Source of the DNA: Sphingobacterium sp. | GTDB lineage: Bacteria; Bacteroidota; Bacteroidia; Sphingobacteriales; Sphingobacteriaceae | DNA length: 64,000 nt | Assembly: GCA_031253985.1 (NCBI GenBank) | Contig: JAIRVH010000206.1 | Coordinates: 40,079-104,078 of the forward strand | Direction of reading: 5' to 3' | Program-made: the position numbers and the translations under genes | Shown here: positions 1-64,000 of the stretch, piece after piece | Layout: every line of letters begins with the position of its first letter | Position numbering within the stretch: position 1 is the first letter of the stretch | Notes under the pieces: generated by a model | The model's input: the letters and a program-made list of their open reading frames with translations, nothing else | Database searches by the model: none | Told to the model about the DNA's origin: nothing

Positions 1-1003
1 AACCAGATCCGTCCGATCCAAATAGGGCTCTATGACCACATCATCCGGTAAAGATTTCTGAATAGTTGGTAACTTTTCTTTCACCCGATTGACCACCTCA
101 TTACTATTTTCCCCCTTTAGCATCATGACGACACCGCCCACAGCGTCTACCTCTCCATTGTAGGTCAGGGCTCCATAGCGCACCGCATGACCAAAACGTA
201 CATCCGCAACATCTTTTACATAAATCGGTATAGATCCTGATTTGCGGATAGCAATATTTCTGACATCTTCCAAGGAGGTCGCCAGCCCAATTCCCCGGAT
301 AAAATAAGCATTCGGTTTTTTATCGATATAGGCACCACCTGTATTTTGGTTGTTTTTCTCTAAGGCAGTAAATATCTCTGGAATCGTGATATTCATCGCC
401 TTAAGTCTATTCGGATCAACAGCCACTTCATACTGTTTAAGCTCACCGCCAAAACTATTGACCTCTGCAATCCCGGGTGTTCCATAAAGCTGACGGGCAA
501 CTATCCAGTCCTGCATGGTCCGCAGATCCTTTGCATTGTATTTTTTTTCACTTCCTTTTTTGGGATGGATAATATATTGGTATACTTCTCCCAGTCCAGT
601 ACTTACCGGAGCCAGCTCAGGTTTACCAATACCTTGTGGAATCTGATCCACCGCTTCTTTTAAACGCTCACCAATTAGCTGACGGGCAAAGTAAATATCC
701 ACGTCGTCGTCAAAAACAACAGTAATGACAGAAAGTCCAAAGCGTGAAATACTCCTGATCTCTTCGATTTTCGGAACGGTTGCGATGCTTTGCTCAATTG
801 GAAATGTAACCAATTGTTCAACTTCCTGTCCGGCTAACGTTGGACAGGAAGTAAAGATCTGCACCTGATTATTGGTAATATCGGGAACGGCATCTATTGG
901 CAGTTTCGTCGCACTCCATGCCCCCCAAATGATAAGCAACAAGGTCATTATACCGATAACGATCTTGTTCTTAATGCTAAATTTTATAATATGATCTAAC
1001 ACA
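1..1003 (-). CDS. CzcA/CusA-family heavy-metal efflux RND transporter, N-terminal part (gene runs off the window start)
   Basis: Absent from the ORF track because it is open at the window edge. My minus-strand translation from GTG at 1003 reads VLDHIIKFSIKNKIVIGIMTLLLIIWGAWSATKLPIDAVPDITNNQVQIFTSCPTLAGQEVEQLVTFPIE..., the typical N-terminus, TM1 and periplasmic loop of HME-RND pumps. Confidence 0.8.
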
Positions 1004-1153
1004 ATATACGTGATTAATGCTTAACTAATAGCTCGTTAGAATAGCTCATCTCTTGTCGTAATACAATAGAACAAGCGTATCCCGAGCACAAAGCTGAAAA
1101 AGAACAGCATAGCATGCTCCTATCAGATTTGTTTCTAGAATTTTTACGAAAAA

Positions 1154-1483
1154 TTAAGCATTAACTTTTGGCGGCTGCCAGATGCTTCCAAGATAACTGG
1201 TGACAATCGCTGTGTTAAGGACAGGATTACGAGTGTCCAAATAAATTGATACCGGAACACTATCTATTTGCGGAAATTGATACGCATAAGCCGTTATATT
1301 TCCACTACAACAATTACAATAGCAGAAAATAGAACAGGCATCGGATGCGTCATCACTGTGGTTATGTGCTTGGTTTAATTGTGTTTCCATAGCAGTCTGG
1401 TCACAGCGATTGGTAGAATCACTGCAGGGAACAAAAGAAAGTCCCATAATATATGCTATCAATATGAAAACAATTAATCTCAT
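1154..1483 (-). CDS. small secreted Cys/His-rich protein (DUF6660-like), upstream of the RND pump
   Basis: 109 aa with a hydrophobic N-terminus, then HNHSDDASDACSIFCYCNCCSG. Same strand as the czcA-like gene and 150 nt upstream of it. Family name is from memory. Confidence 0.6.
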   Translation of the reverse strand: MRLIVFILIAYIMGLSFVPCSDSTNRCDQTAMETQLNQAHNHSDDASDACSIFCYCNCCSGNITAYAYQFPQIDSVPVSIYLDTRNPVLNTAIVTSYLGSIWQPPKVNA

Positions 1484-1971
1484 GGATACGCAAATTTAAA
1501 AAAAATAAATTGAAATCTGCGCTTAGCCCCAGAAATCTATTGTTTAGCATCCACTCCTGTTCTTCCTCAAAAATAATCGAACAACTGTGCGCAAACGAGC
1601 ACTTTTCCCACCCTTTAAACCACATAAAAACGCATAATCACACACAAGACTAGGGATTCGCTTTGAAATTAACTATTAATACATTTTTATTCAAATAAAA
1701 CCAATTGTAATTAACAGAAAAATAGATAAAAACGTGTTTAAACAACATTAAAACAAGAAATGGCACTATTGTAGATATTTCTCTACAAGAAAAATAAGAT
1801 AACACAAACACACAATGTTAAGTGAAATGCTATTTATATAATTGCATCGATAAAAAACAACAGCAATAAAAAAGCAATGGTATACCATTTTTAATTACAA
1901 ATCGGCATACAACTGCAAATATGACTTACGACAAAATCAATAACGAAATCAAAAATCAATAACAAAACAAA

Positions 1972-3591
1972 ATGTCAATTAACATGAATCTAATCCCTCA
2001 TCACCGACTGACGAACCTGCTCATGCTGGGCTGCAGCGCTTTTGCACTTAGTCTCTACTCTTGTAACAAAAGCGGAGAGAACACCGCGTTAACAGGAGAA
2101 ACTGTCGTTAAAATCAACCTATCAGGCGTAGAAGCCTACAATGAATCCGACAATAATGCGGTTCAGAAGCAAGCTTCCGCTGGCTCCTCACATGCATCAA
2201 GCAGTGCACCTGATGTACAGGAAATGACCGTACCATTGGAAAATGGAGGCTCCATTGACGTTGTTCTAACAAATAGTTCAGCCGTCACAAAAAGCCTGGT
2301 TGCCTCATCTAACCCCAAACTGGCCGCCGCTCAAACCATAGAGAAGCCATTAGACAAAAATGTCAAGTATAAAGTTGTTGTTTATGACAGCCAAGGAGCC
2401 TACGTAACAGAAAAGACGTATAATTATGGGGAGGAAGCAACTGCTGCAGGTATTGTTCTTGATGCCGGAAAGTCTTATACCTTTATTGCTTATTCAATCA
2501 ATAGCACAACAGCTTTACCGAGCATTAACAATCAAAACACTTTATCAACAGCAAGCTTAAATAATGTTAGCGGCGACTTAATGTATTTCACAGGTACTTT
2601 GACGCTAAAAAATGGTGTAAACAACTTAAATGTTGTATTGAAACACAGATTTAGCCAAATCACCACAACATTGACCATGGACCCAAGCATGACCGGAGCG
2701 ATCACTCAAATCGGAACTGCCGTATTAAAACCGAGTCACAATAGTGCAAATTTAAATTTCGCAGACCAAACACTAACGTACAACGGTTTGAACAATGCTG
2801 GTGTGACCGCACAATTTCCGGCTTTAGGAAATGGTCTACGTACGGTGATCAGCAATCCGGCCTTATTGATCCACCCGACAACCAGCAACGGAACATTGAT
2901 GCTTGGTAGTCTAACCCTTGATGATGAAACCAAAACGAACATCAGCATTCCAAATGTAAAGATCAATCCTGGACAAAAATACGACCTGAAACTTAACTTC
3001 AGAACCTGTACACAAGATGTAACCAGTGATGGCTTAAACTGGAGCTACCCTGCAACAACATCAGGCGGCAAAACAGGCATTATGAAAGATGGCAAATTCT
3101 ATCCAAATGGAACTGCCATCGACAGAAGCTTCACTGCGCCAGCAGCAGACTATGGTTTTGTCTTCGACATTACCGAATTGGACAATGCATTCAATTTGGA
3201 AGTTAACGGTGTGAAACTGGCTAAACAGGAAATTCAATTTCAATCCAATGCAGTGGCCTCTACACAGAATGTTCAGTTTGCAGATGGTAGCAAATACGCG
3301 GGTAACAATATCGAAAACAACAAAAGAATCGACGAGGTTTACAACATGAAAGGTACAAGCAGCGCCCCGTTAGTTAAGGTGGTGATCAGCCGGACTGGAC
3401 AGGTCACTCTGTTTGGTAGCAAAACATCCGGCGGACCTCTTTATGAACTTAAACTCTTCAATGGAAACAGCTTCAATACGTTCCCTTGGAGCGCGACACA
3501 AAGCAACACCGTAAAAGTAACCCAGCTCGTTGATGGACGTACAATTATTAAAGGTGTAGGTGCAGGAAAGAAGAAAATCCCTTGCCAATAA
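1972..3591 (+). CDS. fimbrillin-like surface lipoprotein with an extra C-terminal beta-rich domain
   Basis: 539 aa with a lipobox (LSLYSC). The block VVLKHRFSQITTTL and the Asn/Thr-rich beta composition resemble Mfa/fimbrillin-like (type V pilin) proteins. The last ~190 aa (FVFDITELDNAFNLEVNGVKL...) look like a separate jelly-roll domain. The gene is solid; the family call is tentative. Confidence 0.5.
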   Translation: MSINMNLIPHHRLTNLLMLGCSAFALSLYSCNKSGENTALTGETVVKINLSGVEAYNESDNNAVQKQASAGSSHASSSAPDVQEMTVPLENGGSIDVVLTNSSAVTKSLVASSNPKLAAAQTIEKPLDKNVKYKVVVYDSQGAYVTEKTYNYGEEATAAGIVLDAGKSYTFIAYSINSTTALPSINNQNTLSTASLNNVSGDLMYFTGTLTLKNGVNNLNVVLKHRFSQITTTLTMDPSMTGAITQIGTAVLKPSHNSANLNFADQTLTYNGLNNAGVTAQFPALGNGLRTVISNPALLIHPTTSNGTLMLGSLTLDDETKTNISIPNVKINPGQKYDLKLNFRTCTQDVTSDGLNWSYPATTSGGKTGIMKDGKFYPNGTAIDRSFTAPAADYGFVFDITELDNAFNLEVNGVKLAKQEIQFQSNAVASTQNVQFADGSKYAGNNIENNKRIDEVYNMKGTSSAPLVKVVISRTGQVTLFGSKTSGGPLYELKLFNGNSFNTFPWSATQSNTVKVTQLVDGRTIIKGVGAGKKKIPCQ

Positions 3592-3687
3592 TCTATAAAC
3601 AGGTCAATAATAAAAAAATTTAAAATTTGCCGAGAATAGCGGTACAAAATTCAGTAAACGTAAATCAGCAAGCATAAAAAAGATATT

Positions 3688-3858
3688 ATGAAAAAGAAAT
3701 TAGCATACATCGCCCCAAAAGTCAACACGACTATGATCGAACTTGAACAAGGTATTGCTGCGGGTTCCGCATACGCCAGACCCGAAGATGCCAACAGCGG
3801 CAAGGTCAGCGAACAATGGGAAGCAGGTTCATCGGACAACAGAAATATCGACTGGTAA
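3688..3858 (+). CDS. 56-aa small ORF (below the ORF-track cutoff)
   Basis: ATG at 3688, TAA at 3856. Reads MKKKLAYIAPKVNTTMIELEQGIAAGSAYARPEDANSGKVSEQWEAGSSDNRNIDW. A strong terminator follows immediately, and the ORF is co-oriented with the upstream lipoprotein gene. Confidence 0.45.
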   Translation: MKKKLAYIAPKVNTTMIELEQGIAAGSAYARPEDANSGKVSEQWEAGSSDNRNIDW

Positions 3859-3880
3859 ACCATTTCCAATAGCGAATAAA

Positions 3881-3921
3881 AAAGAAAGCCGACTTTTATA
3901 TAAAAGTCGGCTTTCTTTTTT
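3881..3921 (+). terminator. rho-independent terminator
   Basis: Near-perfect palindrome aaagaaagccgactttta/taaaagtcggctttcttt followed by a T-run. Confidence 0.8.
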
Positions 3922-3978
3922 ATAGTGGGCTTGATTCCCATCGCAACACCGGATCAAAAATCCGACCCGATGCAACAG

Positions 3979-5145
3979 TTACAGAATAGCCTGTAGACGT
4001 TGCGGAAAGTCCTCGATCTTTGAAAGGCTTAATTGTTTCATAACCTGATACAAATGCGTTTTGAACATGTTGATGGTATGCTCCCCGCCTTCATTACCTA
4101 AAGCTCCCAAACCATACATAAATGGTCTTCCCATAAAATTAAAATCTGACCCAACAGCATGGGCACGTGCCAAATCAACCCCCGAACGGATACCACCGTC
4201 CAGCATAATTTTTATTTTCTTTTTATATTCAGGATTACTGGCCAAATGAATCAATGAGTTGATCGAAGACTCACTTGCATCAAGTTGTCGTCCACCATGA
4301 TTTGATACGATTACGCCATCAACGCCCAAGGCAATGGAAGCCTGCATATCTTCATCCGTAGCAATCCCTTTAAGCACCAAAGGTCCTTTCCACAGATCCC
4401 GAATAGCCTTAATTTTTTCAACATCCACTTTACCAGTAAATGTTCTATTCATAAATTGTCCCAACTGCGCCAAATCAAGCCCTTTTTCCATGTAAGGCTT
4501 CAATGTCGCAAAGGATGGGATCCCGTGTCTTAATGTTTCTATCCCCCAAGTCGGACATGCAAAAGTTTGCAATATATTGCCAATACTCATTTTAGGCGGC
4601 ATAGACAAACCGCTTTTGATTTCGCGATAGCGAAGTCCAAAAGCAGGGACATCAACCAATACAACCAACACAGGACATTCAACCGTCTGTAAACGTTTTA
4701 TAATATCATCCCGTAGTCTATTTTCTGTCGGATGATACAGCTGAAACCATGCCTTGCCATCGGATACTTCGGCAATACGTTCGATACTGCTCGTTGAAAC
4801 GGTGCTCAAAATATAGGGAATATCATTCTTTGCTGCCGCTTTCGCAAGAATCTCCGGTGCATTCGGCCACATCAATCCCTGAAGTCCAATAGGTGAAACA
4901 CCAAAAGGTGCGCTATAACGACGACCGAATAATTCGACAGAAAGGTCTATCTCTTCACTGGCAAGCAAATATTGCGGCTTCAACAGAATATTATCAAAAT
5001 CGTTCTCGTTTCTGGCAAGATTCAGTTCTTCATTTGCCCCTCCGGTCAAATAATCAAATGCAAATTTGGGAATCCTTTTCTTCGCTTTAATCTTTAGATC
5101 TTCAACAGAAGGATAACGTGTATTGTATATAAATTTCTGGCTCAT
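3979..5145 (-). CDS. FMN-dependent alpha-hydroxy-acid dehydrogenase (L-lactate dehydrogenase / glycolate oxidase family)
   Basis: 388 aa. SNHGGRQLD motif, TIM-barrel FMN family layout, last gene of the fucose cluster. Confidence 0.8.
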   Translation of the reverse strand: MSQKFIYNTRYPSVEDLKIKAKKRIPKFAFDYLTGGANEELNLARNENDFDNILLKPQYLLASEEIDLSVELFGRRYSAPFGVSPIGLQGLMWPNAPEILAKAAAKNDIPYILSTVSTSSIERIAEVSDGKAWFQLYHPTENRLRDDIIKRLQTVECPVLVVLVDVPAFGLRYREIKSGLSMPPKMSIGNILQTFACPTWGIETLRHGIPSFATLKPYMEKGLDLAQLGQFMNRTFTGKVDVEKIKAIRDLWKGPLVLKGIATDEDMQASIALGVDGVIVSNHGGRQLDASESSINSLIHLASNPEYKKKIKIMLDGGIRSGVDLARAHAVGSDFNFMGRPFMYGLGALGNEGGEHTINMFKTHLYQVMKQLSLSKIEDFPQRLQAIL

Positions 5146-5243
5146 GATTGATGTATTGTTTATAAACAGTTTTTAACTGCGCGCCAAACTTAGAAAAATT
5201 GCTTTTTAAATGCAAGATAATTATAACGAATATAAAAAATCGG

Positions 5244-6014
5244 CTAGATATTTCTGCGGTACCCCAATTCTGCTCCCCCACTTACGGGTAAATTTACACC
5301 GGTGATAAAACGCGCTTGGCTGGACAGCAAAAATACGCAGGCATCGGCGATCACGTCGCCTTCAGGACAATAGCCCAGTAGATGTATATCTTTCAAAAAA
5401 TCAAAAACCTGTGCCGGCCGAGGCTGTTCCAGTGTCCATTTGTTGAGCATGGGCGTCATAACAGCAGCTGGCATAACTGAATTAACACGAATACCGACAG
5501 CCGCATAGTCTATCGCCATTGATTTTGTGAGCGCGTTGACAGCACCTTTCGTAGCTGCATAGGCTGCGTGATTTTCCTGACCTATATCCCCTACTAAACT
5601 GCTGGTGTTTAAAATGCAGCCCCCTGACTCTTTTAAATAGGGGTAACCATATCTCGTTGTCAATAGAATACTCTTCATGTTGGTATCCAGCAACTTGCAC
5701 CATTCATCGTCTGTTGTTTCATGCAAAGGTTTTGATGGACTCGCCAGACCAGCATTATTATGGATTGCATCAATCCGGCCGAAAACAGCAACCGTCTGCT
5801 GGATCGCCAAATCAACCTCCCGAGCCTGCGTCACATCCGCACAGATCCCGATATGCGGCCTGCCGATCAATTCGCTTACTTCATTAACCGACGCTTGATC
5901 GATGCCAATAAAGGCCACCTTCGCCCCCGCTTTGACATAGGCTTTTACACATTCCAAACCGATTCCGGCACTTCCGCCGGTGATCAATATTATTTTATCA
6001 TCTAAGGTTTTCAC
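5244..6014 (-). CDS. SDR-family oxidoreductase (candidate 2-keto-3-deoxy-L-fuconate or L-fucose dehydrogenase)
   Basis: 256 aa. TGGSAGIG cofactor motif and YAATKGAV catalytic YxxxK. The specific substrate is inferred from context only. Confidence 0.8.
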   Translation of the reverse strand: MKTLDDKIILITGGSAGIGLECVKAYVKAGAKVAFIGIDQASVNEVSELIGRPHIGICADVTQAREVDLAIQQTVAVFGRIDAIHNNAGLASPSKPLHETTDDEWCKLLDTNMKSILLTTRYGYPYLKESGGCILNTSSLVGDIGQENHAAYAATKGAVNALTKSMAIDYAAVGIRVNSVMPAAVMTPMLNKWTLEQPRPAQVFDFLKDIHLLGYCPEGDVIADACVFLLSSQARFITGVNLPVSGGAELGYRRNI

Positions 6015-6070
6015 GTTCTATTATTCTTGTATTTAGTATCAAGTTCCAAAGAATCGGAACATTTAAAAAA

Positions 6071-7714
6071 TCAGTTGAAAATTACATATAAAATCACGAC
6101 AATAGCGAGCAGCAATGCCGACAAAATACGGTAATTTCCTATACCCGGCCAAGCTTTTCCCCGAAGCGGATCTATGGGGCTCTTCCAATACAAATCCCGA
6201 CTTTGCACAGTATGCTGCACGGGATACACATACGAGAGTAATACCTGAATTATCATACAGACCAAAAATAAATAGAAAGCCATCATCATGAAGGGGGTCT
6301 GGCCTATCCAGGAATCCGGCATTAGTTTATTCAGTACAAATACAGCGATCCCCAGAACAGATCCGATCCATAAGGTCAGTTTCGCGGATATTGCAGACGC
6401 TCTTTTCCAAAAGACACCTAAAAGAAATACACAGGTTATGGGTGGAGCAATATGCGCAATTACATCATTTATACCATTAAAAATGCTCTCATAGCGATCC
6501 AGCAGCGGCAAAAGAGCTAAGGAAAAGCCCATCGCAATGACTGCGGCAATTTTCCCGATGCGGATTAATTGCTTATCGGAAGCGGCAGGCCGCCGCTGTT
6601 TAAAAATATCGTAGCTTACCATGGTCGAGATGGAGTTTAAAGCACCCGATATCTGACTCATTAAACCCGATAAAAGCGCTGCAACCAACACACCGACCAG
6701 TCCTGAAGGCAGCAGCTGTGTAATCATTAAGGTATAGATACCCTTTGAATTGATCTGCCCCTGACTATCCACCCCCAGACTGCTTAAATCCAATTGCCCT
6801 GTTTTAAACAAGGTATACGCAAATAGACCGGGAAGCACAAATATAAAAACAGGCAAAATTTTCAGGAAGCCACAAAAAAGAGCTCCCACACGCCCGTGAT
6901 TTTCATCCTTCGCCCCCAAAACACGTTGCACAATCGTCTGATCGGCGCACCAGTACCAGATGCCCAGAATCGGATAACCAAATAATACCGCATACCAGGG
7001 CATTCCGCTTCCATCGCTGCCGCTGCGAAGCATCGATAGACGTTCCAATGCATTCCCCTTTAACAGTTCAGCTTTCATCGGCATCCAGCCACCCATTTTG
7101 TCAAAAGCAGCAAAACTGATAATAAAAGCCCCTGCCAGCAATACAATCGTCTGAATAGATTCTGTCACGACAACAGCACGCAAACCACCTAGTATTGTAT
7201 ATATTCCGGTAATCATACAGATCATGGTAATACTCAGATACATATTAAATCCAAAGAGCGTGCGCAGTACAATTCCGCCGGCCAGCATCGAAAAAGCAAT
7301 ATGAATAACAATTGCCGATAATATTGAGATCAATGTGAGCCAATCCCGGCTGGCACGGTCATAGCGCCGTTCCAGAAAGTCGGGCAAGGTGGCAACACCC
7401 GATTTAAGATAAAACGGAACAAAAAACAAGGCTAGTAAAACCAGGGTAAAGGCAGCCATCCATTCAAAGTTGCCATTAAGCAGGCCTGTATCAAAACCGC
7501 TTTGCGCCAGACTGACCAGATGCACCGTTGAGATATTGGTCGCAAACAGCGCTAGCCCAATGGCCGGCCACCGGAGTGTCTTTCCAGCCAAAAAATACCC
7601 CTCAGCGCTTGTTTCCTTCACTTTCTTAAATCGTCCCGAGCCAGCCAATACCCCGACAACCAAAATCAACATAATATAAAAGATGGCGATACCTAAATCT
7701 AAATTTCCTAACAT
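6071..7714 (-). CDS. sodium:solute symporter (SSS family)
   Basis: 547 aa, about 13 hydrophobic segments, N-terminal GYFLAGK-type motif (EGYFLAGKTLRWP). Confidence 0.85.
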   Translation of the reverse strand: MLGNLDLGIAIFYIMLILVVGVLAGSGRFKKVKETSAEGYFLAGKTLRWPAIGLALFATNISTVHLVSLAQSGFDTGLLNGNFEWMAAFTLVLLALFFVPFYLKSGVATLPDFLERRYDRASRDWLTLISILSAIVIHIAFSMLAGGIVLRTLFGFNMYLSITMICMITGIYTILGGLRAVVVTESIQTIVLLAGAFIISFAAFDKMGGWMPMKAELLKGNALERLSMLRSGSDGSGMPWYAVLFGYPILGIWYWCADQTIVQRVLGAKDENHGRVGALFCGFLKILPVFIFVLPGLFAYTLFKTGQLDLSSLGVDSQGQINSKGIYTLMITQLLPSGLVGVLVAALLSGLMSQISGALNSISTMVSYDIFKQRRPAASDKQLIRIGKIAAVIAMGFSLALLPLLDRYESIFNGINDVIAHIAPPITCVFLLGVFWKRASAISAKLTLWIGSVLGIAVFVLNKLMPDSWIGQTPFMMMAFYLFLVCMIIQVLLSYVYPVQHTVQSRDLYWKSPIDPLRGKAWPGIGNYRILSALLLAIVVILYVIFN

Positions 7715-7723
7715 AACGTCAAC

Positions 7724-8944
7724 TTATAACAAATCACAACTGCTTCCCACATCCATCGGGGTACGATAAACTCCACTTTCTATTGATACGGGATGTAAAA
7801 AATGAGGCTTTAAATGCGGAATATGCTCTAAAAATAAGGCCTCATGCCCAAGGCTGATGTGGTTAAACAAAACAAGATGCTGATGCAGCTGCCCCATGTC
7901 ACCGACATGGGGTACAACGGGAATATGATATTTTCGAGCGAGTAAACTCACTGAAATAAACTCGCTCACGCCGCCGACTCGAACGGCATCCACCTGTATA
8001 AATCCTGTCGCCCCCATTTGAAGATAATTTTTAAACAGAATGCGGTTCGGCACATGCTCCCCCATAGCCACTTTAATCGGCGCAATGCGCTCGGCCAATA
8101 TCTTATGGCCAACAATGTCGTCTGGGTGTGTCGGCTCCTCTACCCAAAAAGGGTTCATCTCTTTCAGCTCTTGACAGATAGAAAGCGCCTGCGGAAGGGT
8201 CCATTGCTGATTTGCATCCAGCATCACTTTAGCTTCATCGCCGGCGACCTCCCGTACGATATGTGCGCGGCGGATATCCCGCAATGGATCTTCGCTGCCC
8301 ACTTTGAGCTTCATTGCAGAAAAACCATTGTCGATAGCACGCCTGCAATTGTCACGCACTTTTTCATCTGAATAGTTAAACCAGCCGACCGATGTGTCGT
8401 AGCCAGCATATCCTTTTTCAATAATCCCCATTCTTTCAGAAGACGTTGAGATATTAGAATCCAACAGGCTGATGGCCTCTGCCTTTGTCAACTCATCTTC
8501 CAAATAGGAAAGATCCAGCGTATTGACAATCTCTTCGGCGCTGAGATCTGTCAGAAGCTTCCACAGCGGAATTCCTCTCGTTTTGGCCCAAAGATCAAAA
8601 CAGGCATTTGTTACCGAAGCTAAGGCCAAATGAACGATCCCTTTATGCGGACCTAACCAGCGAAACTGCTGTTCGTTGCTCAACTGATTAAACAACCGAC
8701 CAAAATCTGCCATCAGATCCTCAATTGGAATACCCTTCAACCGTTCGGCATAAAAAGCTGCGGCGCGACAGACCAGCTCATTTCCCGCACCCAGTGTAAA
8801 AGCCAGACCTGTGCCTACACGCCCCTGATCATCTACCAATCGCGTCACAGCATATGAATACACCGGGTCCTTGTGTATCGCATCACTGCCCGCACCGGTA
8901 GCCAAAGGAAATCTCCGATCCTGAATATCAAACGTCTTTATCAT
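7724..8944 (-). CDS. enolase-superfamily dehydratase, L-fuconate dehydratase-like
   Basis: 406 aa. N-terminus DRRFPLATGAGSDAIHKDPVYSYAV resembles FucD. KLKVG, MLDANQQW and VEEP metal-ligand blocks are present. Confidence 0.75.
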   Translation of the reverse strand: MIKTFDIQDRRFPLATGAGSDAIHKDPVYSYAVTRLVDDQGRVGTGLAFTLGAGNELVCRAAAFYAERLKGIPIEDLMADFGRLFNQLSNEQQFRWLGPHKGIVHLALASVTNACFDLWAKTRGIPLWKLLTDLSAEEIVNTLDLSYLEDELTKAEAISLLDSNISTSSERMGIIEKGYAGYDTSVGWFNYSDEKVRDNCRRAIDNGFSAMKLKVGSEDPLRDIRRAHIVREVAGDEAKVMLDANQQWTLPQALSICQELKEMNPFWVEEPTHPDDIVGHKILAERIAPIKVAMGEHVPNRILFKNYLQMGATGFIQVDAVRVGGVSEFISVSLLARKYHIPVVPHVGDMGQLHQHLVLFNHISLGHEALFLEHIPHLKPHFLHPVSIESGVYRTPMDVGSSCDLL

Positions 8945-8992
8945 AAAGTCTTAACGTACTTGTTTTTAGTGTCTAGGTTAATCTATTTTGAA

Positions 8993-10039
8993 CTATAACT
9001 TTAGTCTTTCTTTTAATTGAAGCAAAACGGAAACATCCGAATCTTTTATACGCCCGTCACGATTTGGGCCAACGTTAAGGATCAGGATATTATCCTGTGC
9101 TGTTGCGGTCTGATAGATCGCCACCAGTTCTTCCAGCGTTTTATATTTCTTATCCGTGGTATTATAAAACCAACGCTCTCCGAGCACTACCGTTGTTTCA
9201 AAAGGCATGTAATAGGTATTTCCTTGCGCCATGAAAAGTTTGGGGTCTGGATCTACCGGAAGATAGGGATCGCCCAGCCTAAAATCGCTCGGAAAATAGC
9301 GTATTGGAAAATAGTTCTGCTGGTCCTTTGGAAGGACAATATGTTTATCTGTGTTATCAGGAGCTCCGATACTCCAGTTTATACCTACCTGACATCCGGG
9401 AACCTTTTTCTTGATTAAACTGTAGATCTCCTGTACCGGCCATCTGTAATTTTCTTTTTCCCAACCGCCATCCAGCCAAAGTTCAACGATATCTGTATAC
9501 TTCTTGGTAATATCCACCAGCTCATTCAGCTGGTTCAACAGATATTGATTATATGCTGCATCTGCAGACTTGTCTTTTACATTGGGGTTCTGCTTACGGT
9601 CCCATAAGGAATAATACAAACCGAGACGAATCCCCTGTTTAGCACATTCTTTAGCCAGTTCCTGCACAACATTTGTTGTGTTTGACGAATTTGCCACATC
9701 ATAATCGGTATACTTACTATCCCATAAGCAAAAACCTTCATGATGTTTCGTTACCAAGATCATATACTTCATTCCGGCGGCCTTTGCTGTCGATACCCAT
9801 TGTTTAACATCAATGGAAGAAGGCGAATATGAGCTAGCGGGTTTAGATCCATCAGTCCACTCTTGATCATGAAATGTATTCATGCCAAAATGAACGAACA
9901 TACCATATTTTCGGTCAATCTGCTCCCGCTGATAGGCATTTGGCTCCCTGGATGGAAATGGTACAACAGTCTTTATCTGGGCACTGAGCGTTGCTCCCCA
10001 AGCTGCCAGGACCAAACTGAACAATAGTTTTTTATTCAT
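8993..10039 (-). CDS. alpha-L-fucosidase, GH29, secreted
   Basis: 348 aa with a signal peptide. GMFVHFGMNTF and VTKHHEGFCLWDS motifs. Confidence 0.85.
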   Translation of the reverse strand: MNKKLLFSLVLAAWGATLSAQIKTVVPFPSREPNAYQREQIDRKYGMFVHFGMNTFHDQEWTDGSKPASSYSPSSIDVKQWVSTAKAAGMKYMILVTKHHEGFCLWDSKYTDYDVANSSNTTNVVQELAKECAKQGIRLGLYYSLWDRKQNPNVKDKSADAAYNQYLLNQLNELVDITKKYTDIVELWLDGGWEKENYRWPVQEIYSLIKKKVPGCQVGINWSIGAPDNTDKHIVLPKDQQNYFPIRYFPSDFRLGDPYLPVDPDPKLFMAQGNTYYMPFETTVVLGERWFYNTTDKKYKTLEELVAIYQTATAQDNILILNVGPNRDGRIKDSDVSVLLQLKERLKL

Positions 10040-10080
10040 GGTTATCTTGTTTTGTTAATTACAGAATTCATTCGCTGACG

Positions 10081-10509
10081 CTAGTCCACATGGAACACCT
10101 CGGCCATAGCCGACCATATCTCTCCTTTTTCCTGAGCGTCTGGCAAGGGCTGCTGACAAGGATCGGTCTCTTTCCACCAACGCTGTGTTTCCGGATCGGA
10201 CGCCATCTTTTGCATATCAAGCTTGAAATTTTGTCCTGCATATTCAAAATAGCTGAAAAGAAAAAATTGACCATCTATCTCCTTTAAAAAAATAGAATAA
10301 TTGCGGATATGACATGCTTTGATTTTTCGAAGGACTGTGGGCCAAACTTTGGCATGAAGCTTTTTATAATAAGCTACCTTTTCTGCCTTTAATCCTGTTA
10401 TGGATGCATAGCGAGTCACAGAGCGACTGCTTTCTGCAGACCGGAAGGCTGTCATACAGAGTACGACCAAAACGATTACAAGGTTATAAGGATATAATTT
10501 AGGATACAT
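10081..10509 (-). CDS. L-rhamnose mutarotase (RhaM/DUF718) family protein, possibly exported
   Basis: The core KKLHAKVWPTVLRKIKACHIRNYSIF...FSYFEYAGQNFKLDMQKMASDPETQRWW matches RhaM-type mutarotases. A 30-aa hydrophobic N-terminal extension is present. An alternative GTG start at 10419 would give a 112-aa cytoplasmic form. Confidence 0.7.
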   Translation of the reverse strand: MYPKLYPYNLVIVLVVLCMTAFRSAESSRSVTRYASITGLKAEKVAYYKKLHAKVWPTVLRKIKACHIRNYSIFLKEIDGQFFLFSYFEYAGQNFKLDMQKMASDPETQRWWKETDPCQQPLPDAQEKGEIWSAMAEVFHVD

Positions 10510-10669
10510 AAGTGCTGTGTTATTTTATACTAAATTACACGCATCGCAGTACCGTGACTACTGCTAGATTGCCCATTTCTCCCACTATATTAACAGCTTT
10601 ACGTATATTTCTTTATTTTTAAGTCAAAATAAGCTATATTGCTTACTCTTAATTAAAATAACCAAGCGC

Positions 10670-11548
10670 ATGAAACCTGTTTTTGCAAAAATTCTGGAGG
10701 GTGCAGAAATTACGACATTTGCGACCAAAGATGTACAACGCCCTTTCTTCTCAACGGAGTTCCACTTTCATAGCGCCTGTCAGATGACTTATATTGTAGA
10801 AAGTGAAGGAAAACGAATTATAGGCGATAATATCAGCAATTTTGCTTCCGATGAATTGACGTTTGTGGGACCGGACCTTCCACATGTATGGCATAATAAC
10901 AACACGGACTGTTCAGACACTGAATTGGCGGAAACAAAGGTATCACGTTCCCTGGCACTGTATATAGAGCCTAAATTAATGAGTAAATTATTGGGGCAGT
11001 TTTTTCAGACAAACAAAATCGAAGCTTTCTTTCTCACATCCAAGAGAGGCCTCCTGTTTCGCGGTGCTACAAAGGAACAGTTGAAACAAAAGTTAAAAGA
11101 GATTGTAAAACTGGACTATGGTTTTAAAAAAACTATTCTACTATTAGAGATTATGGAGTTAATGCTATCCTCGGCGGAGTTTGATTACCTTTCCAGTGCC
11201 GGATACACCCACAACTATAGTCCTGTTGACAATAGTAAAATTGACCGCATCTTTAAATTTGTATTTAATAACTATACAGGCGAAATTCAATTAGATCAAG
11301 TTGCCCGGCTTTCTAATATGTCGAAACATTCCTTTTGTCGTTATTTCAAATCACGTACGCAAAAAACGTTTGTCCAATTTGTCAATGAGGTTCGCGTCAG
11401 CGAATCTTGCCGCTTGATTGTGGAAAACAAGCATCAGATCACCCAAATCGCTTACGCCTGTGGCTTCAACAGTCTTTCGAACTTCAATAAAATTTTCAAA
11501 TCGATCAAAGGAGTAACGCCGACTCAATACAAATCACAGATAAGGTAG
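10670..11548 (+). CDS. AraC-family transcriptional regulator (cupin sensor + HTH), divergent from the fucose cluster
   Basis: 292 aa. C-terminal AraC HTH (SKHSFCRYFKSRTQKTF...GFNSLSNFNKIFKSIKGVTPTQYK). Confidence 0.85.
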   Translation: MKPVFAKILEGAEITTFATKDVQRPFFSTEFHFHSACQMTYIVESEGKRIIGDNISNFASDELTFVGPDLPHVWHNNNTDCSDTELAETKVSRSLALYIEPKLMSKLLGQFFQTNKIEAFFLTSKRGLLFRGATKEQLKQKLKEIVKLDYGFKKTILLLEIMELMLSSAEFDYLSSAGYTHNYSPVDNSKIDRIFKFVFNNYTGEIQLDQVARLSNMSKHSFCRYFKSRTQKTFVQFVNEVRVSESCRLIVENKHQITQIAYACGFNSLSNFNKIFKSIKGVTPTQYKSQIR

Positions 11549-11681
11549 CCCTGCAAAAATGTATGCTATTCTACCGCTAATGCGAAAAAATATAAAAAAT
11601 AGAAAAACATTTCAAACGATAAATAATTTGTGAAAACAAATTTGCCAGTAGTTGGGTCTCTATAGAAATTAAAGTTTAGCT

Positions 11682-12176
11682 ATGAAAAAGAAGAAAAACT
11701 TATTTGAACGATTTTCGGACTGGGCGACCCGCGCAACTGGCAGTTCTGCGGCATTTATTATTGCCACTTCCACAGTTATTATCTGGGCGGTTAGCGGTCC
11801 CCTATTTAATTACTCCGAAACCTGGCAATTGGTGATCAACACCGGAACTACCATTGTTACCTTTTTAATGGTATTTCTTATTCAAAAATCGCAAAATAAG
11901 GATTCAAAAGCAGTTCATTTAAAACTCAATGAACTAATTGCTTCACATAAAGGAACGAGCAACAGGATGGTTAGTCTGGAAGACTTAAGTGAGGAAGAAT
12001 TGGATCAGTTGGCCAAATTTTATGCACACATTGCTAAATTAGCTCTTCAGGAAAGTGATATCACCTGTACCCATTCTATTGATGCAGCAGAGGAAAATCA
12101 CGATTTTAAAATGATAGCCCGAAAAGAAAAGAAGGATCGTTTAGATGATGAGGAAAGTACAAACAACGACCATTAA
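11682..12176 (+). CDS. low-affinity iron permease family protein
   Basis: 164 aa. FERFSDWATRATGSSAAFIIA...WQLVINTGTTIVTFLMVFLIQKSQNKDSKAVHLKLNELI is the typical core of this family. Confidence 0.7.
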   Translation: MKKKKNLFERFSDWATRATGSSAAFIIATSTVIIWAVSGPLFNYSETWQLVINTGTTIVTFLMVFLIQKSQNKDSKAVHLKLNELIASHKGTSNRMVSLEDLSEEELDQLAKFYAHIAKLALQESDITCTHSIDAAEENHDFKMIARKEKKDRLDDEESTNNDH

Positions 12177-12350
12177 AACAGCTTAAACGGAAAGGCATGG
12201 AGAACATTTGAAAAATATATAACGCACTTACACAGTTAACGGTAATAAGCGGGGTTCTTAGCCATCGTGCACAGGCCGGTCCCGAAAATCTTCCGAATGA
12301 TATTCTAGAGGAGTATGAAGAAGAGTTTCCACAAAACACACCGGTCTTTC

Positions 12351-13007
12351 CTATATCAACAACTTTTTCTGGAAACCAAAACGCACGAGTCCAGCAGTGT
12401 TCTTCGACCCTGTTTTTTCAATCAATTGCTGCCGATGCCCCTCAACGGTTCTTTTACTTAAATAGATTCGATCAGCTATCTCAGCATTTGTATGACCCTC
12501 CGCGATCAATTCCAATACGGACAGCTCACGTTCAGAAATATCGTATATCTTCATTAATGCTGCACGGTCAACATCAAGGTGAGCATATTTTGGTAAATTT
12601 TTTATTAGTTCAATACTCAATGCGGCACTGACATACTGTTGCCCCCTGATTATCTGCTGAATTCCGAATAGAATCTCTTCTACATTGGAATCTTTCGACA
12701 AATAGCCATCCGCTCCGAGGTTCAAAACCTCCTGAACGATTTGAAAATTATCCTCCATCGACAAAACAACGATTTTTATGGTCGGATAGTCTCTTTTTAC
12801 TGCTTGAATAAATTGTATGCCATCCATCACTTCCATATGGATATCCGTTAAAATTATATCCGGTCGGGATGCTCCCTTAAGATAGTCCAGAGCCTTTTGC
12901 CCATTCTCCACTCCTGCAATTACAGTGATGTCTTCCTGGGCCTCTAATATTAATTGGAAACCGGATCGCACCAAATTATGGTCGTCTACCAAAAGCAACT
13001 GTTTCAT
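12351..13007 (-). CDS. NarL/LuxR-type two-component response regulator (orphan)
   Basis: 218 aa. Receiver (LLVDDH...DIILTDIHM) plus LuxR HTH (LSERELSVLELIAEGHTNAEIADRIYLSKRTVEGHR). Confidence 0.9.
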   Translation of the reverse strand: MKQLLLVDDHNLVRSGFQLILEAQEDITVIAGVENGQKALDYLKGASRPDIILTDIHMEVMDGIQFIQAVKRDYPTIKIVVLSMEDNFQIVQEVLNLGADGYLSKDSNVEEILFGIQQIIRGQQYVSAALSIELIKNLPKYAHLDVDRAALMKIYDISERELSVLELIAEGHTNAEIADRIYLSKRTVEGHRQQLIEKTGSKNTAGLVRFGFQKKLLI

Positions 13008-13118
13008 AGCGCACTGTTCTTTCTTTTAGTTTAGTTGAGAAATTGATTTTTGAACGAAACAGCTTTTAAACCCAAAATGTTTTAATAAAATGAATCTTCT
13101 TCAATTAACATGTATTCG

Positions 13119-13317
13119 TTACAAACTCATAGGCCAGATATCTTTCTGGCCCGCCTCTAAAATATCCTCATAAACCCATTGAATTGTCGTCAGTCCTTTA
13201 GTCATCCCCTAATCTATCGTTGTCAAGCGAATTTGTACGACACCTGCGTAGGCAACACGGTTTTCGATTAAATACGTAAAATATAAAGTCTCCAAACTCT
13301 TGCTTCTTGATCACTGT
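13119..13317 (-). pseudogene. decayed remnant of a histidine kinase ATPase domain (presumed former partner of the adjacent response regulator)
   Basis: My minus-strand translation reads TVIKKQEFGDFIFTYLIENRVAYAGVVQIRLTTID*GMTKGLTTIQWVYEDILEAGQKDIWPMSL*. It has an N-box-like segment, an in-frame stop, and the G1/G2 region is largely missing. No ORF of 60 aa or more exists here. Confidence 0.35.
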
Positions 13318-13345
13318 TCACTCTTAAACACAATAAAAAAAGTAT

Positions 13346-13530
13346 ATGCTTATAGCCAGTGTCGCCCTTGCAAAATTACAAAACGCAGATAGCAAACAAT
13401 ATGCACAGATGATCGCTGATGACCACACCGCTGCCGGAAATGAATTGGCGACATGCCCATTACACCTGATGCGCCATCTCCAGCCAGCGAAAGCAAGGCA
13501 CCCAAATTGAAATTAAAAAAAGATCATATT
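13346..13530 (+). pseudogene. truncated, frameshifted DUF4142-like fragment
   Basis: MLIASVALAKLQNADSKQYAQMIADDHTAAGNELAT, then a frame change to ...PITPDAPSPASESKAPKLKLKK. It resembles the middle of DUF4142 proteins, with no N- or C-terminal parts. Confidence 0.35.
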
Positions 13531-13560
13531 AATTGCATTCATTCATTATTCTTAATTAAC

Positions 13561-14052
13561 ATGGAACAGACTTTCGACTACGTACACGAACTTCTCAACA
13601 GACAAATGGCACTCCGTGCCAAGATTGAAGAAAGCCCTATTGCCGGCGAGGTTAGCCTAAGCTATGGACGAGATTTTTATCAGGAAGAAGTGCGGTCCAT
13701 CGGGTTAGCGATGATTCGGGACGGCTGGGATCTGGAGGGCGAACAGCTAATGCTCGATTATGTGCATGAACACTATCCGACACGGGTTGAGGATGAACTC
13801 AATTGGATCAATAAAATGATGCATTACCTCGTAGCGATTACAGATACCTTTATCGACAATATACAAGCAGAAGGCTATCGTTGGTTACAGGGAAATGTCG
13901 ATATGCCCAATGAATACGCCCTATTCTACCCGGTCCATGAAATGGATGAATTTGGAAAGTTATCCCATAAATTAGGGTTGAATACCTTGGTCGACCTGAA
14001 AAATCCGGATGAGTTAGAACAGTTGAAAGGCTGGATTTATTATCGTTCCTAG
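13561..14052 (+). CDS. hypothetical protein (163 aa from internal Met)
   Basis: The ORF-track entry 13453-14052 begins inside the DUF4142 remnant, so I prefer ATG 13561 (MEQTFDYVHELLNRQ...). No recognisable motifs. Confidence 0.5.
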   Translation: MEQTFDYVHELLNRQMALRAKIEESPIAGEVSLSYGRDFYQEEVRSIGLAMIRDGWDLEGEQLMLDYVHEHYPTRVEDELNWINKMMHYLVAITDTFIDNIQAEGYRWLQGNVDMPNEYALFYPVHEMDEFGKLSHKLGLNTLVDLKNPDELEQLKGWIYYRS

Positions 14053-14107
14053 GAAAGTAAATTTTATGATGCCGAAGCCGTTTTTGAATAAGTATGCAGG
14101 GCTTCGG

Positions 14108-14341
14108 CTAGTCATCCCCCTTACCCCGATCTAGATTATCCAATGGCACGCCTTCTTTTTTATCGCCTGGGCTATTTTCCACTGAATCTTTTCCACGGCT
14201 TCTATGGATGTTATCCAATGGAAGACCATTCTGGACCACTGCCGTATCCGTCTTGCTTTCAACTTCCCGACCGTTAGTCGCATTTCCGCAGGCTGTTAAA
14301 CCGCCAATGAATGTGGCGGCCAAATAAAAGTGTTTAATCAT
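14108..14341 (-). CDS. small lipoprotein with internal repeat
   Basis: 77 aa. Lipobox GLTAC, and a duplicated motif LPLDNIHRSRGKD / VPLDNLDRGKGDD. Confidence 0.5.
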   Translation of the reverse strand: MIKHFYLAATFIGGLTACGNATNGREVESKTDTAVVQNGLPLDNIHRSRGKDSVENSPGDKKEGVPLDNLDRGKGDD

Positions 14342-14407
14342 GAGTAATATTTTTATAAATTATTTGTCAATCTATGTATATCTGATCTTCAGTGTCGTCG
14401 ACGCAAC

Positions 14408-14893
14408 TTAAGCTCTCTCCTTCAATGTAAAACTTATTCTCCCATTTGGTTCCATCAACGCCATATCCACCTCATCAAGGTGTTTGCTATTTGTCTCCAA
14501 CCGCAGACTTGTCAATAAGTCAGTACGGCTTACGCCGAGGCGATCCATTTGATCCCATTGTATTTTACCATTTTTGTATAAAACTGCGGGCTTTCCCTTT
14601 ACCAAATTTCCTAGATAAGGGAGACGGGCTGATACCTGTGCTAAAACCTTATTTACAATAATCATCACGAAGCCAGCGAAAACCGTTGAAAGGAAAGGAG
14701 AAGCACCTACTATTCCTCTAGCCAACACTGCCCCGAGCATAATGATGATTACAAAATCCACTCCTGATTTTCGTCCAAGAATTCGGATACCTCCTAATCG
14801 GACGAGGAAAAGCGCGATTATAAACATGATCAGTGCGCGCGATCCCATCTGTATCATTGTGAGGTTTTCACCCGAGCCAAATAAACTATCCAT
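14408..14893 (-). CDS. DUF421 (YetF-like) membrane protein
   Basis: 161 aa. Two or three TM segments, then GKPAVLYKNGKIQWDQMDRLGVSRTDLLTSLRLE...ALMEPNGRISF, the typical DUF421 C-terminus. Confidence 0.7.
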   Translation of the reverse strand: MDSLFGSGENLTMIQMGSRALIMFIIALFLVRLGGIRILGRKSGVDFVIIIMLGAVLARGIVGASPFLSTVFAGFVMIIVNKVLAQVSARLPYLGNLVKGKPAVLYKNGKIQWDQMDRLGVSRTDLLTSLRLETNSKHLDEVDMALMEPNGRISFTLKERA

Positions 14894-15097
14894 GTCTACT
14901 TTGTTTATATTTACGAAAAACGGTTACTGCTTCTCAGTACCACGGTATTGGTTGCAGAACCTCTGTCAAATACATATCTTTTGCACCCATGTTCAAATTG
15001 GGTACTTTTACTTATTGCCCATGTGCATTATACGTTTTCATTAGCAGTCAACAAACTACTCTATTTGATTAGGTGTTTTTAACAAAAAGAAAACAAT

Positions 15098-15841
15098 ATG
15101 ATTCATTTAGATAATCCACCTGAAGATTGCCTTATTTTCTTTCAGGATACCCTTCGATTGCTTCAAGAAAGTGAGAGTCAATTTATGGTGGGCGGAGCAC
15201 TGGCGATGTTCCACTACACGGGCATAATAAGACCAACCAAAGATCTTGATATCTTTTGCAAAAGCAGTGAATATCCAAAGATACTTAAACACTTCGCGGC
15301 AAATGGATATCAGACAGAATTAACCGATGTGCGATGGTTAGCAAAGATCCACAAAGATCCATACTTCATTGATATAATTTTTGACAGTGTTAACCACAAT
15401 TGTACTGTTGAACAGGATTGGTTTGACAGGGGACCGGAAGGAACACTTTTTGATACAAATGTACGCTACATACCCGCGGAAGAACTTGTATGGTGTAAGC
15501 TTTATGTACAAAACAGAGAGCGATATGATAGTGCGGACATCAATCATATTTGGCTAAAACATGGAAAAAACCTTGATTGGAACCACTTATTAACACGAAT
15601 GGATCAACATTGGCATCTTTTGCTTGCTCAAATGCTCATCTTTCAATTTACCTATCCGCATGATTATCGCGAGATTATTCCAAAAGAACTCTTTGATGAA
15701 CTCATTAGTCGCGCCCAAGATCAGTATGAATTGCCCATATGCGTAGAAAAAATCTGTTTGGGGCCCCTCATCGACCAAACGCAATATGAGATAGATATCA
15801 AAGAATGGGGTTATAAATCATCTACTATTAAAACTGTTTGA
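15098..15841 (+). CDS. nucleotidyltransferase-fold protein (uncharacterised NTase family)
   Basis: 247 aa. GGALAM...TKDLDIF has the Pol-beta-type G[GS]...DxD signature. Confidence 0.6.
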   Translation: MIHLDNPPEDCLIFFQDTLRLLQESESQFMVGGALAMFHYTGIIRPTKDLDIFCKSSEYPKILKHFAANGYQTELTDVRWLAKIHKDPYFIDIIFDSVNHNCTVEQDWFDRGPEGTLFDTNVRYIPAEELVWCKLYVQNRERYDSADINHIWLKHGKNLDWNHLLTRMDQHWHLLLAQMLIFQFTYPHDYREIIPKELFDELISRAQDQYELPICVEKICLGPLIDQTQYEIDIKEWGYKSSTIKTV

Positions 15842-15842
15842 G

Positions 15843-16577
15843 ATGAATAAAAAGACAACAATAGCCGCACTGGGCGATATCCATATGAATGCAAATCAGC
15901 ATGGAAAATGGAAAACAAAGTTTGAAGAAATTTCTGAAAAGGCAAAAGTTCTGCTGCTATGTGGCGATTTAACCGATACGGGTGATGAAGAAGAAGCTGA
16001 ATTACTTGTCGCAGAACTTCAATCGATCAAAGTTCCAGTTATCGCCGTATTGGGAAATCATGATTATGAAAAAGGACGGCAGAAACAAATCCGCCAGATT
16101 TTAACCGATCATAAAATTACCGTATTGGATGGCGAAGCAATTATAGTAGAGGACATCGGTTTTGCAGGTGTGAAAGGCTTTGGTGGTGGATTCGATCGCT
16201 ATATGTTATCCATGTTTGGCGAAGATGCCATGAAAAGTTTTGTGCAGGAAGCTGTAAATGAATCTTTACTGCTGGACCGTGCCTTAGCACGGCTAGAGCA
16301 AGAACACGCGGACATCAAAAAAGTGGCATTGCTTCATTACGCACCCATTGCTGAAACAGTAGTGGGTGAACCCGAACAGATCTATCCTTTTTTGGGTTCT
16401 ACCCATTTAATGGAGCCGTTACAGCGGCGTAAAGTGAGTGCCGCCTTTCATGGGCATGCTCATGCGGGAAAATTCAAGGCCCTGTCCCCTGCCGGCATAC
16501 CGATTTATAATGTAGCGGTACCCGTACTCAGAGCACATCATGGAGATGACAAAGGCTTTGCCCTTATTGACATTTAA
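15843..16577 (+). CDS. metallophosphoesterase (calcineurin-like, CpdA/Rv0805-like layout)
   Basis: 244 aa. GDIH, GDLTD, GNHD and GHAH motifs. The start lies 1 nt after the NTase stop. Confidence 0.8.
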   Translation: MNKKTTIAALGDIHMNANQHGKWKTKFEEISEKAKVLLLCGDLTDTGDEEEAELLVAELQSIKVPVIAVLGNHDYEKGRQKQIRQILTDHKITVLDGEAIIVEDIGFAGVKGFGGGFDRYMLSMFGEDAMKSFVQEAVNESLLLDRALARLEQEHADIKKVALLHYAPIAETVVGEPEQIYPFLGSTHLMEPLQRRKVSAAFHGHAHAGKFKALSPAGIPIYNVAVPVLRAHHGDDKGFALIDI

Positions 16578-16659
16578 AACACGACCTCAGGTTTTTAGGC
16601 AGCAATTCACAGCTGTTGGTCCTGTTATCAGAAAATGAAATACAAATAAAATTTAGCAT

Positions 16660-17217
16660 ATGGAAAAACTAAAGAACAAACGGATTGCCATACTCGTCGC
16701 AGATGGTTTTGAAGAAATTGAATTGACCAGCCCAAAGGAAGCGCTGGAAAACGCAGGCGCGAAAACCGATATAATCTCGCCAGCTGAAGGAAAAGTACGT
16801 TCAAAGAGTGGCGACGAGTGGTCAAAGGATTATCCTGTCGATGTTGCACTTCAAGAGGCGGAAGAGAATCAATATGATGGATTGTTGCTCCCGGGAGGGG
16901 TTATAAATCCCGATAAATTGAGAACCAACAAAACGGCTATCGCTTTAATCAATGCTTTTTGGGAACGGGATAAACCCATTGCGGCAATCTGCCACGGTCC
17001 CCAGTTGCTGATCAATGCAGATCTGGTACGTGATAAAAAAATCACTTCGGTCGAAGCCATTCACATCGACCTGATTAATGCAGGAGCATTATGGGAAGAC
17101 AGTGAAGTTGTCGTTGACGATAAACTTATTACAAGTCGCACCCCGGAGGATCTGCCTGCTTTCAATAAAGCGATCATTAAAGCATTTGGAGATACCGAAA
17201 AAAAGAATAAAGCGTAA
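16660..17217 (+). CDS. DJ-1/PfpI-family protein (general-stress-protein-18-like)
   Basis: 185 aa. IAAICHGPQLL nucleophile-elbow motif. Confidence 0.85.
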   Translation: MEKLKNKRIAILVADGFEEIELTSPKEALENAGAKTDIISPAEGKVRSKSGDEWSKDYPVDVALQEAEENQYDGLLLPGGVINPDKLRTNKTAIALINAFWERDKPIAAICHGPQLLINADLVRDKKITSVEAIHIDLINAGALWEDSEVVVDDKLITSRTPEDLPAFNKAIIKAFGDTEKKNKA

Positions 17218-17302
17218 TATTAGCAAGCAATAACGTATTAAAACGGTCAACTTTTAGACCTTATATCATGTTCAGCTTATAATAACAAATAAATCAGATA
17301 TT

Positions 17303-17554
17303 ATGAATACAACAAAAAGCTCAAGCCATAGCACTGCAAAAGGTCAGTCTAGAGGCAACAACACAACAAAAGAGAAAAACTCAGGCAAGTCAGCTGAAAA
17401 AGGTGCGTCAGCAGCAAAAAGTTCTCCGAACGGCAGCGCTGAGAAAACAAAAGCTGAGCTATTGGAAATGGCAAAAAAAATGGAAATCACTGGACGTCAT
17501 GATATGACAAAGGATGAATTGATGAAGGCTATTGACAAACATGGCAAAAAGTAG
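17303..17554 (+). CDS. small hydrophilic protein with Rho-N/SAP-like C-terminal motif
   Basis: 83 aa. Low-complexity Ser/Lys-rich N-terminus, then KAELLEMAKKMEITGRHDMTKDELMKAI. Confidence 0.6.
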   Translation: MNTTKSSSHSTAKGQSRGNNTTKEKNSGKSAEKGASAAKSSPNGSAEKTKAELLEMAKKMEITGRHDMTKDELMKAIDKHGKK

Positions 17555-17585
17555 GAACTTCTTTTAGAAGTATGTTCTATTCATA

Positions 17586-17620
17586 AAAAGACCCGTACTA
17601 AACGGGTCTTTTTTATTTTT
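17586..17620. terminator. bidirectional rho-independent terminator between convergent small genes
   Basis: aaaagacccg-tactaaa-cgggtctttt flanked by A-run/T-run. Confidence 0.75.
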
Positions 17621-17816
17621 TCTTTTCCTTCGGTCTATCCGTCGGATCATTAGGCATGTCGTTCAGCTGATCTACCTGAGGGTCTACTCCAGCCTCAGCA
17701 TCACCATGATCTTTATGGTTTATATCCTTAAGTACTTCCCCATTTACACCAAGTTTAACTTTTTTCTTTTTTTCCATTTCTGTTCCGACCACGCGATTTT
17801 CGTTCTTAGTTGCCAT
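17613..17816 (-). CDS. small hydrophilic hypothetical protein
   Basis: 67 aa, charged, no TM segment. Its end abuts the shared terminator. Confidence 0.4.
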   Translation of the reverse strand: MATKNENRVVGTEMEKKKKVKLGVNGEVLKDINHKDHGDAEAGVDPQVDQLNDMPNDPTDRPKEKKK

Positions 17817-18150
17817 ATTTCTTTTGTTTATAGTTGTTTAATTCATGAAGAAACATCGTATAAAAACCAAACCTGACAAGGCCGTGCGTATTTTTTTTTG
17901 TTGATTTTCTAGATAAGTTTTTCCGATATCCTTCTAATTTACGCTTGTTAGTGACCTATATACCAATAGGAACAGGAGTAGATTGTAAAAAGTTTTTTAC
18001 CACTTGATTCCCCTAAAAATAAAAGTAATCGGGTACACTTTTATTTGACTATAATCATAGATAATTAAAAACCAAAAACGCTTTTGAATCGAGTGCTGTT
18101 CACTAACAGAGAGCATTCAATAATTAGGATATAAATAAATAATAACAGAT

Positions 18151-18366
18151 ATGAATAACCCAACAAAACTAATTGCAGCCTGTCTGGTTTGCTTTGCAGC
18201 ATACGGATGTAACGGCGCTAAGACAGATGATGAAAAATCCAAGGAGCTGATGCGCGACTCTGTTCCCAACGACACCACGACGATACAATACCGCGATACG
18301 ACATCTCCAGCATCTAGGGGGGAGATTCCGCCGACACCACAGCCTGATACATCCACAAAAAAATAA
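18151..18366 (+). CDS. small lipoprotein
   Basis: 71 aa. Lipobox AAYGC. Preferred over the overlapping antisense ORF 18117-18425. Confidence 0.5.
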   Translation: MNNPTKLIAACLVCFAAYGCNGAKTDDEKSKELMRDSVPNDTTTIQYRDTTSPASRGEIPPTPQPDTSTKK

Positions 18367-18461
18367 AACGAATATAAGATAGCTATTGTTCTTTGATTGA
18401 TAATAGCATAATTAGATAGTACCACCGTCGGGAGATGGCCGGGAAGTAGATTTATTGTAGA

Positions 18462-18497
18462 GAGCTAGACAATGTAAAAAATTGTCTAGCTTTTTTA
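18462..18497 (+). terminator. rho-independent terminator
   Basis: agctagacaat-gtaaaaa-attgtctagct followed by tttttat. Confidence 0.6.
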
Positions 18498-18505
18498 TGT
18501 TGCGC

Positions 18506-19066
18506 TTATTCGAAAGTCAGATTGATTTTTGAAAATCCCAATCCTTGCAAGAGCGGTTTAAAAACGGTCGTTGCATTGGCCTTGGTCTGCTGCAGAATAT
18601 CCGATTTTTTAACATCATCAGCAACAGCTTTTTCTGCTGCTTTGTAAGCCTCATCCACGAGCTCAGCTTCCCGCAGGAATGCCATCTTCGTATCGTATAC
18701 CTTAGATGCCTCATGATCAATCTTGATATAACAGATCTCCGGAGCAGGTAATTTTATGGAGACTGAATCCCCTATCACCTTAATGTTTTCCGGGCTAAGT
18801 TTGCTAAGGTTCACACAGCCGACAGCATCTGCCTTAACAATTAATAATACACTGGCATCTGGCAGGAACGTATTAACATTTTTATGTTCCACTACGTCGC
18901 TGTAACGGTATTTGACCAATTCCAGTTTTCCCATTGCCTCAATACGGTCTACCAGCAGTTGATGTTTACTTTCCACCGTGGGCCCACTGTTATATTTCTT
19001 ATACACAAACCAAGCTCCAACTGCCAAAATGGCTACGACAATTAAAAATTTTAAAAATTTTCCCAT
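18506..19066 (-). CDS. DUF4230-like membrane-anchored protein
   Basis: 186 aa. N-terminal TM segment, then GKLELVKYRYSDVVEHKN..., typical of DUF4230 (from memory). Confidence 0.55.
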   Translation of the reverse strand: MGKFLKFLIVVAILAVGAWFVYKKYNSGPTVESKHQLLVDRIEAMGKLELVKYRYSDVVEHKNVNTFLPDASVLLIVKADAVGCVNLSKLSPENIKVIGDSVSIKLPAPEICYIKIDHEASKVYDTKMAFLREAELVDEAYKAAEKAVADDVKKSDILQQTKANATTVFKPLLQGLGFSKINLTFE

Positions 19067-19220
19067 AAACTATAGTATACAAATTATAGACCAAGCTGCC
19101 TTTTTGCTGTTTTAACATAAAAATATTACTTAAATATTATCCTTTAGCATCACTAACCTGGCACACTTGAAAATTATACCTTTTGATAGACAATTGTTTA
19201 GTCAAAAAGTTTAAAAAACA

Positions 19221-19252
19221 TTTGGATCATATAAGCTATAATACTACTTTTG
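19221..19252 (+). promoter_or_regulatory. Bacteroidota-type promoter for tRNA-His
   Basis: TTTG at 19221-19224, a 20-nt spacer, then TACTTTTG (TAnnTTTG) at 19245-19252, 16 nt before the tRNA. Confidence 0.5.
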
Positions 19253-19267
19253 TGACATCAAAATCAT

Positions 19268-19344
19268 GGTAGGTATAGCTCAGTTGGTTAGAGCACTAGA
19301 TTGTGGTTCTAGGGGTCGTCGGTTCGAGCCCGATTACTTACCCA
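19268..19344 (+). tRNA. tRNA-His: tRNA-His (anticodon GTG)
   Basis: Manual cloverleaf. G-1 pairs with C73. Acceptor gtaggta/tacttac, D arm gctc-agttggtta-gagc, anticodon arm ctaga-ttGTGgt-tctag, T arm gtcgg-ttcgagc-ccgat, and an encoded CCA-like tail. Confidence 0.9.
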
Positions 19345-19376
19345 AAAGGCAGATCAAATGATCTGCCTTTTTTGTT
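19345..19376 (+). terminator. rho-independent terminator after tRNA-His
   Basis: aaaggcagatc-aaat-gatctgccttt followed by a T-run. Confidence 0.8.
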
Positions 19377-19580
19377 TTCTGTTTAGGCCTGCAGATAAGT
19401 ATTGTACACTGCCCACCAGTTTTCCCTCGCTCATTCGATTAGACGGAGACCAGGATGAAAAGTCAACTCAATAGGCTACAATAACCACCATTACCTATTA
19501 AATAATACACACACTATTATAGTTAAAATTAAGCTGATTTTGACACGCTTCTTATAGCAAATAGGAACAGCTTTTATTCC

Positions 19581-19693
19581 CAGTATGGATGAAGCACGGA
19601 TAAAGCACAGATATAGTACAGATAAAGCACGGATATAGTACTAAACTCCCCCAAAGAGAAAAGTGCTTTAACAGTACTTTAAACGTGCTTTGC
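19581..19693. repeat. 11-bp phased degenerate repeats in two inverted arms
   Basis: Left arm: aagcacggata / aagcacagata / tagtacagata / aagcacggata / tagtactaaac (19592-19646). Right arm: aagtgctttaa / cagtactttaa / acgtgctttgc (19661-19693), carrying the reverse-complement core GTGCTTT/GTACTTT. Confidence 0.7.
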
Positions 19694-19816
19694 GCCCCTA
19701 TCCAGCCTGAAGAACAGTAAATTGGCCCAAAAATTACATTTAATAATTAGGAAATATAATTAACAGGATAATTCACCCCATAAAAAGCAAATAATGGTCT
19801 CTTTCAACCAAGAATA

Positions 19817-20596
19817 TTAGCGCCACATAAACCCACCAATTCGGAAAAAACGCAGCAATTTGTTGATCATGGTCAAAGCTGGCTTCTTAATCTTCCACTT
19901 TAATCCATCAAATCCTGTCGGAGCCGCATTGAAATCCTTCACCGTCGCCGCCCCTGTCTTCATATGTACCGGAGCTGTATCTCTTCGGTGCTTTTCCACA
20001 ACCAAAATGCTATCGTAGTAGTGTAGGGAGCTTACAGAACGTGTAAATCCATTGACCTTCAAGCCGCGCTGCTCCGAATGGTAAGCATTGATATAGTCAA
20101 TAAAATTTTTGCTGTACTCGATAAAGGTGCCGTTCCTTTTATGACCTCCGCCATAAAAAACCTGATAAGATGTATGTAAATCTTCACAGAGGTATACGCC
20201 ATCGTCTTTCACATGGTCAAAAAGCTCTTCAAATGTTACGATCTGCTGCTTCATGGTGTGGCCCCCATCATCAATCAATATATCAATCGGAGGAATCGAT
20301 TCTTTTACCTGACGCAGGAACTTTCGGTCCGATTGCGAACCAATAAAAATCTCCACATTCTCCTCTTCAAGCTCCTTGCAGTGCGGATTGATGTCGATAC
20401 CGTAAATCTTGGCACGATCACCAAAATAGTTCTTCCACATCTGAAGACTTCCACCCTGAAAAACACCAACTTCCAGGACGACGATTTCCTTGCCCTTAAA
20501 ACGATTAAAATGTCTGTCGTATACATCGAAATAATGCATCCATTTATTGATTAGCTTCGCATCATTATTTCGGAAATAAGTTTCTAACTCGTTCAT
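19817..20596 (-). CDS. class I SAM-dependent methyltransferase (CmcI / cephalosporin-hydroxylase-like family)
   Basis: 259 aa. INKWMHYFDVYDRHF...VLEVGVFQGGSLQMWKNYFG...IYGIDINP is typical of this family. Confidence 0.7.
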   Translation of the reverse strand: MNELETYFRNNDAKLINKWMHYFDVYDRHFNRFKGKEIVVLEVGVFQGGSLQMWKNYFGDRAKIYGIDINPHCKELEEENVEIFIGSQSDRKFLRQVKESIPPIDILIDDGGHTMKQQIVTFEELFDHVKDDGVYLCEDLHTSYQVFYGGGHKRNGTFIEYSKNFIDYINAYHSEQRGLKVNGFTRSVSSLHYYDSILVVEKHRRDTAPVHMKTGAATVKDFNAAPTGFDGLKWKIKKPALTMINKLLRFFRIGGFMWR

Positions 20597-20666
20597 GCTA
20601 TTGGTTCTATTTTAAGGTTTTCTGTTTTTTTTATGCAATGAATTTATTGAAATATAACGAAAAAAA

Positions 20667-20674
20667 CAAAGATA
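20667..20674 (-). promoter_or_regulatory. candidate -7 box for the methyltransferase gene
   Basis: Plus-strand caaagata is the reverse complement of TATCTTTG (TAnnTTTG), 71 nt upstream of ATG 20596. Confidence 0.3.
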
Positions 20675-20722
20675 TATTTTAGTTTTTTAGGCATAAATTT
20701 CTAGAACTTTGAACTATTTTCC

Positions 20723-20743
20723 TATATTTGCATAACTAGTTAT
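20723..20743 (+). promoter_or_regulatory. -7 promoter box plus 12-bp perfect palindrome (candidate MarR operator)
   Basis: TATATTTG at 20723-20730, immediately followed by ATAACTAGTTAT at 20732-20743, 18 nt before the MarR-GNAT start. Confidence 0.45.
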
Positions 20744-20761
20744 ATAATTACTTATAATATA

Positions 20762-21727
20762 ATGGAACTATTTGAAAAAACTGGAAAAGTGGCTTTGGGC
20801 AGCAGACTGCGTTATATGGCATCCAACATAACAGAGGAAGCCACCCGATTACATGAACTCTATGAGATTGATTTTGCACCCAAATGGTTTCCTGTATTCT
20901 TTATCTTGTCTGAAGGTGATCCCAAAACGATCACAGATATCGCAACTGAAATTGGCCATTCCCAGCCTTCGGTGACCAAAATCGTCAAAGAGATGATCAA
21001 AGCAGGGTTATTGGAAGATAACCTTCGCTCAACGGATAAACGGAGAAATATGGTCGGATTGACTGACAAAGGTAAAATGCTGTGGGAAAGAATGTGGATC
21101 CAATGCGGCGATATCGATCGTGCGATCGATGGAATCATCCAGGAAGCTACACACAATCTCTGGGAGGCCTTGGCGGAATGGGAATTCCTCCTCGAACAAA
21201 AATCTTTGCTGAAACGTGTGCAGGAACAAAAGAAAATGCGCGAAAGCAAGGATGTCAAAATTGTTCCATACATTCCAGCCTATCGTATGGCATTTAAGTC
21301 CTTGAATGAGGAATGGATTTCAACCTATTTTGAAATGGAAGAAACCGATCATAAGGCACTTGACAATCCCGAAGAGTATATTTTGGCCAAGGGTGGAAAA
21401 ATAATGGTTGCTCTTTACCGGGACGAACCCGTAGGTGTCTGCTCAATCATTAAAATGAACCATCCGGATTTTGATTACGAACTGGCAAAAATGGCTGTTT
21501 CACCGACAGTACAGGGCAAAAGTATTGGCTATCTCCTCGGAAAAGCAATTATTGAAGAAGCAAAAGCACTAGGGGCTTCCAAACTGTTTCTGGAGAGCAA
21601 TACCATCCTGAAACCAGCAATCAATCTCTATTATAAACTGGGCTTCCAGAAAATTAGCGGTTATCCCAGCCCCTATCAACGGTGCAATATTCAGATGGAG
21701 CTGGATTTAAAAAATACCCTTGAATAA
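20762..21727 (+). CDS. MarR-type HTH fused to a GNAT N-acetyltransferase
   Basis: 321 aa. N-terminal winged helix (ITDIATEIGHSQPSVTKIVKEMIKAGLL) and C-terminal GNAT (VGVCSI...VQGKSIGYLLGKAIIEEAKALGASKLFLESN...YYKLGF). Confidence 0.8.
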   Translation: MELFEKTGKVALGSRLRYMASNITEEATRLHELYEIDFAPKWFPVFFILSEGDPKTITDIATEIGHSQPSVTKIVKEMIKAGLLEDNLRSTDKRRNMVGLTDKGKMLWERMWIQCGDIDRAIDGIIQEATHNLWEALAEWEFLLEQKSLLKRVQEQKKMRESKDVKIVPYIPAYRMAFKSLNEEWISTYFEMEETDHKALDNPEEYILAKGGKIMVALYRDEPVGVCSIIKMNHPDFDYELAKMAVSPTVQGKSIGYLLGKAIIEEAKALGASKLFLESNTILKPAINLYYKLGFQKISGYPSPYQRCNIQMELDLKNTLE

Positions 21728-21840
21728 CAGAAACATAAACTGGAATCAGCGTGCTTGAATAAACGTGGTTTAATAAGCGGATGAATGCTTCTCTTTTTGG
21801 GAAGCATTTTTGTTTAACTAATTTCTCAAATAAAAGGTGA

Positions 21841-21848
21841 TACTTTTG
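21841..21848 (+). promoter_or_regulatory. candidate -7 box for the sigma operon
   Basis: TACTTTTG, 14 nt upstream of the first ATG at 21862. The true start may be a later Met (21883 or 21913). Confidence 0.35.
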
Positions 21849-21861
21849 CCTAAATTGGTAC

Positions 21862-22416
21862 ATGTCTATAAATGATATTTCTATGCAGCAATTGATCAAT
21901 CCAAATCGAACAATGGACCGGCAGGAACTCTTTATGAATCTGTATAAGCGTGCATTTCCAACCGTGGCCGGCTATATCAGTCGCAGGGGCGGTAATTTAG
22001 AGGAAGCAAAGGATGTATTTCAGGATGCATTGGTCGCTTATTATGAGCAGGTTATTCTGACAGCCACTTCCTTGAACAACGATATCGGTTATCTGATCGG
22101 AACGGCCAAAAACCTTTGGCTGAAACGTTATGGTCAGTCGGGTCATCAGCTGCCCCTGGACCATGTCGATCTTGCCCTGACAGTGGAAGAATCTCCTTCC
22201 CGCACAAGGTTGTTCCGTTTTTTGGAAACTGCTGGACGTAAATGTCTGGAACTACTGAAAAGCTTCTATTACGATCAAATGTCACTGCAGGAAATTGCCG
22301 ATGAATATGGCTATTCCGGGACGAGGAGCGCCACGGTGCAGAAATTCAAATGCCTGGAGAAAGTAAGGGCATCCGTTAAACAAAAATCTTTGGTTTATGA
22401 TGACTTCATGGAATGA
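21862..22416 (+). CDS. sigma-70 family (ECF-type) RNA polymerase sigma factor
   Basis: 184 aa. Region 2 (EEAKDVFQDALVAYYE) and region 4 HTH (MSLQEIADEYGYSGTRSATVQKFKCLEKV). Start codon is uncertain. Confidence 0.8.
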   Translation: MSINDISMQQLINPNRTMDRQELFMNLYKRAFPTVAGYISRRGGNLEEAKDVFQDALVAYYEQVILTATSLNNDIGYLIGTAKNLWLKRYGQSGHQLPLDHVDLALTVEESPSRTRLFRFLETAGRKCLELLKSFYYDQMSLQEIADEYGYSGTRSATVQKFKCLEKVRASVKQKSLVYDDFME

Positions 22417-22669
22417 AACCCAGCAGATAGAGGCTTATATCTTTGAAATAGCTCAACCGGAGGATGTACTGCTTTTTGAAGCAAAACTCCTCCTGGATGA
22501 AGAATTGGCAGACAAAGTGACTGCCCAGCAAAAAACTTATGCTGCTATTCGGCAATTCGGACGCAAACAACTGAAAATGGAAATTGAAGCTGTACAGCAA
22601 AGACTGTTTACACATCCTCAACATAACTCTTTCAGCCAAAAAATAATAAGGCTATTTCGCAAATCCTAA
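22397..22669 (+). CDS. small soluble protein coupled to the sigma gene (possible anti-sigma-like partner)
   Basis: 90 aa. Overlaps the sigma stop by 20 nt, has no TM segment, and is helical and charged (LLFEAKLLLDEELADKVTAQQKTYAAIRQ). Confidence 0.5.
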   Translation: MMTSWNETQQIEAYIFEIAQPEDVLLFEAKLLLDEELADKVTAQQKTYAAIRQFGRKQLKMEIEAVQQRLFTHPQHNSFSQKIIRLFRKS

Positions 22670-22681
22670 AATTTTAACAGC

Positions 22682-23365
22682 ATGATTATCGACAAAAATG
22701 AGTTCCGCAAATTTGCGGTGGGGCATTGCTATGCCCAAAAAGATCTGGTAGATCATTATATTTCCAGTGTCGAGCGCTCCCGTATTCCATTGGCCATGAC
22801 GCCTTACATCACCGAAGAGCGCGAATTAAGGGTATCACAGATGGATGTATTTTCCAGATTGATGATCGACCGCATTATCTTTATGGGGGCTGCCGTAGAA
22901 TCCAATATTGCCAATATCGTACAGGCACAACTGTTATTCCTCCAATCAGTCGATCCCAAAAAAGATATCCATATGTATATCAACTCGCCGGGCGGTGAAG
23001 TTTATGCCGGATTGGGAATTTACGATACGATGCAATTGATCAGCCCGGATGTTGCGACGATCTGTACCGGCATGGCCCTCTCCTTTGGTGCCATATTACT
23101 ATGCGGTGGGGCTCCGGGCAAACGTAGTGCGCTCGAACACGCCCGTGTGATGCTCCATCAGCCGCTGGGCGGCGTTCAGGGTCAGGCTTCTGACATTGAA
23201 ATCACAGCAAATCAGGTGTTAAAGATCAAGAAAGAATTATACGATATTATCGCCAAACATAGTGGACAGAGCTATCAAAGAGTACATGATGTCAGCGACC
23301 GGGATCACTGGATGGTCGCAGCTGAAGCAAAGGAATTTGGAATTATTGATGATGTACTCACCTAG
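22682..23365 (+). CDS. clpP: ATP-dependent Clp protease proteolytic subunit
   Basis: 227 aa. YINSPGGEVYAGLGIYDTM, GMALSFGA (Ser), MLHQP (His) and SDRDHWM (Asp) are all present. Starts 12 nt after the preceding ORF. Confidence 0.9.
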   Translation: MIIDKNEFRKFAVGHCYAQKDLVDHYISSVERSRIPLAMTPYITEERELRVSQMDVFSRLMIDRIIFMGAAVESNIANIVQAQLLFLQSVDPKKDIHMYINSPGGEVYAGLGIYDTMQLISPDVATICTGMALSFGAILLCGGAPGKRSALEHARVMLHQPLGGVQGQASDIEITANQVLKIKKELYDIIAKHSGQSYQRVHDVSDRDHWMVAAEAKEFGIIDDVLT

Positions 23366-23394
23366 TGCTCATCGCTAAATTTATCCACATGTGT

Positions 23395-23440
23395 AAGCGC
23401 GCTATTGACATGCTATTGTCAATAGCGCGCTTTAATTTTG
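23395..23440 (+). terminator. rho-independent terminator after clpP
   Basis: 16-bp perfect stem aagcgcgctattgaca / tgtcaatagcgcgctt, 6-nt loop, then ttaatttt. Confidence 0.75.
23433..23440 (+). promoter_or_regulatory. candidate -7 box for the VOC gene
   Basis: TAATTTTG, 22 nt upstream of ATG 23462. Confidence 0.35.
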
Positions 23441-23461
23441 TCTTCAACAAATATACACAAG

Positions 23462-23872
23462 ATGAAACTACTATCCATTCGACTGATTGTAAACGACATG
23501 CAGCAATCGGTTACTTTCTATGAAGAAATTCTGGGACGCACAGCACGATGGTTTACCTCAGACTTTGCCGAGTTTTCAACGGATTCAATCACCATAGCTA
23601 TCGGAAGCACCCGCACCATGCAACTATTTGGCGACAACCTCGTTGTTACGGGTAACACTTCCCCTATCATCATTGAATTTTTAGTGGAAAATGTCGATCA
23701 GGAATATGTTCGGATCAAAAATAGCACGCCAAAAGTCATTCAGGAGCCGACGACTATGCCCTGGGGAAATCGCTCATTGCTTTTTTCTGACCCCGATGGC
23801 AACCTGGTTAACTTTTTCACGCCCGTAACCGCCGAAGCAATCAAAAAATTTGGTTTAGATAACATCATTTAA
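23462..23872 (+). CDS. VOC (glyoxalase/bleomycin-resistance) family protein
   Basis: The track ORF starts at TTG 23438, inside the terminator. I prefer ATG 23462 (MKLLSIRLIVNDMQQSVTFYEEILG...PWGNRSLLFSDPDGNLVNFF). Confidence 0.75.
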   Translation: MKLLSIRLIVNDMQQSVTFYEEILGRTARWFTSDFAEFSTDSITIAIGSTRTMQLFGDNLVVTGNTSPIIIEFLVENVDQEYVRIKNSTPKVIQEPTTMPWGNRSLLFSDPDGNLVNFFTPVTAEAIKKFGLDNII

Positions 23873-23952
23873 CTCTTAACAAAAAAACAGGATACTGCGG
23901 TCTAAAATAGTATCTTGTCTTCCTTAACGGATATTTAACAGGTATTCAGCTC

Positions 23953-25053
23953 ATGGCCCTAATTAAAGACATATATACCCGCGAATTCTATCAGTTTATT
24001 GCAGATCAGTTCCACCGCGTCGACAGCAATTTTGACAGACAAAAGTTTATCAAGCGCATTTTTGCAGGCAATTTTAACGAAATGGAATGGAAACAGCGTA
24101 CAAAACACAGTACTGCCACCCTGCATGAATTCATGCCGACCTCTTTTTCCGAAGCGGCTTCTTTAATCAGGCAGGTTGTCCGTCATCTCATGGAAACCAA
24201 CCATCGTGGAGGTCTGGAATATGTTATTTTTCCGGACTATATCGAAACATACGGTATCGATGATTTTGAGACTGCTGTGCAATCATTTGAAATCATTACG
24301 CAATTTATCACCTGCGAATTTGCCGTACGTCCATTTATTATAAAATATGGAGCCCGCATGATCAGCGAAATGGAAAAATGGTCCCAAAGTCCGCATCCGC
24401 AGGTCCGACGGCTTGCAAGTGAAGGATCCAGGCCCAGACTCCCCTGGGCAATGGCCATTCCATCGCTGAAAAAAGACCCTGCTCCCATTTTGCCCATACT
24501 TGAAAATCTCCATAACGATCCCTCTGAGAATGTGCGAAGAAGCGTCGCCAACAATCTCAACGATATTGCCAAAGACCACCCTCATCTTGTGCTGTCCATT
24601 GCCAGAAAATGGAATGGCATCAGCAAAAATACCGATGCGATCATTAAACATGGTAGCCGTACCCTGCTCAAGCAGGGACAGCCCGAGATCCTACACTTTT
24701 ATGGGCTTGATAGCCGTGATTTCCAGGTAAAGAACCTCAGCATCCATACACCGAGAGTTAAAATAGGTGATCATCTTATTTTTTCCTTTCAGATTGCGAA
24801 TGGAAACAGCGTTCCTAAATCACTGCGTCTGGAATATGGCCTATATTACAAAAAATCGAACGGCGAGCTGGCGCGAAAAGTTTTTAAAATCAGTGAACGG
24901 ATCTATCAGGGGACTGAAATAAACTATATTGAACGGAAACAGTCTTTTAAAGTGATAACAACCCGAAAATTTTATGCAGGAACACATCAAATCTCCATTA
25001 TTGTCAATGGGCTAGAAACCGAACCTGTGGAATTTGAGCTCTTGCATATTTAA
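23953..25053 (+). CDS. DNA alkylation repair (AlkD-like HEAT repeat) protein with extra C-terminal domain
   Basis: 366 aa. HPQVRRLASEGSRPRLPW and NVRRSVANNLNDIAKDHP repeats. The C-terminal ~130 aa are beta-rich. Confidence 0.65.
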   Translation: MALIKDIYTREFYQFIADQFHRVDSNFDRQKFIKRIFAGNFNEMEWKQRTKHSTATLHEFMPTSFSEAASLIRQVVRHLMETNHRGGLEYVIFPDYIETYGIDDFETAVQSFEIITQFITCEFAVRPFIIKYGARMISEMEKWSQSPHPQVRRLASEGSRPRLPWAMAIPSLKKDPAPILPILENLHNDPSENVRRSVANNLNDIAKDHPHLVLSIARKWNGISKNTDAIIKHGSRTLLKQGQPEILHFYGLDSRDFQVKNLSIHTPRVKIGDHLIFSFQIANGNSVPKSLRLEYGLYYKKSNGELARKVFKISERIYQGTEINYIERKQSFKVITTRKFYAGTHQISIIVNGLETEPVEFELLHI

Positions 25054-25173
25054 CGAGGAGCATAGGGAAACAAACAGACTGCTTAGGTGTTCTACTAGAA
25101 ACGCTATCCTTGAACCGGCGGTAATTTTCTCGCTGCCGGTCATGTAAGTGCAGAAGTTAACGCAAAGTCTGTT

Positions 25174-26721
25174 ATGAAGAAAATTCTCATCATCTTTTTT
25201 ATCTTATTGATCTTATTTATCATAGGGCTTGTAATCAGAGCGCTGACTTATCCGTTTGCCCCTATCAAAAAATCTAATACTGCACTACCGCAGCCCACAG
25301 TCAATGACAGCATTATCGCCCGATTTGCCGGCGGCATCAAAATTGCCTCCATCTCGATCGGCGACTCCGCCTTGTTTAACCATGCTCCCTTTGTAGAATT
25401 CAATACGTATATCAGGAACAGTTTTCCCTTGATCTATCAGTCATTGGAAACCTATACGGTCAATAACCATGCGTTGGTCTTTCGGCTCAAGGGCAGCGAC
25501 AATAAATTGCTCCCATTACTTTTTCTTTCCCATACCGATGTTGTCCCGCCCGGAGCTGCTGCTGTGAAAAACAATGCGTCCGATGTGTTCCAGCCTAAAG
25601 ACAAGGCCATGCCGCCGGTAAGCGAAATAGCTGAAGAATGGGATTATGCCCCTTTTTCAGGTGCCGTAGCCAACGGCCGCATCTATGGCCGTGGGAGCTT
25701 GGACATGAAAGGTATGCTATTTTCCCTGCTGGAAGCTACCGAGCAGCTCGTTCGCGAGCAGGTAAAGCCCAAACGGGATATCTACCTGGCTTTTGGTTTT
25801 GATGAAGAAGTCGGCGGCTTGCGTGGTGCAACCAAGATCGCAGACTATTTCAGAGAAAAGGGGCTGAAATTTGAAGCCGTTTATGACGAGGGTGGATTGA
25901 TCCTGGAAAAAGGATCGGTCAACGGCATCAGCTCGGATGTGGCGTTGATCGGATGTGCGGAGAAGGGATTTTTGTCCTTAAAAATCAAGGTTAAAGGCCT
26001 TGGCGGCCATTCTTCGATGCCACCAACGGAAAGCGCGATCGGTAAAGCGGCAATCATTATGCAGCGCTTAGAAAATCATCAGATGAAAGCACAGATCGGT
26101 CCTATTATTCATAATTTCTTTCAACAGGTTGGTGGTAGCATGCCCTTTGCTTCCCGCTTTGCCATCGCTAACCAATGGCTCCTAAAGCCCATGCTCCTGG
26201 CGCAACTGACAAAAAACCATTCCACCAATGCGCTGGTTCGGACGACTACTGCACTCACGATGATGAAAGGCAGCGATGCCCCGAATGTACTTTCACCGGA
26301 AGTCGAATTTGTCGTCAATTTTAGGCTGCTGCCCGAAAACACGCTGCAAGAAGTTAACGAGCATGTCAAGCAGGCAACCGCTGGTTTTGATGTTGAAATT
26401 GAACAGGTGGACAATGCGCGCGAAGCATCTAAAGTTTCACCTACAGATGCTAAAGCTTATAAAATGATGGAAACTTCCATCCGCAGACTTTACCCAGAAC
26501 TTATCGTTACGCCGTACCTCACCGTGGGCGGCACCGATGCCGTCAAATATCAGCAGCTCAGCGACCATGTCTATCGCTTTATGCCGGTTAAAATTAATCA
26601 CGCCGAACAGCAGAGTATGCATAGTACCAATGAATATATCAGTATTGAAAACTACCTGAAGATGATCGAATACTTTCACTATATGATGCGTTATTATGAC
26701 GATGATACGAGTGCCAAATAG
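25174..26721 (+). CDS. M20/M25/M40-family metallopeptidase, membrane-anchored
   Basis: 515 aa. N-terminal TM segment. LSHTDVVP, GRGSLDMKG, FGFDEEVGG and GGHSSMPP motifs. Confidence 0.8.
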   Translation: MKKILIIFFILLILFIIGLVIRALTYPFAPIKKSNTALPQPTVNDSIIARFAGGIKIASISIGDSALFNHAPFVEFNTYIRNSFPLIYQSLETYTVNNHALVFRLKGSDNKLLPLLFLSHTDVVPPGAAAVKNNASDVFQPKDKAMPPVSEIAEEWDYAPFSGAVANGRIYGRGSLDMKGMLFSLLEATEQLVREQVKPKRDIYLAFGFDEEVGGLRGATKIADYFREKGLKFEAVYDEGGLILEKGSVNGISSDVALIGCAEKGFLSLKIKVKGLGGHSSMPPTESAIGKAAIIMQRLENHQMKAQIGPIIHNFFQQVGGSMPFASRFAIANQWLLKPMLLAQLTKNHSTNALVRTTTALTMMKGSDAPNVLSPEVEFVVNFRLLPENTLQEVNEHVKQATAGFDVEIEQVDNAREASKVSPTDAKAYKMMETSIRRLYPELIVTPYLTVGGTDAVKYQQLSDHVYRFMPVKINHAEQQSMHSTNEYISIENYLKMIEYFHYMMRYYDDDTSAK

Positions 26722-26938
26722 CTAGCTTGCTAAACGTTGTATTGCCCCATTTCCTTTTTTATAAAGTTTACAAAGACCAAGGGCGGCATTCCTATAACAG
26801 TTTTGACAATTACCGCAAACAGCCCTGTGAAAAGCTCGGTGTTAAATAAACTATTTTGCCTATCCAAAAAGTAAACATAGAAATGGCTACAGTAGAAAAA
26901 TAGGCTTTAGGCAAGTTCATTTTTTTTTAATTTTGATT

Positions 26939-27511
26939 ATGGACAATCTTCGCAATTATATTCGCGCCATGGTCGATTTTTCGACGGATAGCTGGCACTT
27001 ACTGCAACCGGCCCTGACATTGCGTCACTTCAAAAAAAATGAACTGCTGCTGGAACAGGGACAAGTGTGCGACTCGCTATTTTACATCGACAAAGGCTAT
27101 TGTAAAAGCTATTATATTATAGACGGTACGGTGAAAAATACAGGATTTTTTTTTGAAAATGACATCGCGACCAATGTTCAAAGCTTTGGGAGCGGACAGA
27201 AATCTGAATTTAATGTCGTTGCCTGCGAAGCGCTAACGGCCATAATTTTTGATAGGACAAAACTATTTGAACTCGCGGCACAGTCCATAGAAATCGAGCG
27301 TTTGGGACGGCATTGTATTCGGCATTTCGCTTCACGGCAGGAAGAATTCGCAAATCTGTTTAAACTTTATACCGCGACTGAACGGCTGTCTTATCTGGAA
27401 AGCAACTATCCTGAAATCCTTCAACGCGTGCCACTTTCTCAATTAGCTTCCTTTTTGGGGGTAGCCCGGGAAACATTAAGCAGGATCCGTAAACGAAGAT
27501 TGACCCACTGA
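26939..27511 (+). CDS. Crp/Fnr-family transcriptional regulator
   Basis: cNMP-binding-like domain plus HTH (LASFLGVARETLSRIRKR). The track start 26933 is a TTG; ATG 26939 is preferred. TAATTTTG at 26928-26935 lies almost on the start, so the mRNA may be leaderless or the box coincidental. Confidence 0.75.
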   Translation: MDNLRNYIRAMVDFSTDSWHLLQPALTLRHFKKNELLLEQGQVCDSLFYIDKGYCKSYYIIDGTVKNTGFFFENDIATNVQSFGSGQKSEFNVVACEALTAIIFDRTKLFELAAQSIEIERLGRHCIRHFASRQEEFANLFKLYTATERLSYLESNYPEILQRVPLSQLASFLGVARETLSRIRKRRLTH

Positions 27512-27587
27512 CATTATGTGACGATCGTCACAGGGTAAAATAAATCCATTTTGGGAAATTTGCATAAGCTAAACAAAAATAAAAGAT

Positions 27588-28004
27588 ATGAAAACAGACA
27601 ATGCAGCCCTACTGGATTTCGAAAAGTTTATGGCGATGAGACTAAAAGCTTCCACAGATTTTGTGGAAGGAAATTTTGACTCCCTAAAAGATTTATCTGT
27701 AACAAGTGATCCAGCAACAATTTTCCCGCCTAATGGAATATACATCTCAGGCGTATCTCAGGTGAATAATTTCAATGAACAGGGAGCCTCCAATTTTCTT
27801 CCGCATGCGGAAAATGAATTTGAAGTGATCCACCAGGATGCAAGTGACTCCCTTGCCTACTGGACAGGCATCCAACGTTCGTCGGTTAAAATGAAAGGAC
27901 AAGATGCACCTGTAACTTTCAATCTCCGGGTTACTGAACTATTTAGAAAAGAACAAGGCAGCTGGAAACTTATGCACCGGCATGCTGATAGACTGGCTGA
28001 ATAG
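27588..28004 (+). CDS. NTF2/SnoaL-like (ketosteroid-isomerase-fold) protein
   Basis: 138 aa. The pattern ...YWTGIQRSSVKMKG...FNLRVTELFRKEQGSWKLMHRHAD is typical of DUF4440/SnoaL-like proteins. Confidence 0.55.
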   Translation: MKTDNAALLDFEKFMAMRLKASTDFVEGNFDSLKDLSVTSDPATIFPPNGIYISGVSQVNNFNEQGASNFLPHAENEFEVIHQDASDSLAYWTGIQRSSVKMKGQDAPVTFNLRVTELFRKEQGSWKLMHRHADRLAE

Positions 28005-28313
28005 CACAAATGGTCTAGGGAGCAGCACGTGTATACGTCTTCAGCAAGAGTGATGTCTTCAGACAGGATAGCGACTGCTCCTAACCATTAGGCCAGCTGC
28101 AAGTGCCCAGTTTTAGCAACAACGAAACTGCAGTCTTTTAGGGTTTGAGTCTAACGGTACTTGTTGCGCTCACAATTACTTTTGAATCTATGAATCCCAT
28201 ACCTAAAGTATCCCTTTTGTTACAAACACAATCAACACAATCGATTGCATTTATTATTTATCGTTTAATTCAATTGTTTTTATAAAATTAGGGAGAACAA
28301 TTAAATTTAAATT

Positions 28314-29666
28314 ATGAGATATCCCAAATCTACACTGCTGCTCTTTGTGGCACTGGCCAGCTTTATTTCTTGTCAAAAAAACGAGGTTCGAACAAATTCA
28401 GAAGAAAAGTTGGCGCTGCGGGCAGCCTCACCGGGTGTGAATGGCTATGAGGTACCATTGGGTGGCAATGCCTTTGTTACGTCTGCTCCTACCGGCGCGG
28501 TTGAAGTGATTAACAGCAATGGTCTAGCAAACTGGACCAATACCAATAGCGTCGTCAGTACCTATGCAAAAGTACCGCAAGCGGGCGCTTTACGTGTAAA
28601 AATTAGAGCTAAAGTCCTTCCTGCCGGAGATAGCAGTACGGTGAAATTAACAATCAACGGTGTAAGCAAACAAATCAAACTGAAGGGCGGAACACTACAG
28701 GATTACACTGTCGGCACCTATTCGCTAAATACCGCTGGATATATAAAGATGGATCTTCAGGGTGTATCCAAGTCAGGTGGTTACTTTGCAGATGTATCAC
28801 ACTTAATTTTAGATAGTTCAGCAACGAATGGCGCTGTCATTTACAGTGACAACAATGTAGACAATACGTATTACTGGTCCAGACGGGGTCCTTCCTGCCA
28901 TCTCAGCTATACTATTCCGACCAATCAACAAGTTTCGTACTACTATAGTGAGGTGAAAGTCCCTAGCGGTGAAGATAAAATAGGCTCTTACTTTATGGCC
29001 AATGGGTTTGGCCAAGGCTATTTTGGTATGCAGGTAAACTCGGCAACAGAGCGTCGAATACTTTTTTCGGTATGGAGTCCATACAGCACCGATAACCCAT
29101 CCCAAATACCAGCAGAAGATCGTATTACATTAAATAGAAAGGGAACAAATACCACGACGGGTGAGTTCGGTGGCGAAGGTTCTGGCGGACAAAGCTACCT
29201 TAAGTATAATTGGACTGCCGCTACTACCTATAAATTTTTGTTGAAGGGAGAACCTGACAACAATGGAAGTACTGATTTTACGGCATGGTTTAATGACCCT
29301 TCGACCAATACCTGGACGCTCATTGCGAGCTGGAAACGCCCAAAAACAAATACTTATTTAACAGGTTTCCATAGTTTCCTAGAAAATTTTAACGCCGACA
29401 ATGGTTTCCTCGGCCGCTCGGCGGAGTATAGCAATCAATGGGTTCGTACGTCAGCTGGAACCTGGCTACAGGTCGTCGAAAGCACATTCACCGTCGACGC
29501 AACCTACTCCAACAACCAACGCATAGACGCTATGGGTGGTATAACAGGCGCTAGCTTTTTCCTGAAAAACGGTGGATTTTTCAATACAGTCGTCAATCCT
29601 GGGACAAAGTTTACACGCCCTGGTAATGGTACAGCGCCATCAATTAATTTGACAACATTACCGTAA
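28314..29666 (+). CDS. secreted lipoprotein, DUF5077 + DUF3472 architecture
   Basis: 450 aa. Lipobox FISC. C-terminal block FMANGFGQGYFGMQVNSATERRILFSVWSPY...GEFGGEGSGGQSYLKYNW, as in DUF3472 (from memory). Confidence 0.6.
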   Translation: MRYPKSTLLLFVALASFISCQKNEVRTNSEEKLALRAASPGVNGYEVPLGGNAFVTSAPTGAVEVINSNGLANWTNTNSVVSTYAKVPQAGALRVKIRAKVLPAGDSSTVKLTINGVSKQIKLKGGTLQDYTVGTYSLNTAGYIKMDLQGVSKSGGYFADVSHLILDSSATNGAVIYSDNNVDNTYYWSRRGPSCHLSYTIPTNQQVSYYYSEVKVPSGEDKIGSYFMANGFGQGYFGMQVNSATERRILFSVWSPYSTDNPSQIPAEDRITLNRKGTNTTTGEFGGEGSGGQSYLKYNWTAATTYKFLLKGEPDNNGSTDFTAWFNDPSTNTWTLIASWKRPKTNTYLTGFHSFLENFNADNGFLGRSAEYSNQWVRTSAGTWLQVVESTFTVDATYSNNQRIDAMGGITGASFFLKNGGFFNTVVNPGTKFTRPGNGTAPSINLTTLP

Positions 29667-30027
29667 TTGTTTCCTTAAGGAACAATGCCACTTTTGTGAA
29701 GCCTTGTTCCTAAGAATATAAATCCAGCCATGTGAACGTGCCTTCGTGACAAAACAATAAAATCTCTTCTCAATAATTTGAAGAGCTAAATTAATTTACC
29801 ATTAAAAGAATATGTATTTATTTTTAAATCGATAAAAAATAATAGCGTATATAATGAATTATCACAAAATATTATTAATTTTCAACTACTAACCAATGTG
29901 GAAATCGGTGAATGTTTAATTTTTTAACTAAAGAAAGGAGGCAAAACAAAACAACGACGAAGAAAACGGCTTAAAAGCCAAGCACAATTAAATTATTGAT
30001 TCATTCACAAATCTTAAAAACTAAGTT

Positions 30028-31548
30028 ATGTTAAAATTAACCAGTCGCCGGAACAGACTTTATACTGTTTTGGCTGTAGTTTCCACATTTTCTATTTTTA
30101 GTTGCCAAAAAACTTCACTGACTCCTGAAGCCCCAGAGGCACTACTCAACAAAAAAGCTGCGGTATCTGCTCAGGCAGGAGCGGCAATTGCAACATTGAA
30201 TTGGGATCAAACCTATCAAAAAATTGATGGATTTGGTGCATTCGGGGGCCGGATCGTTCCATTCTTTGAATCTGCAAAAAGAGATAGTATCCTGGATTAT
30301 TTATGGGGAGGCAGTGGGCTGAAACTGAATATCCTTCGCGGCAAGGTACTTCACACCTACCCCTTTAATCAGCAGACCAAAGTGGTCACCATTAAACCGG
30401 CAGGAGTGTCAATTGATGTCGATCGAAACAGCGCAGCCTATCAGAATTTGACAGCAGACGAGAAAGAGCAACTTGGACAGGTCTGGATTATGAAGAAAGC
30501 GAAGGAACGCTACGAGGTTCCGTTCGTTATGGCAAGTACATGGACGCCCCCTTTATATATGAAAACCAATACAAGCAGTATTTCTGCAAAATGGTTTAAT
30601 GGACTTAATTTTAATACTTCTTCAACTGCTTTTGCCCGTTACTTGACTGGGTTTGTAAAATCATTTCAGAATGAAGGAATTACAATCAATGCGATCTCCC
30701 CGTCAAATGAGCCTGAAAATGTCTTTTCGGACTGGGATGCTTCTTATTGGGACTCATCTCATCTTGGGCAGTTTATTACCAACAATCTGCGTCCTGAGTT
30801 AAATAGTGCCGGTCTTCAATCCACCAAAATTGTATCTTCTGAAAACGCAGCTTGGGGAACTGCCGACAATTTCTTGTCAGGCATGGATAGAAGTAACGTA
30901 GACATCCTTGCAGGCCACGGTTACGTAGAGATCAGCGGCATCATCACAGGGCAACGTGGATTTAACCAGAGTCCTTCCATGTGGAATTTTAGTATTGGAG
31001 GTAAACCGATGTGGGTAACCGAAGCTTCCGATGATGGCGGCAACTATGACAATGGCATTGATGGCGGCCTGAAACTGGCAGTTAATATGCACAAGCTTCT
31101 TGCGGATTGCAATGCCAATGCGTATGTGTTTTGGCTGGGTATGTTGGCTTTTCAGAATAATGAAGCACTCATATGTACAAAAAGTGATGGCTCTTTGGAG
31201 TTCCCAAAAACGTATGATGTGATGGGTCATTATTCCCGATTTATTAAAGCGAATTATATGCGAATCAATGTAGCGGTTCAGAATGCAAATGGATTATTGA
31301 TTTCGGCTTATAAAGATCCGCAAACAGGTAAATTTGCACTTGTTGTAACCAACACAGGTACGGCAGCTGTTCCATTGGACATCAACCTCAGCGGTTTTGC
31401 GAGTGGGGCGTTGAACATCTATCAGACCACCGCAACAAGTTCGGGCCATTGGGGCAACGCCGGGGCTGTGAGTCCAAATAGTTCAGGCGTCTATTCCTTA
31501 ACAATACCTGCTAAAAGCATAAGCACTTTAGAAGGCAACAAACTTTAA
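30028..31548 (+). CDS. glycoside hydrolase family 30 protein, lipoprotein
   Basis: 506 aa. Lipobox IFSC, ISPSNEPEN (acid/base Glu context) and MWVTEAS (nucleophile Glu context). Confidence 0.7.
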   Translation: MLKLTSRRNRLYTVLAVVSTFSIFSCQKTSLTPEAPEALLNKKAAVSAQAGAAIATLNWDQTYQKIDGFGAFGGRIVPFFESAKRDSILDYLWGGSGLKLNILRGKVLHTYPFNQQTKVVTIKPAGVSIDVDRNSAAYQNLTADEKEQLGQVWIMKKAKERYEVPFVMASTWTPPLYMKTNTSSISAKWFNGLNFNTSSTAFARYLTGFVKSFQNEGITINAISPSNEPENVFSDWDASYWDSSHLGQFITNNLRPELNSAGLQSTKIVSSENAAWGTADNFLSGMDRSNVDILAGHGYVEISGIITGQRGFNQSPSMWNFSIGGKPMWVTEASDDGGNYDNGIDGGLKLAVNMHKLLADCNANAYVFWLGMLAFQNNEALICTKSDGSLEFPKTYDVMGHYSRFIKANYMRINVAVQNANGLLISAYKDPQTGKFALVVTNTGTAAVPLDINLSGFASGALNIYQTTATSSGHWGNAGAVSPNSSGVYSLTIPAKSISTLEGNKL

Positions 31549-31559
31549 TAAACTAAATA

Positions 31560-31586
31560 CACTGAGGGATCAACGCCCTCAGTGTA
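31560..31586 (+). terminator. hairpin after the GH30 gene
   Basis: acactgaggg-atcaacg-ccctcagtgt. No clear T-run. Confidence 0.4.
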
Positions 31587-31886
31587 TATGTTATAGTCTG
31601 GCAATCAACCTGTCCTAAAATTTCTGAACTATTTCCCCACCCATTTCTTTTATAAACATCACTTTTACCCCCTCTTAGCAACTTTGCCCATATTTAAAGG
31701 GGATACCTTTGTACGCAAAACAATGTCCAATAGCCCCTGACACAAAAATTAATAAAAATTTAAACAACAAAATTCAACTTACTGCCGTTCTGTAAAGAAT
31801 TAAAATCTAAACCATTAGGAGATATAATGCTTAAAAAACAAATTTATACCCCCAACCATGCTATGTGGATTAAAAATATATTCCAA

Positions 31887-31894
31887 TATCTTTG
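31887..31894 (+). promoter_or_regulatory. candidate -7 box for the DUF3575 gene
   Basis: TATCTTTG, 26 nt upstream of ATG 31920. It lies inside the longer track ORF, which argues for the internal start. Confidence 0.4.
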
Positions 31895-31919
31895 CTACCT
31901 GAATTTTGGAACAACTACT

Positions 31920-32639
31920 ATGAAATTGCGCTACCTTGCCGTGCTTACAGTTGGGATATGTACTATCCCTGGGCTAAACGCACAAGAAAAATCAAATCTT
32001 ATCAAACTAAATCTTTGGCCACTTGCGGTTGGGAATATTTCGCTGGAATATGAAAGGCCAATTAATGAACACTTATCAATCAATGGTACTGTAAGTTATC
32101 GTCCAGATGCTAGCCTACCATTTAAATCGCTATGGGAATCTGCTTTTGACGATGACAATAACATTTTAGGCGAAGCCAAATTCGGGGCTTTTTCCATCAC
32201 GCCAGAAATACGTTTCTACCTAGGTAACAAAAAAGCTTTAAAAGGCTTCTATATAGCGCCCTTTGTTAAATACGCTAACTATAGTGTACATACTAAAATT
32301 ACTGTCGATGAGTCTAATTATCACAGAGAGGTACCCATTTCGGGCACATTGAACGCTTTTACTGCTGGTGTAGCTGCCGGCAACCAATGGCGACTCGGTC
32401 AAAATATTTATCTCGATTGGCGTATTATTGGTCCAAATTACGGATTCAATCATGGAACATTTTCTGGGAAAACCTCACTAAATGCAGATGAACAACGCGA
32501 AGTCAAAAAACAACTGGATGAGTTCGACAGTAATATCCTGAACATCAAAAAGGAAGTAAATGCTGAAGGTGTTACCATACGCACGAGCGGACCATTTGCC
32601 GGTATCCGTACCGCATTATCAGTAGGTTACCGGTTTTGA
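31920..32639 (+). CDS. DUF3575-like outer-membrane beta-barrel protein
   Basis: The internal start gives a clean signal peptide (MKLRYLAVLTVGICTIPGLNAQE), then NLIKLNLWPLAVGNISLEYERPI...SINGTVSYRP, with a C-terminal aromatic residue (YRF). Confidence 0.65.
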   Translation: MKLRYLAVLTVGICTIPGLNAQEKSNLIKLNLWPLAVGNISLEYERPINEHLSINGTVSYRPDASLPFKSLWESAFDDDNNILGEAKFGAFSITPEIRFYLGNKKALKGFYIAPFVKYANYSVHTKITVDESNYHREVPISGTLNAFTAGVAAGNQWRLGQNIYLDWRIIGPNYGFNHGTFSGKTSLNADEQREVKKQLDEFDSNILNIKKEVNAEGVTIRTSGPFAGIRTALSVGYRF

Positions 32640-32680
32640 TTACAAAATCATACCCTAATCCGTATTATTTATTCCAACAA

Positions 32681-32710
32681 GCGCACCACATTGGTGCGCC
32701 TGTTATTTTG
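32681..32710 (+). terminator. rho-independent terminator
   Basis: gcgcacca-cat-tggtgcgc followed by ctgttatttt. Confidence 0.7.
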
Positions 32711-32789
32711 GTAGATCACTTTCGATCATTTCTTTTTATAAAATGATACTAAATTCATTTTTCATATCATTTTATAAAAATACTCTTGC

Positions 32790-32797
32790 TACCTTTG
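32790..32797 (+). promoter_or_regulatory. candidate -7 box
   Basis: TACCTTTG, 20 nt upstream of ATG 32817. Confidence 0.4.
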
Positions 32798-32816
32798 TTC
32801 TTCAAATTAAATTCAC

Positions 32817-33053
32817 ATGCCAAAAGAGACAAGAACAGGGCTTTATCAGGGAATCATCGAAAAAGATGACAACGGGAACTACTTTTGTGGCCCCTACCTA
32901 CTGGATTATCAGACCGTAGAAACTTACTATAAATTGGGCGATCGCGTTAGTATCAAAACCATTATCAAAAATACAAGCCGCAAGAGTGTGGAGGCTTATC
33001 CGCAAAAATCTGTTAAATTTTCATATGCGACGGAAGATCATGATAATGACTAG
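32817..33053 (+). CDS. hypothetical 78-aa protein
   Basis: An ORF with its own -7 box and a downstream hairpin/T-run (33081-33117). No motif recognised. Confidence 0.45.
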   Translation: MPKETRTGLYQGIIEKDDNGNYFCGPYLLDYQTVETYYKLGDRVSIKTIIKNTSRKSVEAYPQKSVKFSYATEDHDND

Positions 33054-33080
33054 AAACTGCTAAGATTTAACAATATAAAT

Positions 33081-33117
33081 AACAAGGCTAATTCTTCAGA
33101 ATTGGCCTTGTTATTTT
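33081..33117 (+). terminator. rho-independent terminator
   Basis: aacaaggctaattc-ttca-gaattggccttgtt followed by atttt. Confidence 0.65.
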
Positions 33118-33481
33118 AAGATTGCTTTTGCCATGAGGCTAAAACAAAGCCTCTAATTTTTGTTAAATCGAGAGGCTTTTGCATAATCAAATTGATCGAT
33201 TATTTTATAAATAGGTATATTTTTTTTCAGGGTAAAGAATCCACCTTGGATCACTCACTTAAACGATGCATTGAATTTTCATTTTCCATAAAATTATCCA
33301 AGATTTAAACGTTCTTCGAACTATACATCCCATCGTCGCTACTATCTATTATAGGTTTCATTGCTGATTTACTCGTCAAATATAATGACTAGTTTAATAG
33401 GGCCCGAGCGGAAATGATGGTTATGGTCCTATTTTTCGTTGAATTTGCAATTCGATTCGACGAAAATTAAGAAATCCTAAT

Positions 33482-34567
33482 CTAGTATCTCGTCTTAAGA
33501 GCAATCGGCCGCAATTCCTCATTTGGAATTTCGGGAACATATACCGTTTGCCCTCCCTTTTCATCAACTAACAGCGCCAATAGACTACTGATGTCATCGA
33601 TTGTATCCAATCCGATGTTACTGTCTACAATTTCTATATCCCGATCAGAAAGGATCTTTACAGCTTGATGGAAACTCTCTTGAACGATTAGAAGCTCCCC
33701 GCGGCCATCTTGACATGCGCGATAGATTTCTTGCAGATCAGTGATCACTAAACCTTTGCCCACAGCAGCATCCAGTTCTTTAAAATAGTCATCATTTTTA
33801 CGGACTAGCTCCTGCTTCATAAAATTCCAAGCTCTGCTCTCCAACTGATGGGTTTCTATGTTGTTGTAATCGATCGGTAAATATCCGTAATAGATGGAAG
33901 GTCTATCCGCGACCTGTAAGAGCTTACTATAATTATCTTCTGTAGAAAATACAAGTGTCACCATCTTTTTTTCGCCAATATATCGCAGAAGAGCTTTGTC
34001 CACCCTATTTAGATATTCTCTCAGAAGGTCATCAAGATGTTTGGCATCACTGGCTTTATCCGGAAATGTATTGTAGAGTTGGTTTTCTGGAATAGGAAAC
34101 TCTTCATTGCTAATATCCTCCACAATACGACCGTTCAGAGCACCGAAAAGATGAACACCACTTTGCGAAAGTAGCATCACAAGATAACTTGTCTGGCGTC
34201 CAATTTCCTTCACCAAAGGCCGTACAGCAAATGTATTGCTTATATGCACCCCTTCTTGGTTCGTCTCCCAAGAGGATTTGAAAACTTCTGTGATGGTCGC
34301 TGACACGAATATATGCAGGCTCTCAAGATTATAGTTGATATCAAGATCATGCTCTATCTTTTCCAATTTTTCGATCAGACCGCTGACATCCTTTTTCACA
34401 TGTTTATCCAGGAGCCTATCGATTGCTTCTTTCGTAAAGTTTTTAATTTTTATTCGGTCGTTCAGGTTATCGGGATGTGTACGATGGGTATTGACAGAGA
34501 TGGTAACACAGAGTTCATCCTGAACTCGAATAAGCGTTTGCAGAAGTTGATTTTCAGACATGATCAT
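33482..34567 (-). CDS. bacterial eRF1/Pelota-like protein (baeRF-type family)
   Basis: 361 aa. The N-terminal CVTISVNTHRTHPDN...IKIKNFTKEAIDRL matches the hallmark ...PTHR... opening of baeRF families, and the C-terminus ends ...ALKTRY, like the family's ...LRY tail (from memory). Confidence 0.55.
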   Translation of the reverse strand: MIMSENQLLQTLIRVQDELCVTISVNTHRTHPDNLNDRIKIKNFTKEAIDRLLDKHVKKDVSGLIEKLEKIEHDLDINYNLESLHIFVSATITEVFKSSWETNQEGVHISNTFAVRPLVKEIGRQTSYLVMLLSQSGVHLFGALNGRIVEDISNEEFPIPENQLYNTFPDKASDAKHLDDLLREYLNRVDKALLRYIGEKKMVTLVFSTEDNYSKLLQVADRPSIYYGYLPIDYNNIETHQLESRAWNFMKQELVRKNDDYFKELDAAVGKGLVITDLQEIYRACQDGRGELLIVQESFHQAVKILSDRDIEIVDSNIGLDTIDDISSLLALLVDEKGGQTVYVPEIPNEELRPIALKTRY

Positions 34568-34719
34568 GAATAAGTTAAGAATTGAATAAACTTTAATTAT
34601 AACAACAAAATAAAGAAGCTTCTTGTTTGGTTAAAAAAAAGTAATTGTGGTTTCGATTGGAAGATTATGAAAAACAAAAGGTCTTATTTACAGTTATTGA
34701 TAATTAAAAAAGCACAAAT

Positions 34720-35520
34720 ATGAAAAAGGTTTTTATCGCAGGAGCAACAGGCTGGGTAGGGAAAGAATTAAGTAAAAGTATAGTCAACGATTCAAATTAT
34801 GCGCTCGTAGGCGGGCTTTCCCGCTCACATGCGGGTGAAAATCTAGCGAAGATGCTGGCGATAAAAACATCTCCTATTCCCCTCTTTGACTCCATAGAAA
34901 ATGCAATTGAGGATATTGATTTTGATATTTTAATTGACTTTACGACGCCACTTATTGCCAGGCAAAACATCCTAAATGCGATCAATAACGGTAAGCATGT
35001 CATTGTAGGCACTTCAGGCCTTTCAAATCAGGATTATGAGAAAATTGAAGAAAGGGCAGAAAAAAAAGCTGTGTCGGTATTAGCAGCCGGTAATTTTTCG
35101 ATTACAGCAGTTTTGTTGAAGAAATTTGCGGAGACTGCGGCTAAATATATTGATCAATTTGAAATTATAGACTATGCATCCCAAAGAAAGGTAGACTCCC
35201 CCAGTGGTACAGTAGCCGAGTTGGCCTATAGTCTTTCCAAAATTAAAAAGCCGACGGTTGAAGTTCCCATCAAGGATACCATTGGCAATAAAGAGACCCG
35301 CGGCGGGGCTATCAATGGTATTCAGGTGCATGCCATAAGATTACCGGGCTATGTGCTAGGCGTTGAAACTATATTTGGTATGGAAGATGAAAAATTAATC
35401 ATCAAACATGAAGCTGGAAGTGGTGTAGCCCCCTATCTGAATGGAATTAAGATTGCCCTTGCTAAAATGGGCACCTTTAAGGGATTAAAACGTGGTTTAG
35501 ATACAATAATGGATTTATAA
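34720..35520 (+). CDS. dihydrodipicolinate-reductase-like (DapB family) protein, non-canonical active site
   Basis: 266 aa. GATGWVGKEL Rossmann motif and VDSPSGTV / HAIRLPGYVLGVETIFG blocks as in DapB, but the EAHHRHK motif reads IDYASQRK. Confidence 0.6.
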   Translation: MKKVFIAGATGWVGKELSKSIVNDSNYALVGGLSRSHAGENLAKMLAIKTSPIPLFDSIENAIEDIDFDILIDFTTPLIARQNILNAINNGKHVIVGTSGLSNQDYEKIEERAEKKAVSVLAAGNFSITAVLLKKFAETAAKYIDQFEIIDYASQRKVDSPSGTVAELAYSLSKIKKPTVEVPIKDTIGNKETRGGAINGIQVHAIRLPGYVLGVETIFGMEDEKLIIKHEAGSGVAPYLNGIKIALAKMGTFKGLKRGLDTIMDL

Positions 35521-35602
35521 CCAGGATTAGATCAGGAAGATTCATTGAAGGACAAAAAGCTAGACGATCGACGTCTAGCTTTTTTTATATCTTTTGGGAC
35601 CA

Positions 35603-36103
35603 TTAATTCAATCGATATACTTTAAGCTGTTTTTGCAGCTTTTTGCGTACCATATGAATCCTAGTCTTTATTGTGCCTTCTGGCATCTCAAAATAGGATG
35701 CGATCTCGTGGTATTTATAACCATCTAAAAACAACCGAAAGATTTCATAGTTCTCTTCCGTTAAACTACGCATGGCTTTTTCAATATCTTCGGCCACGAA
35801 CTTATTGATGCCCTTATTGAGTTCAGAGGTATTTGTGCTTTCAAGAGCGACGTAATGATCCTGGATTTCAGTAACACGTTTTGCTTTCCTATACTTATTG
35901 ATATAAGTATGTTTCATGATAACATATAACCAGCTCATTAATTTAGGATGCTGAACAAAATTGTCTATAGACTTCATTGCTCTTATCCAGGTCTCTTGGA
36001 TCAAATCTTCCTTTTCATCCGGATCAGCTGTAAATTTAGCAGCAAAATGATTAAGTAAACTTCTTTTCTCGTTAATGAGTACGTTTAAATTGTAGTTGTT
36101 CAT
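35603..36103 (-). CDS. ECF-type sigma-70 family sigma factor, paralog 1 (orphan)
   Basis: 166 aa. EDLIQETWIRAMK (region 2) and YKYHEIASYFEMPEGTIKTRIH (region 4.2). No adjacent anti-sigma. Confidence 0.8.
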   Translation of the reverse strand: MNNYNLNVLINEKRSLLNHFAAKFTADPDEKEDLIQETWIRAMKSIDNFVQHPKLMSWLYVIMKHTYINKYRKAKRVTEIQDHYVALESTNTSELNKGINKFVAEDIEKAMRSLTEENYEIFRLFLDGYKYHEIASYFEMPEGTIKTRIHMVRKKLQKQLKVYRLN

Positions 36104-36514
36104 AGCTTATCCTCTTTCTTGATTCAACTGATTGTTTAAAATGGTTTTACAGTATCAGGGTAACAAGAAAAGTGCTACTTTTAACTCCCAATTTTGCATA
36201 AAAATAAATACCATTGAGCAGGGTAAAAATACTATTTCACCTTTTTTAAAGGCTATAAAGCAAATTTTAGATGCTATTTAGCATGAAAATTAAATAGTGA
36301 ACAAAAAATAAGCAATTAATAAAAAAAGATATTACGGTATTTATTTACTGGTAAAATGTTATAAATACGTTTATCATGGATTTAATTCATTTATTTTTAG
36401 AGCGCATCAATTTTTAATCGTAGAAAAAAATGAACAGTGATTGAATTTAAAATAATTTTTCAAAACAAACCATAATCATTCGAATGCTGTTCTAATGAAA
36501 AAACAAAACAAATT

Positions 36515-36667
36515 ATGGGAAATTTATTGTATATCATTGCTGTTATTTTGGTCATTATCTGGGCCTTTAGCTTTTTTGGAGGTTATGCTACTGGAAATAT
36601 TATCCATGTGCTACTGGTTATTGCCATTATTGTCGTCTTGCTACGTGTTATTCGCGGTGCGGCTTAA
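36515..36667 (+). CDS. lmo0937-family small membrane protein (50 aa)
   Basis: MGNLLYIIAVILVIIWAFSFFGGYATGNIIHVLLVIAIIVVLLRVIRGAA. It is in a different frame from track ORF 36495-36743, and a terminator follows. Confidence 0.7.
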   Translation: MGNLLYIIAVILVIIWAFSFFGGYATGNIIHVLLVIAIIVVLLRVIRGAA

Positions 36668-36694
36668 GGTAAAGCCAAACACTAAAGATGGAAT

Positions 36695-36728
36695 AAAGCC
36701 GGACGTTTGGGATGTTCGGCTTTATTTT
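36695..36728 (+). terminator. rho-independent terminator
   Basis: aaagccgga-loop-ttcggcttt followed by atttt. Confidence 0.65.
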
Positions 36729-36903
36729 AAAAAAATTTTTTAACTCCATGTTAGGCCAATGCTTATTTATAGAGTCAATGAATATGAACGCTATGTTTTG
36801 CGGCAAACGTTTCCTTTGCCACTTGTTTTCAGAATAAAATGGATTTTATTAAGCAGTTGACCAGAATCCATCTGAGTTTCTAACATATAAACTTAAATCA
36901 ACT

Positions 36904-37377
36904 ATGACAAATAATACAGAGATTATGATCCACGCCGCCCGACTGGGCAATGTTGAAGTTCTACGTGAACTGATCCATCAGAAAGTCGATTTAAATACGC
37001 GAGATAGTAAAGGCTATACGGCCTTAATCATCGCCTGTTATAACAATAAGCTGGCCGCAGCACAACTGCTACTGGAAGCCGGTGCCGACGTAAATGCACA
37101 GGATAATGGTGGAAATACGGCGCTGATGGGTGTTGCTTTCAAAGGATATTATGATATTGCCCAATTGTTAATCAGTTATGGCGCAAACTTAAATCTGCAG
37201 CATGGAAACGGTGGTACCGCTCTTATGTTTGCTGCAATGTTTGGCAGAAATGAAATTCTTAAACTTTTACTTGACAATGGTGCAAATAGATCTATACTTG
37301 ACGTTAGAGGCTTGTCGGTGCGAGACTTGGCGGTACAACAGGGTAACGACGTTGCACTTTCGCTGTTACAGCACTAA
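36904..37377 (+). CDS. ankyrin-repeat protein
   Basis: 157 aa. Four ANK repeats (GYTALIIACYNNKLAAAQLLLEAGADVN, GNTALMGVAFKGYYDIAQLLISYGANLN, ...). No signal peptide. Confidence 0.9.
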   Translation: MTNNTEIMIHAARLGNVEVLRELIHQKVDLNTRDSKGYTALIIACYNNKLAAAQLLLEAGADVNAQDNGGNTALMGVAFKGYYDIAQLLISYGANLNLQHGNGGTALMFAAMFGRNEILKLLLDNGANRSILDVRGLSVRDLAVQQGNDVALSLLQH

Positions 37378-37389
37378 AATTTAATTCAT

Positions 37390-37421
37390 AAAATAGCCCG
37401 CTTAAGCGGGCTATTTCTTTT
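37390..37421. terminator. bidirectional terminator between the ankyrin gene and katE
   Basis: aatagcccgc-ttaa-gcgggctatt with T-runs on both strands. Confidence 0.8.
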
Positions 37422-37425
37422 CATA

Positions 37426-39621
37426 CTATGCGGGTACTTTTCTGGATTTTTCGCGCTCCCAAAATCGGTGCTTAGCAATGGCTTTGATAAACTTGTCTGC
37501 TAGGGACTTCGCATCTTTATCAACTATTATACCTTCGTCAAGAACCGTTTCTGCTGAAAATTCCTGGTATATTTTACTGAAAAAATAAGTTGCTTCCAAT
37601 ACGGGACTAGCTTCCACATCTGCAGCAATTGCTTTACAATGCTTGAACGCTTCGTTTAGAAAATGAACTGCATCCGCATTCGACTGCAAAGTAACGACAC
37701 TGTTTTTCCCTCCGGGAATATAGATCGCATCATAGAGTACGGACGCTCCCGTCAAGAAACTTTCCTCGACGGGAATCTGCTTTTTATCTGAGCCCGTAAC
37801 CTGCCCTAACTTGGGCGCAATAACATGGATGATTCCCCCTTCTGCACGAATAGCGTCTGCCACTAGTTTGAATGAATTAGCATCAACGCCGTCTGCAGCA
37901 AGTACGGCAATCTTCCGGCTCTTTATGCTGTCTTTTATGGTATTCTCCATACTTAATGCGGCTGATTTTTTCAATTTTTCCTTTACCTGAATAGGTTCAT
38001 AGTCCGCGGGATCAGCATCCGCAGGAAGACTTTTATTTATGGGCTTTTCAAGCTCTTCTTGAACCTGTAATCCCAAGGCGAATGCAACTTCAGCGGCCAG
38101 CCCCTTATCTACGAGAGACAGTATACCAATCATCCGCTGTCTCACTGGAACTGATTTAACTTTGCCAAGTTCAAAACTAAAAGCATCAATAAGGTGATTT
38201 CTTTCCGGTTCGGATTGACTATTATAGAACAGCCTTGCCTGGCTGAAATGATCGCGGAAGCTTTCACTTCTGGCACGGACTTTTCGAGCATCGATGCGTT
38301 CATGATAGCTTTTAAAACCACCTTCGGCCTCCTTTACCTGCACCGGATCATTATTTCCTAGTGAATTTGGACCATAACTCGTTTTTCCACGATCAATTCT
38401 TTGTCGCATAAATCCGTCACGCTGATTGTTATGCGAAGGACTGATGGGTCTATTAATCGGAATTTCGTGAAAATTGGGACCACCTAACCGAATAAGCTGG
38501 GTGTCTGTGTAGGAAAATAACCGTCCCTGTAACAAAGGGTCATTTGTAAAATCAATACCTGGTACAATATTGCCGATATGAAAAGCAACCTGTTCAGTTT
38601 CGGCGAAGAAATTATCTGGATTGCGATTCAATGTCATTTTTCCAATCGGCCGAACAGGTACAAGTTCTTCAGGAACCAGCTTGGTCGGATCCAATAGGTC
38701 GAAATCATATTTAAATTCGTCAGATTCGGGGATGATCTGTACGCCAAGTTCCCATTCGGGAAAGGCACCGCTTTCAATAGCATCCCAAAGATCTCTCCGA
38801 TGAAAATCGGGATCCTTACCAGATATATTTTGAGCTTCGTCCCATGCGACCGAATGGACTCCAAGCAAAGGCTTCCAATGAAATTTGACAAAATGCGATT
38901 CACCTTTGGCATTGATAAACCGAAAAGTGTGAACACCAAATCCCTCCATCATCCGATAACTTCGCGGTATTGCCCGATCACTCATCAACCACATGACCAT
39001 ATGTGCTGATTCTGGCATCAGGGAAATGAAGTCCCAAAATGTATCATGCGCCGAAGCTGCCTGTGGGATTTCATTGTCAGGTTCAGGTTTGACCGCATGA
39101 ACAAGATCGGGAAATTTCATGGCATCCTGAATAAAAAAGACCGGCATATTGTTGCCGACCAAATCGAAATTACCTTCTTCAGTATAAAATTTGACTGCAA
39201 AACCGCGTACATCGCGGGCTAGATCGGTCGATCCTCTTGATCCAGCAACCGTAGAGAATCGCACAAACACAGGTGTTTCAGTTTCCGTATCATTCAGAAA
39301 ACCTGCTTTTGTCAAATCAGCTAAAGGCTCATATAATTTGAAAACACCATGGGCGCCGGAACCTCTAGCGTGCACCACACGTTCGGGAATACGTTCGTGG
39401 TCAAAATGGGTAATTTTCTCACGGAGAATGAAATCTTCCAGGAGTGTAGCTCCCCGGTCCCCCGCACGCAGGGAGTTTTGATCATCATTGATTTTGACTC
39501 CTTGATCCGTTGTCATCTGCTGACCTGTGGCGTCTGCCGTATGCGGTCTTAACGCGCTGACTTTTCGATTTTCAACTTGTTCAACCTTTTCAGTTTTCAA
39601 ATCTTTCTTTTTCATCATCAT
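37426..39621 (-). CDS. katE: large-subunit (HPII-type) monofunctional catalase with C-terminal DJ-1-like domain
   Basis: 731 aa. FDHERIPERVVHARGSGAHG, RLFSYTDTQLIRLGGPNF, and a C-terminal flavodoxin/DJ-1-like ~150 aa. Confidence 0.95.
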   Translation of the reverse strand: MMMKKKDLKTEKVEQVENRKVSALRPHTADATGQQMTTDQGVKINDDQNSLRAGDRGATLLEDFILREKITHFDHERIPERVVHARGSGAHGVFKLYEPLADLTKAGFLNDTETETPVFVRFSTVAGSRGSTDLARDVRGFAVKFYTEEGNFDLVGNNMPVFFIQDAMKFPDLVHAVKPEPDNEIPQAASAHDTFWDFISLMPESAHMVMWLMSDRAIPRSYRMMEGFGVHTFRFINAKGESHFVKFHWKPLLGVHSVAWDEAQNISGKDPDFHRRDLWDAIESGAFPEWELGVQIIPESDEFKYDFDLLDPTKLVPEELVPVRPIGKMTLNRNPDNFFAETEQVAFHIGNIVPGIDFTNDPLLQGRLFSYTDTQLIRLGGPNFHEIPINRPISPSHNNQRDGFMRQRIDRGKTSYGPNSLGNNDPVQVKEAEGGFKSYHERIDARKVRARSESFRDHFSQARLFYNSQSEPERNHLIDAFSFELGKVKSVPVRQRMIGILSLVDKGLAAEVAFALGLQVQEELEKPINKSLPADADPADYEPIQVKEKLKKSAALSMENTIKDSIKSRKIAVLAADGVDANSFKLVADAIRAEGGIIHVIAPKLGQVTGSDKKQIPVEESFLTGASVLYDAIYIPGGKNSVVTLQSNADAVHFLNEAFKHCKAIAADVEASPVLEATYFFSKIYQEFSAETVLDEGIIVDKDAKSLADKFIKAIAKHRFWEREKSRKVPA

Positions 39622-39764
39622 CGATTTATGGTTTTATAAATTAATAACTTCCTTAAACTTTGGAAAAATTTTGATTGCATGTTTCATCATATACATTCGG
39701 AGAAACAACAAGACTTGTTTCCTTATAGGAACTTTTCCAATCCACTATTCGTTTGTTTTAATTC

Positions 39765-39772
39765 CAAAAGTA
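39765..39772 (-). promoter_or_regulatory. candidate -7 box for katE
   Basis: Plus-strand caaaagta is the reverse complement of TACTTTTG, 144 nt upstream of the katE ATG. Confidence 0.3.
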
Positions 39773-39919
39773 TTTTTAAGGTTTTCCTGGGAAGTTGGAG
39801 TGACTGTTAATCATGTAGCGACTGCTGATCAAGAAAAAGTGTGAGGCGGCAAAAGCGTGTGGAAAAAAAAGGAAATTTAAACGTTTTGAATAAGGCGTTT
39901 AAAATAGATACTACAAAAA

Positions 39920-39964
39920 GGTTCAAACAGAAACAGGAGCCTTGATAGCTCCTGTTTCTGTTTA
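39920..39964 (-). terminator. rho-independent terminator after the phytochrome gene
   Basis: 16-bp stem aaacagaaacaggagc / gctcctgtttctgttt. It separates the kinase gene from katE. Confidence 0.7.
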
Positions 39965-39983
39965 TCCAATAATCACTTTATCA

Positions 39984-42158
39984 TTAAACTTTAAATTTGA
40001 CACAGAAGGTTGTGCCGATATGAAGTTGGCTTTCAACGGTAACTTTTGCATCAAGACGATCTGCTATACGTTTGACGATGGAAAGCCCGATCCCTGATCC
40101 TTCAAAGCCCTGCGAGTTAGGAAGTCGTTTAAAGATTTCGAATATATTACTGTCCTCCTTAATATCCATACCGATCCCATTGTCTTTAATATAGTAATAA
40201 ACTGAATGTCCGTGTTTTTCACTATAAACTTCGACCTTTGGCTGTTCTTTTTTACTGCTATATTTTATCGCGTTTCCGATTAGATTTAAAAACAGCTGAT
40301 ATAAAAGTGTTCTTTCTCCGAGAATTGGCCACGTTTCCCCTAAAACAAACTCCAGCCTTGCGCTTTCAAACTGCTGCTTGCAGCTCTCGAGAATATTGAG
40401 AATTTTGTTTCGAGGATCTATCAGCTCTGTTTTAAAGGCTACATAATTAGACTGGGTAAGCTGATAAACCTTGTCCATCATTTCTGTTATCAATCCGGTG
40501 GCATCCATGATATTCGTTGCCATTTTTCGTAACATCTCTTTCGGAAGATCATCTTTTATCAACATCATCTGTGCAGCAAGCTTTATCGACGAAAGGGGGT
40601 TTTTAAGATCGTGGGTCAATGTATAGCCAAATGTGTCTAAGGCATTATTTGATCTTACGAGTTCCTTGTTAAGCTGGGCAATCTCACCTCCCCGTTGCGC
40701 AATAGCCTGTTGCGTTATCTGTGCGACTTTCTCCATAAAAGAAAGCTCTGCTTTCTTCCATTTAACAGATTTGCCTTTCATCTTCTCACGCCAAGCTTCA
40801 AATGATGTCCTGGGTGACGGAAACTTTACTTCCCTTTCAGGATCATAATGATATATTTTTTCGGGTTTTCCTGCCCACACATCTTCGTAAACATGCTCTT
40901 TACGAAATAAATAGATATGCCATTTATTGCTGGGAAGAATATTTATCCGGAGAATACCCGGGAATATGACCGATTGTTCCAGAGCATCATCCCCGTAAAC
41001 AAAATTTGACGTAAAAAATAAGTCACCATCGCCTTGTGTTTCTATATACTGATCAATCTGACGCTGCTGTAATTCTGCTGGTACCTCACCCCAGGTTTTG
41101 TAACCACGATCGTGTTTGATCATCAATCCATCGGCACCAACAATTTCCAAGATTTGGGGTGCAAAGCGCTCAAGCACGACTCCAATATCACTGTTTACTA
41201 ATAATTCAGACTTCAGATCTCGTTCCATCACGCCCATTATCGTTTGGGCCACAAGGTTTTCTTTTTGATGTTCTGAAAGGTAATAGTTGATGGCGTATTG
41301 TGTCAAGAACGCGCATAAATGACGTTGGGCAAGGTCAACATTTAAAGGCAGACTATTCTGACAGGCCACCAATCCCCAAAGTTTTCCTTCGATAACGATC
41401 GAAAAACTGGCGCTGGCGCGCGCGCCAGCATTCTTAAGATACTGTAAATGTACCGGAGACAATGCCCTGAGGCTACAACGCGTAAGATCAATTTCTCCCG
41501 GCTCCAAGCCTTTTATAGCAATAGTCGGCGCATCGATATCCGCAACATGCCGCGCAAGGAATTTGACGTAGAGTGCTCTTGCTTGCGCAGGAATATCAAA
41601 TTCTGGATAGCGATATCCCATCAGTGAGCTCATTCCATCTGCCAGCGACTCTGCAATTACCTGCCCGCTATTGTCCTCTTCGAAACGGTATACCATAACA
41701 CGATCAAAACCAATAATCTGGCGTATCAATACCGTTAATGATTGCCAGGCATTGCCATGCTGCTCTTCTAGATATTTCGCATAATAGAATAAACGGGTCG
41801 CTTTTAAATGATTTTCACTACAGATCTCAACTTCAACGTATGTTTTGTCATCATACTGGTAGATGCTTAGATAATAATCCACACCTTTGATACGGATACG
41901 TTCCACAAAACGGGTAAATATCTCGCCTGTGATCTGTCTTTCAATCTTTTTGAGATTCCACTCTTGCTCTGATGATAACAAAGGCAATAGCTCATCGATC
42001 GATCTCCCCAAGATTTCCTTTATAGGAATTTCCAGTACGGAAGATAGGTTCTCACTTGCGGCAATACATCCGCCCTCATCAAAAATACAAAGGAAACCGA
42101 AAAATTGAATTTTACCACATAAGTGGATTTCTTCTTCGTGACACTCCAGTTGACGCAT
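39984..42158 (-). CDS. bacteriophytochrome-type sensor histidine kinase (PAS-GAF-PHY-HisKA-HATPase)
   Basis: 724 aa. N-terminal CHEEEIHLCGKIQFFG (compare C-x-x-EPIHxxGxIQPHG), GAF DIPAQARALY and SPVHLQYL, PHY tongue WAG...PRTSF, H-box HDLKNPLSS, and N/G1/G2 boxes NLIGNAIKYS, DNGIGM, GSGIGLS. Confidence 0.85.
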   Translation of the reverse strand: MRQLECHEEEIHLCGKIQFFGFLCIFDEGGCIAASENLSSVLEIPIKEILGRSIDELLPLLSSEQEWNLKKIERQITGEIFTRFVERIRIKGVDYYLSIYQYDDKTYVEVEICSENHLKATRLFYYAKYLEEQHGNAWQSLTVLIRQIIGFDRVMVYRFEEDNSGQVIAESLADGMSSLMGYRYPEFDIPAQARALYVKFLARHVADIDAPTIAIKGLEPGEIDLTRCSLRALSPVHLQYLKNAGARASASFSIVIEGKLWGLVACQNSLPLNVDLAQRHLCAFLTQYAINYYLSEHQKENLVAQTIMGVMERDLKSELLVNSDIGVVLERFAPQILEIVGADGLMIKHDRGYKTWGEVPAELQQRQIDQYIETQGDGDLFFTSNFVYGDDALEQSVIFPGILRINILPSNKWHIYLFRKEHVYEDVWAGKPEKIYHYDPEREVKFPSPRTSFEAWREKMKGKSVKWKKAELSFMEKVAQITQQAIAQRGGEIAQLNKELVRSNNALDTFGYTLTHDLKNPLSSIKLAAQMMLIKDDLPKEMLRKMATNIMDATGLITEMMDKVYQLTQSNYVAFKTELIDPRNKILNILESCKQQFESARLEFVLGETWPILGERTLLYQLFLNLIGNAIKYSSKKEQPKVEVYSEKHGHSVYYYIKDNGIGMDIKEDSNIFEIFKRLPNSQGFEGSGIGLSIVKRIADRLDAKVTVESQLHIGTTFCVKFKV

Positions 42159-42384
42159 ACTTTGCTAGTTTTTAATCTTTTAATTTGCTATTAATAGGAA
42201 ATTCTCGAAAGAGATAATTTGCCATCATTATAAATCTAGCACCCCTCTTCAAACATGTCATATCTAGGGCTAATATATAAAAAAATAACGACGAAAAACG
42301 GATCAAACGATTGTCCAATGTTTATTCAGGAACTTGAATAATTCAATGGACTGATATTAATGCTTATTCATAGACTATTTCAGT

Positions 42385-42422
42385 AGAAAATAAAAAAGCT
42401 AGGTTGGAAAGGCCCTAGCTTT
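42385..42422 (-). terminator. rho-independent terminator of the trehalose operon
   Basis: The minus strand reads aaagctaggg-loop-cctagctttttt atttt. Confidence 0.7.
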
Positions 42423-42551
42423 AAAACTTTCTTCATGACCGGACAAGCAGTCTTTATTAATGAACAATACTTTTTACCACTTTGTTTTGATTTTTCTTCT
42501 CATATTCACAATTACCCATTCAATCGACAGCAATGATCCTTGTAAGCCAAT

Positions 42552-44375
42552 TTATTTGCATACAGAGGTATAAACATTTCCTGACCAGGGTAATAAAGAC
42601 ACGTTTGCGCTATCAGAAGCAACAGTATCCATAGAAATCCCGTTAGTCATTTTATACGTATCAAATAATAATTTCCATTGCAAATCTGTAGATAGCTTTA
42701 TTTGCTGTGTATGGTCCGAAAAGTTCATGATGATACACATACAGCTATCGTCTTTTTTGACGTGTAGGAGAAGTATATTTTTATCATGCAAACTTTCAAC
42801 AGTCAACTCATCCCGCTGCAGATTTTTCATTAATGGATTCGTTTTCCGGAATGCTATCAATGATTTATAATACAACAAATGTTGCTGATATGATTCAAGA
42901 TTAAGTTCGTCCCAATCCAGGACCGCCTTTCTAAATATCGCTTCATCCTGCGGGTCAGGAATTTGAGAATCGGTAAGAAAATCTCTAAACTCTTGTTTTC
43001 TACCCGCTCTCACCAACTCAACAAGTTCGGGATCACCATGACTGACAAAATAAGGAAATGCGCTTTCTGTGCCCCACTCCTCGCCCATGAACAGTAAAGG
43101 AAGATAAGGGGACATGAAAACGGCAAAAGCCATGAGCCGCGTTCTTTCTTGCGGGTAAAGCGAGGCGGCACGATCGCCCAACATTCTATTGCCGACCTGA
43201 TCATGGTTTTGACAGAAAACAATGAATCGATCACCGCTAATGCCGTTGGCGTCTGTTCCAAAGAATTTTTCTCGATGGAAAGAATAATTACCATCAAAAA
43301 CGTAAGCTTTTTCATAGGCCTTTGCGAGATCATCCAATCCGTTAAACTCCTCATAATACCCTCTTTTGGCTTCGCCTACTGCTACTCGCAGCGCGTGATG
43401 AAATTCATCTAGCCATTGAGCATCCATACCAAAGCCATTTTTTGCCAAAGGGTCCAGAAATCGTCTATCATTGAGATCACACTCAACGAATAGATAACGG
43501 TCTTTACCTGATGTAGCGATAATATCATCAGTTTCTTTACGAATTTCCTGCAGGATATGGTGCGCACTAAAATCTTTAATTGCGTGTACAGCGTCCATCC
43601 GAAGAGCATCGATATGAAAGTCTTCCAGCCACATCCGTACATTATTTAGCACAAAGTCCCGCTGCCCATGACAGAATCGGTCGTCATAGTTGAGGGCCTC
43701 TCCCCAAGGGGTGTGATATTTATCAGTAAAATACGGGCCGAAATTAGGCAAATAATTTCCCTCTGGTCCGATGTGATTATAAACTACATCCAAAATAACA
43801 GCCATATTAACCTCATGGCAAGCATCAACCAGCCTTTGGAGTTCAGCGGCACCACCATAAGAATCCTGTACGGCAAACGGAAAAACACCATCGTAACCCC
43901 AATTTCTTTCACCGGGAAACTGCGCGACCGGCATGATTTCTATCGCCGTGATACCCAAATTTTTTAGGTAGGGGATCTTCCTAATGACCCCATCAAAATC
44001 ATGAGATGAAGTAAATGTACCCACATGAAGCTCGTAGATAATGAAATCGGACTGAGCTGCTGGTTGATAACTTTGGTCGGTCCAGGGGAATTCAAGATCG
44101 ACAGCTTGAGAAGGCCCATGAACCCCCTTTGGCTGTGCGCGTGAGGCCGGATCAGGAAATTCTTTGCCGTCCACACTAATTTTATAGAAATCTCCAGCAG
44201 CGATTAAATTACTTTCTACGTACCAATAGCCATATTGCTCCGGATGAAGTGTAATCTCCTCACCATTCTCAGCAAGTCGACAACTCACATTTTTTGCCAT
44301 GGGTGCCCATACACGAATCTGACATAGGTCACCCCTGAAACGAATTCCAATGTGATTAACGCCTGTTTTCCTCAT
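42552..44375 (-). CDS. treZ: malto-oligosyltrehalose trehalohydrolase
   Basis: 607 aa, GH13. PDPASRAQPKGVHGPSQAVD, ILDVVYNHIGPEGNY, DALRMDAVHAI. Confidence 0.9.
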   Translation of the reverse strand: MRKTGVNHIGIRFRGDLCQIRVWAPMAKNVSCRLAENGEEITLHPEQYGYWYVESNLIAAGDFYKISVDGKEFPDPASRAQPKGVHGPSQAVDLEFPWTDQSYQPAAQSDFIIYELHVGTFTSSHDFDGVIRKIPYLKNLGITAIEIMPVAQFPGERNWGYDGVFPFAVQDSYGGAAELQRLVDACHEVNMAVILDVVYNHIGPEGNYLPNFGPYFTDKYHTPWGEALNYDDRFCHGQRDFVLNNVRMWLEDFHIDALRMDAVHAIKDFSAHHILQEIRKETDDIIATSGKDRYLFVECDLNDRRFLDPLAKNGFGMDAQWLDEFHHALRVAVGEAKRGYYEEFNGLDDLAKAYEKAYVFDGNYSFHREKFFGTDANGISGDRFIVFCQNHDQVGNRMLGDRAASLYPQERTRLMAFAVFMSPYLPLLFMGEEWGTESAFPYFVSHGDPELVELVRAGRKQEFRDFLTDSQIPDPQDEAIFRKAVLDWDELNLESYQQHLLYYKSLIAFRKTNPLMKNLQRDELTVESLHDKNILLLHVKKDDSCMCIIMNFSDHTQQIKLSTDLQWKLLFDTYKMTNGISMDTVASDSANVSLLPWSGNVYTSVCK

Positions 44376-44389
44376 ATACCAGTTCCGTG

Positions 44390-46498
44390 TTATTTTGATT
44401 GAAATAAAAGAATGGAGCGTGAAGGCGCTAAAACAGTATCTCCAGCTGCAAACTGTCCAAAATCTTCTATCGTATCATGATTCGTGTCTAAGATCTTGCA
44501 CCAGCTAACGCCATAATTTTCACTGGGGAGTTTGTACGTCACATCTTCCCAATGCGCGTTAAATAGCAGATAAAAATTAGCATCCACGATCTTCTTTCCA
44601 TCCGTATCAACTGATCTAATGCCTGCACCATTTAAAAATACAGCAAGCGACCGCGCATAATCTTCCTGCCAATGATGGTCGTCCATCTCGGATGCGTCAG
44701 GGAGAAACCAGACGATATCATCAACACCCGTACCGCGGATAGGCAGTCCTTGAAACCATTTGCGGCGACTGAATATCGGATGGTCGCGTCGAAAATGGAT
44801 CAGTTTTTTGGTAAAATCCAATAAGGTGCTATCCGCTTTATTCCAATCCAGCCAAGAGATCTCATTGTCCTGACAATAGGCATTATTGTTACCCTGCTGG
44901 GTTCTTCCCTGTTCATCTCCAGCGACTAGCATTGGTACTCCTTGAGAAAGAAATAAGGTTACCAGCATGTTTCGTTTTTGTTTTTCCCTTAGACTATTTA
45001 CCGCTGGGTCGTCTGTTGGTCCTTCGGCACCACAGTTCCAGGAACGATTGTGGCTTTCTCCATCATTATTGTCCTCACCATTAGCTTCATTGTGCTTATC
45101 GTTATACGATACCAAATCGTGAAGTGTAAAGCCATCATGTGCGGTAATAAAATTGACACTAGCCGAAGGCGTACGATTGTCACCACGGTATAAATCGGAG
45201 GAACCTGTAAGACGATTGGCAAATTCGGCGATCATACTGTCCGCTCCAATCCAGTAATCACGGATACAGTCACGGTACTTTCCATTCCATTCGGCCCAGC
45301 CCGGGGGGAATTCGCCAACCTGATATCCCCCTTCTCCGATATCCCATGGTTCAGCAATTAGTTTAACCTGTGATATCACGGGATCCTGATGAATGACATC
45401 AAAGAAAGAACTTAGTTTGTCGACATCGTGCAGCTCACGTGCCAATGCCGATGCCAGATCAAAGCGAAATCCATCAACGTGCATTTCCTGTACCCAATAA
45501 CGTAAGCTATCCATAATCAACCGCAATACATTTGGCTGGCGGCTATTCAAGGTATTACCAGTTCCTGTAAAATCCATATAGTAACGAGGATCTTCAGCCA
45601 AACGGTAATAAGAAGCATTGTCTATTCCCCTAAAGGAAAGTGTAGGCCCCATCTCATTCCCCTCGCCCGTATGGTTATAAACAACGTCAAGGATAACTTC
45701 TATTCCTGCCGCATGCAGCGCTTTTACCATTTCCTTGAATTCAAAAACCTGCTGTCCATGTGTACCCGAAGCAGAATACCGAACATCAGGGGCGAAAAAA
45801 CCAATACTATTATATCCCCAATAGTTAGTCAGGCCTTTATCTTTTAAGTGACGGTCAGTCAGAAAGTGGTGTATAGGTAATAATTCAACCGCAGTGACAC
45901 CCAATTCTTTCAGGTAATTTATTGCAACTGGGTGCGCCATAGCAGCATAGCTTCCTCTTATTTCTTCCGGAATGTCGGGATGCATCGCTGTAAATCCTTT
46001 TACATGGGCTTCATAAATTACACTTTGATGCATCGGTATACGTGGCGGGCTGTCGTTCCCCCAATCAAATTTATCGTCCGTCACAACGGATTTCGGGACG
46101 AACGGAGCACTGTCAGTTGTGTCTATACTCAAATCGTCATCTCCTATGTTATAGGCGAATAGTGCGTCATTCCATTTTACAGTACCCGAAATTGCCTTTG
46201 CATAAGGATCAATCAACAATTTATGTGGATTAAAACGATGTCCCTGCGCGGGATCATAGGGGCCGCTTACGCGATAGCCGTATAGTTGCCCCGGTTTAAT
46301 CCCCGCGACATAGATATGCCACACCTGATGGGTCTTCTCCGTGAGTTTAAATTTTGCGATTTCGTGCTCATCGGAATTATCATAGAGATAAAGTTCAACA
46401 GCTTCAGCATGTTCGGAGAAAAGGGCAAAGTTAACACCTTCCCCATCATAAGTTGCTCCTAAAGGATAAGGGCTTCCAATAGATATTTTTGTTTCCAT
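44390..46498 (-). CDS. glgX: glycogen debranching enzyme (GlgX/TreX type)
   Basis: 702 aa. YPLGATYDGEGVNFALFS, ILDVVYNHTGEGN, DGFRFDLASAL, IAEPWDIG. Confidence 0.9.
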   Translation of the reverse strand: METKISIGSPYPLGATYDGEGVNFALFSEHAEAVELYLYDNSDEHEIAKFKLTEKTHQVWHIYVAGIKPGQLYGYRVSGPYDPAQGHRFNPHKLLIDPYAKAISGTVKWNDALFAYNIGDDDLSIDTTDSAPFVPKSVVTDDKFDWGNDSPPRIPMHQSVIYEAHVKGFTAMHPDIPEEIRGSYAAMAHPVAINYLKELGVTAVELLPIHHFLTDRHLKDKGLTNYWGYNSIGFFAPDVRYSASGTHGQQVFEFKEMVKALHAAGIEVILDVVYNHTGEGNEMGPTLSFRGIDNASYYRLAEDPRYYMDFTGTGNTLNSRQPNVLRLIMDSLRYWVQEMHVDGFRFDLASALARELHDVDKLSSFFDVIHQDPVISQVKLIAEPWDIGEGGYQVGEFPPGWAEWNGKYRDCIRDYWIGADSMIAEFANRLTGSSDLYRGDNRTPSASVNFITAHDGFTLHDLVSYNDKHNEANGEDNNDGESHNRSWNCGAEGPTDDPAVNSLREKQKRNMLVTLFLSQGVPMLVAGDEQGRTQQGNNNAYCQDNEISWLDWNKADSTLLDFTKKLIHFRRDHPIFSRRKWFQGLPIRGTGVDDIVWFLPDASEMDDHHWQEDYARSLAVFLNGAGIRSVDTDGKKIVDANFYLLFNAHWEDVTYKLPSENYGVSWCKILDTNHDTIEDFGQFAAGDTVLAPSRSILLFQSK

Positions 46499-46506
46499 CT
46501 TACTAT

Positions 46507-49500
46507 TTAACGATTGTATAATTTTGTGTAGTCAATTAATTTTTCCTGAATTTTTGAAGCAAACGCTCCCTTTTGCATGCGCCATAGCCAATTTCCTGCT
46601 GTACTGGCGGGCCTATTCATGCGGCAAGATCCATCAAGATTTAAAATGTCTTGCATCGGCACAATGACTGTATCTGCGACAGAGGAGTACAGTGACCGCA
46701 TAAGGATTTCATTTATATTTCCGCTTTCAAGCATTTGCCCGAAATAGTTATGAAGGTTTTCTATGCTCCATAAATCCAGATCTTGGTTATACCAAGAAAG
46801 CGTGGTATTATTATCATGCGTACCGGTATAAGCAACCAAATTTTGGTTATACTGATGTGGAATGTGGGGTGAGCTTGACATATCATTACCGAAAGCAAAT
46901 TGAAGAACAGCCATACCGGGAAAGTTAAATTGATCACGTAGCTGATATACTTTAGCATCTATATCACCAAGGTCTTCAGCAATAAAAGGCATATTATCTA
47001 AATTTATACTGACCTTCTCAAAGAAATCTGCGCCGGGCCCCTCAGACCATGCCCCATTTTTAGCGGAAGTTTCTTCGATGGGAACTTCCCAATAAGAAGA
47101 AAACGCTCTAAAATGATCAAGCCTCAACTTATCGAATAGTGCACAGTTATGTGATAGCCGCTCAACCCACCATTGGTAGCCATCTTGTTTAAGCGATGCC
47201 CAATTGTAGGTCGGCATGCCCCATAATTGGCCTTCTGCATTGAAGTAGTCGGGTGGTACTCCAGCAACATATTTCATCTCTGCATCTGCTCCAAGTGAGA
47301 AATACTGGGGATTGGCCCACACGTCGGCAGAATCGTAAGCTACATAAAATGGGATATCACCAATAAATCTTACTCCATAATCATGCGCATATTTTCTTAA
47401 GGCATCCCATTGTCTGAAAAACAAGTATTGAAACCACTTTTCTTTTTGCAATTCATGTTTGCATTTCGCTGCGAAATCGTTCAGTGCAGTGCTATCACGC
47501 TGTCTGTAAATCAGCGGCCATTCATACCAAGGACGATTTCTATGTTTATTTTTTAGCACTTTAAAAAGTGCATAATCGTTAAGCCATGAAGATTCCTTGG
47601 CAGCAAATTCAGAAAATTCGCGGAGAGGCTCCGGTGGCAGGCGGTCAAATGCCCTCTCCAAAAGTTTGTATTTCGAGCGGGTTATTTCTGCAAAATCCAG
47701 TATTTTATGATTCTTCCTCTTTAGCGCTTTTAGTTCATTTTTCTCCAGTAAGCCTACTCTTAATAAGTCTTTTAAATCGATAAATAATGGATTTCCAGCC
47801 CTACTACTGAGTGTACTGTAAGGTGAATGGCACTGCGATTCATCGGTAGGTCCCAGCGGAAGGACCTGCCACCAGCTTTGGCCACTATGGTGCAACTGTC
47901 GAACAAAACGACGAGCTTCAGGTCCCAAATCACCTATCCCGCAGGACGACGGCAATGAGCTGATATGCATTAAAATACCTGAACTCCGCTTAGGTAAACG
48001 AGCTTCGTATTTTAAGATCGCGAGCGGTAGATCCCCAAAAATAGCGTTTACCGGAATTTCTGTTCCATCACCTTCTACGTCAGAGAAAATATGCCGCCAG
48101 TTCACGGTGTGGTTTGTGGAAAGATGTACTTTGGTGTCTGACCAGTCAAAAGAGCCGGATACGAATTTCGAGACTTTACCTATTGCCGCAAGATGTAAAG
48201 GAAGAACTACCACCAACCAGTTTTCTCCTGACCGACGCGCGAATGCCAGAATATGTCTACGGTACCGACCACTCACTTTAAGCGGAATATAACTACTCTC
48301 AGAGGAAAGGGCGTTATCATCCCTTCTGAGTTTTATTAATTCCTTTACTAACCATAATTTAATATTCCCATCGTATCTATTTCGCCATAAATATTGACTT
48401 CGCTCCTCTCTGGCTATGTTCTCAATCGCATGTAGGAGATTTATATTTAATTGATAATCTATCGGCCGTCGATTGTCTGGATCAACAAAGCTATAGTTCC
48501 AAAGTTCCGAACCCTGATAAATGTCAGGGACACCGGGACAGGTAAACTTTAAGATTTGCTGTGTAAGGGAATTTAAGATTCCGAAATCGGCAACCACTCC
48601 AATAAACTGATAAAAGCTGGTAAAAAAAGGGCGGTTTTTATCAAGCAGAAACGAGGCGAATTCCTGAACTGAAGTCTCATAGACTAAATCTGGATTCTCC
48701 CAAGTCGATCGTTCTTTTCCTTCGCGGAGATATTTAACCAAGTAATCTAAAAAGCGCTTTTCAAATGCTACATTATCCTGTGCATCTTGTTTTCCCATTG
48801 GATAAGAAGCAACTAGCGACTGATAAATAAAATATTCATCATTCGGGTGCGGAAGATCCTTTCGATATTCATTCCATACGATATCTTGCCAAATCTGAAC
48901 CTGTTTAGTCCATTTTTTGGCCATAGCAGTGAGTACTAAAAGGCGACTGCGTGAATCTTCACCGCGTTTGGTGTCGTGTGTTGAACTTGCATTAATTGAC
49001 AGCGGCCAGTCTCTTTGCCTATCCTGCATCAACCTGTGGAATTTCTTTTTACTAAGACCAGAATTATCCGGGTGATCACCGACTTCATTGTGCCCGATAA
49101 AACTGTTATAGGTATACATCAAAGTATCCTCCACACCCTTCGCCATTACCGGTCCTGTCAATTGCATACAACGTAGAAAAAAATCAGCCAAAGCAGTTCG
49201 GTTTGGCGATTCAGAATTTACCTGCGCTCGTTCAAAAAGGTTCCGAAACTGATCAAGCATTTCTTTGTCCAGTTTTGGCTTTCTATTCAACTTTTCAAAA
49301 AGTGAAGACAAAAGTTCAAAACTGGACGTGGACAAAGGAAAACGGTCATCATAGACTCGGTAAACGGGGAATAGTGCAAGAAAAGATTTCAAAATATCCC
49401 GTATGCTATCATATTTATCTTGACTGTTAACTCCGATAAGAGTTGTCAGTAACCTAGTGAGGTTGTCAAGCTCGCCCTGCATATAAACGCTAAGAATCCT

Positions 49501-50709
49501 GCTCTTTTTTATATATTGTTCTTTTTTAATCGACAGTTTTTCTCCTGTAATTTTCGTATAATACTTATCCAATACTTTCTTTCCTGACTTATAGGAACAA
49601 ACATTATTGCAATCTGACAAAAAATCGTATCCTGTTGTTCCCTGAATAGGCCATTCGAGTGGAAGCTTCTCTCCCCGCTCCAATATTTTTTCAGCAATTA
49701 TATAGACTTTTGGACCGACCGTTTTCCTCAAATTATACAGGTATTCGTTCGGATTATATAGCCCGTCCATATGATCAATCCGCAATCCATCGATCAGCCC
49801 CTCTTTAACGAGTTCTTTTACTAGCTGATGAGACTGCTTGAATACATCTTCGTCCTGAACATTTAAACAAATCAGTTCGTTAACCGTAAAAAAACGCCTA
49901 AAGTTTATCCTTTCATTCGTAAACCACCAAGGACATAGTTCATAATGCTGATGAGCAACCAATTCCTGCAAGCGTTTCGGATCATTATTAAACTGGTCAA
50001 GAATAAGCTTCAATTTCTCATCTGATAGGTCTTTGAAAATGTGAGCACGCAACTGTTTCCATCCTTCAATATCTCCATTGGCCTGAGCCGTATTTACTTG
50101 TACCAAAAGACCATTAAAATCAGGCTGTGTTTCCTTCAAATAATCTTCGAGGATGAAACAATAAGACTCAGGTGAAAGTGGATAATGGTTCTCCTGAAAG
50201 GAAAGGTGAAGAAAGTTGTCCAGAAAAACGAGGTTGATGTCACGGTTTGCTATTGTTTCCTCCAAAGTCCTGCCCAGGATAGGAACCATTAATTTTCCTT
50301 TCTCAAATAGATTAGAGCTATAACAGGTATCAAAAAAACTTCGATACTTGGATGACTCTCCAAATTCGAGCAGGTTCATGAGCCATTTATTTGCGGGATG
50401 AAACGCCATATGGTTGGGAACAATATCCTGCAACCATTTCATCTTGTAGTTGTCCAGTTGTTTCTTAATAGCTCTGAGTTCCTCTAAGGTGCCCAACTCA
50501 CTATTTATCTGATTCATATTGACACCATCGTAACCATGCATACTTCCCGGTGTTGACTGTAGAATAGGCGCAGCATAAATAGTATCGATGCCCAACTCGC
50601 TCAAGTAAGGGATTATTTCTTTGAAATCTGAGAAGTTAAATTCTTTATGAAACTGAATTCTGTAAGTAATATGTGGCTCATTAATGGATAGATTTCTATT
50701 CGTCTGCAT
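46507..50709 (-). CDS. treY: fusion protein: malto-oligosyltrehalose synthase (N-terminal ~900 aa) + 4-alpha-glucanotransferase GH77 (C-terminal ~490 aa)
   Basis: 1400 aa. N-terminus TYRIQFHKEFNFSDFKEIIPYLSELGIDTIYAAPILQSTPGSMHGYDGVN (TreY). From about nt 47985 downwards, SGILMHISSLPSSCGIGDLGPEARRFV...WWQVLPLGPT and DHFRAFSSYWEVP (MalQ). Confidence 0.85.
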   Translation of the reverse strand: MQTNRNLSINEPHITYRIQFHKEFNFSDFKEIIPYLSELGIDTIYAAPILQSTPGSMHGYDGVNMNQINSELGTLEELRAIKKQLDNYKMKWLQDIVPNHMAFHPANKWLMNLLEFGESSKYRSFFDTCYSSNLFEKGKLMVPILGRTLEETIANRDINLVFLDNFLHLSFQENHYPLSPESYCFILEDYLKETQPDFNGLLVQVNTAQANGDIEGWKQLRAHIFKDLSDEKLKLILDQFNNDPKRLQELVAHQHYELCPWWFTNERINFRRFFTVNELICLNVQDEDVFKQSHQLVKELVKEGLIDGLRIDHMDGLYNPNEYLYNLRKTVGPKVYIIAEKILERGEKLPLEWPIQGTTGYDFLSDCNNVCSYKSGKKVLDKYYTKITGEKLSIKKEQYIKKSRILSVYMQGELDNLTRLLTTLIGVNSQDKYDSIRDILKSFLALFPVYRVYDDRFPLSTSSFELLSSLFEKLNRKPKLDKEMLDQFRNLFERAQVNSESPNRTALADFFLRCMQLTGPVMAKGVEDTLMYTYNSFIGHNEVGDHPDNSGLSKKKFHRLMQDRQRDWPLSINASSTHDTKRGEDSRSRLLVLTAMAKKWTKQVQIWQDIVWNEYRKDLPHPNDEYFIYQSLVASYPMGKQDAQDNVAFEKRFLDYLVKYLREGKERSTWENPDLVYETSVQEFASFLLDKNRPFFTSFYQFIGVVADFGILNSLTQQILKFTCPGVPDIYQGSELWNYSFVDPDNRRPIDYQLNINLLHAIENIAREERSQYLWRNRYDGNIKLWLVKELIKLRRDDNALSSESSYIPLKVSGRYRRHILAFARRSGENWLVVVLPLHLAAIGKVSKFVSGSFDWSDTKVHLSTNHTVNWRHIFSDVEGDGTEIPVNAIFGDLPLAILKYEARLPKRSSGILMHISSLPSSCGIGDLGPEARRFVRQLHHSGQSWWQVLPLGPTDESQCHSPYSTLSSRAGNPLFIDLKDLLRVGLLEKNELKALKRKNHKILDFAEITRSKYKLLERAFDRLPPEPLREFSEFAAKESSWLNDYALFKVLKNKHRNRPWYEWPLIYRQRDSTALNDFAAKCKHELQKEKWFQYLFFRQWDALRKYAHDYGVRFIGDIPFYVAYDSADVWANPQYFSLGADAEMKYVAGVPPDYFNAEGQLWGMPTYNWASLKQDGYQWWVERLSHNCALFDKLRLDHFRAFSSYWEVPIEETSAKNGAWSEGPGADFFEKVSINLDNMPFIAEDLGDIDAKVYQLRDQFNFPGMAVLQFAFGNDMSSSPHIPHQYNQNLVAYTGTHDNNTTLSWYNQDLDLWSIENLHNYFGQMLESGNINEILMRSLYSSVADTVIVPMQDILNLDGSCRMNRPASTAGNWLWRMQKGAFASKIQEKLIDYTKLYNR

Positions 50710-50904
50710 GGCTTGTTGGATTTCTTTTAGGTCAGAACGTCAGCCAGCAATTTTAGTTCATTTGACTTTCAAAAAAATATGTGAAAATATGCAGCAGCTC
50801 CTGAAAATAATAAAGCAAAAAAATAATTTAAAATTAAAACGAATCTGTTTGAGCTACGTTCTAACTATACTTCTTCAATAATTGCAGTTTTAAATTATTA
50901 TAAC

Positions 50905-51387
50905 ATGAAAAAAATAGGAATTACGTTTTCTGCTTTTGATCTGCTACACGCGGGTCACATCAAGATGCTCGAAGATGCCAGAGAACAATGCGACTTTCTG
51001 ATCTGCGGTCTGCAAACCGATCCAACACTTGATCGGCCAGAGAAAAACAAGCCAACACAATCTGTATTTGAACGCTATATGCAACTAAAAGCATGTAAAC
51101 ATGTCGACATGATCATCCCCTATGCCACTGAACAAGATTTGGAAGATGTATTGCGTTCTTTCAAAATCCATGTCCGAATCTTAGGTGATGAGTATATGGA
51201 CAAAGCGTTTACGGGTAGGCAATACTGCGAAGAGAAAGGTATACAACTGTATTTCAATAGACGAGAAAATAGATTCTCGAGTTCATCTTTACGAAGAATA
51301 ATTGCATCGAAAGAGAAAAGTAGCAAAGGTGCAGTAGTGAGTATAAATGAAGGGGTTAATTACGCGTTAAAGCGCATAAATGCATAA
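50905..51387 (+). CDS. cytidylyltransferase-like nucleotidyltransferase (TagD/RfaE-domain-II-like), copy 1
   Basis: 160 aa. FSAFDLLHAGHIKML (HxGH) and C-terminal RFSSSSLRRI. Confidence 0.75.
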   Translation: MKKIGITFSAFDLLHAGHIKMLEDAREQCDFLICGLQTDPTLDRPEKNKPTQSVFERYMQLKACKHVDMIIPYATEQDLEDVLRSFKIHVRILGDEYMDKAFTGRQYCEEKGIQLYFNRRENRFSSSSLRRIIASKEKSSKGAVVSINEGVNYALKRINA

Positions 51388-51402
51388 GCTAATAATAAAC
51401 AT

Positions 51403-51861
51403 ATGATTATAGGTATTATTTTCGGCGTATTCGACATGTTACATGTAGGCCACATTGTTGCCTTACAGGAAGCAAAAAGTCAATGTGATTATCTTATTGT
51501 AGGCCTTAAAACCGATTCAAAGATTCAGAATGAAGATGATTATGATACGGCACAAACGATGGTTGAAAGGTTTATCAAGTTGCAGGGCTGCCAATTTGTG
51601 GACGAAATCATTCCGTTTGAATCGGAAGATGACATTACTGATATGCTTCAGTCGTTGCCGGTACACAAGTATTTTATAGGGGAAGAATATAAATCAGTGG
51701 ATTTTTCAGGTAGGGATTATTGTATTGCAGAAGGAGTTGAAATTTGCTATACCAAGAATAAAAACCGCTTTTCAAGTCAATCCCTTCGAAAAATCGTCAG
51801 TGAAAAAGAAATAGAAAAGGGGAAGATACTTTCAGCTCAAGTTTTAAATCCTACTCCGTAA
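51403..51861 (+). CDS. cytidylyltransferase-like nucleotidyltransferase, copy 2 (tandem paralog)
   Basis: 152 aa. FGVFDMLHVGHIVAL and RFSSQSLRKI. Collinear with copy 1. Confidence 0.75.
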   Translation: MIIGIIFGVFDMLHVGHIVALQEAKSQCDYLIVGLKTDSKIQNEDDYDTAQTMVERFIKLQGCQFVDEIIPFESEDDITDMLQSLPVHKYFIGEEYKSVDFSGRDYCIAEGVEICYTKNKNRFSSQSLRKIVSEKEIEKGKILSAQVLNPTP

Positions 51862-51943
51862 ATGCTCTTCAAGGATATCTTTCAAATCAATAAGTGAATG
51901 ATAATGAGCAGCTGCTTTGTAAATAAAAACAATATCATTAGCT

Positions 51944-52360
51944 ATGGAAAGAATCAATATTGGTATTATTACAAATGTAAGAAAGCTGCTTTTTGCATAC
52001 CGCATACTTTTTTCAGCGCATGAACAAAGTCCTGCAGAGGTCGTACTTGAAGCATTTTCGCTAGATTCCATTAGCAGCAATTCACATTTCAATGAAAAAC
52101 CTGAATTGCTGCTACTTGACTATCGTCTCGTATTTAAGAACACCCTACTTTTCTTTTCGCTAATTGACCACTTTTACCCCCATACAGTTATATTATTAAT
52201 TGTTGATCAAGCTCATCTCCAGGAAGCTAAGCGGTGTAAAACTTTTATTCACTCATTTTTATCCCCTAACTTGGACGTTCTCCAGCTTTTCAAACTGATT
52301 AGAAATTTCAGCTTAGTGACGCCCTCTGTTCAATCACATTTACAGACAAATAAGAATTGA
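51944..52360 (+). CDS. stand-alone degenerate receiver-like (pseudo-REC) protein
   Basis: 138 aa with an alternating beta/alpha pattern. ELLLLDYRL keeps the phospho-acceptor-like Asp, but the N-terminal acidic pair (IGIITN), the Thr/Ser (ILLIVD) and the Lys (FLSPN) positions are substituted. Fold call is by eye only. Confidence 0.4.
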   Translation: MERINIGIITNVRKLLFAYRILFSAHEQSPAEVVLEAFSLDSISSNSHFNEKPELLLLDYRLVFKNTLLFFSLIDHFYPHTVILLIVDQAHLQEAKRCKTFIHSFLSPNLDVLQLFKLIRNFSLVTPSVQSHLQTNKN

Positions 52361-52667
52361 GTTACTCTTATCTCCTGCCGTTTCTCCATGCTTGCGTATA
52401 AATAACCTGTTTTGAATAGCTTGGCGATGTAAATCCTAACAATGAAAATTTTATACGGTTTTAAAATGTTGAAGAATTTAATAATCATCTCGAACATAAA
52501 TTATATCACATTGATAATGAATTGTTTAACATGAAATCAAGTATAAATCACATTTTCCGTAATATTTACTTAAAATCGGCTTTGACTCTTTTTGGGTCTC
52601 TGTTTTAGGCAAAATTTGCACTGTTGTTGTTCTAAAAAAGCTGTATTTATGACATAAAAGAAACAAC

Positions 52668-53162
52668 ATGCAACATATCCAGATAAATTCATTTTTTCAA
52701 GAGAAAAGAAGCTTACTTAAAAATTTCGCTTCTCAATTCACGTCAGACCCAGAGATCAAGAATGACCTTATACAGGACACAATGGTCAACGCGTTAAAAT
52801 CCATAGAGAAGATTATAGATCACCCCAAGGTAGGCTCATGGTTATATGTAATTATGCGCAACATCTATATTAATCAATATAGAAAAACAAAACGGACGGA
52901 GAGTTATCACAATGAATATGCAGCTTTGAACGTTACGGATTCCATTTCAATTAATTCAAGCACGAGCAAGTTTATCCTGGATGATATTCAAAAAGCGTTA
53001 CGCCAGCTTTCGGAAGAAAATTACGAAATTTTCAATATGTTCCTGGAAGGTTATAAATATCACGAAATAGCTGATTATATGCAGATGCCTGAAGGTACAA
53101 TAAAAACACGCATTCATTTCATCCGTAAGACGATGAAAAAACAGTTATCAATTTATCATTGA
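52668..53162 (+). CDS. ECF-type sigma-70 family sigma factor, paralog 2 (orphan)
   Basis: 164 aa. Aligns end to end with the 35603-36103 product (EKRSLL, DLIQDT, SWLYVIM, YINQYRK, EENYEIF, GYKYHEIADYMQMPEGTIKTRIH). Confidence 0.8.
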   Translation: MQHIQINSFFQEKRSLLKNFASQFTSDPEIKNDLIQDTMVNALKSIEKIIDHPKVGSWLYVIMRNIYINQYRKTKRTESYHNEYAALNVTDSISINSSTSKFILDDIQKALRQLSEENYEIFNMFLEGYKYHEIADYMQMPEGTIKTRIHFIRKTMKKQLSIYH

Positions 53163-53243
53163 TATAAAAGAGCAATTTAAACTACAAAAACAATAAATAG
53201 TAAAACTATTCACAAATAGATCTTGTTATTTAAACAACATCAC

Positions 53244-53263
53244 TAAATAAATAAATAAATAAA
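53244..53263 (+). repeat. (TAAA)5 tetranucleotide microsatellite
   Basis: taaataaataaataaataaa ends 4 nt before the ATG at 53268. Confidence 0.9.
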
Positions 53264-53267
53264 TATT

Positions 53268-53738
53268 ATGATTTCGAACAAAACATTACTCGCTTCTTTG
53301 GCGACTGCAGCAATTCTAGTTTCATGTAACAATCAAACACCACAAGAAAAAGCTGCAGAGAAAATGGAACATGCAGAGGAAAAAGCAGCTGACGCGAATG
53401 AGGAGGCCATGAAAACCTCAGAAGACGCCGCTACAAAGGATGCGGAAGCAGTTGTTTATTCAAATAAAGCCGCGGCCAATGCAGCTATAGCTTCAGTGCC
53501 TGCTCCAGTGCTCTCCAATGATAAAGCTAAAGAGCTTTATACAAAATTGGGCAAAACATGGGTAGACCGCATCAACGCAGAGTCTACAGACAAAGCACTG
53601 GATAAGGAAAAATCTTTATTGGACGTTAAAAATGAGATTGAAAAAAATCTTGCGGAAGGAAAAATATCCGCTTCGGATAAAGATAATATCATGAAATATC
53701 AATCTGATTGCTTAGCAGCTATAAAGGCAGCACTGTAG
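53268..53738 (+). CDS. helical Ala/Lys/Glu-rich lipoprotein
   Basis: 156 aa. Lipobox LVSC. Downstream of sigma paralog 2. Confidence 0.6.
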   Translation: MISNKTLLASLATAAILVSCNNQTPQEKAAEKMEHAEEKAADANEEAMKTSEDAATKDAEAVVYSNKAAANAAIASVPAPVLSNDKAKELYTKLGKTWVDRINAESTDKALDKEKSLLDVKNEIEKNLAEGKISASDKDNIMKYQSDCLAAIKAAL

Positions 53739-53764
53739 CACCGTAAGCAACAGGAATCAGTATC

Positions 53765-53817
53765 TAAGAGGATATCTAGCGATTCATTTTCAAATCGCTA
53801 GATATCCTCTTATTTTT
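53765..53817 (+). terminator. strong rho-independent terminator
   Basis: 20-bp perfect stem taagaggatatctagcgatt / aatcgctagatatcctctta, 8-nt loop, T-run. Confidence 0.85.
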
Positions 53818-53960
53818 GTCCCCTATAACACTGTCCGCTGCGTTATGCTATTAATCCATTCGTTAAACTATTTTAACGCGAAAAATGACCACTCCAAGCA
53901 AGTTAATTTGCAGATTTTCGTATTATTACACTTCTTTCTGATTAAAGAAAATTAAAAATT

Positions 53961-54371
53961 ATGAAAACCCATTCGACAAATTATTTTAATACTTTTATTG
54001 AAACCGCTCCTGATACCAAGGTGGTTAAAGGAACTGTTCCGCCACCTAAAGGCAATAAAACTATAGCTGAACGACAATATGAGTTAATTGCCTCAGCGCC
54101 TTATCAGTATACATCTGATGACATTATTTTTCAGGTTTATGCGGAACGGAAAGATCTGATGCCAGATGAATACCCCGCAGCCAGAACAGTGTTTTTCTCA
54201 AGGGGGCAAGCTTGTCTCCGGGCCTCCCCGCTTGCAAAGAACTATGGGTATGGGATTCATAGCAACAGTGAAGGAAAGGTAGCTCTATATGGCATGGAAA
54301 CAGATGAGTATCAAAAATTTGTAAAGGATGATAACACAAAAAAGGTGAAAGCAATGAAATCCTCAAAGTAA
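53961..54371 (+). CDS. DUF6157-like protein
   Basis: 136 aa. An N-terminus of the form HSTNYFNTFIETAPD is what I remember for DUF6157. Confidence 0.45.
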   Translation: MKTHSTNYFNTFIETAPDTKVVKGTVPPPKGNKTIAERQYELIASAPYQYTSDDIIFQVYAERKDLMPDEYPAARTVFFSRGQACLRASPLAKNYGYGIHSNSEGKVALYGMETDEYQKFVKDDNTKKVKAMKSSK

Positions 54372-54399
54372 CGCCTATCAGAGCAGTATCACCCGACTG

Positions 54400-54867
54400 T
54401 CATGTCACATGAGCAATAACTTGATCCAGAAAAGAAATCTGCCGTTCGTTTATTTTTTTTCTGGCCTCTACAAACGTAAACCAACCTCCACGATCTATTT
54501 CAGGATAGGTTTGTATTTTTCCCGATTTCGGCGGCCATTCCATCTCAAACGTATTGCTAACGAGCCTTGCTGGATCTATATCGCTTTCGATTGCCCAGCA
54601 CTTAACTATCTTGCCCCCTTTTTGTAGAATAGGATTTAGCGCAATGAAATTTCCACTGGGAAGATAGCCTGTCTCTTCCATAAATTCCCTTTTGGCCGCA
54701 TCGAGTTCATCTTCATTCGAATCGATTTCTCCTTTAGGGATTGTCCACGAACCTTCGTCTTTACTAGCAAAATAGGGTCCTCCAGGATGTACTAAGAAAA
54801 AATAAATTTCCAAGGCCTGAAATTTATACAATAACAATCCCGCACTTATATTTATCTTCTTAGCCAT
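54400..54867 (-). CDS. NUDIX hydrolase
   Basis: 155 aa. Nudix box GEIDSNEDELDAAKREFMEETG. Confidence 0.85.
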   Translation of the reverse strand: MAKKINISAGLLLYKFQALEIYFFLVHPGGPYFASKDEGSWTIPKGEIDSNEDELDAAKREFMEETGYLPSGNFIALNPILQKGGKIVKCWAIESDIDPARLVSNTFEMEWPPKSGKIQTYPEIDRGGWFTFVEARKKINERQISFLDQVIAHVT

Positions 54868-55645
54868 TATTGTTTATATTCCGTAACTTGATCCATGTTG
54901 GCGCATGATCGCTGCTCTTCTCCCAGCCACGGACATTCCGATCAATACCGCCTTCAATTAAACGATCCTGAATGGAAGGGCTCAATAGAATATGGTCTAT
55001 CCGTAAACCTGCATTTCGACTATAGGCCTGGCGAAAGTAATCCCAGAATGTATAAACCTGCTGATCCGGAAAAAGCTGACGAATGGAATCTCGCCATCCC
55101 TGCTGTAGAAGTTGACTGAATGCATCTTTCACCTCTTTTCTAAACAGTGCATCGTTGATATATTTTTCAGGTTTATACGTGTCTTTTTCGGTTGGAATAA
55201 TATTAAAATCACCAATGAGTATCGCTGGAATATCCATACTCAACAGCGTTTTGGCCCGCTTGGTTAAGCGCTCGATCCACATTAGCTTATAATCAAATTT
55301 GGGTCCCGGAAATGGATTACCATTAGGCAGATAAATACAGCAAAAGACGACTTGCTGAATCATAACCTCCAAATAGCGACTTTGAACATCTTCGGTATCT
55401 CCTGGAAGCTCCCTTGAGATCTCTTGGATCTCATATTTTGAAAGCACGGCAACCCCGTTCCAACTTTTTTGTCCATGCCAAACAGCATGATATCCGAGGT
55501 CATTAATCTCTTTCAATGGAAAACGCTCCTGAGGAGCTTTCAGCTCCTGGAGACAAACGACATCAGGCGTTTCTTCTGCTAACCATCGTAGCAAAACGGG
55601 TAAACGTGCGTTGATACCATTAATATTATAAGTGGCTATCTTCAT
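54860..55645 (-). CDS. xthA: exodeoxyribonuclease III
   Basis: 261 aa. MKIATYNINGINAR...VVCLQELK, GDFNI, SDHAP. Overlaps the NUDIX gene by 8 nt. Confidence 0.9.
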   Translation of the reverse strand: MKIATYNINGINARLPVLLRWLAEETPDVVCLQELKAPQERFPLKEINDLGYHAVWHGQKSWNGVAVLSKYEIQEISRELPGDTEDVQSRYLEVMIQQVVFCCIYLPNGNPFPGPKFDYKLMWIERLTKRAKTLLSMDIPAILIGDFNIIPTEKDTYKPEKYINDALFRKEVKDAFSQLLQQGWRDSIRQLFPDQQVYTFWDYFRQAYSRNAGLRIDHILLSPSIQDRLIEGGIDRNVRGWEKSSDHAPTWIKLRNINNNG

Positions 55646-55763
55646 GAAATTATCGTTTTAACTTAAACAAACAACCAAAGGAAGGTTCCAATTGTTTGAA
55701 AACGGCTCAGATAAATTTAAACACTGCATCTTAGACCAATTAACAGGACTTTTAAAGTACACC

Positions 55764-56246
55764 TTAGACTAACTCCTTAACCATCCAAACATCGCAACCG
55801 GGATGTCCAGATTCTCCCATTGGGGCAGTAAGACTCTTAAACCCTTGTTTCTTATAAATAGCAATAGCATCTCCAAAAGCTGGTAGGCTCTCAAGGTATA
55901 TGCTAGAATAACCAAATTCCTTTGCTGAAACAACTGATCTGTTCATTAATTCCCGACCGATACCCCTGCCCCTAGCTTTGGCGGACAAGTAAAATTTAAC
56001 AAGTTCGGTGCAGTCAGCGGGAAGCCCGACAGTAGGATATATACCACAGCAACCTACGATTTCGCCGTCTATCTCAGCGACCCATAAGCAAGCTTTTGCT
56101 CTTTGGAATAACTCAAATAGATTATCGGTCGTGGGATCGGAATAAACTGTACCCAAACGTGGAGCGTCCAACTCTTCAAAAACCGTCCGTATGATTGTTG
56201 CTAATATAATATTATCTTCCGGCTTAATCTTCCTTATCGCGATCAT
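55764..56246 (-). CDS. GNAT-family N-acetyltransferase
   Basis: 160 aa. ARGRGIGRELMNRSV...IYKKQGF. Confidence 0.85.
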   Translation of the reverse strand: MIAIRKIKPEDNIILATIIRTVFEELDAPRLGTVYSDPTTDNLFELFQRAKACLWVAEIDGEIVGCCGIYPTVGLPADCTELVKFYLSAKARGRGIGRELMNRSVVSAKEFGYSSIYLESLPAFGDAIAIYKKQGFKSLTAPMGESGHPGCDVWMVKELV

Positions 56247-56416
56247 TACTATTATCGTATCTTACTTTGTGATCTGGTCCTCATCCAACCGTGCAAATTG
56301 TGCCGATTGTTTTCAACGTCAGTTACTTTTGATAAAAATATCCTTCACAAAACAGTTAAAAAGACATTAAATTAACGTTATATTTATGTAACCAAATATA
56401 AAAAAAGTTCTACATC

Positions 56417-56803
56417 ATGACAAAAATATCCGCCAAAAGAACACTTCGGAATGACATCGTTATTAACCTAAAAAACTCTTTATCCTACCTAGGTGATTAT
56501 TTGAGCGACAAAAAACTCGATTCTCGTCTCGAAAAAGCATCTAAATTGTTGACCAAAGGTATAAAAGAAAAGAAAATTGAGAAACGCAATTTAGAACAAG
56601 CCAAAATATCCGAAAAGGAAAATATAACGAGCGACAGTGCAAAGTCTTCTAAAACTCCTGCAGGCAAAGACATGAAAACCACTCTGCATCAGGTTGAAGA
56701 CAACCCTATTTCATCAAAAACAACAACGGGCGAGGAGTCCAGTGCAATCGCTACGGTCAAAGCACGTACGCCCAGAAACGGAAAACAAAAAGTTGAAAAG
56801 TAA
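56417..56803 (+). CDS. hydrophilic hypothetical protein
   Basis: 128 aa, Lys/Ser/Glu-rich, no motif recognised. Confidence 0.4.
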   Translation: MTKISAKRTLRNDIVINLKNSLSYLGDYLSDKKLDSRLEKASKLLTKGIKEKKIEKRNLEQAKISEKENITSDSAKSSKTPAGKDMKTTLHQVEDNPISSKTTTGEESSAIATVKARTPRNGKQKVEK

Positions 56804-56977
56804 CTTTGCTTTTTCTACGCTATAAATACGTAATTCATCTGTTTTTTTCGGTAGTACTGTGCTTAGGCTACGTTATTTACATTCAAAAACTACGGTTAAA
56901 GCTGTTTCAACAGTCTTTGGGTATAAATTTTGATTCATTTACAGCAAAAGAATTCACACTCAAATAGCGTACTGAAT

Positions 56978-57097
56978 ATGGAAAATATTGATAAAAAAGC
57001 AGAAAAAGTAGGTTTGGAAAAAGGTTATTATTTGTTGTTAATGGCCATTCTAGATCTTCCAGTGGAAGAGGTACAAAATGCGGTAAAGGAGGATTAG
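56978..57097 (+). CDS. 39-aa ORF immediately upstream of the glycosyltransferase gene
   Basis: MENIDKKAEKVGLEKGYYLLLMAILDLPVEEVQNAVKED. The stop is 4 nt before ATG 57102, and its 3-prime end contains aaggagga. Confidence 0.3.
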   Translation: MENIDKKAEKVGLEKGYYLLLMAILDLPVEEVQNAVKED

Positions 57098-57101
57098 TCA
57101 T

Positions 57102-58283
57102 ATGAAGAAAATAGCAATCATTAGTACATGTCCTCCGCAAGAATGTGGATTGGCAACTTTCACAAAAGATCTTAAAAAAGGGATGGAACTCGATCCCAAT
57201 GTTCAAATTGATATTATTGCACTATCTAAACTTGGTTTAGAAGATTTTGATGGATCGGTGCGTTTTGTAATCTATAGAGATCGGCTTGATAGTTATCACC
57301 AAGCTACCCGTATAATCAATGAGGAATACGACTATTGCATTATCCAACATGAATTTGGAATATTTGGGGGTGTGGATGGCATTTTCATCACGCAGATCGC
57401 CAACAACTTAACAATACCTTTGCTCACAATATTTCATACTATTCTGCAGACTCCTTCATTGCAGCAGAAAGAAATTATGGAATTACTTCTGGAAAAATCT
57501 CAGGCTGTCGTCAGTCTATCTCCAAAAGGAGTTGAATTGTTAAAGGGTCAGTTTAGTGAAGCTTATACAGATAAAATTAAAGTTATCCCTCACGGTGTGC
57601 CTCAGTTTGATTATAATCAAGGACTGGCCAAATACAGATTGAACCTCCAAAATAACTTTGTGATGATGACTTTTGGTTTAATCGGAAGAAGCAAGGGACT
57701 GGAGCATGCCATCCGATCCTTGTCGGGTATTGACTTCCCTGGATTCAAATATCTTATCATCGGAAAAACACATCCAAATGTTCTGGCGCATGAAGGAGAA
57801 TCGTACCGCTTCGAACTCCAAAATCTAGTTGATCAATTAGGTTTACAGGATAAGGTTGTTTTTATTGATAAATTCTTGACGGATGAAGAGCTAAAGGAAT
57901 ACTTAACAGCATGCGATATTTATCTGTCCCCCTATCCCCATGAACAGCAAATCAGTAGTGGAACCTTATCTTTTGCAGTAGGTGCTGGCGCTGCAGTTAT
58001 CTCTACGCCCTACTGGCATGCCCAAGATTTATTGAAAGATGAACGTGGAATTCTCACGCCTTTCAATGATATAGAAGCCATGCGTGCAAATATCAATCTA
58101 CTGTATACATCGCATCGGCTATTAGCTTGGCATCGTTTCAAAGCACGCAGTTATGGGGAACAAACGGTTTGGAAAAACGTAGCAAAAATCTATATGGAGC
58201 TTTTAAAGGGTTTAGCGACTCCGGTGAGATCTTTAATTGATTATGAAAAATATGTCTCTTTTGACCTGAGAAGAGAAGCGTAA
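57102..58283 (+). CDS. GT4-family (group 1) glycosyltransferase
   Basis: 393 aa. N-terminus MKKIAIISTCPPQECGLATFTKDL. C-terminal GT-B E-x7-E region (ISSGTLSFAVGAGAAVISTP). Confidence 0.75.
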   Translation: MKKIAIISTCPPQECGLATFTKDLKKGMELDPNVQIDIIALSKLGLEDFDGSVRFVIYRDRLDSYHQATRIINEEYDYCIIQHEFGIFGGVDGIFITQIANNLTIPLLTIFHTILQTPSLQQKEIMELLLEKSQAVVSLSPKGVELLKGQFSEAYTDKIKVIPHGVPQFDYNQGLAKYRLNLQNNFVMMTFGLIGRSKGLEHAIRSLSGIDFPGFKYLIIGKTHPNVLAHEGESYRFELQNLVDQLGLQDKVVFIDKFLTDEELKEYLTACDIYLSPYPHEQQISSGTLSFAVGAGAAVISTPYWHAQDLLKDERGILTPFNDIEAMRANINLLYTSHRLLAWHRFKARSYGEQTVWKNVAKIYMELLKGLATPVRSLIDYEKYVSFDLRREA

Positions 58284-58292
58284 TATGAAAAG

Positions 58293-58411
58293 GGGCTGTC
58301 CAAAAAAAGTTGGATAGCCCTTTTTCATTATATTTAACTATACCTATACAGGAACTTTTCAAATATCCAATTCTCAGAGAGTTTGTTTTTACTTTTAGAC
58401 ACCCTCTTTTT
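58293..58411 (+). repeat. intergenic repeat element, copy A (hairpin + ~90-nt conserved tail)
   Basis: gggctgtccaaaaaaagttggatagccc + T-run, then ...ctatacaggaacttttcaaatatccaattctcagagagtttgtttttacttttagacaccct. Matches 63515-63630 with a few substitutions and 1-nt indels. Confidence 0.8.
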
Positions 58412-58653
58412 AATATACGCAATAACCTATTCAAAATTACCAACGGTATTCCCCTATAAATATGATGTTCGACGTCAATTTTGAGATCGGACGTTAGTTC
58501 CCCCCCTTTTTAGCTGATACAATAGCGTGTTTGTATGTCACCGACACAAAGGTAAATAGCAACTAAAGTAAAGTCATGCTTAAAAAATTAATTTAGCCTT
58601 TTATCTTTCGATCGGGTACGATTTGGATCAGTCGAACGTTTTATATCCTAAAC

Positions 58654-59901
58654 ATGTTAAGTAAAAAATCGATCTTTGCATGGCAATATCCAGATATAAT
58701 CTATTGGCTCATGATGCATTCTAAAATAACACTATCAGCATTACTTTTGCTACTGATGACGCTCACGTGTAACGCCCAGATTTTTGATCGTACACTAAAG
58801 CATAACAGAGAAAAAACCCAGAAAGAATTTTTAAAGTTTATTACTGAAATAGGTAGCAAAATCTCCGATTCCACTTTAACTGCCGAACAGCAATATGCAT
58901 TATTTAATCCGATTGTTGAATATGCAGAAAGAGAACATGCGACTATAACAAATTTGCGCAACAAATATTTTCAAAAAACCCCACCTCCACCAGCAGCTCT
59001 CGATCCAGTTATTTTTGAAAGCGCTCCCCATGATGATCTCTCCAAAATGCTGGAAAACCCACAATTCACCACGGTGACTTTACTACAATGTTATCGGCCC
59101 CTTGAAATAGGAAGACTTATCGGTGGACTTGTTCAACCTGCTATTTATCAAAAATTTAATACAGGTACAGATGAATCGAAGATCGCTTACACCTTTGGAA
59201 ATCAGGTATTCGCGAAGAAATTAAAAGATGATGTTTGGCAAATATGGTTCATAAATAGACTTTACATACTTAAGTTTACCCTTAATCTAGAGACTATGGT
59301 AATCCACGATATGAAGTATACACGGCCCAATCAATCTGAATACTTACGTCTTCAGCTCCCATTCGGAGTTCATAAGCCAGCCAATAAATTAGAATTGCTC
59401 TACCAAGAAATGGATAAAATCCGCTGGAATACATACACGGTAAAATTGATACAGCAATCGTCCCCCAAAGAATGGCAAGATACCGTTGACCAGCAATTAT
59501 CCGCGTTCTATTTAAAGAACCAATCGCGATTTATCAAAGTCCAAAATGAAATACTCAAAAATACAGAAAGAGGCGCCGATTTAGATCAAAACTGGCAGGA
59601 AATACGCTTGTCTACCGATGAAAATGCACAATTGATACAAACTTTAAAAAAGAATATGCTTCAACCTGACGAAGCGACACAGCAGCTATTTTCATTTTCA
59701 AATGGCATCATTCCTTTTAATCAAGATATTGAAGAAATCGGTAAGAATGCGATGTCAGGTTTCCTACACTATATAACCGGGAAGGAAAAAAACAACATTT
59801 GGAAAATTCAATCTTTAGGGTATTCCATTGCATTTGAATATAAATGGGACCTAGAGAAAGGAAAGTTTTCGGAAATAAAAATCTTTAAGAGAAAATCATA
59901 A
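58654..59901 (+). CDS. secreted hypothetical protein
   Basis: 415 aa. A signal peptide is evident from an internal Met (MHSKITLSALLLLLMTLTCNAQ, about 58714). No motif recognised. Confidence 0.6.
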   Translation: MLSKKSIFAWQYPDIIYWLMMHSKITLSALLLLLMTLTCNAQIFDRTLKHNREKTQKEFLKFITEIGSKISDSTLTAEQQYALFNPIVEYAEREHATITNLRNKYFQKTPPPPAALDPVIFESAPHDDLSKMLENPQFTTVTLLQCYRPLEIGRLIGGLVQPAIYQKFNTGTDESKIAYTFGNQVFAKKLKDDVWQIWFINRLYILKFTLNLETMVIHDMKYTRPNQSEYLRLQLPFGVHKPANKLELLYQEMDKIRWNTYTVKLIQQSSPKEWQDTVDQQLSAFYLKNQSRFIKVQNEILKNTERGADLDQNWQEIRLSTDENAQLIQTLKKNMLQPDEATQQLFSFSNGIIPFNQDIEEIGKNAMSGFLHYITGKEKNNIWKIQSLGYSIAFEYKWDLEKGKFSEIKIFKRKS

Positions 59902-60065
59902 TATGGACGGCCCTTAAAATAAGATTAGGGGCAAAATGAAATAGCTTTTGATATATTAAAATAATTTAACACTCAGATTAAGCTTTCGAAAAAAAGCATT
60001 AACTTAGCTTTAATAGTCCAAACAATCATCCCAACTAAAAGACATTACATTAGTTAGACCTGAGT

Positions 60066-61334
60066 ATGCTGCAACAATTTTATGCTTATCTAAAAATTTT
60101 ACCGCTATTTATTTTATTAGATTTTTTAATCTTCATGAGACTACGGAGATTGACTGTCTGGAAATCCAATCCGATACGATCAAACATCGTTTGGTGGTCC
60201 TTCAGCATACTTTCTTACCTTAGCATGTTTCTTAATTTATTTTTTAAATGGAGTAGTTTCGCATCAGCCTGTTTTGTGTTTTTTCCACTTTCGTTGCTAA
60301 TTGCCAAGGTCATAATTCTTTTTTTCATCGGAATCGATGCTATTGTACTTGTTTTCAGAATAATCTGCCGACGTTTTATTAAAGCAAAGCCTAGATCTGA
60401 TCTAGAGGAGCATGTACTGCCGATAAAAAGATCGGATTTTATAGTCAAAAGCGGCCTCTTGCTCGCCAGTGTTCCACTCGTTGCACTCACGCGGGGATTT
60501 GCCTTCAATTTATATGATTATCAGGTAAAACATATTGATCTCATTTTACCTAATTTACCGAAATCATTTGATGGAATTACCATTGCCCAGATTTCTGATA
60601 TCCATGCGGGTAGTCTTTATCATCCAACCGCTGTAAAAAGAGGCGTAGACATGTTGCTCGCGCAAAAGCCTGACATCATATTCTTTACAGGAGACTTAGT
60701 CAATGATTTCGCTTCCGAAATGGAAGATTATTTATCCATATTCAATAAAATAAAAGCCCCATTAGGTACATTTTCAATACTGGGAAATCACGATTATGGC
60801 GAATATCATTTTAACAGACAATATTTCTTTGATCAGAATCAATTAACGAAAGCGCAAAATCTCGCCAATCTCAAGGCCATTCATCAACAACTCGGCTGGC
60901 AACTTCTTCTTAATGAGTCAAGAGAGCTCGCTTTGAATAATGAAAAAATTACGATTATAGGCGTTGAAAACTGGGGAGTCAATAATCCCAACAATTACGG
61001 AGATATCGATTTATCCATGTCAAAAGTAGATAAATCCTCACCCGTCAATTTAATGCTTTCACACGACCCTTCACATTGGCGTGCTGAGATTATACCCAAA
61101 TATCCAAACGTGGATGTTACTTTTAGTGGACATACGCACGGGGGACAATTCGGTTATAACAACCCCAACCACCAATGGAGTCCAGTGAAATATGCTTATC
61201 GCGAGTGGGCTGGTCTATACCGCGAAAAACATCAGTCACTCTATGTAAATGTTGGATTCGGGTATCTGGATTATCCGAGCCGAGTTGGGATATTACCAGA
61301 AATTACTCTATTTCATCTGAAGCGTAAAAGTTAA
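60066..61334 (+). CDS. membrane-anchored metallophosphoesterase (YkuE-like)
   Basis: 422 aa. About 4 N-terminal TM segments, then DIHAGS, GDLVND, GNHDYG and GHTHGGQ. Confidence 0.8.
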   Translation: MLQQFYAYLKILPLFILLDFLIFMRLRRLTVWKSNPIRSNIVWWSFSILSYLSMFLNLFFKWSSFASACFVFFPLSLLIAKVIILFFIGIDAIVLVFRIICRRFIKAKPRSDLEEHVLPIKRSDFIVKSGLLLASVPLVALTRGFAFNLYDYQVKHIDLILPNLPKSFDGITIAQISDIHAGSLYHPTAVKRGVDMLLAQKPDIIFFTGDLVNDFASEMEDYLSIFNKIKAPLGTFSILGNHDYGEYHFNRQYFFDQNQLTKAQNLANLKAIHQQLGWQLLLNESRELALNNEKITIIGVENWGVNNPNNYGDIDLSMSKVDKSSPVNLMLSHDPSHWRAEIIPKYPNVDVTFSGHTHGGQFGYNNPNHQWSPVKYAYREWAGLYREKHQSLYVNVGFGYLDYPSRVGILPEITLFHLKRKS

Positions 61335-61444
61335 AACCTATTTTAGCGCTGCTGCAAATTAAATACTGTCCCTGCCGGATCGGTAATCCAATGCATATTT
61401 TCGTGCAACTCTTCGAAATCATCGCATGTTTCTACACTTCCCTC

Positions 61445-61831
61445 CTATCTCAAACTGAATTTCCTGTCTGCTGGCCTGAAATACCAAGAAGCAGCTATTA
61501 GCACAATATACAGTAGTGCTGGAGCCATGAAAGAAAAAGAATCCCCAGATGCGATATGTGAATATAAAGCACCAGTCGCAGTAAAGAAAATACCCGCATA
61601 CGCCCATTCTTTCCAAAGAGGTTTTTTAGGCCAAAGCAAGACAACCACAGCTAATAACTTCCAGATTCCGAGCAAAGGGAGTATATAATTGGGATAGCCC
61701 AAATGAGCTATATTCTGTCCCCCACCTGCTCCTTCTGTTTGAATTTTAAAAATCTGTATGATAGCAGTTGACAACAATCCTACAGCCAGCCATACGGTTG
61801 CTATCCAGTAAATTATTCTATCTCTTTTCAT
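61445..61831 (-). CDS. DoxX-like membrane protein
   Basis: 128 aa, four TM segments, typical size and topology. Motif recognition is weak. Confidence 0.5.
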   Translation of the reverse strand: MKRDRIIYWIATVWLAVGLLSTAIIQIFKIQTEGAGGGQNIAHLGYPNYILPLLGIWKLLAVVVLLWPKKPLWKEWAYAGIFFTATGALYSHIASGDSFSFMAPALLYIVLIAASWYFRPADRKFSLR

Positions 61832-62080
61832 AATGATTTGATTTACTTATTTATATTTTTGATCGTTTTCATTTTATCATTGACTTTGCTCCTCGTATCG
61901 CTTTCTCAATAGTTTTATTCTTTCCTGAATCGCATACCGACAAATAGCAGGGTAAATACATAGTTACTTGACTACAAATATACATGTAGCTATTTAACTA
62001 CGCAATATTTTTTTGAAGAGGTATTACTTGCCAGGCTGCGTGAAATGAAAAGGCCCTTAATCCCTACTATTTATTTTCCA

Positions 62081-62088
62081 TATATTTG
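62081..62088 (+). promoter_or_regulatory. candidate -7 box for the macro-domain gene
   Basis: TATATTTG, 35 nt upstream of ATG 62123. Confidence 0.35.
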
Positions 62089-62122
62089 AAAATCAGTTGA
62101 CCTTTTTGTATAAAACGATAGA

Positions 62123-62647
62123 ATGGAAAATAAAATCACCGTGATTAAAGGAGATATCACAAAAGTTGAAGCCGATGCTATTGTAAATGCGGCCAACACA
62201 TCGCTACTTGGAGGTGGAGGCGTAGATGGCGCTATTCATCGCGCTGGCGGTCCGGAAATTCTGGAAGGTTGCCGTAAAATTGTTGCTAAACAAGGCGGTT
62301 GCAAGGTGGGTGAAGCAGTCATTACAACAGCGGGTAAGCTACCTGCTAAATATGTAATTCACACGGTTGGCCCTGTTTGGAATGGTGGGAAAAATAACGA
62401 GATTAAAAGTTTAGAAAGCTGTTACTACAACGCACTCACACTAGCGGCTGAAAATGGTTGTCATACGGTTGCTTTTCCCAATATCAGTACCGGAATCTAT
62501 AGATTCCCTAAAGAACTGGCGGCAGAAGTATCTATTCGTATCATCAAACAATTCCTATTTGCGAACACAACAATCACACAAGTCAAAATCGTGTGTTTTG
62601 ATGAGGATAACTTTCGACTGGTCAATCAAATGGTAATGCAATCCTAG
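62123..62647 (+). CDS. macro-domain protein (O-acetyl-ADP-ribose deacetylase, YmdB-like)
   Basis: 174 aa. [34 protein letters not shown] and FPNISTGIY. Confidence 0.9.
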
Positions 62648-62659
62648 GATCAAATTATG

Positions 62660-63133
62660 CTAGTCTGCTTCAAATTCCCATTTAAACTCATACGCGAGGA
62701 CAGGTTTGTCTATCGGAGGAAATTCCAGCTTTTTAAGCTCCCGGATATGCGCAAAATCTTTGTTAAGCAATAAATATATTCCCGCATTTTTGCTGATTTC
62801 ACGCAATATTTCTTCCGTAATTTCTTTTTGAGTGTTATTGGCGGCAATTTTCATTTTGACAATCTGCTTTCCCGCGGAGGTTATGTATTGATTCAGTTTA
62901 TATGGTCCGGGAACACCATTATTCTCATGCGACTGTCCTGCCAATTTATCATTGATATATATTTCATAATCGACATTTTTTATTTCATGATAAAGAAAGT
63001 ACGATTTTACGACCGAGGCAATTCCGCTACGATTGACTTCAGCAACCTCATCATTATCCCTATCTCCACCTCTATTGTTACATGACATAAACAACACAAC
63101 ACAGTACACAGCAATGACGATAATTTTTTTCAT
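62660..63133 (-). CDS. hypothetical lipoprotein
   Basis: I prefer the internal start MKKIIVIAVYCVVLFMSCNN (lipobox) over track start 63196. Confidence 0.55.
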   Translation of the reverse strand: MKKIIVIAVYCVVLFMSCNNRGGDRDNDEVAEVNRSGIASVVKSYFLYHEIKNVDYEIYINDKLAGQSHENNGVPGPYKLNQYITSAGKQIVKMKIAANNTQKEITEEILREISKNAGIYLLLNKDFAHIRELKKLEFPPIDKPVLAYEFKWEFEAD

Positions 63134-63514
63134 TTCGTATTTTCTCTTTATTTTTAACACTGCAACAATATTCCTTTGACAGAGATTCGAAGCCAATACG
63201 ACTAACGAGTTAACAACCCAATTAAGGTCTCAAAACATGAGATTGCGTATGGCTTTACAGTGTATTAAGATACTAATTAGTCGGAACAAAAAGGAGCTAT
63301 ACAGGTTTATTTTTTTACAGGAGAAGTAAGAAAAATCATAAGCAAATAGCGAGATTCATTTCTCTCAATTTTTTTGGTCAACCATATGGTCGATCTATAG
63401 GACCTACTTAAAAGAAGCAGCTATGTCCATCCTTTTAAAATTTCTTTATAAGTCATTAGAATTCACGATATTTAAAAAAAATAAACACCCTACCAGTATC
63501 TGTTTAAAACATTA

Positions 63515-63630
63515 GGGCTGTCCAAAAAACTTGGATAGCCCTTTTTTCCGGATATTTTACCTATACAGGGACTTTTCAAATATGCAATTCGCAGAGAGTT
63601 GTTTTTACTTTTTAGACCCTATCTTTTTTC
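63515..63630 (+). repeat. intergenic repeat element, copy B
   Basis: gggctgtccaaaaaacttggatagccc + T-run, then ...cctatacagggacttttcaaatatgcaattcgcagagagttgtttttactttttagaccct. Same orientation as copy A. Confidence 0.8.
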
Positions 63631-63714
63631 AAGGAATTATCATGAAGCTGTCTCCTCCAAATGTAGCATGTCGAACAATAGCCTGACACAGTCTGAATAT
63701 TGTTCGACGGTCAT

Positions 63715-64000
63715 TTATCTTGGTAAACTTTCTGGACGGCGCATACGATAAGAAGTCGCTGTGATAGCGTGCAAAAAGGACTCAATATCTTTTATTTCAT
63801 CTTTCGTCAGATTTAAGGGCTGCATCAATGGGTCGGTTACAGGATAAAGTGGATCTTTTGCCTTCTGTTCAGCTGTGGCAGAATTCATTTGCATACCACT
63901 ATTATACATATTTAAAAGTCCAGTCATATTCCAAAACAAACCATTGTGCATCCATGGATCAGTATTCATTACGTCGCGCAGGGATGGCGTCCGAAAGCGT
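63715..64000 (-). CDS. di-haem cytochrome c peroxidase family protein, C-terminal part (gene runs off the window end)
   Basis: The frame stays open to the window edge: ...RFRTPSLRDVMNTDPWMHNGLF...LNLTKDEIKDIESFLHAIT, the conserved CCP/MauG C-terminal blocks. Confidence 0.75.
   Translation of the reverse strand, partial: RFRTPSLRDVMNTDPWMHNGLFWNMTGLLNMYNSGMQMNSATAEQKAKDPLYPVTDPLMQPLNLTKDEIKDIESFLHAITATSYRMRRPESLPR

Follow-up and report, generated by a model that had tools for sequence, protein, structure and literature searches.

The analyzed window, a 64,000-nucleotide stretch of a Sphingobacterium sp. contig, harbors two genes, sig1 (35603..36103, minus strand) and sig2 (52668..53162, plus strand), that encode minimal ECF sigma factors of 166 and 164 aa, respectively. 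Sigma70_r2 and Sigma70_r4_2 are the sole Pfam domains of both proteins, which align in BLASTP without gaps at 90/163 identities (55%; E value, 7e-72). The sequence blocks from which an earlier note had recognized the two as paralogs (EKRSLL, DLIQ[ED]T, SWLYVIM, YIN.YRK.KR, EENYEIF, GYKYHEIA, and MPEGTIKTRIH) are all present in this alignment, and the DNA-recognition regions (SWLYVIM..YIN.YRK and MPEGTIKTRIH) are near-identical. It had also observed that neither gene has an adjacent anti-sigma gene, and this holds: sig1 is convergent with a DapB-like gene, with a terminator between them, and sig2 is followed by a gene (53268..53738, plus strand) for a 156-aa lipoprotein-like protein with a signal peptide and lipobox seen in the sequence, beyond which lies a terminator (53765-53812). 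The lipoprotein matches no Pfam family and is not anti-sigma-like. A Pfam search of the window's remaining ORFs of at least ~110 aa found no anti-sigma, PhyR-like, MerR/B12, or heme oxygenase genes, and the window yielded no NepR- or PhyR-like gene.

The genes that had been listed between the sigma genes were all confirmed with Pfam and NCBIfam, except for the "degenerate receiver" orf138, which is statistically unsupported as such. An lmo0937-family small membrane protein (36515..36667, plus strand; NCBIfam NF033488, 57 bits against a cutoff of 30; Pfam DUF5670) and an ankyrin-repeat protein (36904..37377, plus strand; Pfam Ank_2, 1e-31) are encoded next to katE (37426..39621, minus strand), the gene for a large-subunit (HPII-type) catalase (Pfam Catalase, 6e-184, with a Catalase_C DJ-1 domain). 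The ankyrin gene is paired with katE in both Sphingobacterium and Pedobacter. A trehalose-from-glycogen operon (42552..50709, minus strand; NCBIfam and Pfam) encodes a TreY-MalQ fusion (46507-50709; NCBIfam TreY, 799 bits, plus a MalQ domain), GlgX (44390-46498; Pfam/NCBIfam), and TreZ (42552-44375; NCBIfam, 643 bits). The plus-strand cluster cyt1-cyt2-orf138 (50905..52360) consists of two genes for cytidylyl/adenylyl-transferase-like proteins (cyt1, 50905-51387, and cyt2, 51403-51861; both Pfam CTP_transf_like) and a genus-restricted orphan, orf138 (51944-52360), directly upstream of sig2. A sig2 ortholog with the same neighbors is present in the related locus L095.

Also between the sigma genes is bphP (39984..42158, minus strand), which encodes a canonical bacteriophytochrome histidine kinase (Pfam PAS_2-GAF-PHY-HisKA-HATPase). 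BphP matches solved bacteriophytochromes over its full length, with its N-terminal Cys aligned with their biliverdin-binding Cys. As had been noted, the kinase lacks a partner: neither a response regulator gene nor a heme oxygenase gene is adjacent. The sole other two-component gene in the window (12351..13007, minus strand) encodes an orphan NarL-type response regulator (Pfam REC and GerE) that is 82% identical to a copy in locus L083, located 9 kb from the sigma gene. It lies by a second stress island (13294..18366) with DUF421, DJ-1/PfpI, and Metallophos genes (Pfam); the island with this regulator adjoins sig1 in relatives and is contiguous with the sigma gene in L083.

An ECF-type promoter motif, AAAC-N16-18-GTTC, has 20 oriented matches in 184 upstream regions (34.3 kb), against 1.5 +/- 1.2 in shuffles and 1.9 under a first-order Markov null; about 8 of the 20 are circular, since visual inspection of four upstream sets, later included in the count, is what first revealed the motif. 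Six alternative spacings of these boxes yielded 0 to 6 matches. Within the window, all seven matches with PWM scores of at least 16 are intergenic, in the right orientation, and 23 to 154 nt from a start codon, and the motif precedes katE, lmo0937, cyt1, the treY operon (as a GAAC variant), and genes for small stress proteins. The top match in the window (AAAC-N17-TGTTC; 36467..36492, plus strand; PWM, 22.5) lies 23 nt upstream of the lmo0937 start and has orthologous sites in L083, L094, and L171. The site 108 nt upstream of katE (AAAC-N17-AGTTC; 39729..39754, minus strand; PWM, 17.0) is kept in L083 and L171, and that 44 nt upstream of cyt1 (AAAC-N16-CGTTC; 50837..50861, plus strand; PWM, 16.3) is kept in L001, L095, and L171. 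A variant, GAAC-N16-CGTTC (50735..50759, minus strand), found ~25 nt upstream of treY-malQ, is conserved among the window, L001, L094, and L095. The ankyrin gene is preceded by a weak match in the window (36802-36832), which overlaps a hairpin, and by clear ones in L083 and L171. The second island carries regulon-type motifs before u199 (13294-13319, plus strand), u67 (17970-17995, minus strand), and u71 (18076-18101, plus strand), with PWM scores of 21.9, 16.9, and 18.6, and before u83 (17245-17277, plus strand) by a relaxed match. In loci held out of training, the motif was found before otsAB, lmo0937, cyt1, Ku, DUF7218, and katE genes.

In a neighbor-joining tree, sig1 and sig2 fall in a Sphingobacteriaceae stress clade, the sister of which consists of Bacteroidota ECF sigmas whose genes lie in carotenoid clusters, next to those for MerR/B12 (LitR/CarH-like) regulators. 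The sister-clade sigmas lie in clusters with MerR/B12 and crtI-crtB genes (33 and 41 of 80 loci, respectively), and this family is likewise without anti-sigma genes. Motif density is 7.45 per 100 kb in stress-clade loci versus 1.63 in carotenoid-clade loci and 0.56 in outgroup loci, with a modest rise (2.2 per 100 kb) in the Pedobacter branch. The tie between the motif and sig1/sig2 is one of genomic association, in a genus whose genomes each encode many ECFs, and AAC/CGT-like promoters are used by many ECF groups. This raises the possibility that another sigma factor, encoded elsewhere, reads AAAC-N17-GTTC, and that sig1 and sig2 have other targets or are redundant minor regulators. The motif is absent 5' of the sigma genes, which therefore show no autoregulatory signature, and Bacteroidota average ~22 ECFs per genome (PMC7826278). 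We nevertheless consider this unlikely, as the motif is ~4.6-fold denser around clade sigmas than around sister-clade sigmas and ~13-fold denser than around outgroup sigmas, and its association with the clade is seen again across five or more distinct gene arrangements.

Trehalose synthesis genes, representing two different pathways, are found within 9 kb of 13 of the 24 clade members, sensor kinases near 16, and phytochrome-family kinases near 6, counts that are not phylogenetically independent. The neighbors of clade sigmas include TreYZ or OtsAB/GH15, KatE-Ank, Ku, LigD, TopoIB, CsbD, DUF2383, SDR, DJ-1, PNPOx, and DUF421 proteins, along with kinases of the phytochrome, PAS, and HisKA_3/NarL types, and the placements of stress genes beside sigma genes represent independent arrangements. 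In S. faecale (L003), the trehalose module is again bracketed by two clade paralogs, and the ankyrin-catalase pair, which recurs in Pedobacter, adjoins clade sigmas in L053 and L124. The stress regulon proposed in the earlier note was thus not refuted by either the linkage in relatives or the search for a shared promoter motif, which is present and spacing specific.

The linkage of canonical BphP to clade sigmas is variable: bphP is present in L171, is missing from this module in the close relatives L083 and L094, and in Chryseobacterium (L173) lies among mobile-element genes (IS21, resolvase). These features, together with a ~15-kb block that lies between the two islands in the window and not in L083, would fit a variable island in which stress genes, kinases, and ECFs have gathered by chance or horizontal transfer, with no dedicated circuit. 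This reading is already disfavored, and we regard it as very improbable, given the spacing-specific motif enrichment, the motif sites kept before orthologous genes in held-out genomes, the conserved architecture upstream of the sigma genes (described below), and the recurrence of trehalose genes of two unrelated pathways beside different paralogs. As for BphP itself, a regulon-type motif (42462..42487, minus strand; PWM, 14.8) lies in the treZ-bphP spacer ~304 nt upstream of the bphP start, followed by ~70 conserved nt and then a terminator hairpin (alignment and fold), and has an ortholog in L171 (PWM, 16.0); a terminator with an 18-bp stem (39924-39964) separates bphP from the katE motif. 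Because of this upstream motif, BphP may be an output or feedback element of the regulon rather than an input.

The region 5' of sig1 (36164..36369, minus strand) contains blocks that are position-conserved in ~19 paralogs/orthologs, namely TAGCACTTTTCTTG (36164-36177), AGTATTT (36227-36233), AAATACC (36336-36342), and CGTATTT (36363-36369). Elements with the same architecture and spacing lie 5' of sig2 (52557..52629, plus strand) and include CCGTAATATTTAC (52557-52569) and TTGCACTGTTGTTG (52616-52629). T[AT]GCAY-N5-TTGY, CGTATTT, and TAAATACC occur at fixed distances and are common to the sigma gene upstream regions, and a PWM of the proximal block has matches at sigma genes only among the 184 upstream regions. 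This conserved, sigma-specific architecture points to control of sigma activity via transcription of the sigma genes.

Alternatively, in a broader version of the idea in the earlier note, control could be exerted on the protein by a partner switch or receiver, with a kinase, either BphP or one of the PAS type, phosphorylating a single-domain or degenerate receiver that binds, stabilizes, or frees the sigma factor, as PhyR does through NepR or PorX does on SigP in Porphyromonas. The latter is a precedent from Bacteroidota (PMC7826278). Stand-alone receivers also adjoin clade sigmas: the gene order in L084/L091 is sigma, 122-aa REC, and PAS/GAF kinase, and a 125-aa REC accompanies a PAS kinase in L001. 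The candidate in the window would be orf138, from its position directly 5' of sig2 and a weak receiver alignment that keeps register and places an invariant residue, D59, on the phospho-acceptor Asp. However, orf138 has no match in Pfam or NCBIfam even at an E value of 10, its homologs are restricted to Sphingobacterium, its AlphaFold2 model has a mean pLDDT of 39.7, and profile-profile comparison with receiver domains (hhalign) gives a probability of 11.9%. Most sigma neighborhoods have no receivers, and transcriptional control accounts better for the conserved DNA specific to the sigma upstream regions, so that receiver control seems doubtful. A circuit wired like PhyR-NepR-EcfG with a pseudo-receiver, the part of the proposal that did not stand, is further weakened by the missing NepR- and PhyR-like genes and by the variable linkage of BphP; the stress regulon around an anti-sigma-less ECF clade did stand, on linkage and motif.

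Our results suggest that sig1 and sig2 run a general stress program, of a kind undescribed in Bacteroidota. We assign a probability of roughly 0.55 to the reading, derived from sequence, that their anti-sigma-less clade guides RNA polymerase to AAAC-N16-18-GTTC promoters, thereby driving a general-stress regulon controlled by the amount of sigma factor. The regulon would serve oxidative, desiccation/osmotic, and DNA-damage protection and in the window would comprise katE, lmo0937, treY-malQ/glgX/treZ, cyt1-cyt2-orf138, several genes for small hydrophilic proteins at 13 to 18 kb, and probably bphP. With no anti-sigma factor, although one may be encoded elsewhere, we infer that the level of sigma factor production is the main determinant of activity, through the upstream control region of ~250 nt that each sigma gene has in place of the regulon motif. 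The recurrent neighboring sensor kinases are likely inputs, acting via a putative DNA-binding regulator. Transcription of sig2 could also start at a regulon promoter, given that the motif-bearing cyt1 operon lies upstream of it, and a sig1-to-sig2 hierarchy would result.

The SigB regulon of Bacillus and Listeria includes KatE, CsbD, YdaD-type SDR, YdaG/GSP26 (PNPOx-like), YfkM (DJ-1/PfpI), and lmo0937-type peptides, output families that are shared with sig1/sig2-clade neighborhoods. SigB, however, is a group 3 sigma factor under an RsbV/RsbW partner switch, and its family and promoter are unrelated to those of sig1/sig2.

Transcriptional control of ECFs is known for SigE-CseBC and SigQ-AfsQ1/Q2 (ECF39), HrpL (ECF32), and Porphyromonas gingivalis SigH (ECF114) (PMC8999054), which also have no anti-sigma factor and whose genes are driven by another signaling system. 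Clade sigmas in L002, L003, L007, and L089 have a HisKA_3 kinase and NarL-type regulator pair directly 5' (RR-GerE genes are directly upstream in these four and in L087), whereas the window has no adjacent pair and only the orphan REC-GerE regulator. The proximal sigma upstream block has sigma-54 promoter spacing, as at hrpL, but departs from both invariant doublets. In the light-induced carotenoid circuit of Streptomyces, LitR/CarH-LitS (PMC11519972), the amount of an anti-sigma-less ECF is set by transcription. The Bacteroidota sister clade has the corresponding order of a MerR and B12-binding regulator, sigma, and crtI-crtB, and a link to light sensing is common to both systems. In contrast, the window lacks a MerR/B12 regulator and crt genes, its sigma genes have stress gene neighbors, and it has a phytochrome kinase rather than a B12 repressor as photoreceptor.

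EcfG (ECF15) of Alphaproteobacteria differs in its phylum, in its NepR anti-sigma factor and PhyR sigma-mimic regulator, neither of which was found in the window, and in that the sigma genes here lack an upstream regulon motif and are closest to carotenoid-cluster sigmas rather than EcfG. As here, the sigma is an ECF, and EcfG commonly occurs as several paralogs that act in a hierarchy (PMC7083833). Sensor kinases, including photoreceptors, feed the EcfG system and are likely inputs here. The EcfG regulon of Sphingomonas melonis includes catalases, a TreY/MalQ/TreZ/GlgX cluster, Ku, TopoIB, GSP26, and MscS, transcribed from GGAAC-N17-20-GTT promoters (PMC6599016). The neighborhoods of the sig1/sig2 clade carry the same functional gene set, and the AAAC/GAAC-N16-18-GTTC motif is very close to that promoter.

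The two sigma genes bracketing the stress and photosensor genes, sig1 (35603-36103, -) and sig2 (52668-53162, +), are paralogs, as the earlier note had judged by eye: their products (166 and 164 aa) are 55% identical over 163 ungapped residues (E 7e-72) and have the same minimal build, with Sigma70_r2 and Sigma70_r4_2 as their only Pfam domains. This is the composition and length of an ECF (group 4) sigma-70 factor (sigma2 and sigma4 only, about 160 to 200 aa), and the NCBIfam model of the ECF superfamily, TIGR02937, scores the pair at 83 and 79 bits against a cutoff of 42.9. No NCBIfam equivalog or subfamily model reaches its cutoff for them (e.g., SigY, 87 vs 194; PG0214 type, 68 vs 130). 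Sphingobacterium assemblies contain sigma proteins identical or 99% identical to those of the window. The flanking ORFs confirm that neither gene has an adjacent anti-sigma gene; the small ORFs beside them encode a membrane peptide and a lipoprotein. Pfam scans of window ORFs of at least about 110 aa found no nepR, phyR-like, MerR/B12, or heme oxygenase gene, and the only further two-component gene in these ORFs was a single orphan REC-GerE regulator (12351-13007).

Pfam and NCBIfam recovered the families previously listed between the two genes, namely, an lmo0937-family peptide, an ankyrin protein, a large-subunit catalase, a PAS2-GAF-PHY-HisKA-HATPase bacteriophytochrome, TreZ, GlgX, a TreY-MalQ fusion, and two cytidylyltransferase-like proteins. 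The entry in that list that could not be confirmed is the degenerate receiver, orf138 (51944-52360). It has no family match even at E=10, its homologs occur in Sphingobacterium only, its AlphaFold2 model has a mean pLDDT of 39.7, and a PDB profile search returned noise, with nothing relevant. Profile-profile comparison with receivers (hhalign) gave a probability of 11.9%, in register and with invariant Asp59 aligned to the phospho-acceptor residue; in this alignment the Asp is kept, the acidic pair is lost, and the Lys is replaced by Pro. With no family support for orf138 and no NepR or PhyR found in the window, the PhyR-like pseudo-receiver mechanism proposed for this locus is not supported.

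The synteny analysis drew on the neighborhoods of 10 sigma and 3 BphP homologs, a metagenome scan, and a BLAST panel. The window arrangement is reproduced exactly in genomes of the S. multivorum group (L171). Two loci from close relatives, L083 and L094, retain treYmalQ-glgX-treZ, lmo0937, and the sigma gene and are missing BphP; katE and ank are present in L083 and missing in L094. The neighborhoods of other paralogs hold different gene sets with the same theme: an OtsA-OtsB fusion, GH15, CsbD, DUF7218, DUF2383, topoisomerase IB, Ku, and a phytochrome-like kinase (L085, L092, L093); OtsAB, aldo-keto reductase, DUF4142, SDR, phytochrome, DUF421, and SurE (L088); Rho_N, TopoIB, DUF2383, DUF421, SDR, Ku, LigD, and Dyp peroxidase (L089); and DJ-1, PNPOx, and CinA (L090). 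The S. faecale locus (L003) is an independent recurrence of two paralogs flanking a trehalose module, as two clade sigma genes (L003:10001-10495 and L003:18860-19552) flank an approximately 9-kb SDR-OtsAB-GH15-DUF7218-TopoIB block, with Ku just outside it. Two Pedobacter loci (L053, L124) have ank and katE near a clade sigma gene. Trehalose synthesis genes, belonging to two unrelated pathways, lie at most 9 kb from 13 of the 24 clade sigma genes examined; a sensor kinase is found near 16/24, and a phytochrome-family kinase is found near 6/24. Linkage is conserved for trehalose genes and sensor kinases and recurs for katE-ank; that of canonical BphP is variable. Genes for baeRF (bacterial eRF1-like) proteins are also repeatedly found near clade sigma genes (window, 33482-34567, -; L002; L088; L171).

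The 11.7- to 20.6-kb island of the window encodes the REC-GerE regulator, DUF421, Metallophos, DJ-1, small hydrophilic proteins, DUF4230, and a methyltransferase. Its counterpart in L083 adjoins the sigma gene without a break, so the window's two islands form a single module divided by about 15 kb. The dividing block (about 20700-35520) separates the methyltransferase gene from sig1, genes that are adjacent in L083, and contains genes for MarR-GNAT, ClpP, glyoxalase, a HEAT protein, an M20 peptidase, a cNMP-binding protein, SnoaL, GH30, DUF3575, baeRF3, and a DapB-like protein. An insertion or rearrangement seems to have divided one stress island here. A tRNA-His (GTG) gene is present at 19269-19343 (+), between the DUF4230 and methyltransferase genes; Rfam and ARAGORN found nothing besides it in the window.

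A shared promoter motif, whose existence the stress-regulon proposal had predicted, was found, enriched and specific in its spacing, in the form AAAC/GAAC-N16-18-GTTC. Naive bipartite k-mer enumeration in window upstream regions returned only AT-rich noise, ZOOPS EM on 97 stress-gene upstream regions settled on poly-A and terminator-like GCTGC motifs, and CGTAYTTNTA, AAACGTATTT, AAACGTTT, and WAWACGTTTWT showed no enrichment in the window. Aligned orthologous upstream regions revealed AAAC ... (C/T)GTTC ahead of cyt1, otsAB, ank, and katE. The pattern AAAC-N15-17-nGTTC has 20 gene-oriented matches in 184 upstream regions (34.3 kb), of which about 8 are circular, as the pattern was derived from them, and 12 are not; the latter precede lmo0937, small-protein genes, LigD, PNPOx, and others. 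Mononucleotide shuffles gave 1.5 +/- 1.2 matches (maximum of 5 in 300) and a first-order Markov model gave 1.9 (maximum of 8), while counts for this pair of boxes in six alternative spacer windows were 0, 1, 1, 2, 2, and 6. When a matrix built from motif sites was run over both strands of the full window, coding sequence included, all 7 matches scoring at least 16 were intergenic and correctly oriented, 23 to 154 nt before lmo0937, u199, the M20 peptidase gene, u71, katE, u67, and cyt1 (u199, u67, and u71 are small-protein genes of the 13- to 18-kb island). The treY operon has the conserved variant GAAC-N16-CGTTC. Stress-clade loci have 7.45 motif hits per 100 kb, compared with 2.24 for the Pedobacter branch, 1.63 for loci of the carotenoid-linked (crt) clade, and 0.56 for outgroup loci. 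In held-out loci, outside the training set, the motif stands ahead of otsAB, lmo0937, cyt1, Ku, DUF7218, katE, and ank and also upstream of bphP. ECF promoters typically have this layout, in which about 17 nt separate a putative -35 box containing AAC from a putative -10 box containing GTT. In the katE promoter region (39762-39729, -), an inverted repeat, GGAAAAGTTCC, overlaps the -10 box and is conserved in the L083 and L171 orthologs; it could be an extra operator, e.g., for a peroxide regulator.

To place the pair among its relatives, one genome per species was scanned with the clade alignment, neighboring ORFs were clustered, and a neighbor-joining tree was built from 173 sigma sequences. 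sig1 and sig2 fall in a clade of their own, mostly Sphingobacterium plus a Pedobacter branch, whose sister is a crt-linked clade. The closest relatives outside Sphingobacterium are 33 to 43% identical and are situated in carotenoid clusters. Among 80 loci, 33 have a MerR protein with a B12-binding domain directly upstream of the sigma gene, and about 40 have crtI and crtB downstream, along with crtZ, lycopene cyclase, and ispH; Pfam confirmed the MerR/B12 and crt assignments. In Pedobacter, the crt-linked sigma gene is flanked by murB and crt genes. This layout matches the light-induced LitR/CarH-LitS carotenoid circuit, in which an ECF factor without an anti-sigma factor is controlled transcriptionally (PMC11519972). 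The match is to the sister clade and not to the window: the adjacent MerR/B12 regulator and crt genes, the hallmark of that circuit, are confined to the sister clade and absent from the window.

Searches of the 250 to 330 nt preceding sig1, sig2, and their orthologs did not find the regulon motif. A separate, position-conserved upstream architecture is common to about 19 orthologs and paralogs, consisting of a proximal element, T[A/T]GCA[C/T]-N5-TTG[T/C], 50 to 78 nt before the ATG; a middle element, CGTATTT (CCGTAATATTTAC in the sig2 type), about 57 nt above it; and a distal element, TAAATACC, about 110 nt above the CGTATTT element. The proximal element is confined to sigma-gene upstream regions; TAAATACC occurs 11 times versus 1.5 expected and also precedes some kinase and stress genes. 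Since the proximal element precedes sigma genes only, we rejected these blocks as a common regulon promoter. Read as a sigma-54 promoter, the proximal element has suitable spacing but does not preserve the invariant GG and GC doublets. The sigma upstream regions, taken all together, aligned too poorly in MAFFT for an HMM.

This sigma-specific architecture, together with the missing anti-sigma gene and the LitS-like ancestry, favors a model in which a DNA-binding regulator controls sigma abundance. Control of ECF factors through transcription of the sigma gene is known for SigE-CseBC, SigQ, HrpL, and P. gingivalis SigH (PMC8999054). In the SigE-CseBC type, a histidine kinase/response regulator pair next to the sigma gene controls its promoter. 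In the clade, a HisKA_3 kinase and a NarL-type (REC-GerE) regulator lie beside the sigma gene, directly upstream and divergent, in four loci (L002, L003, L007, L089), and in L087 a REC-GerE gene alone is directly upstream; the window has only the distant orphan, 23 kb from the sigma gene. Stand-alone receivers with PAS kinases are found in L084/L091 and L001. We propose that a sensor-linked DNA-binding regulator would set the amount of sigma factor, with the recurrent NarL-type regulator as the obvious candidate. Beside the REC-GerE gene of L087, and directly upstream of the sigma gene, a 243-aa protein (L087:8923-9654, -) resembles a HisKA_3-type dimerization domain in which the phospho-accepting His is apparently replaced (YFRDELAQ), so that this protein could represent a degenerate kinase. 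The motif-bearing unit of cyt1 and cyt2 (50905-51861, +) and orf138 ends 307 nt before sig2, with only a weak hairpin between them, and this raises the possibility of feed-forward from sig1 to sig2. For EcfG paralogs, a hierarchical or feed-forward arrangement has been described (PMC7083833).

The window BphP (39984-42158, -) is canonical according to Pfam, with a PAS2-GAF-PHY core, an N-terminal Cys, and a HisKA-HATPase output. Full-length alignment to 8uph sets ECHEEEIH on QCDREPIH and the N-terminal Cys on the chromophore-binding Cys of solved BphPs. The bphP operon contains no bphO or cognate response regulator gene, in agreement with the earlier description of a kinase without a partner; its flanks are treZ and katE, with terminators and spacers between. 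We rejected canonical BphP as a conserved sigma partner, because the two are only loosely linked: BphP is present in L171, but L083 and L094 have none, and in L172 and L173 it is unlinked. In S. spiritivorum (L172), bphP adjoins katE, with no sigma gene within 10 kb. In Chryseobacterium gambrini (L173, CP075682), a BphP 58% identical to that of the window is encoded among an IS21 transposase/IstB pair, a resolvase gene, and GIY-YIG genes, which suggests that BphP moves horizontally between Bacteroidota classes.

In both the window (42462-42487, -) and L171, bphP is preceded at about 304 nt by a regulon-type motif, so BphP may be an output or feedback element. In the stretch at 42387-42487 (-), the roughly 70 nt after the motif barely differ between the window and L171 and end in an AGCTAGG-N10-CCTAGCT hairpin and a T-run (MFE, -18.5 kcal/mol; z, -2.1); the stretch represents either the terminator of the treZ operon or a putative sigma-dependent small RNA 65 to 70 nt long (about 42455 to 42390, -). 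A second family of phytochrome-like histidine kinases occurs near other paralogs, 2 to 7 kb away and beside Ku (L085:15765-17939, L087:3043-5211, L088:12468-14646, and also L092 and L093). These have no N-terminal Cys, are 28% identical to the window BphP, and have the PHY domain alone in their Pfam record. In L085, L087, L092, and L093, TTTTTCGTATATTTA (one variant in L093) is found about 35 nt before the ATG of the kinase gene and resembles the CGTATTT block of the sigma upstream regions. That two distinct phytochrome-family kinases accompany the clade keeps a light connection plausible, in either direction of signaling.

General stress responses have been defined for SigB in Firmicutes, RpoS in Gammaproteobacteria, and EcfG in Alphaproteobacteria. 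The literature searched contained no Bacteroidota equivalent and no description of the clade circuit, consistent with the earlier remark that none was known. Synteny and an ECF-type motif specific in its spacing substantially strengthen the interpretation of the locus as a stress regulon, without its PhyR-like pseudo-receiver part. From its sequence features, the system is best described as a predicted ECF general-stress circuit of Sphingobacteriaceae that has no anti-sigma factor and is probably controlled at the level of transcription. A more far-reaching reading, to which as a whole we give a probability of roughly 35%, is that the clade is the long-missing general stress master regulator of Bacteroidota (Sphingobacteriaceae): an anti-sigma-less ECF factor that would have split from a light-induced carotenoid sigma factor, would still be wired to light through phytochrome-family kinases, would be run by a novel enhancer/promoter of the sigma gene with sigma-54-like spacing, and would read an EcfG-like promoter of a convergently assembled catalase/trehalose/Ku-LigD/small-protein regulon. 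The locus is a concrete candidate: besides the sigma clade, it offers predictions for the promoter (AAAC-N16-18-GTTC) and the core regulon, a control region conserved among the sigma genes, and candidate sensors that include two different phytochrome-family kinases. If this candidate is confirmed, light sensing would be tied to protection against desiccation and oxidative stress in Sphingobacterium from soil and clinical sources.

A close functional parallel is EcfG. Its experimentally defined regulon in Sphingomonas melonis includes catalases, a TreY/MalQ/TreZ/GlgX cluster, Ku, topoisomerase IB, GSP26, and MscS channels, read from the promoter motif GGAAC-N17-20-GTT (PMC6599016). The families of the Sphingobacterium sigma neighbors match those of this regulon, and AAAC/GAAC-N16-18-GTTC resembles the EcfG promoter written as GGAAC-N16-20-(C)GTT, a resemblance that does not imply membership. 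Judged in silico, the clade system would act like an EcfG-type general stress response, but it falls outside the EcfG family because no NepR anti-sigma factor or PhyR was found among the window ORFs scanned, the clade sigma genes are without the motif from which EcfG sigma genes are autoregulated, and the phylogeny differs, the clade sigmas being kin of carotenoid-cluster sigmas. If the candidate is confirmed, Sphingobacteriaceae and Alphaproteobacteria would have convergently assembled a nearly identical stress regulon and promoter logic, in the former without the partner switch.
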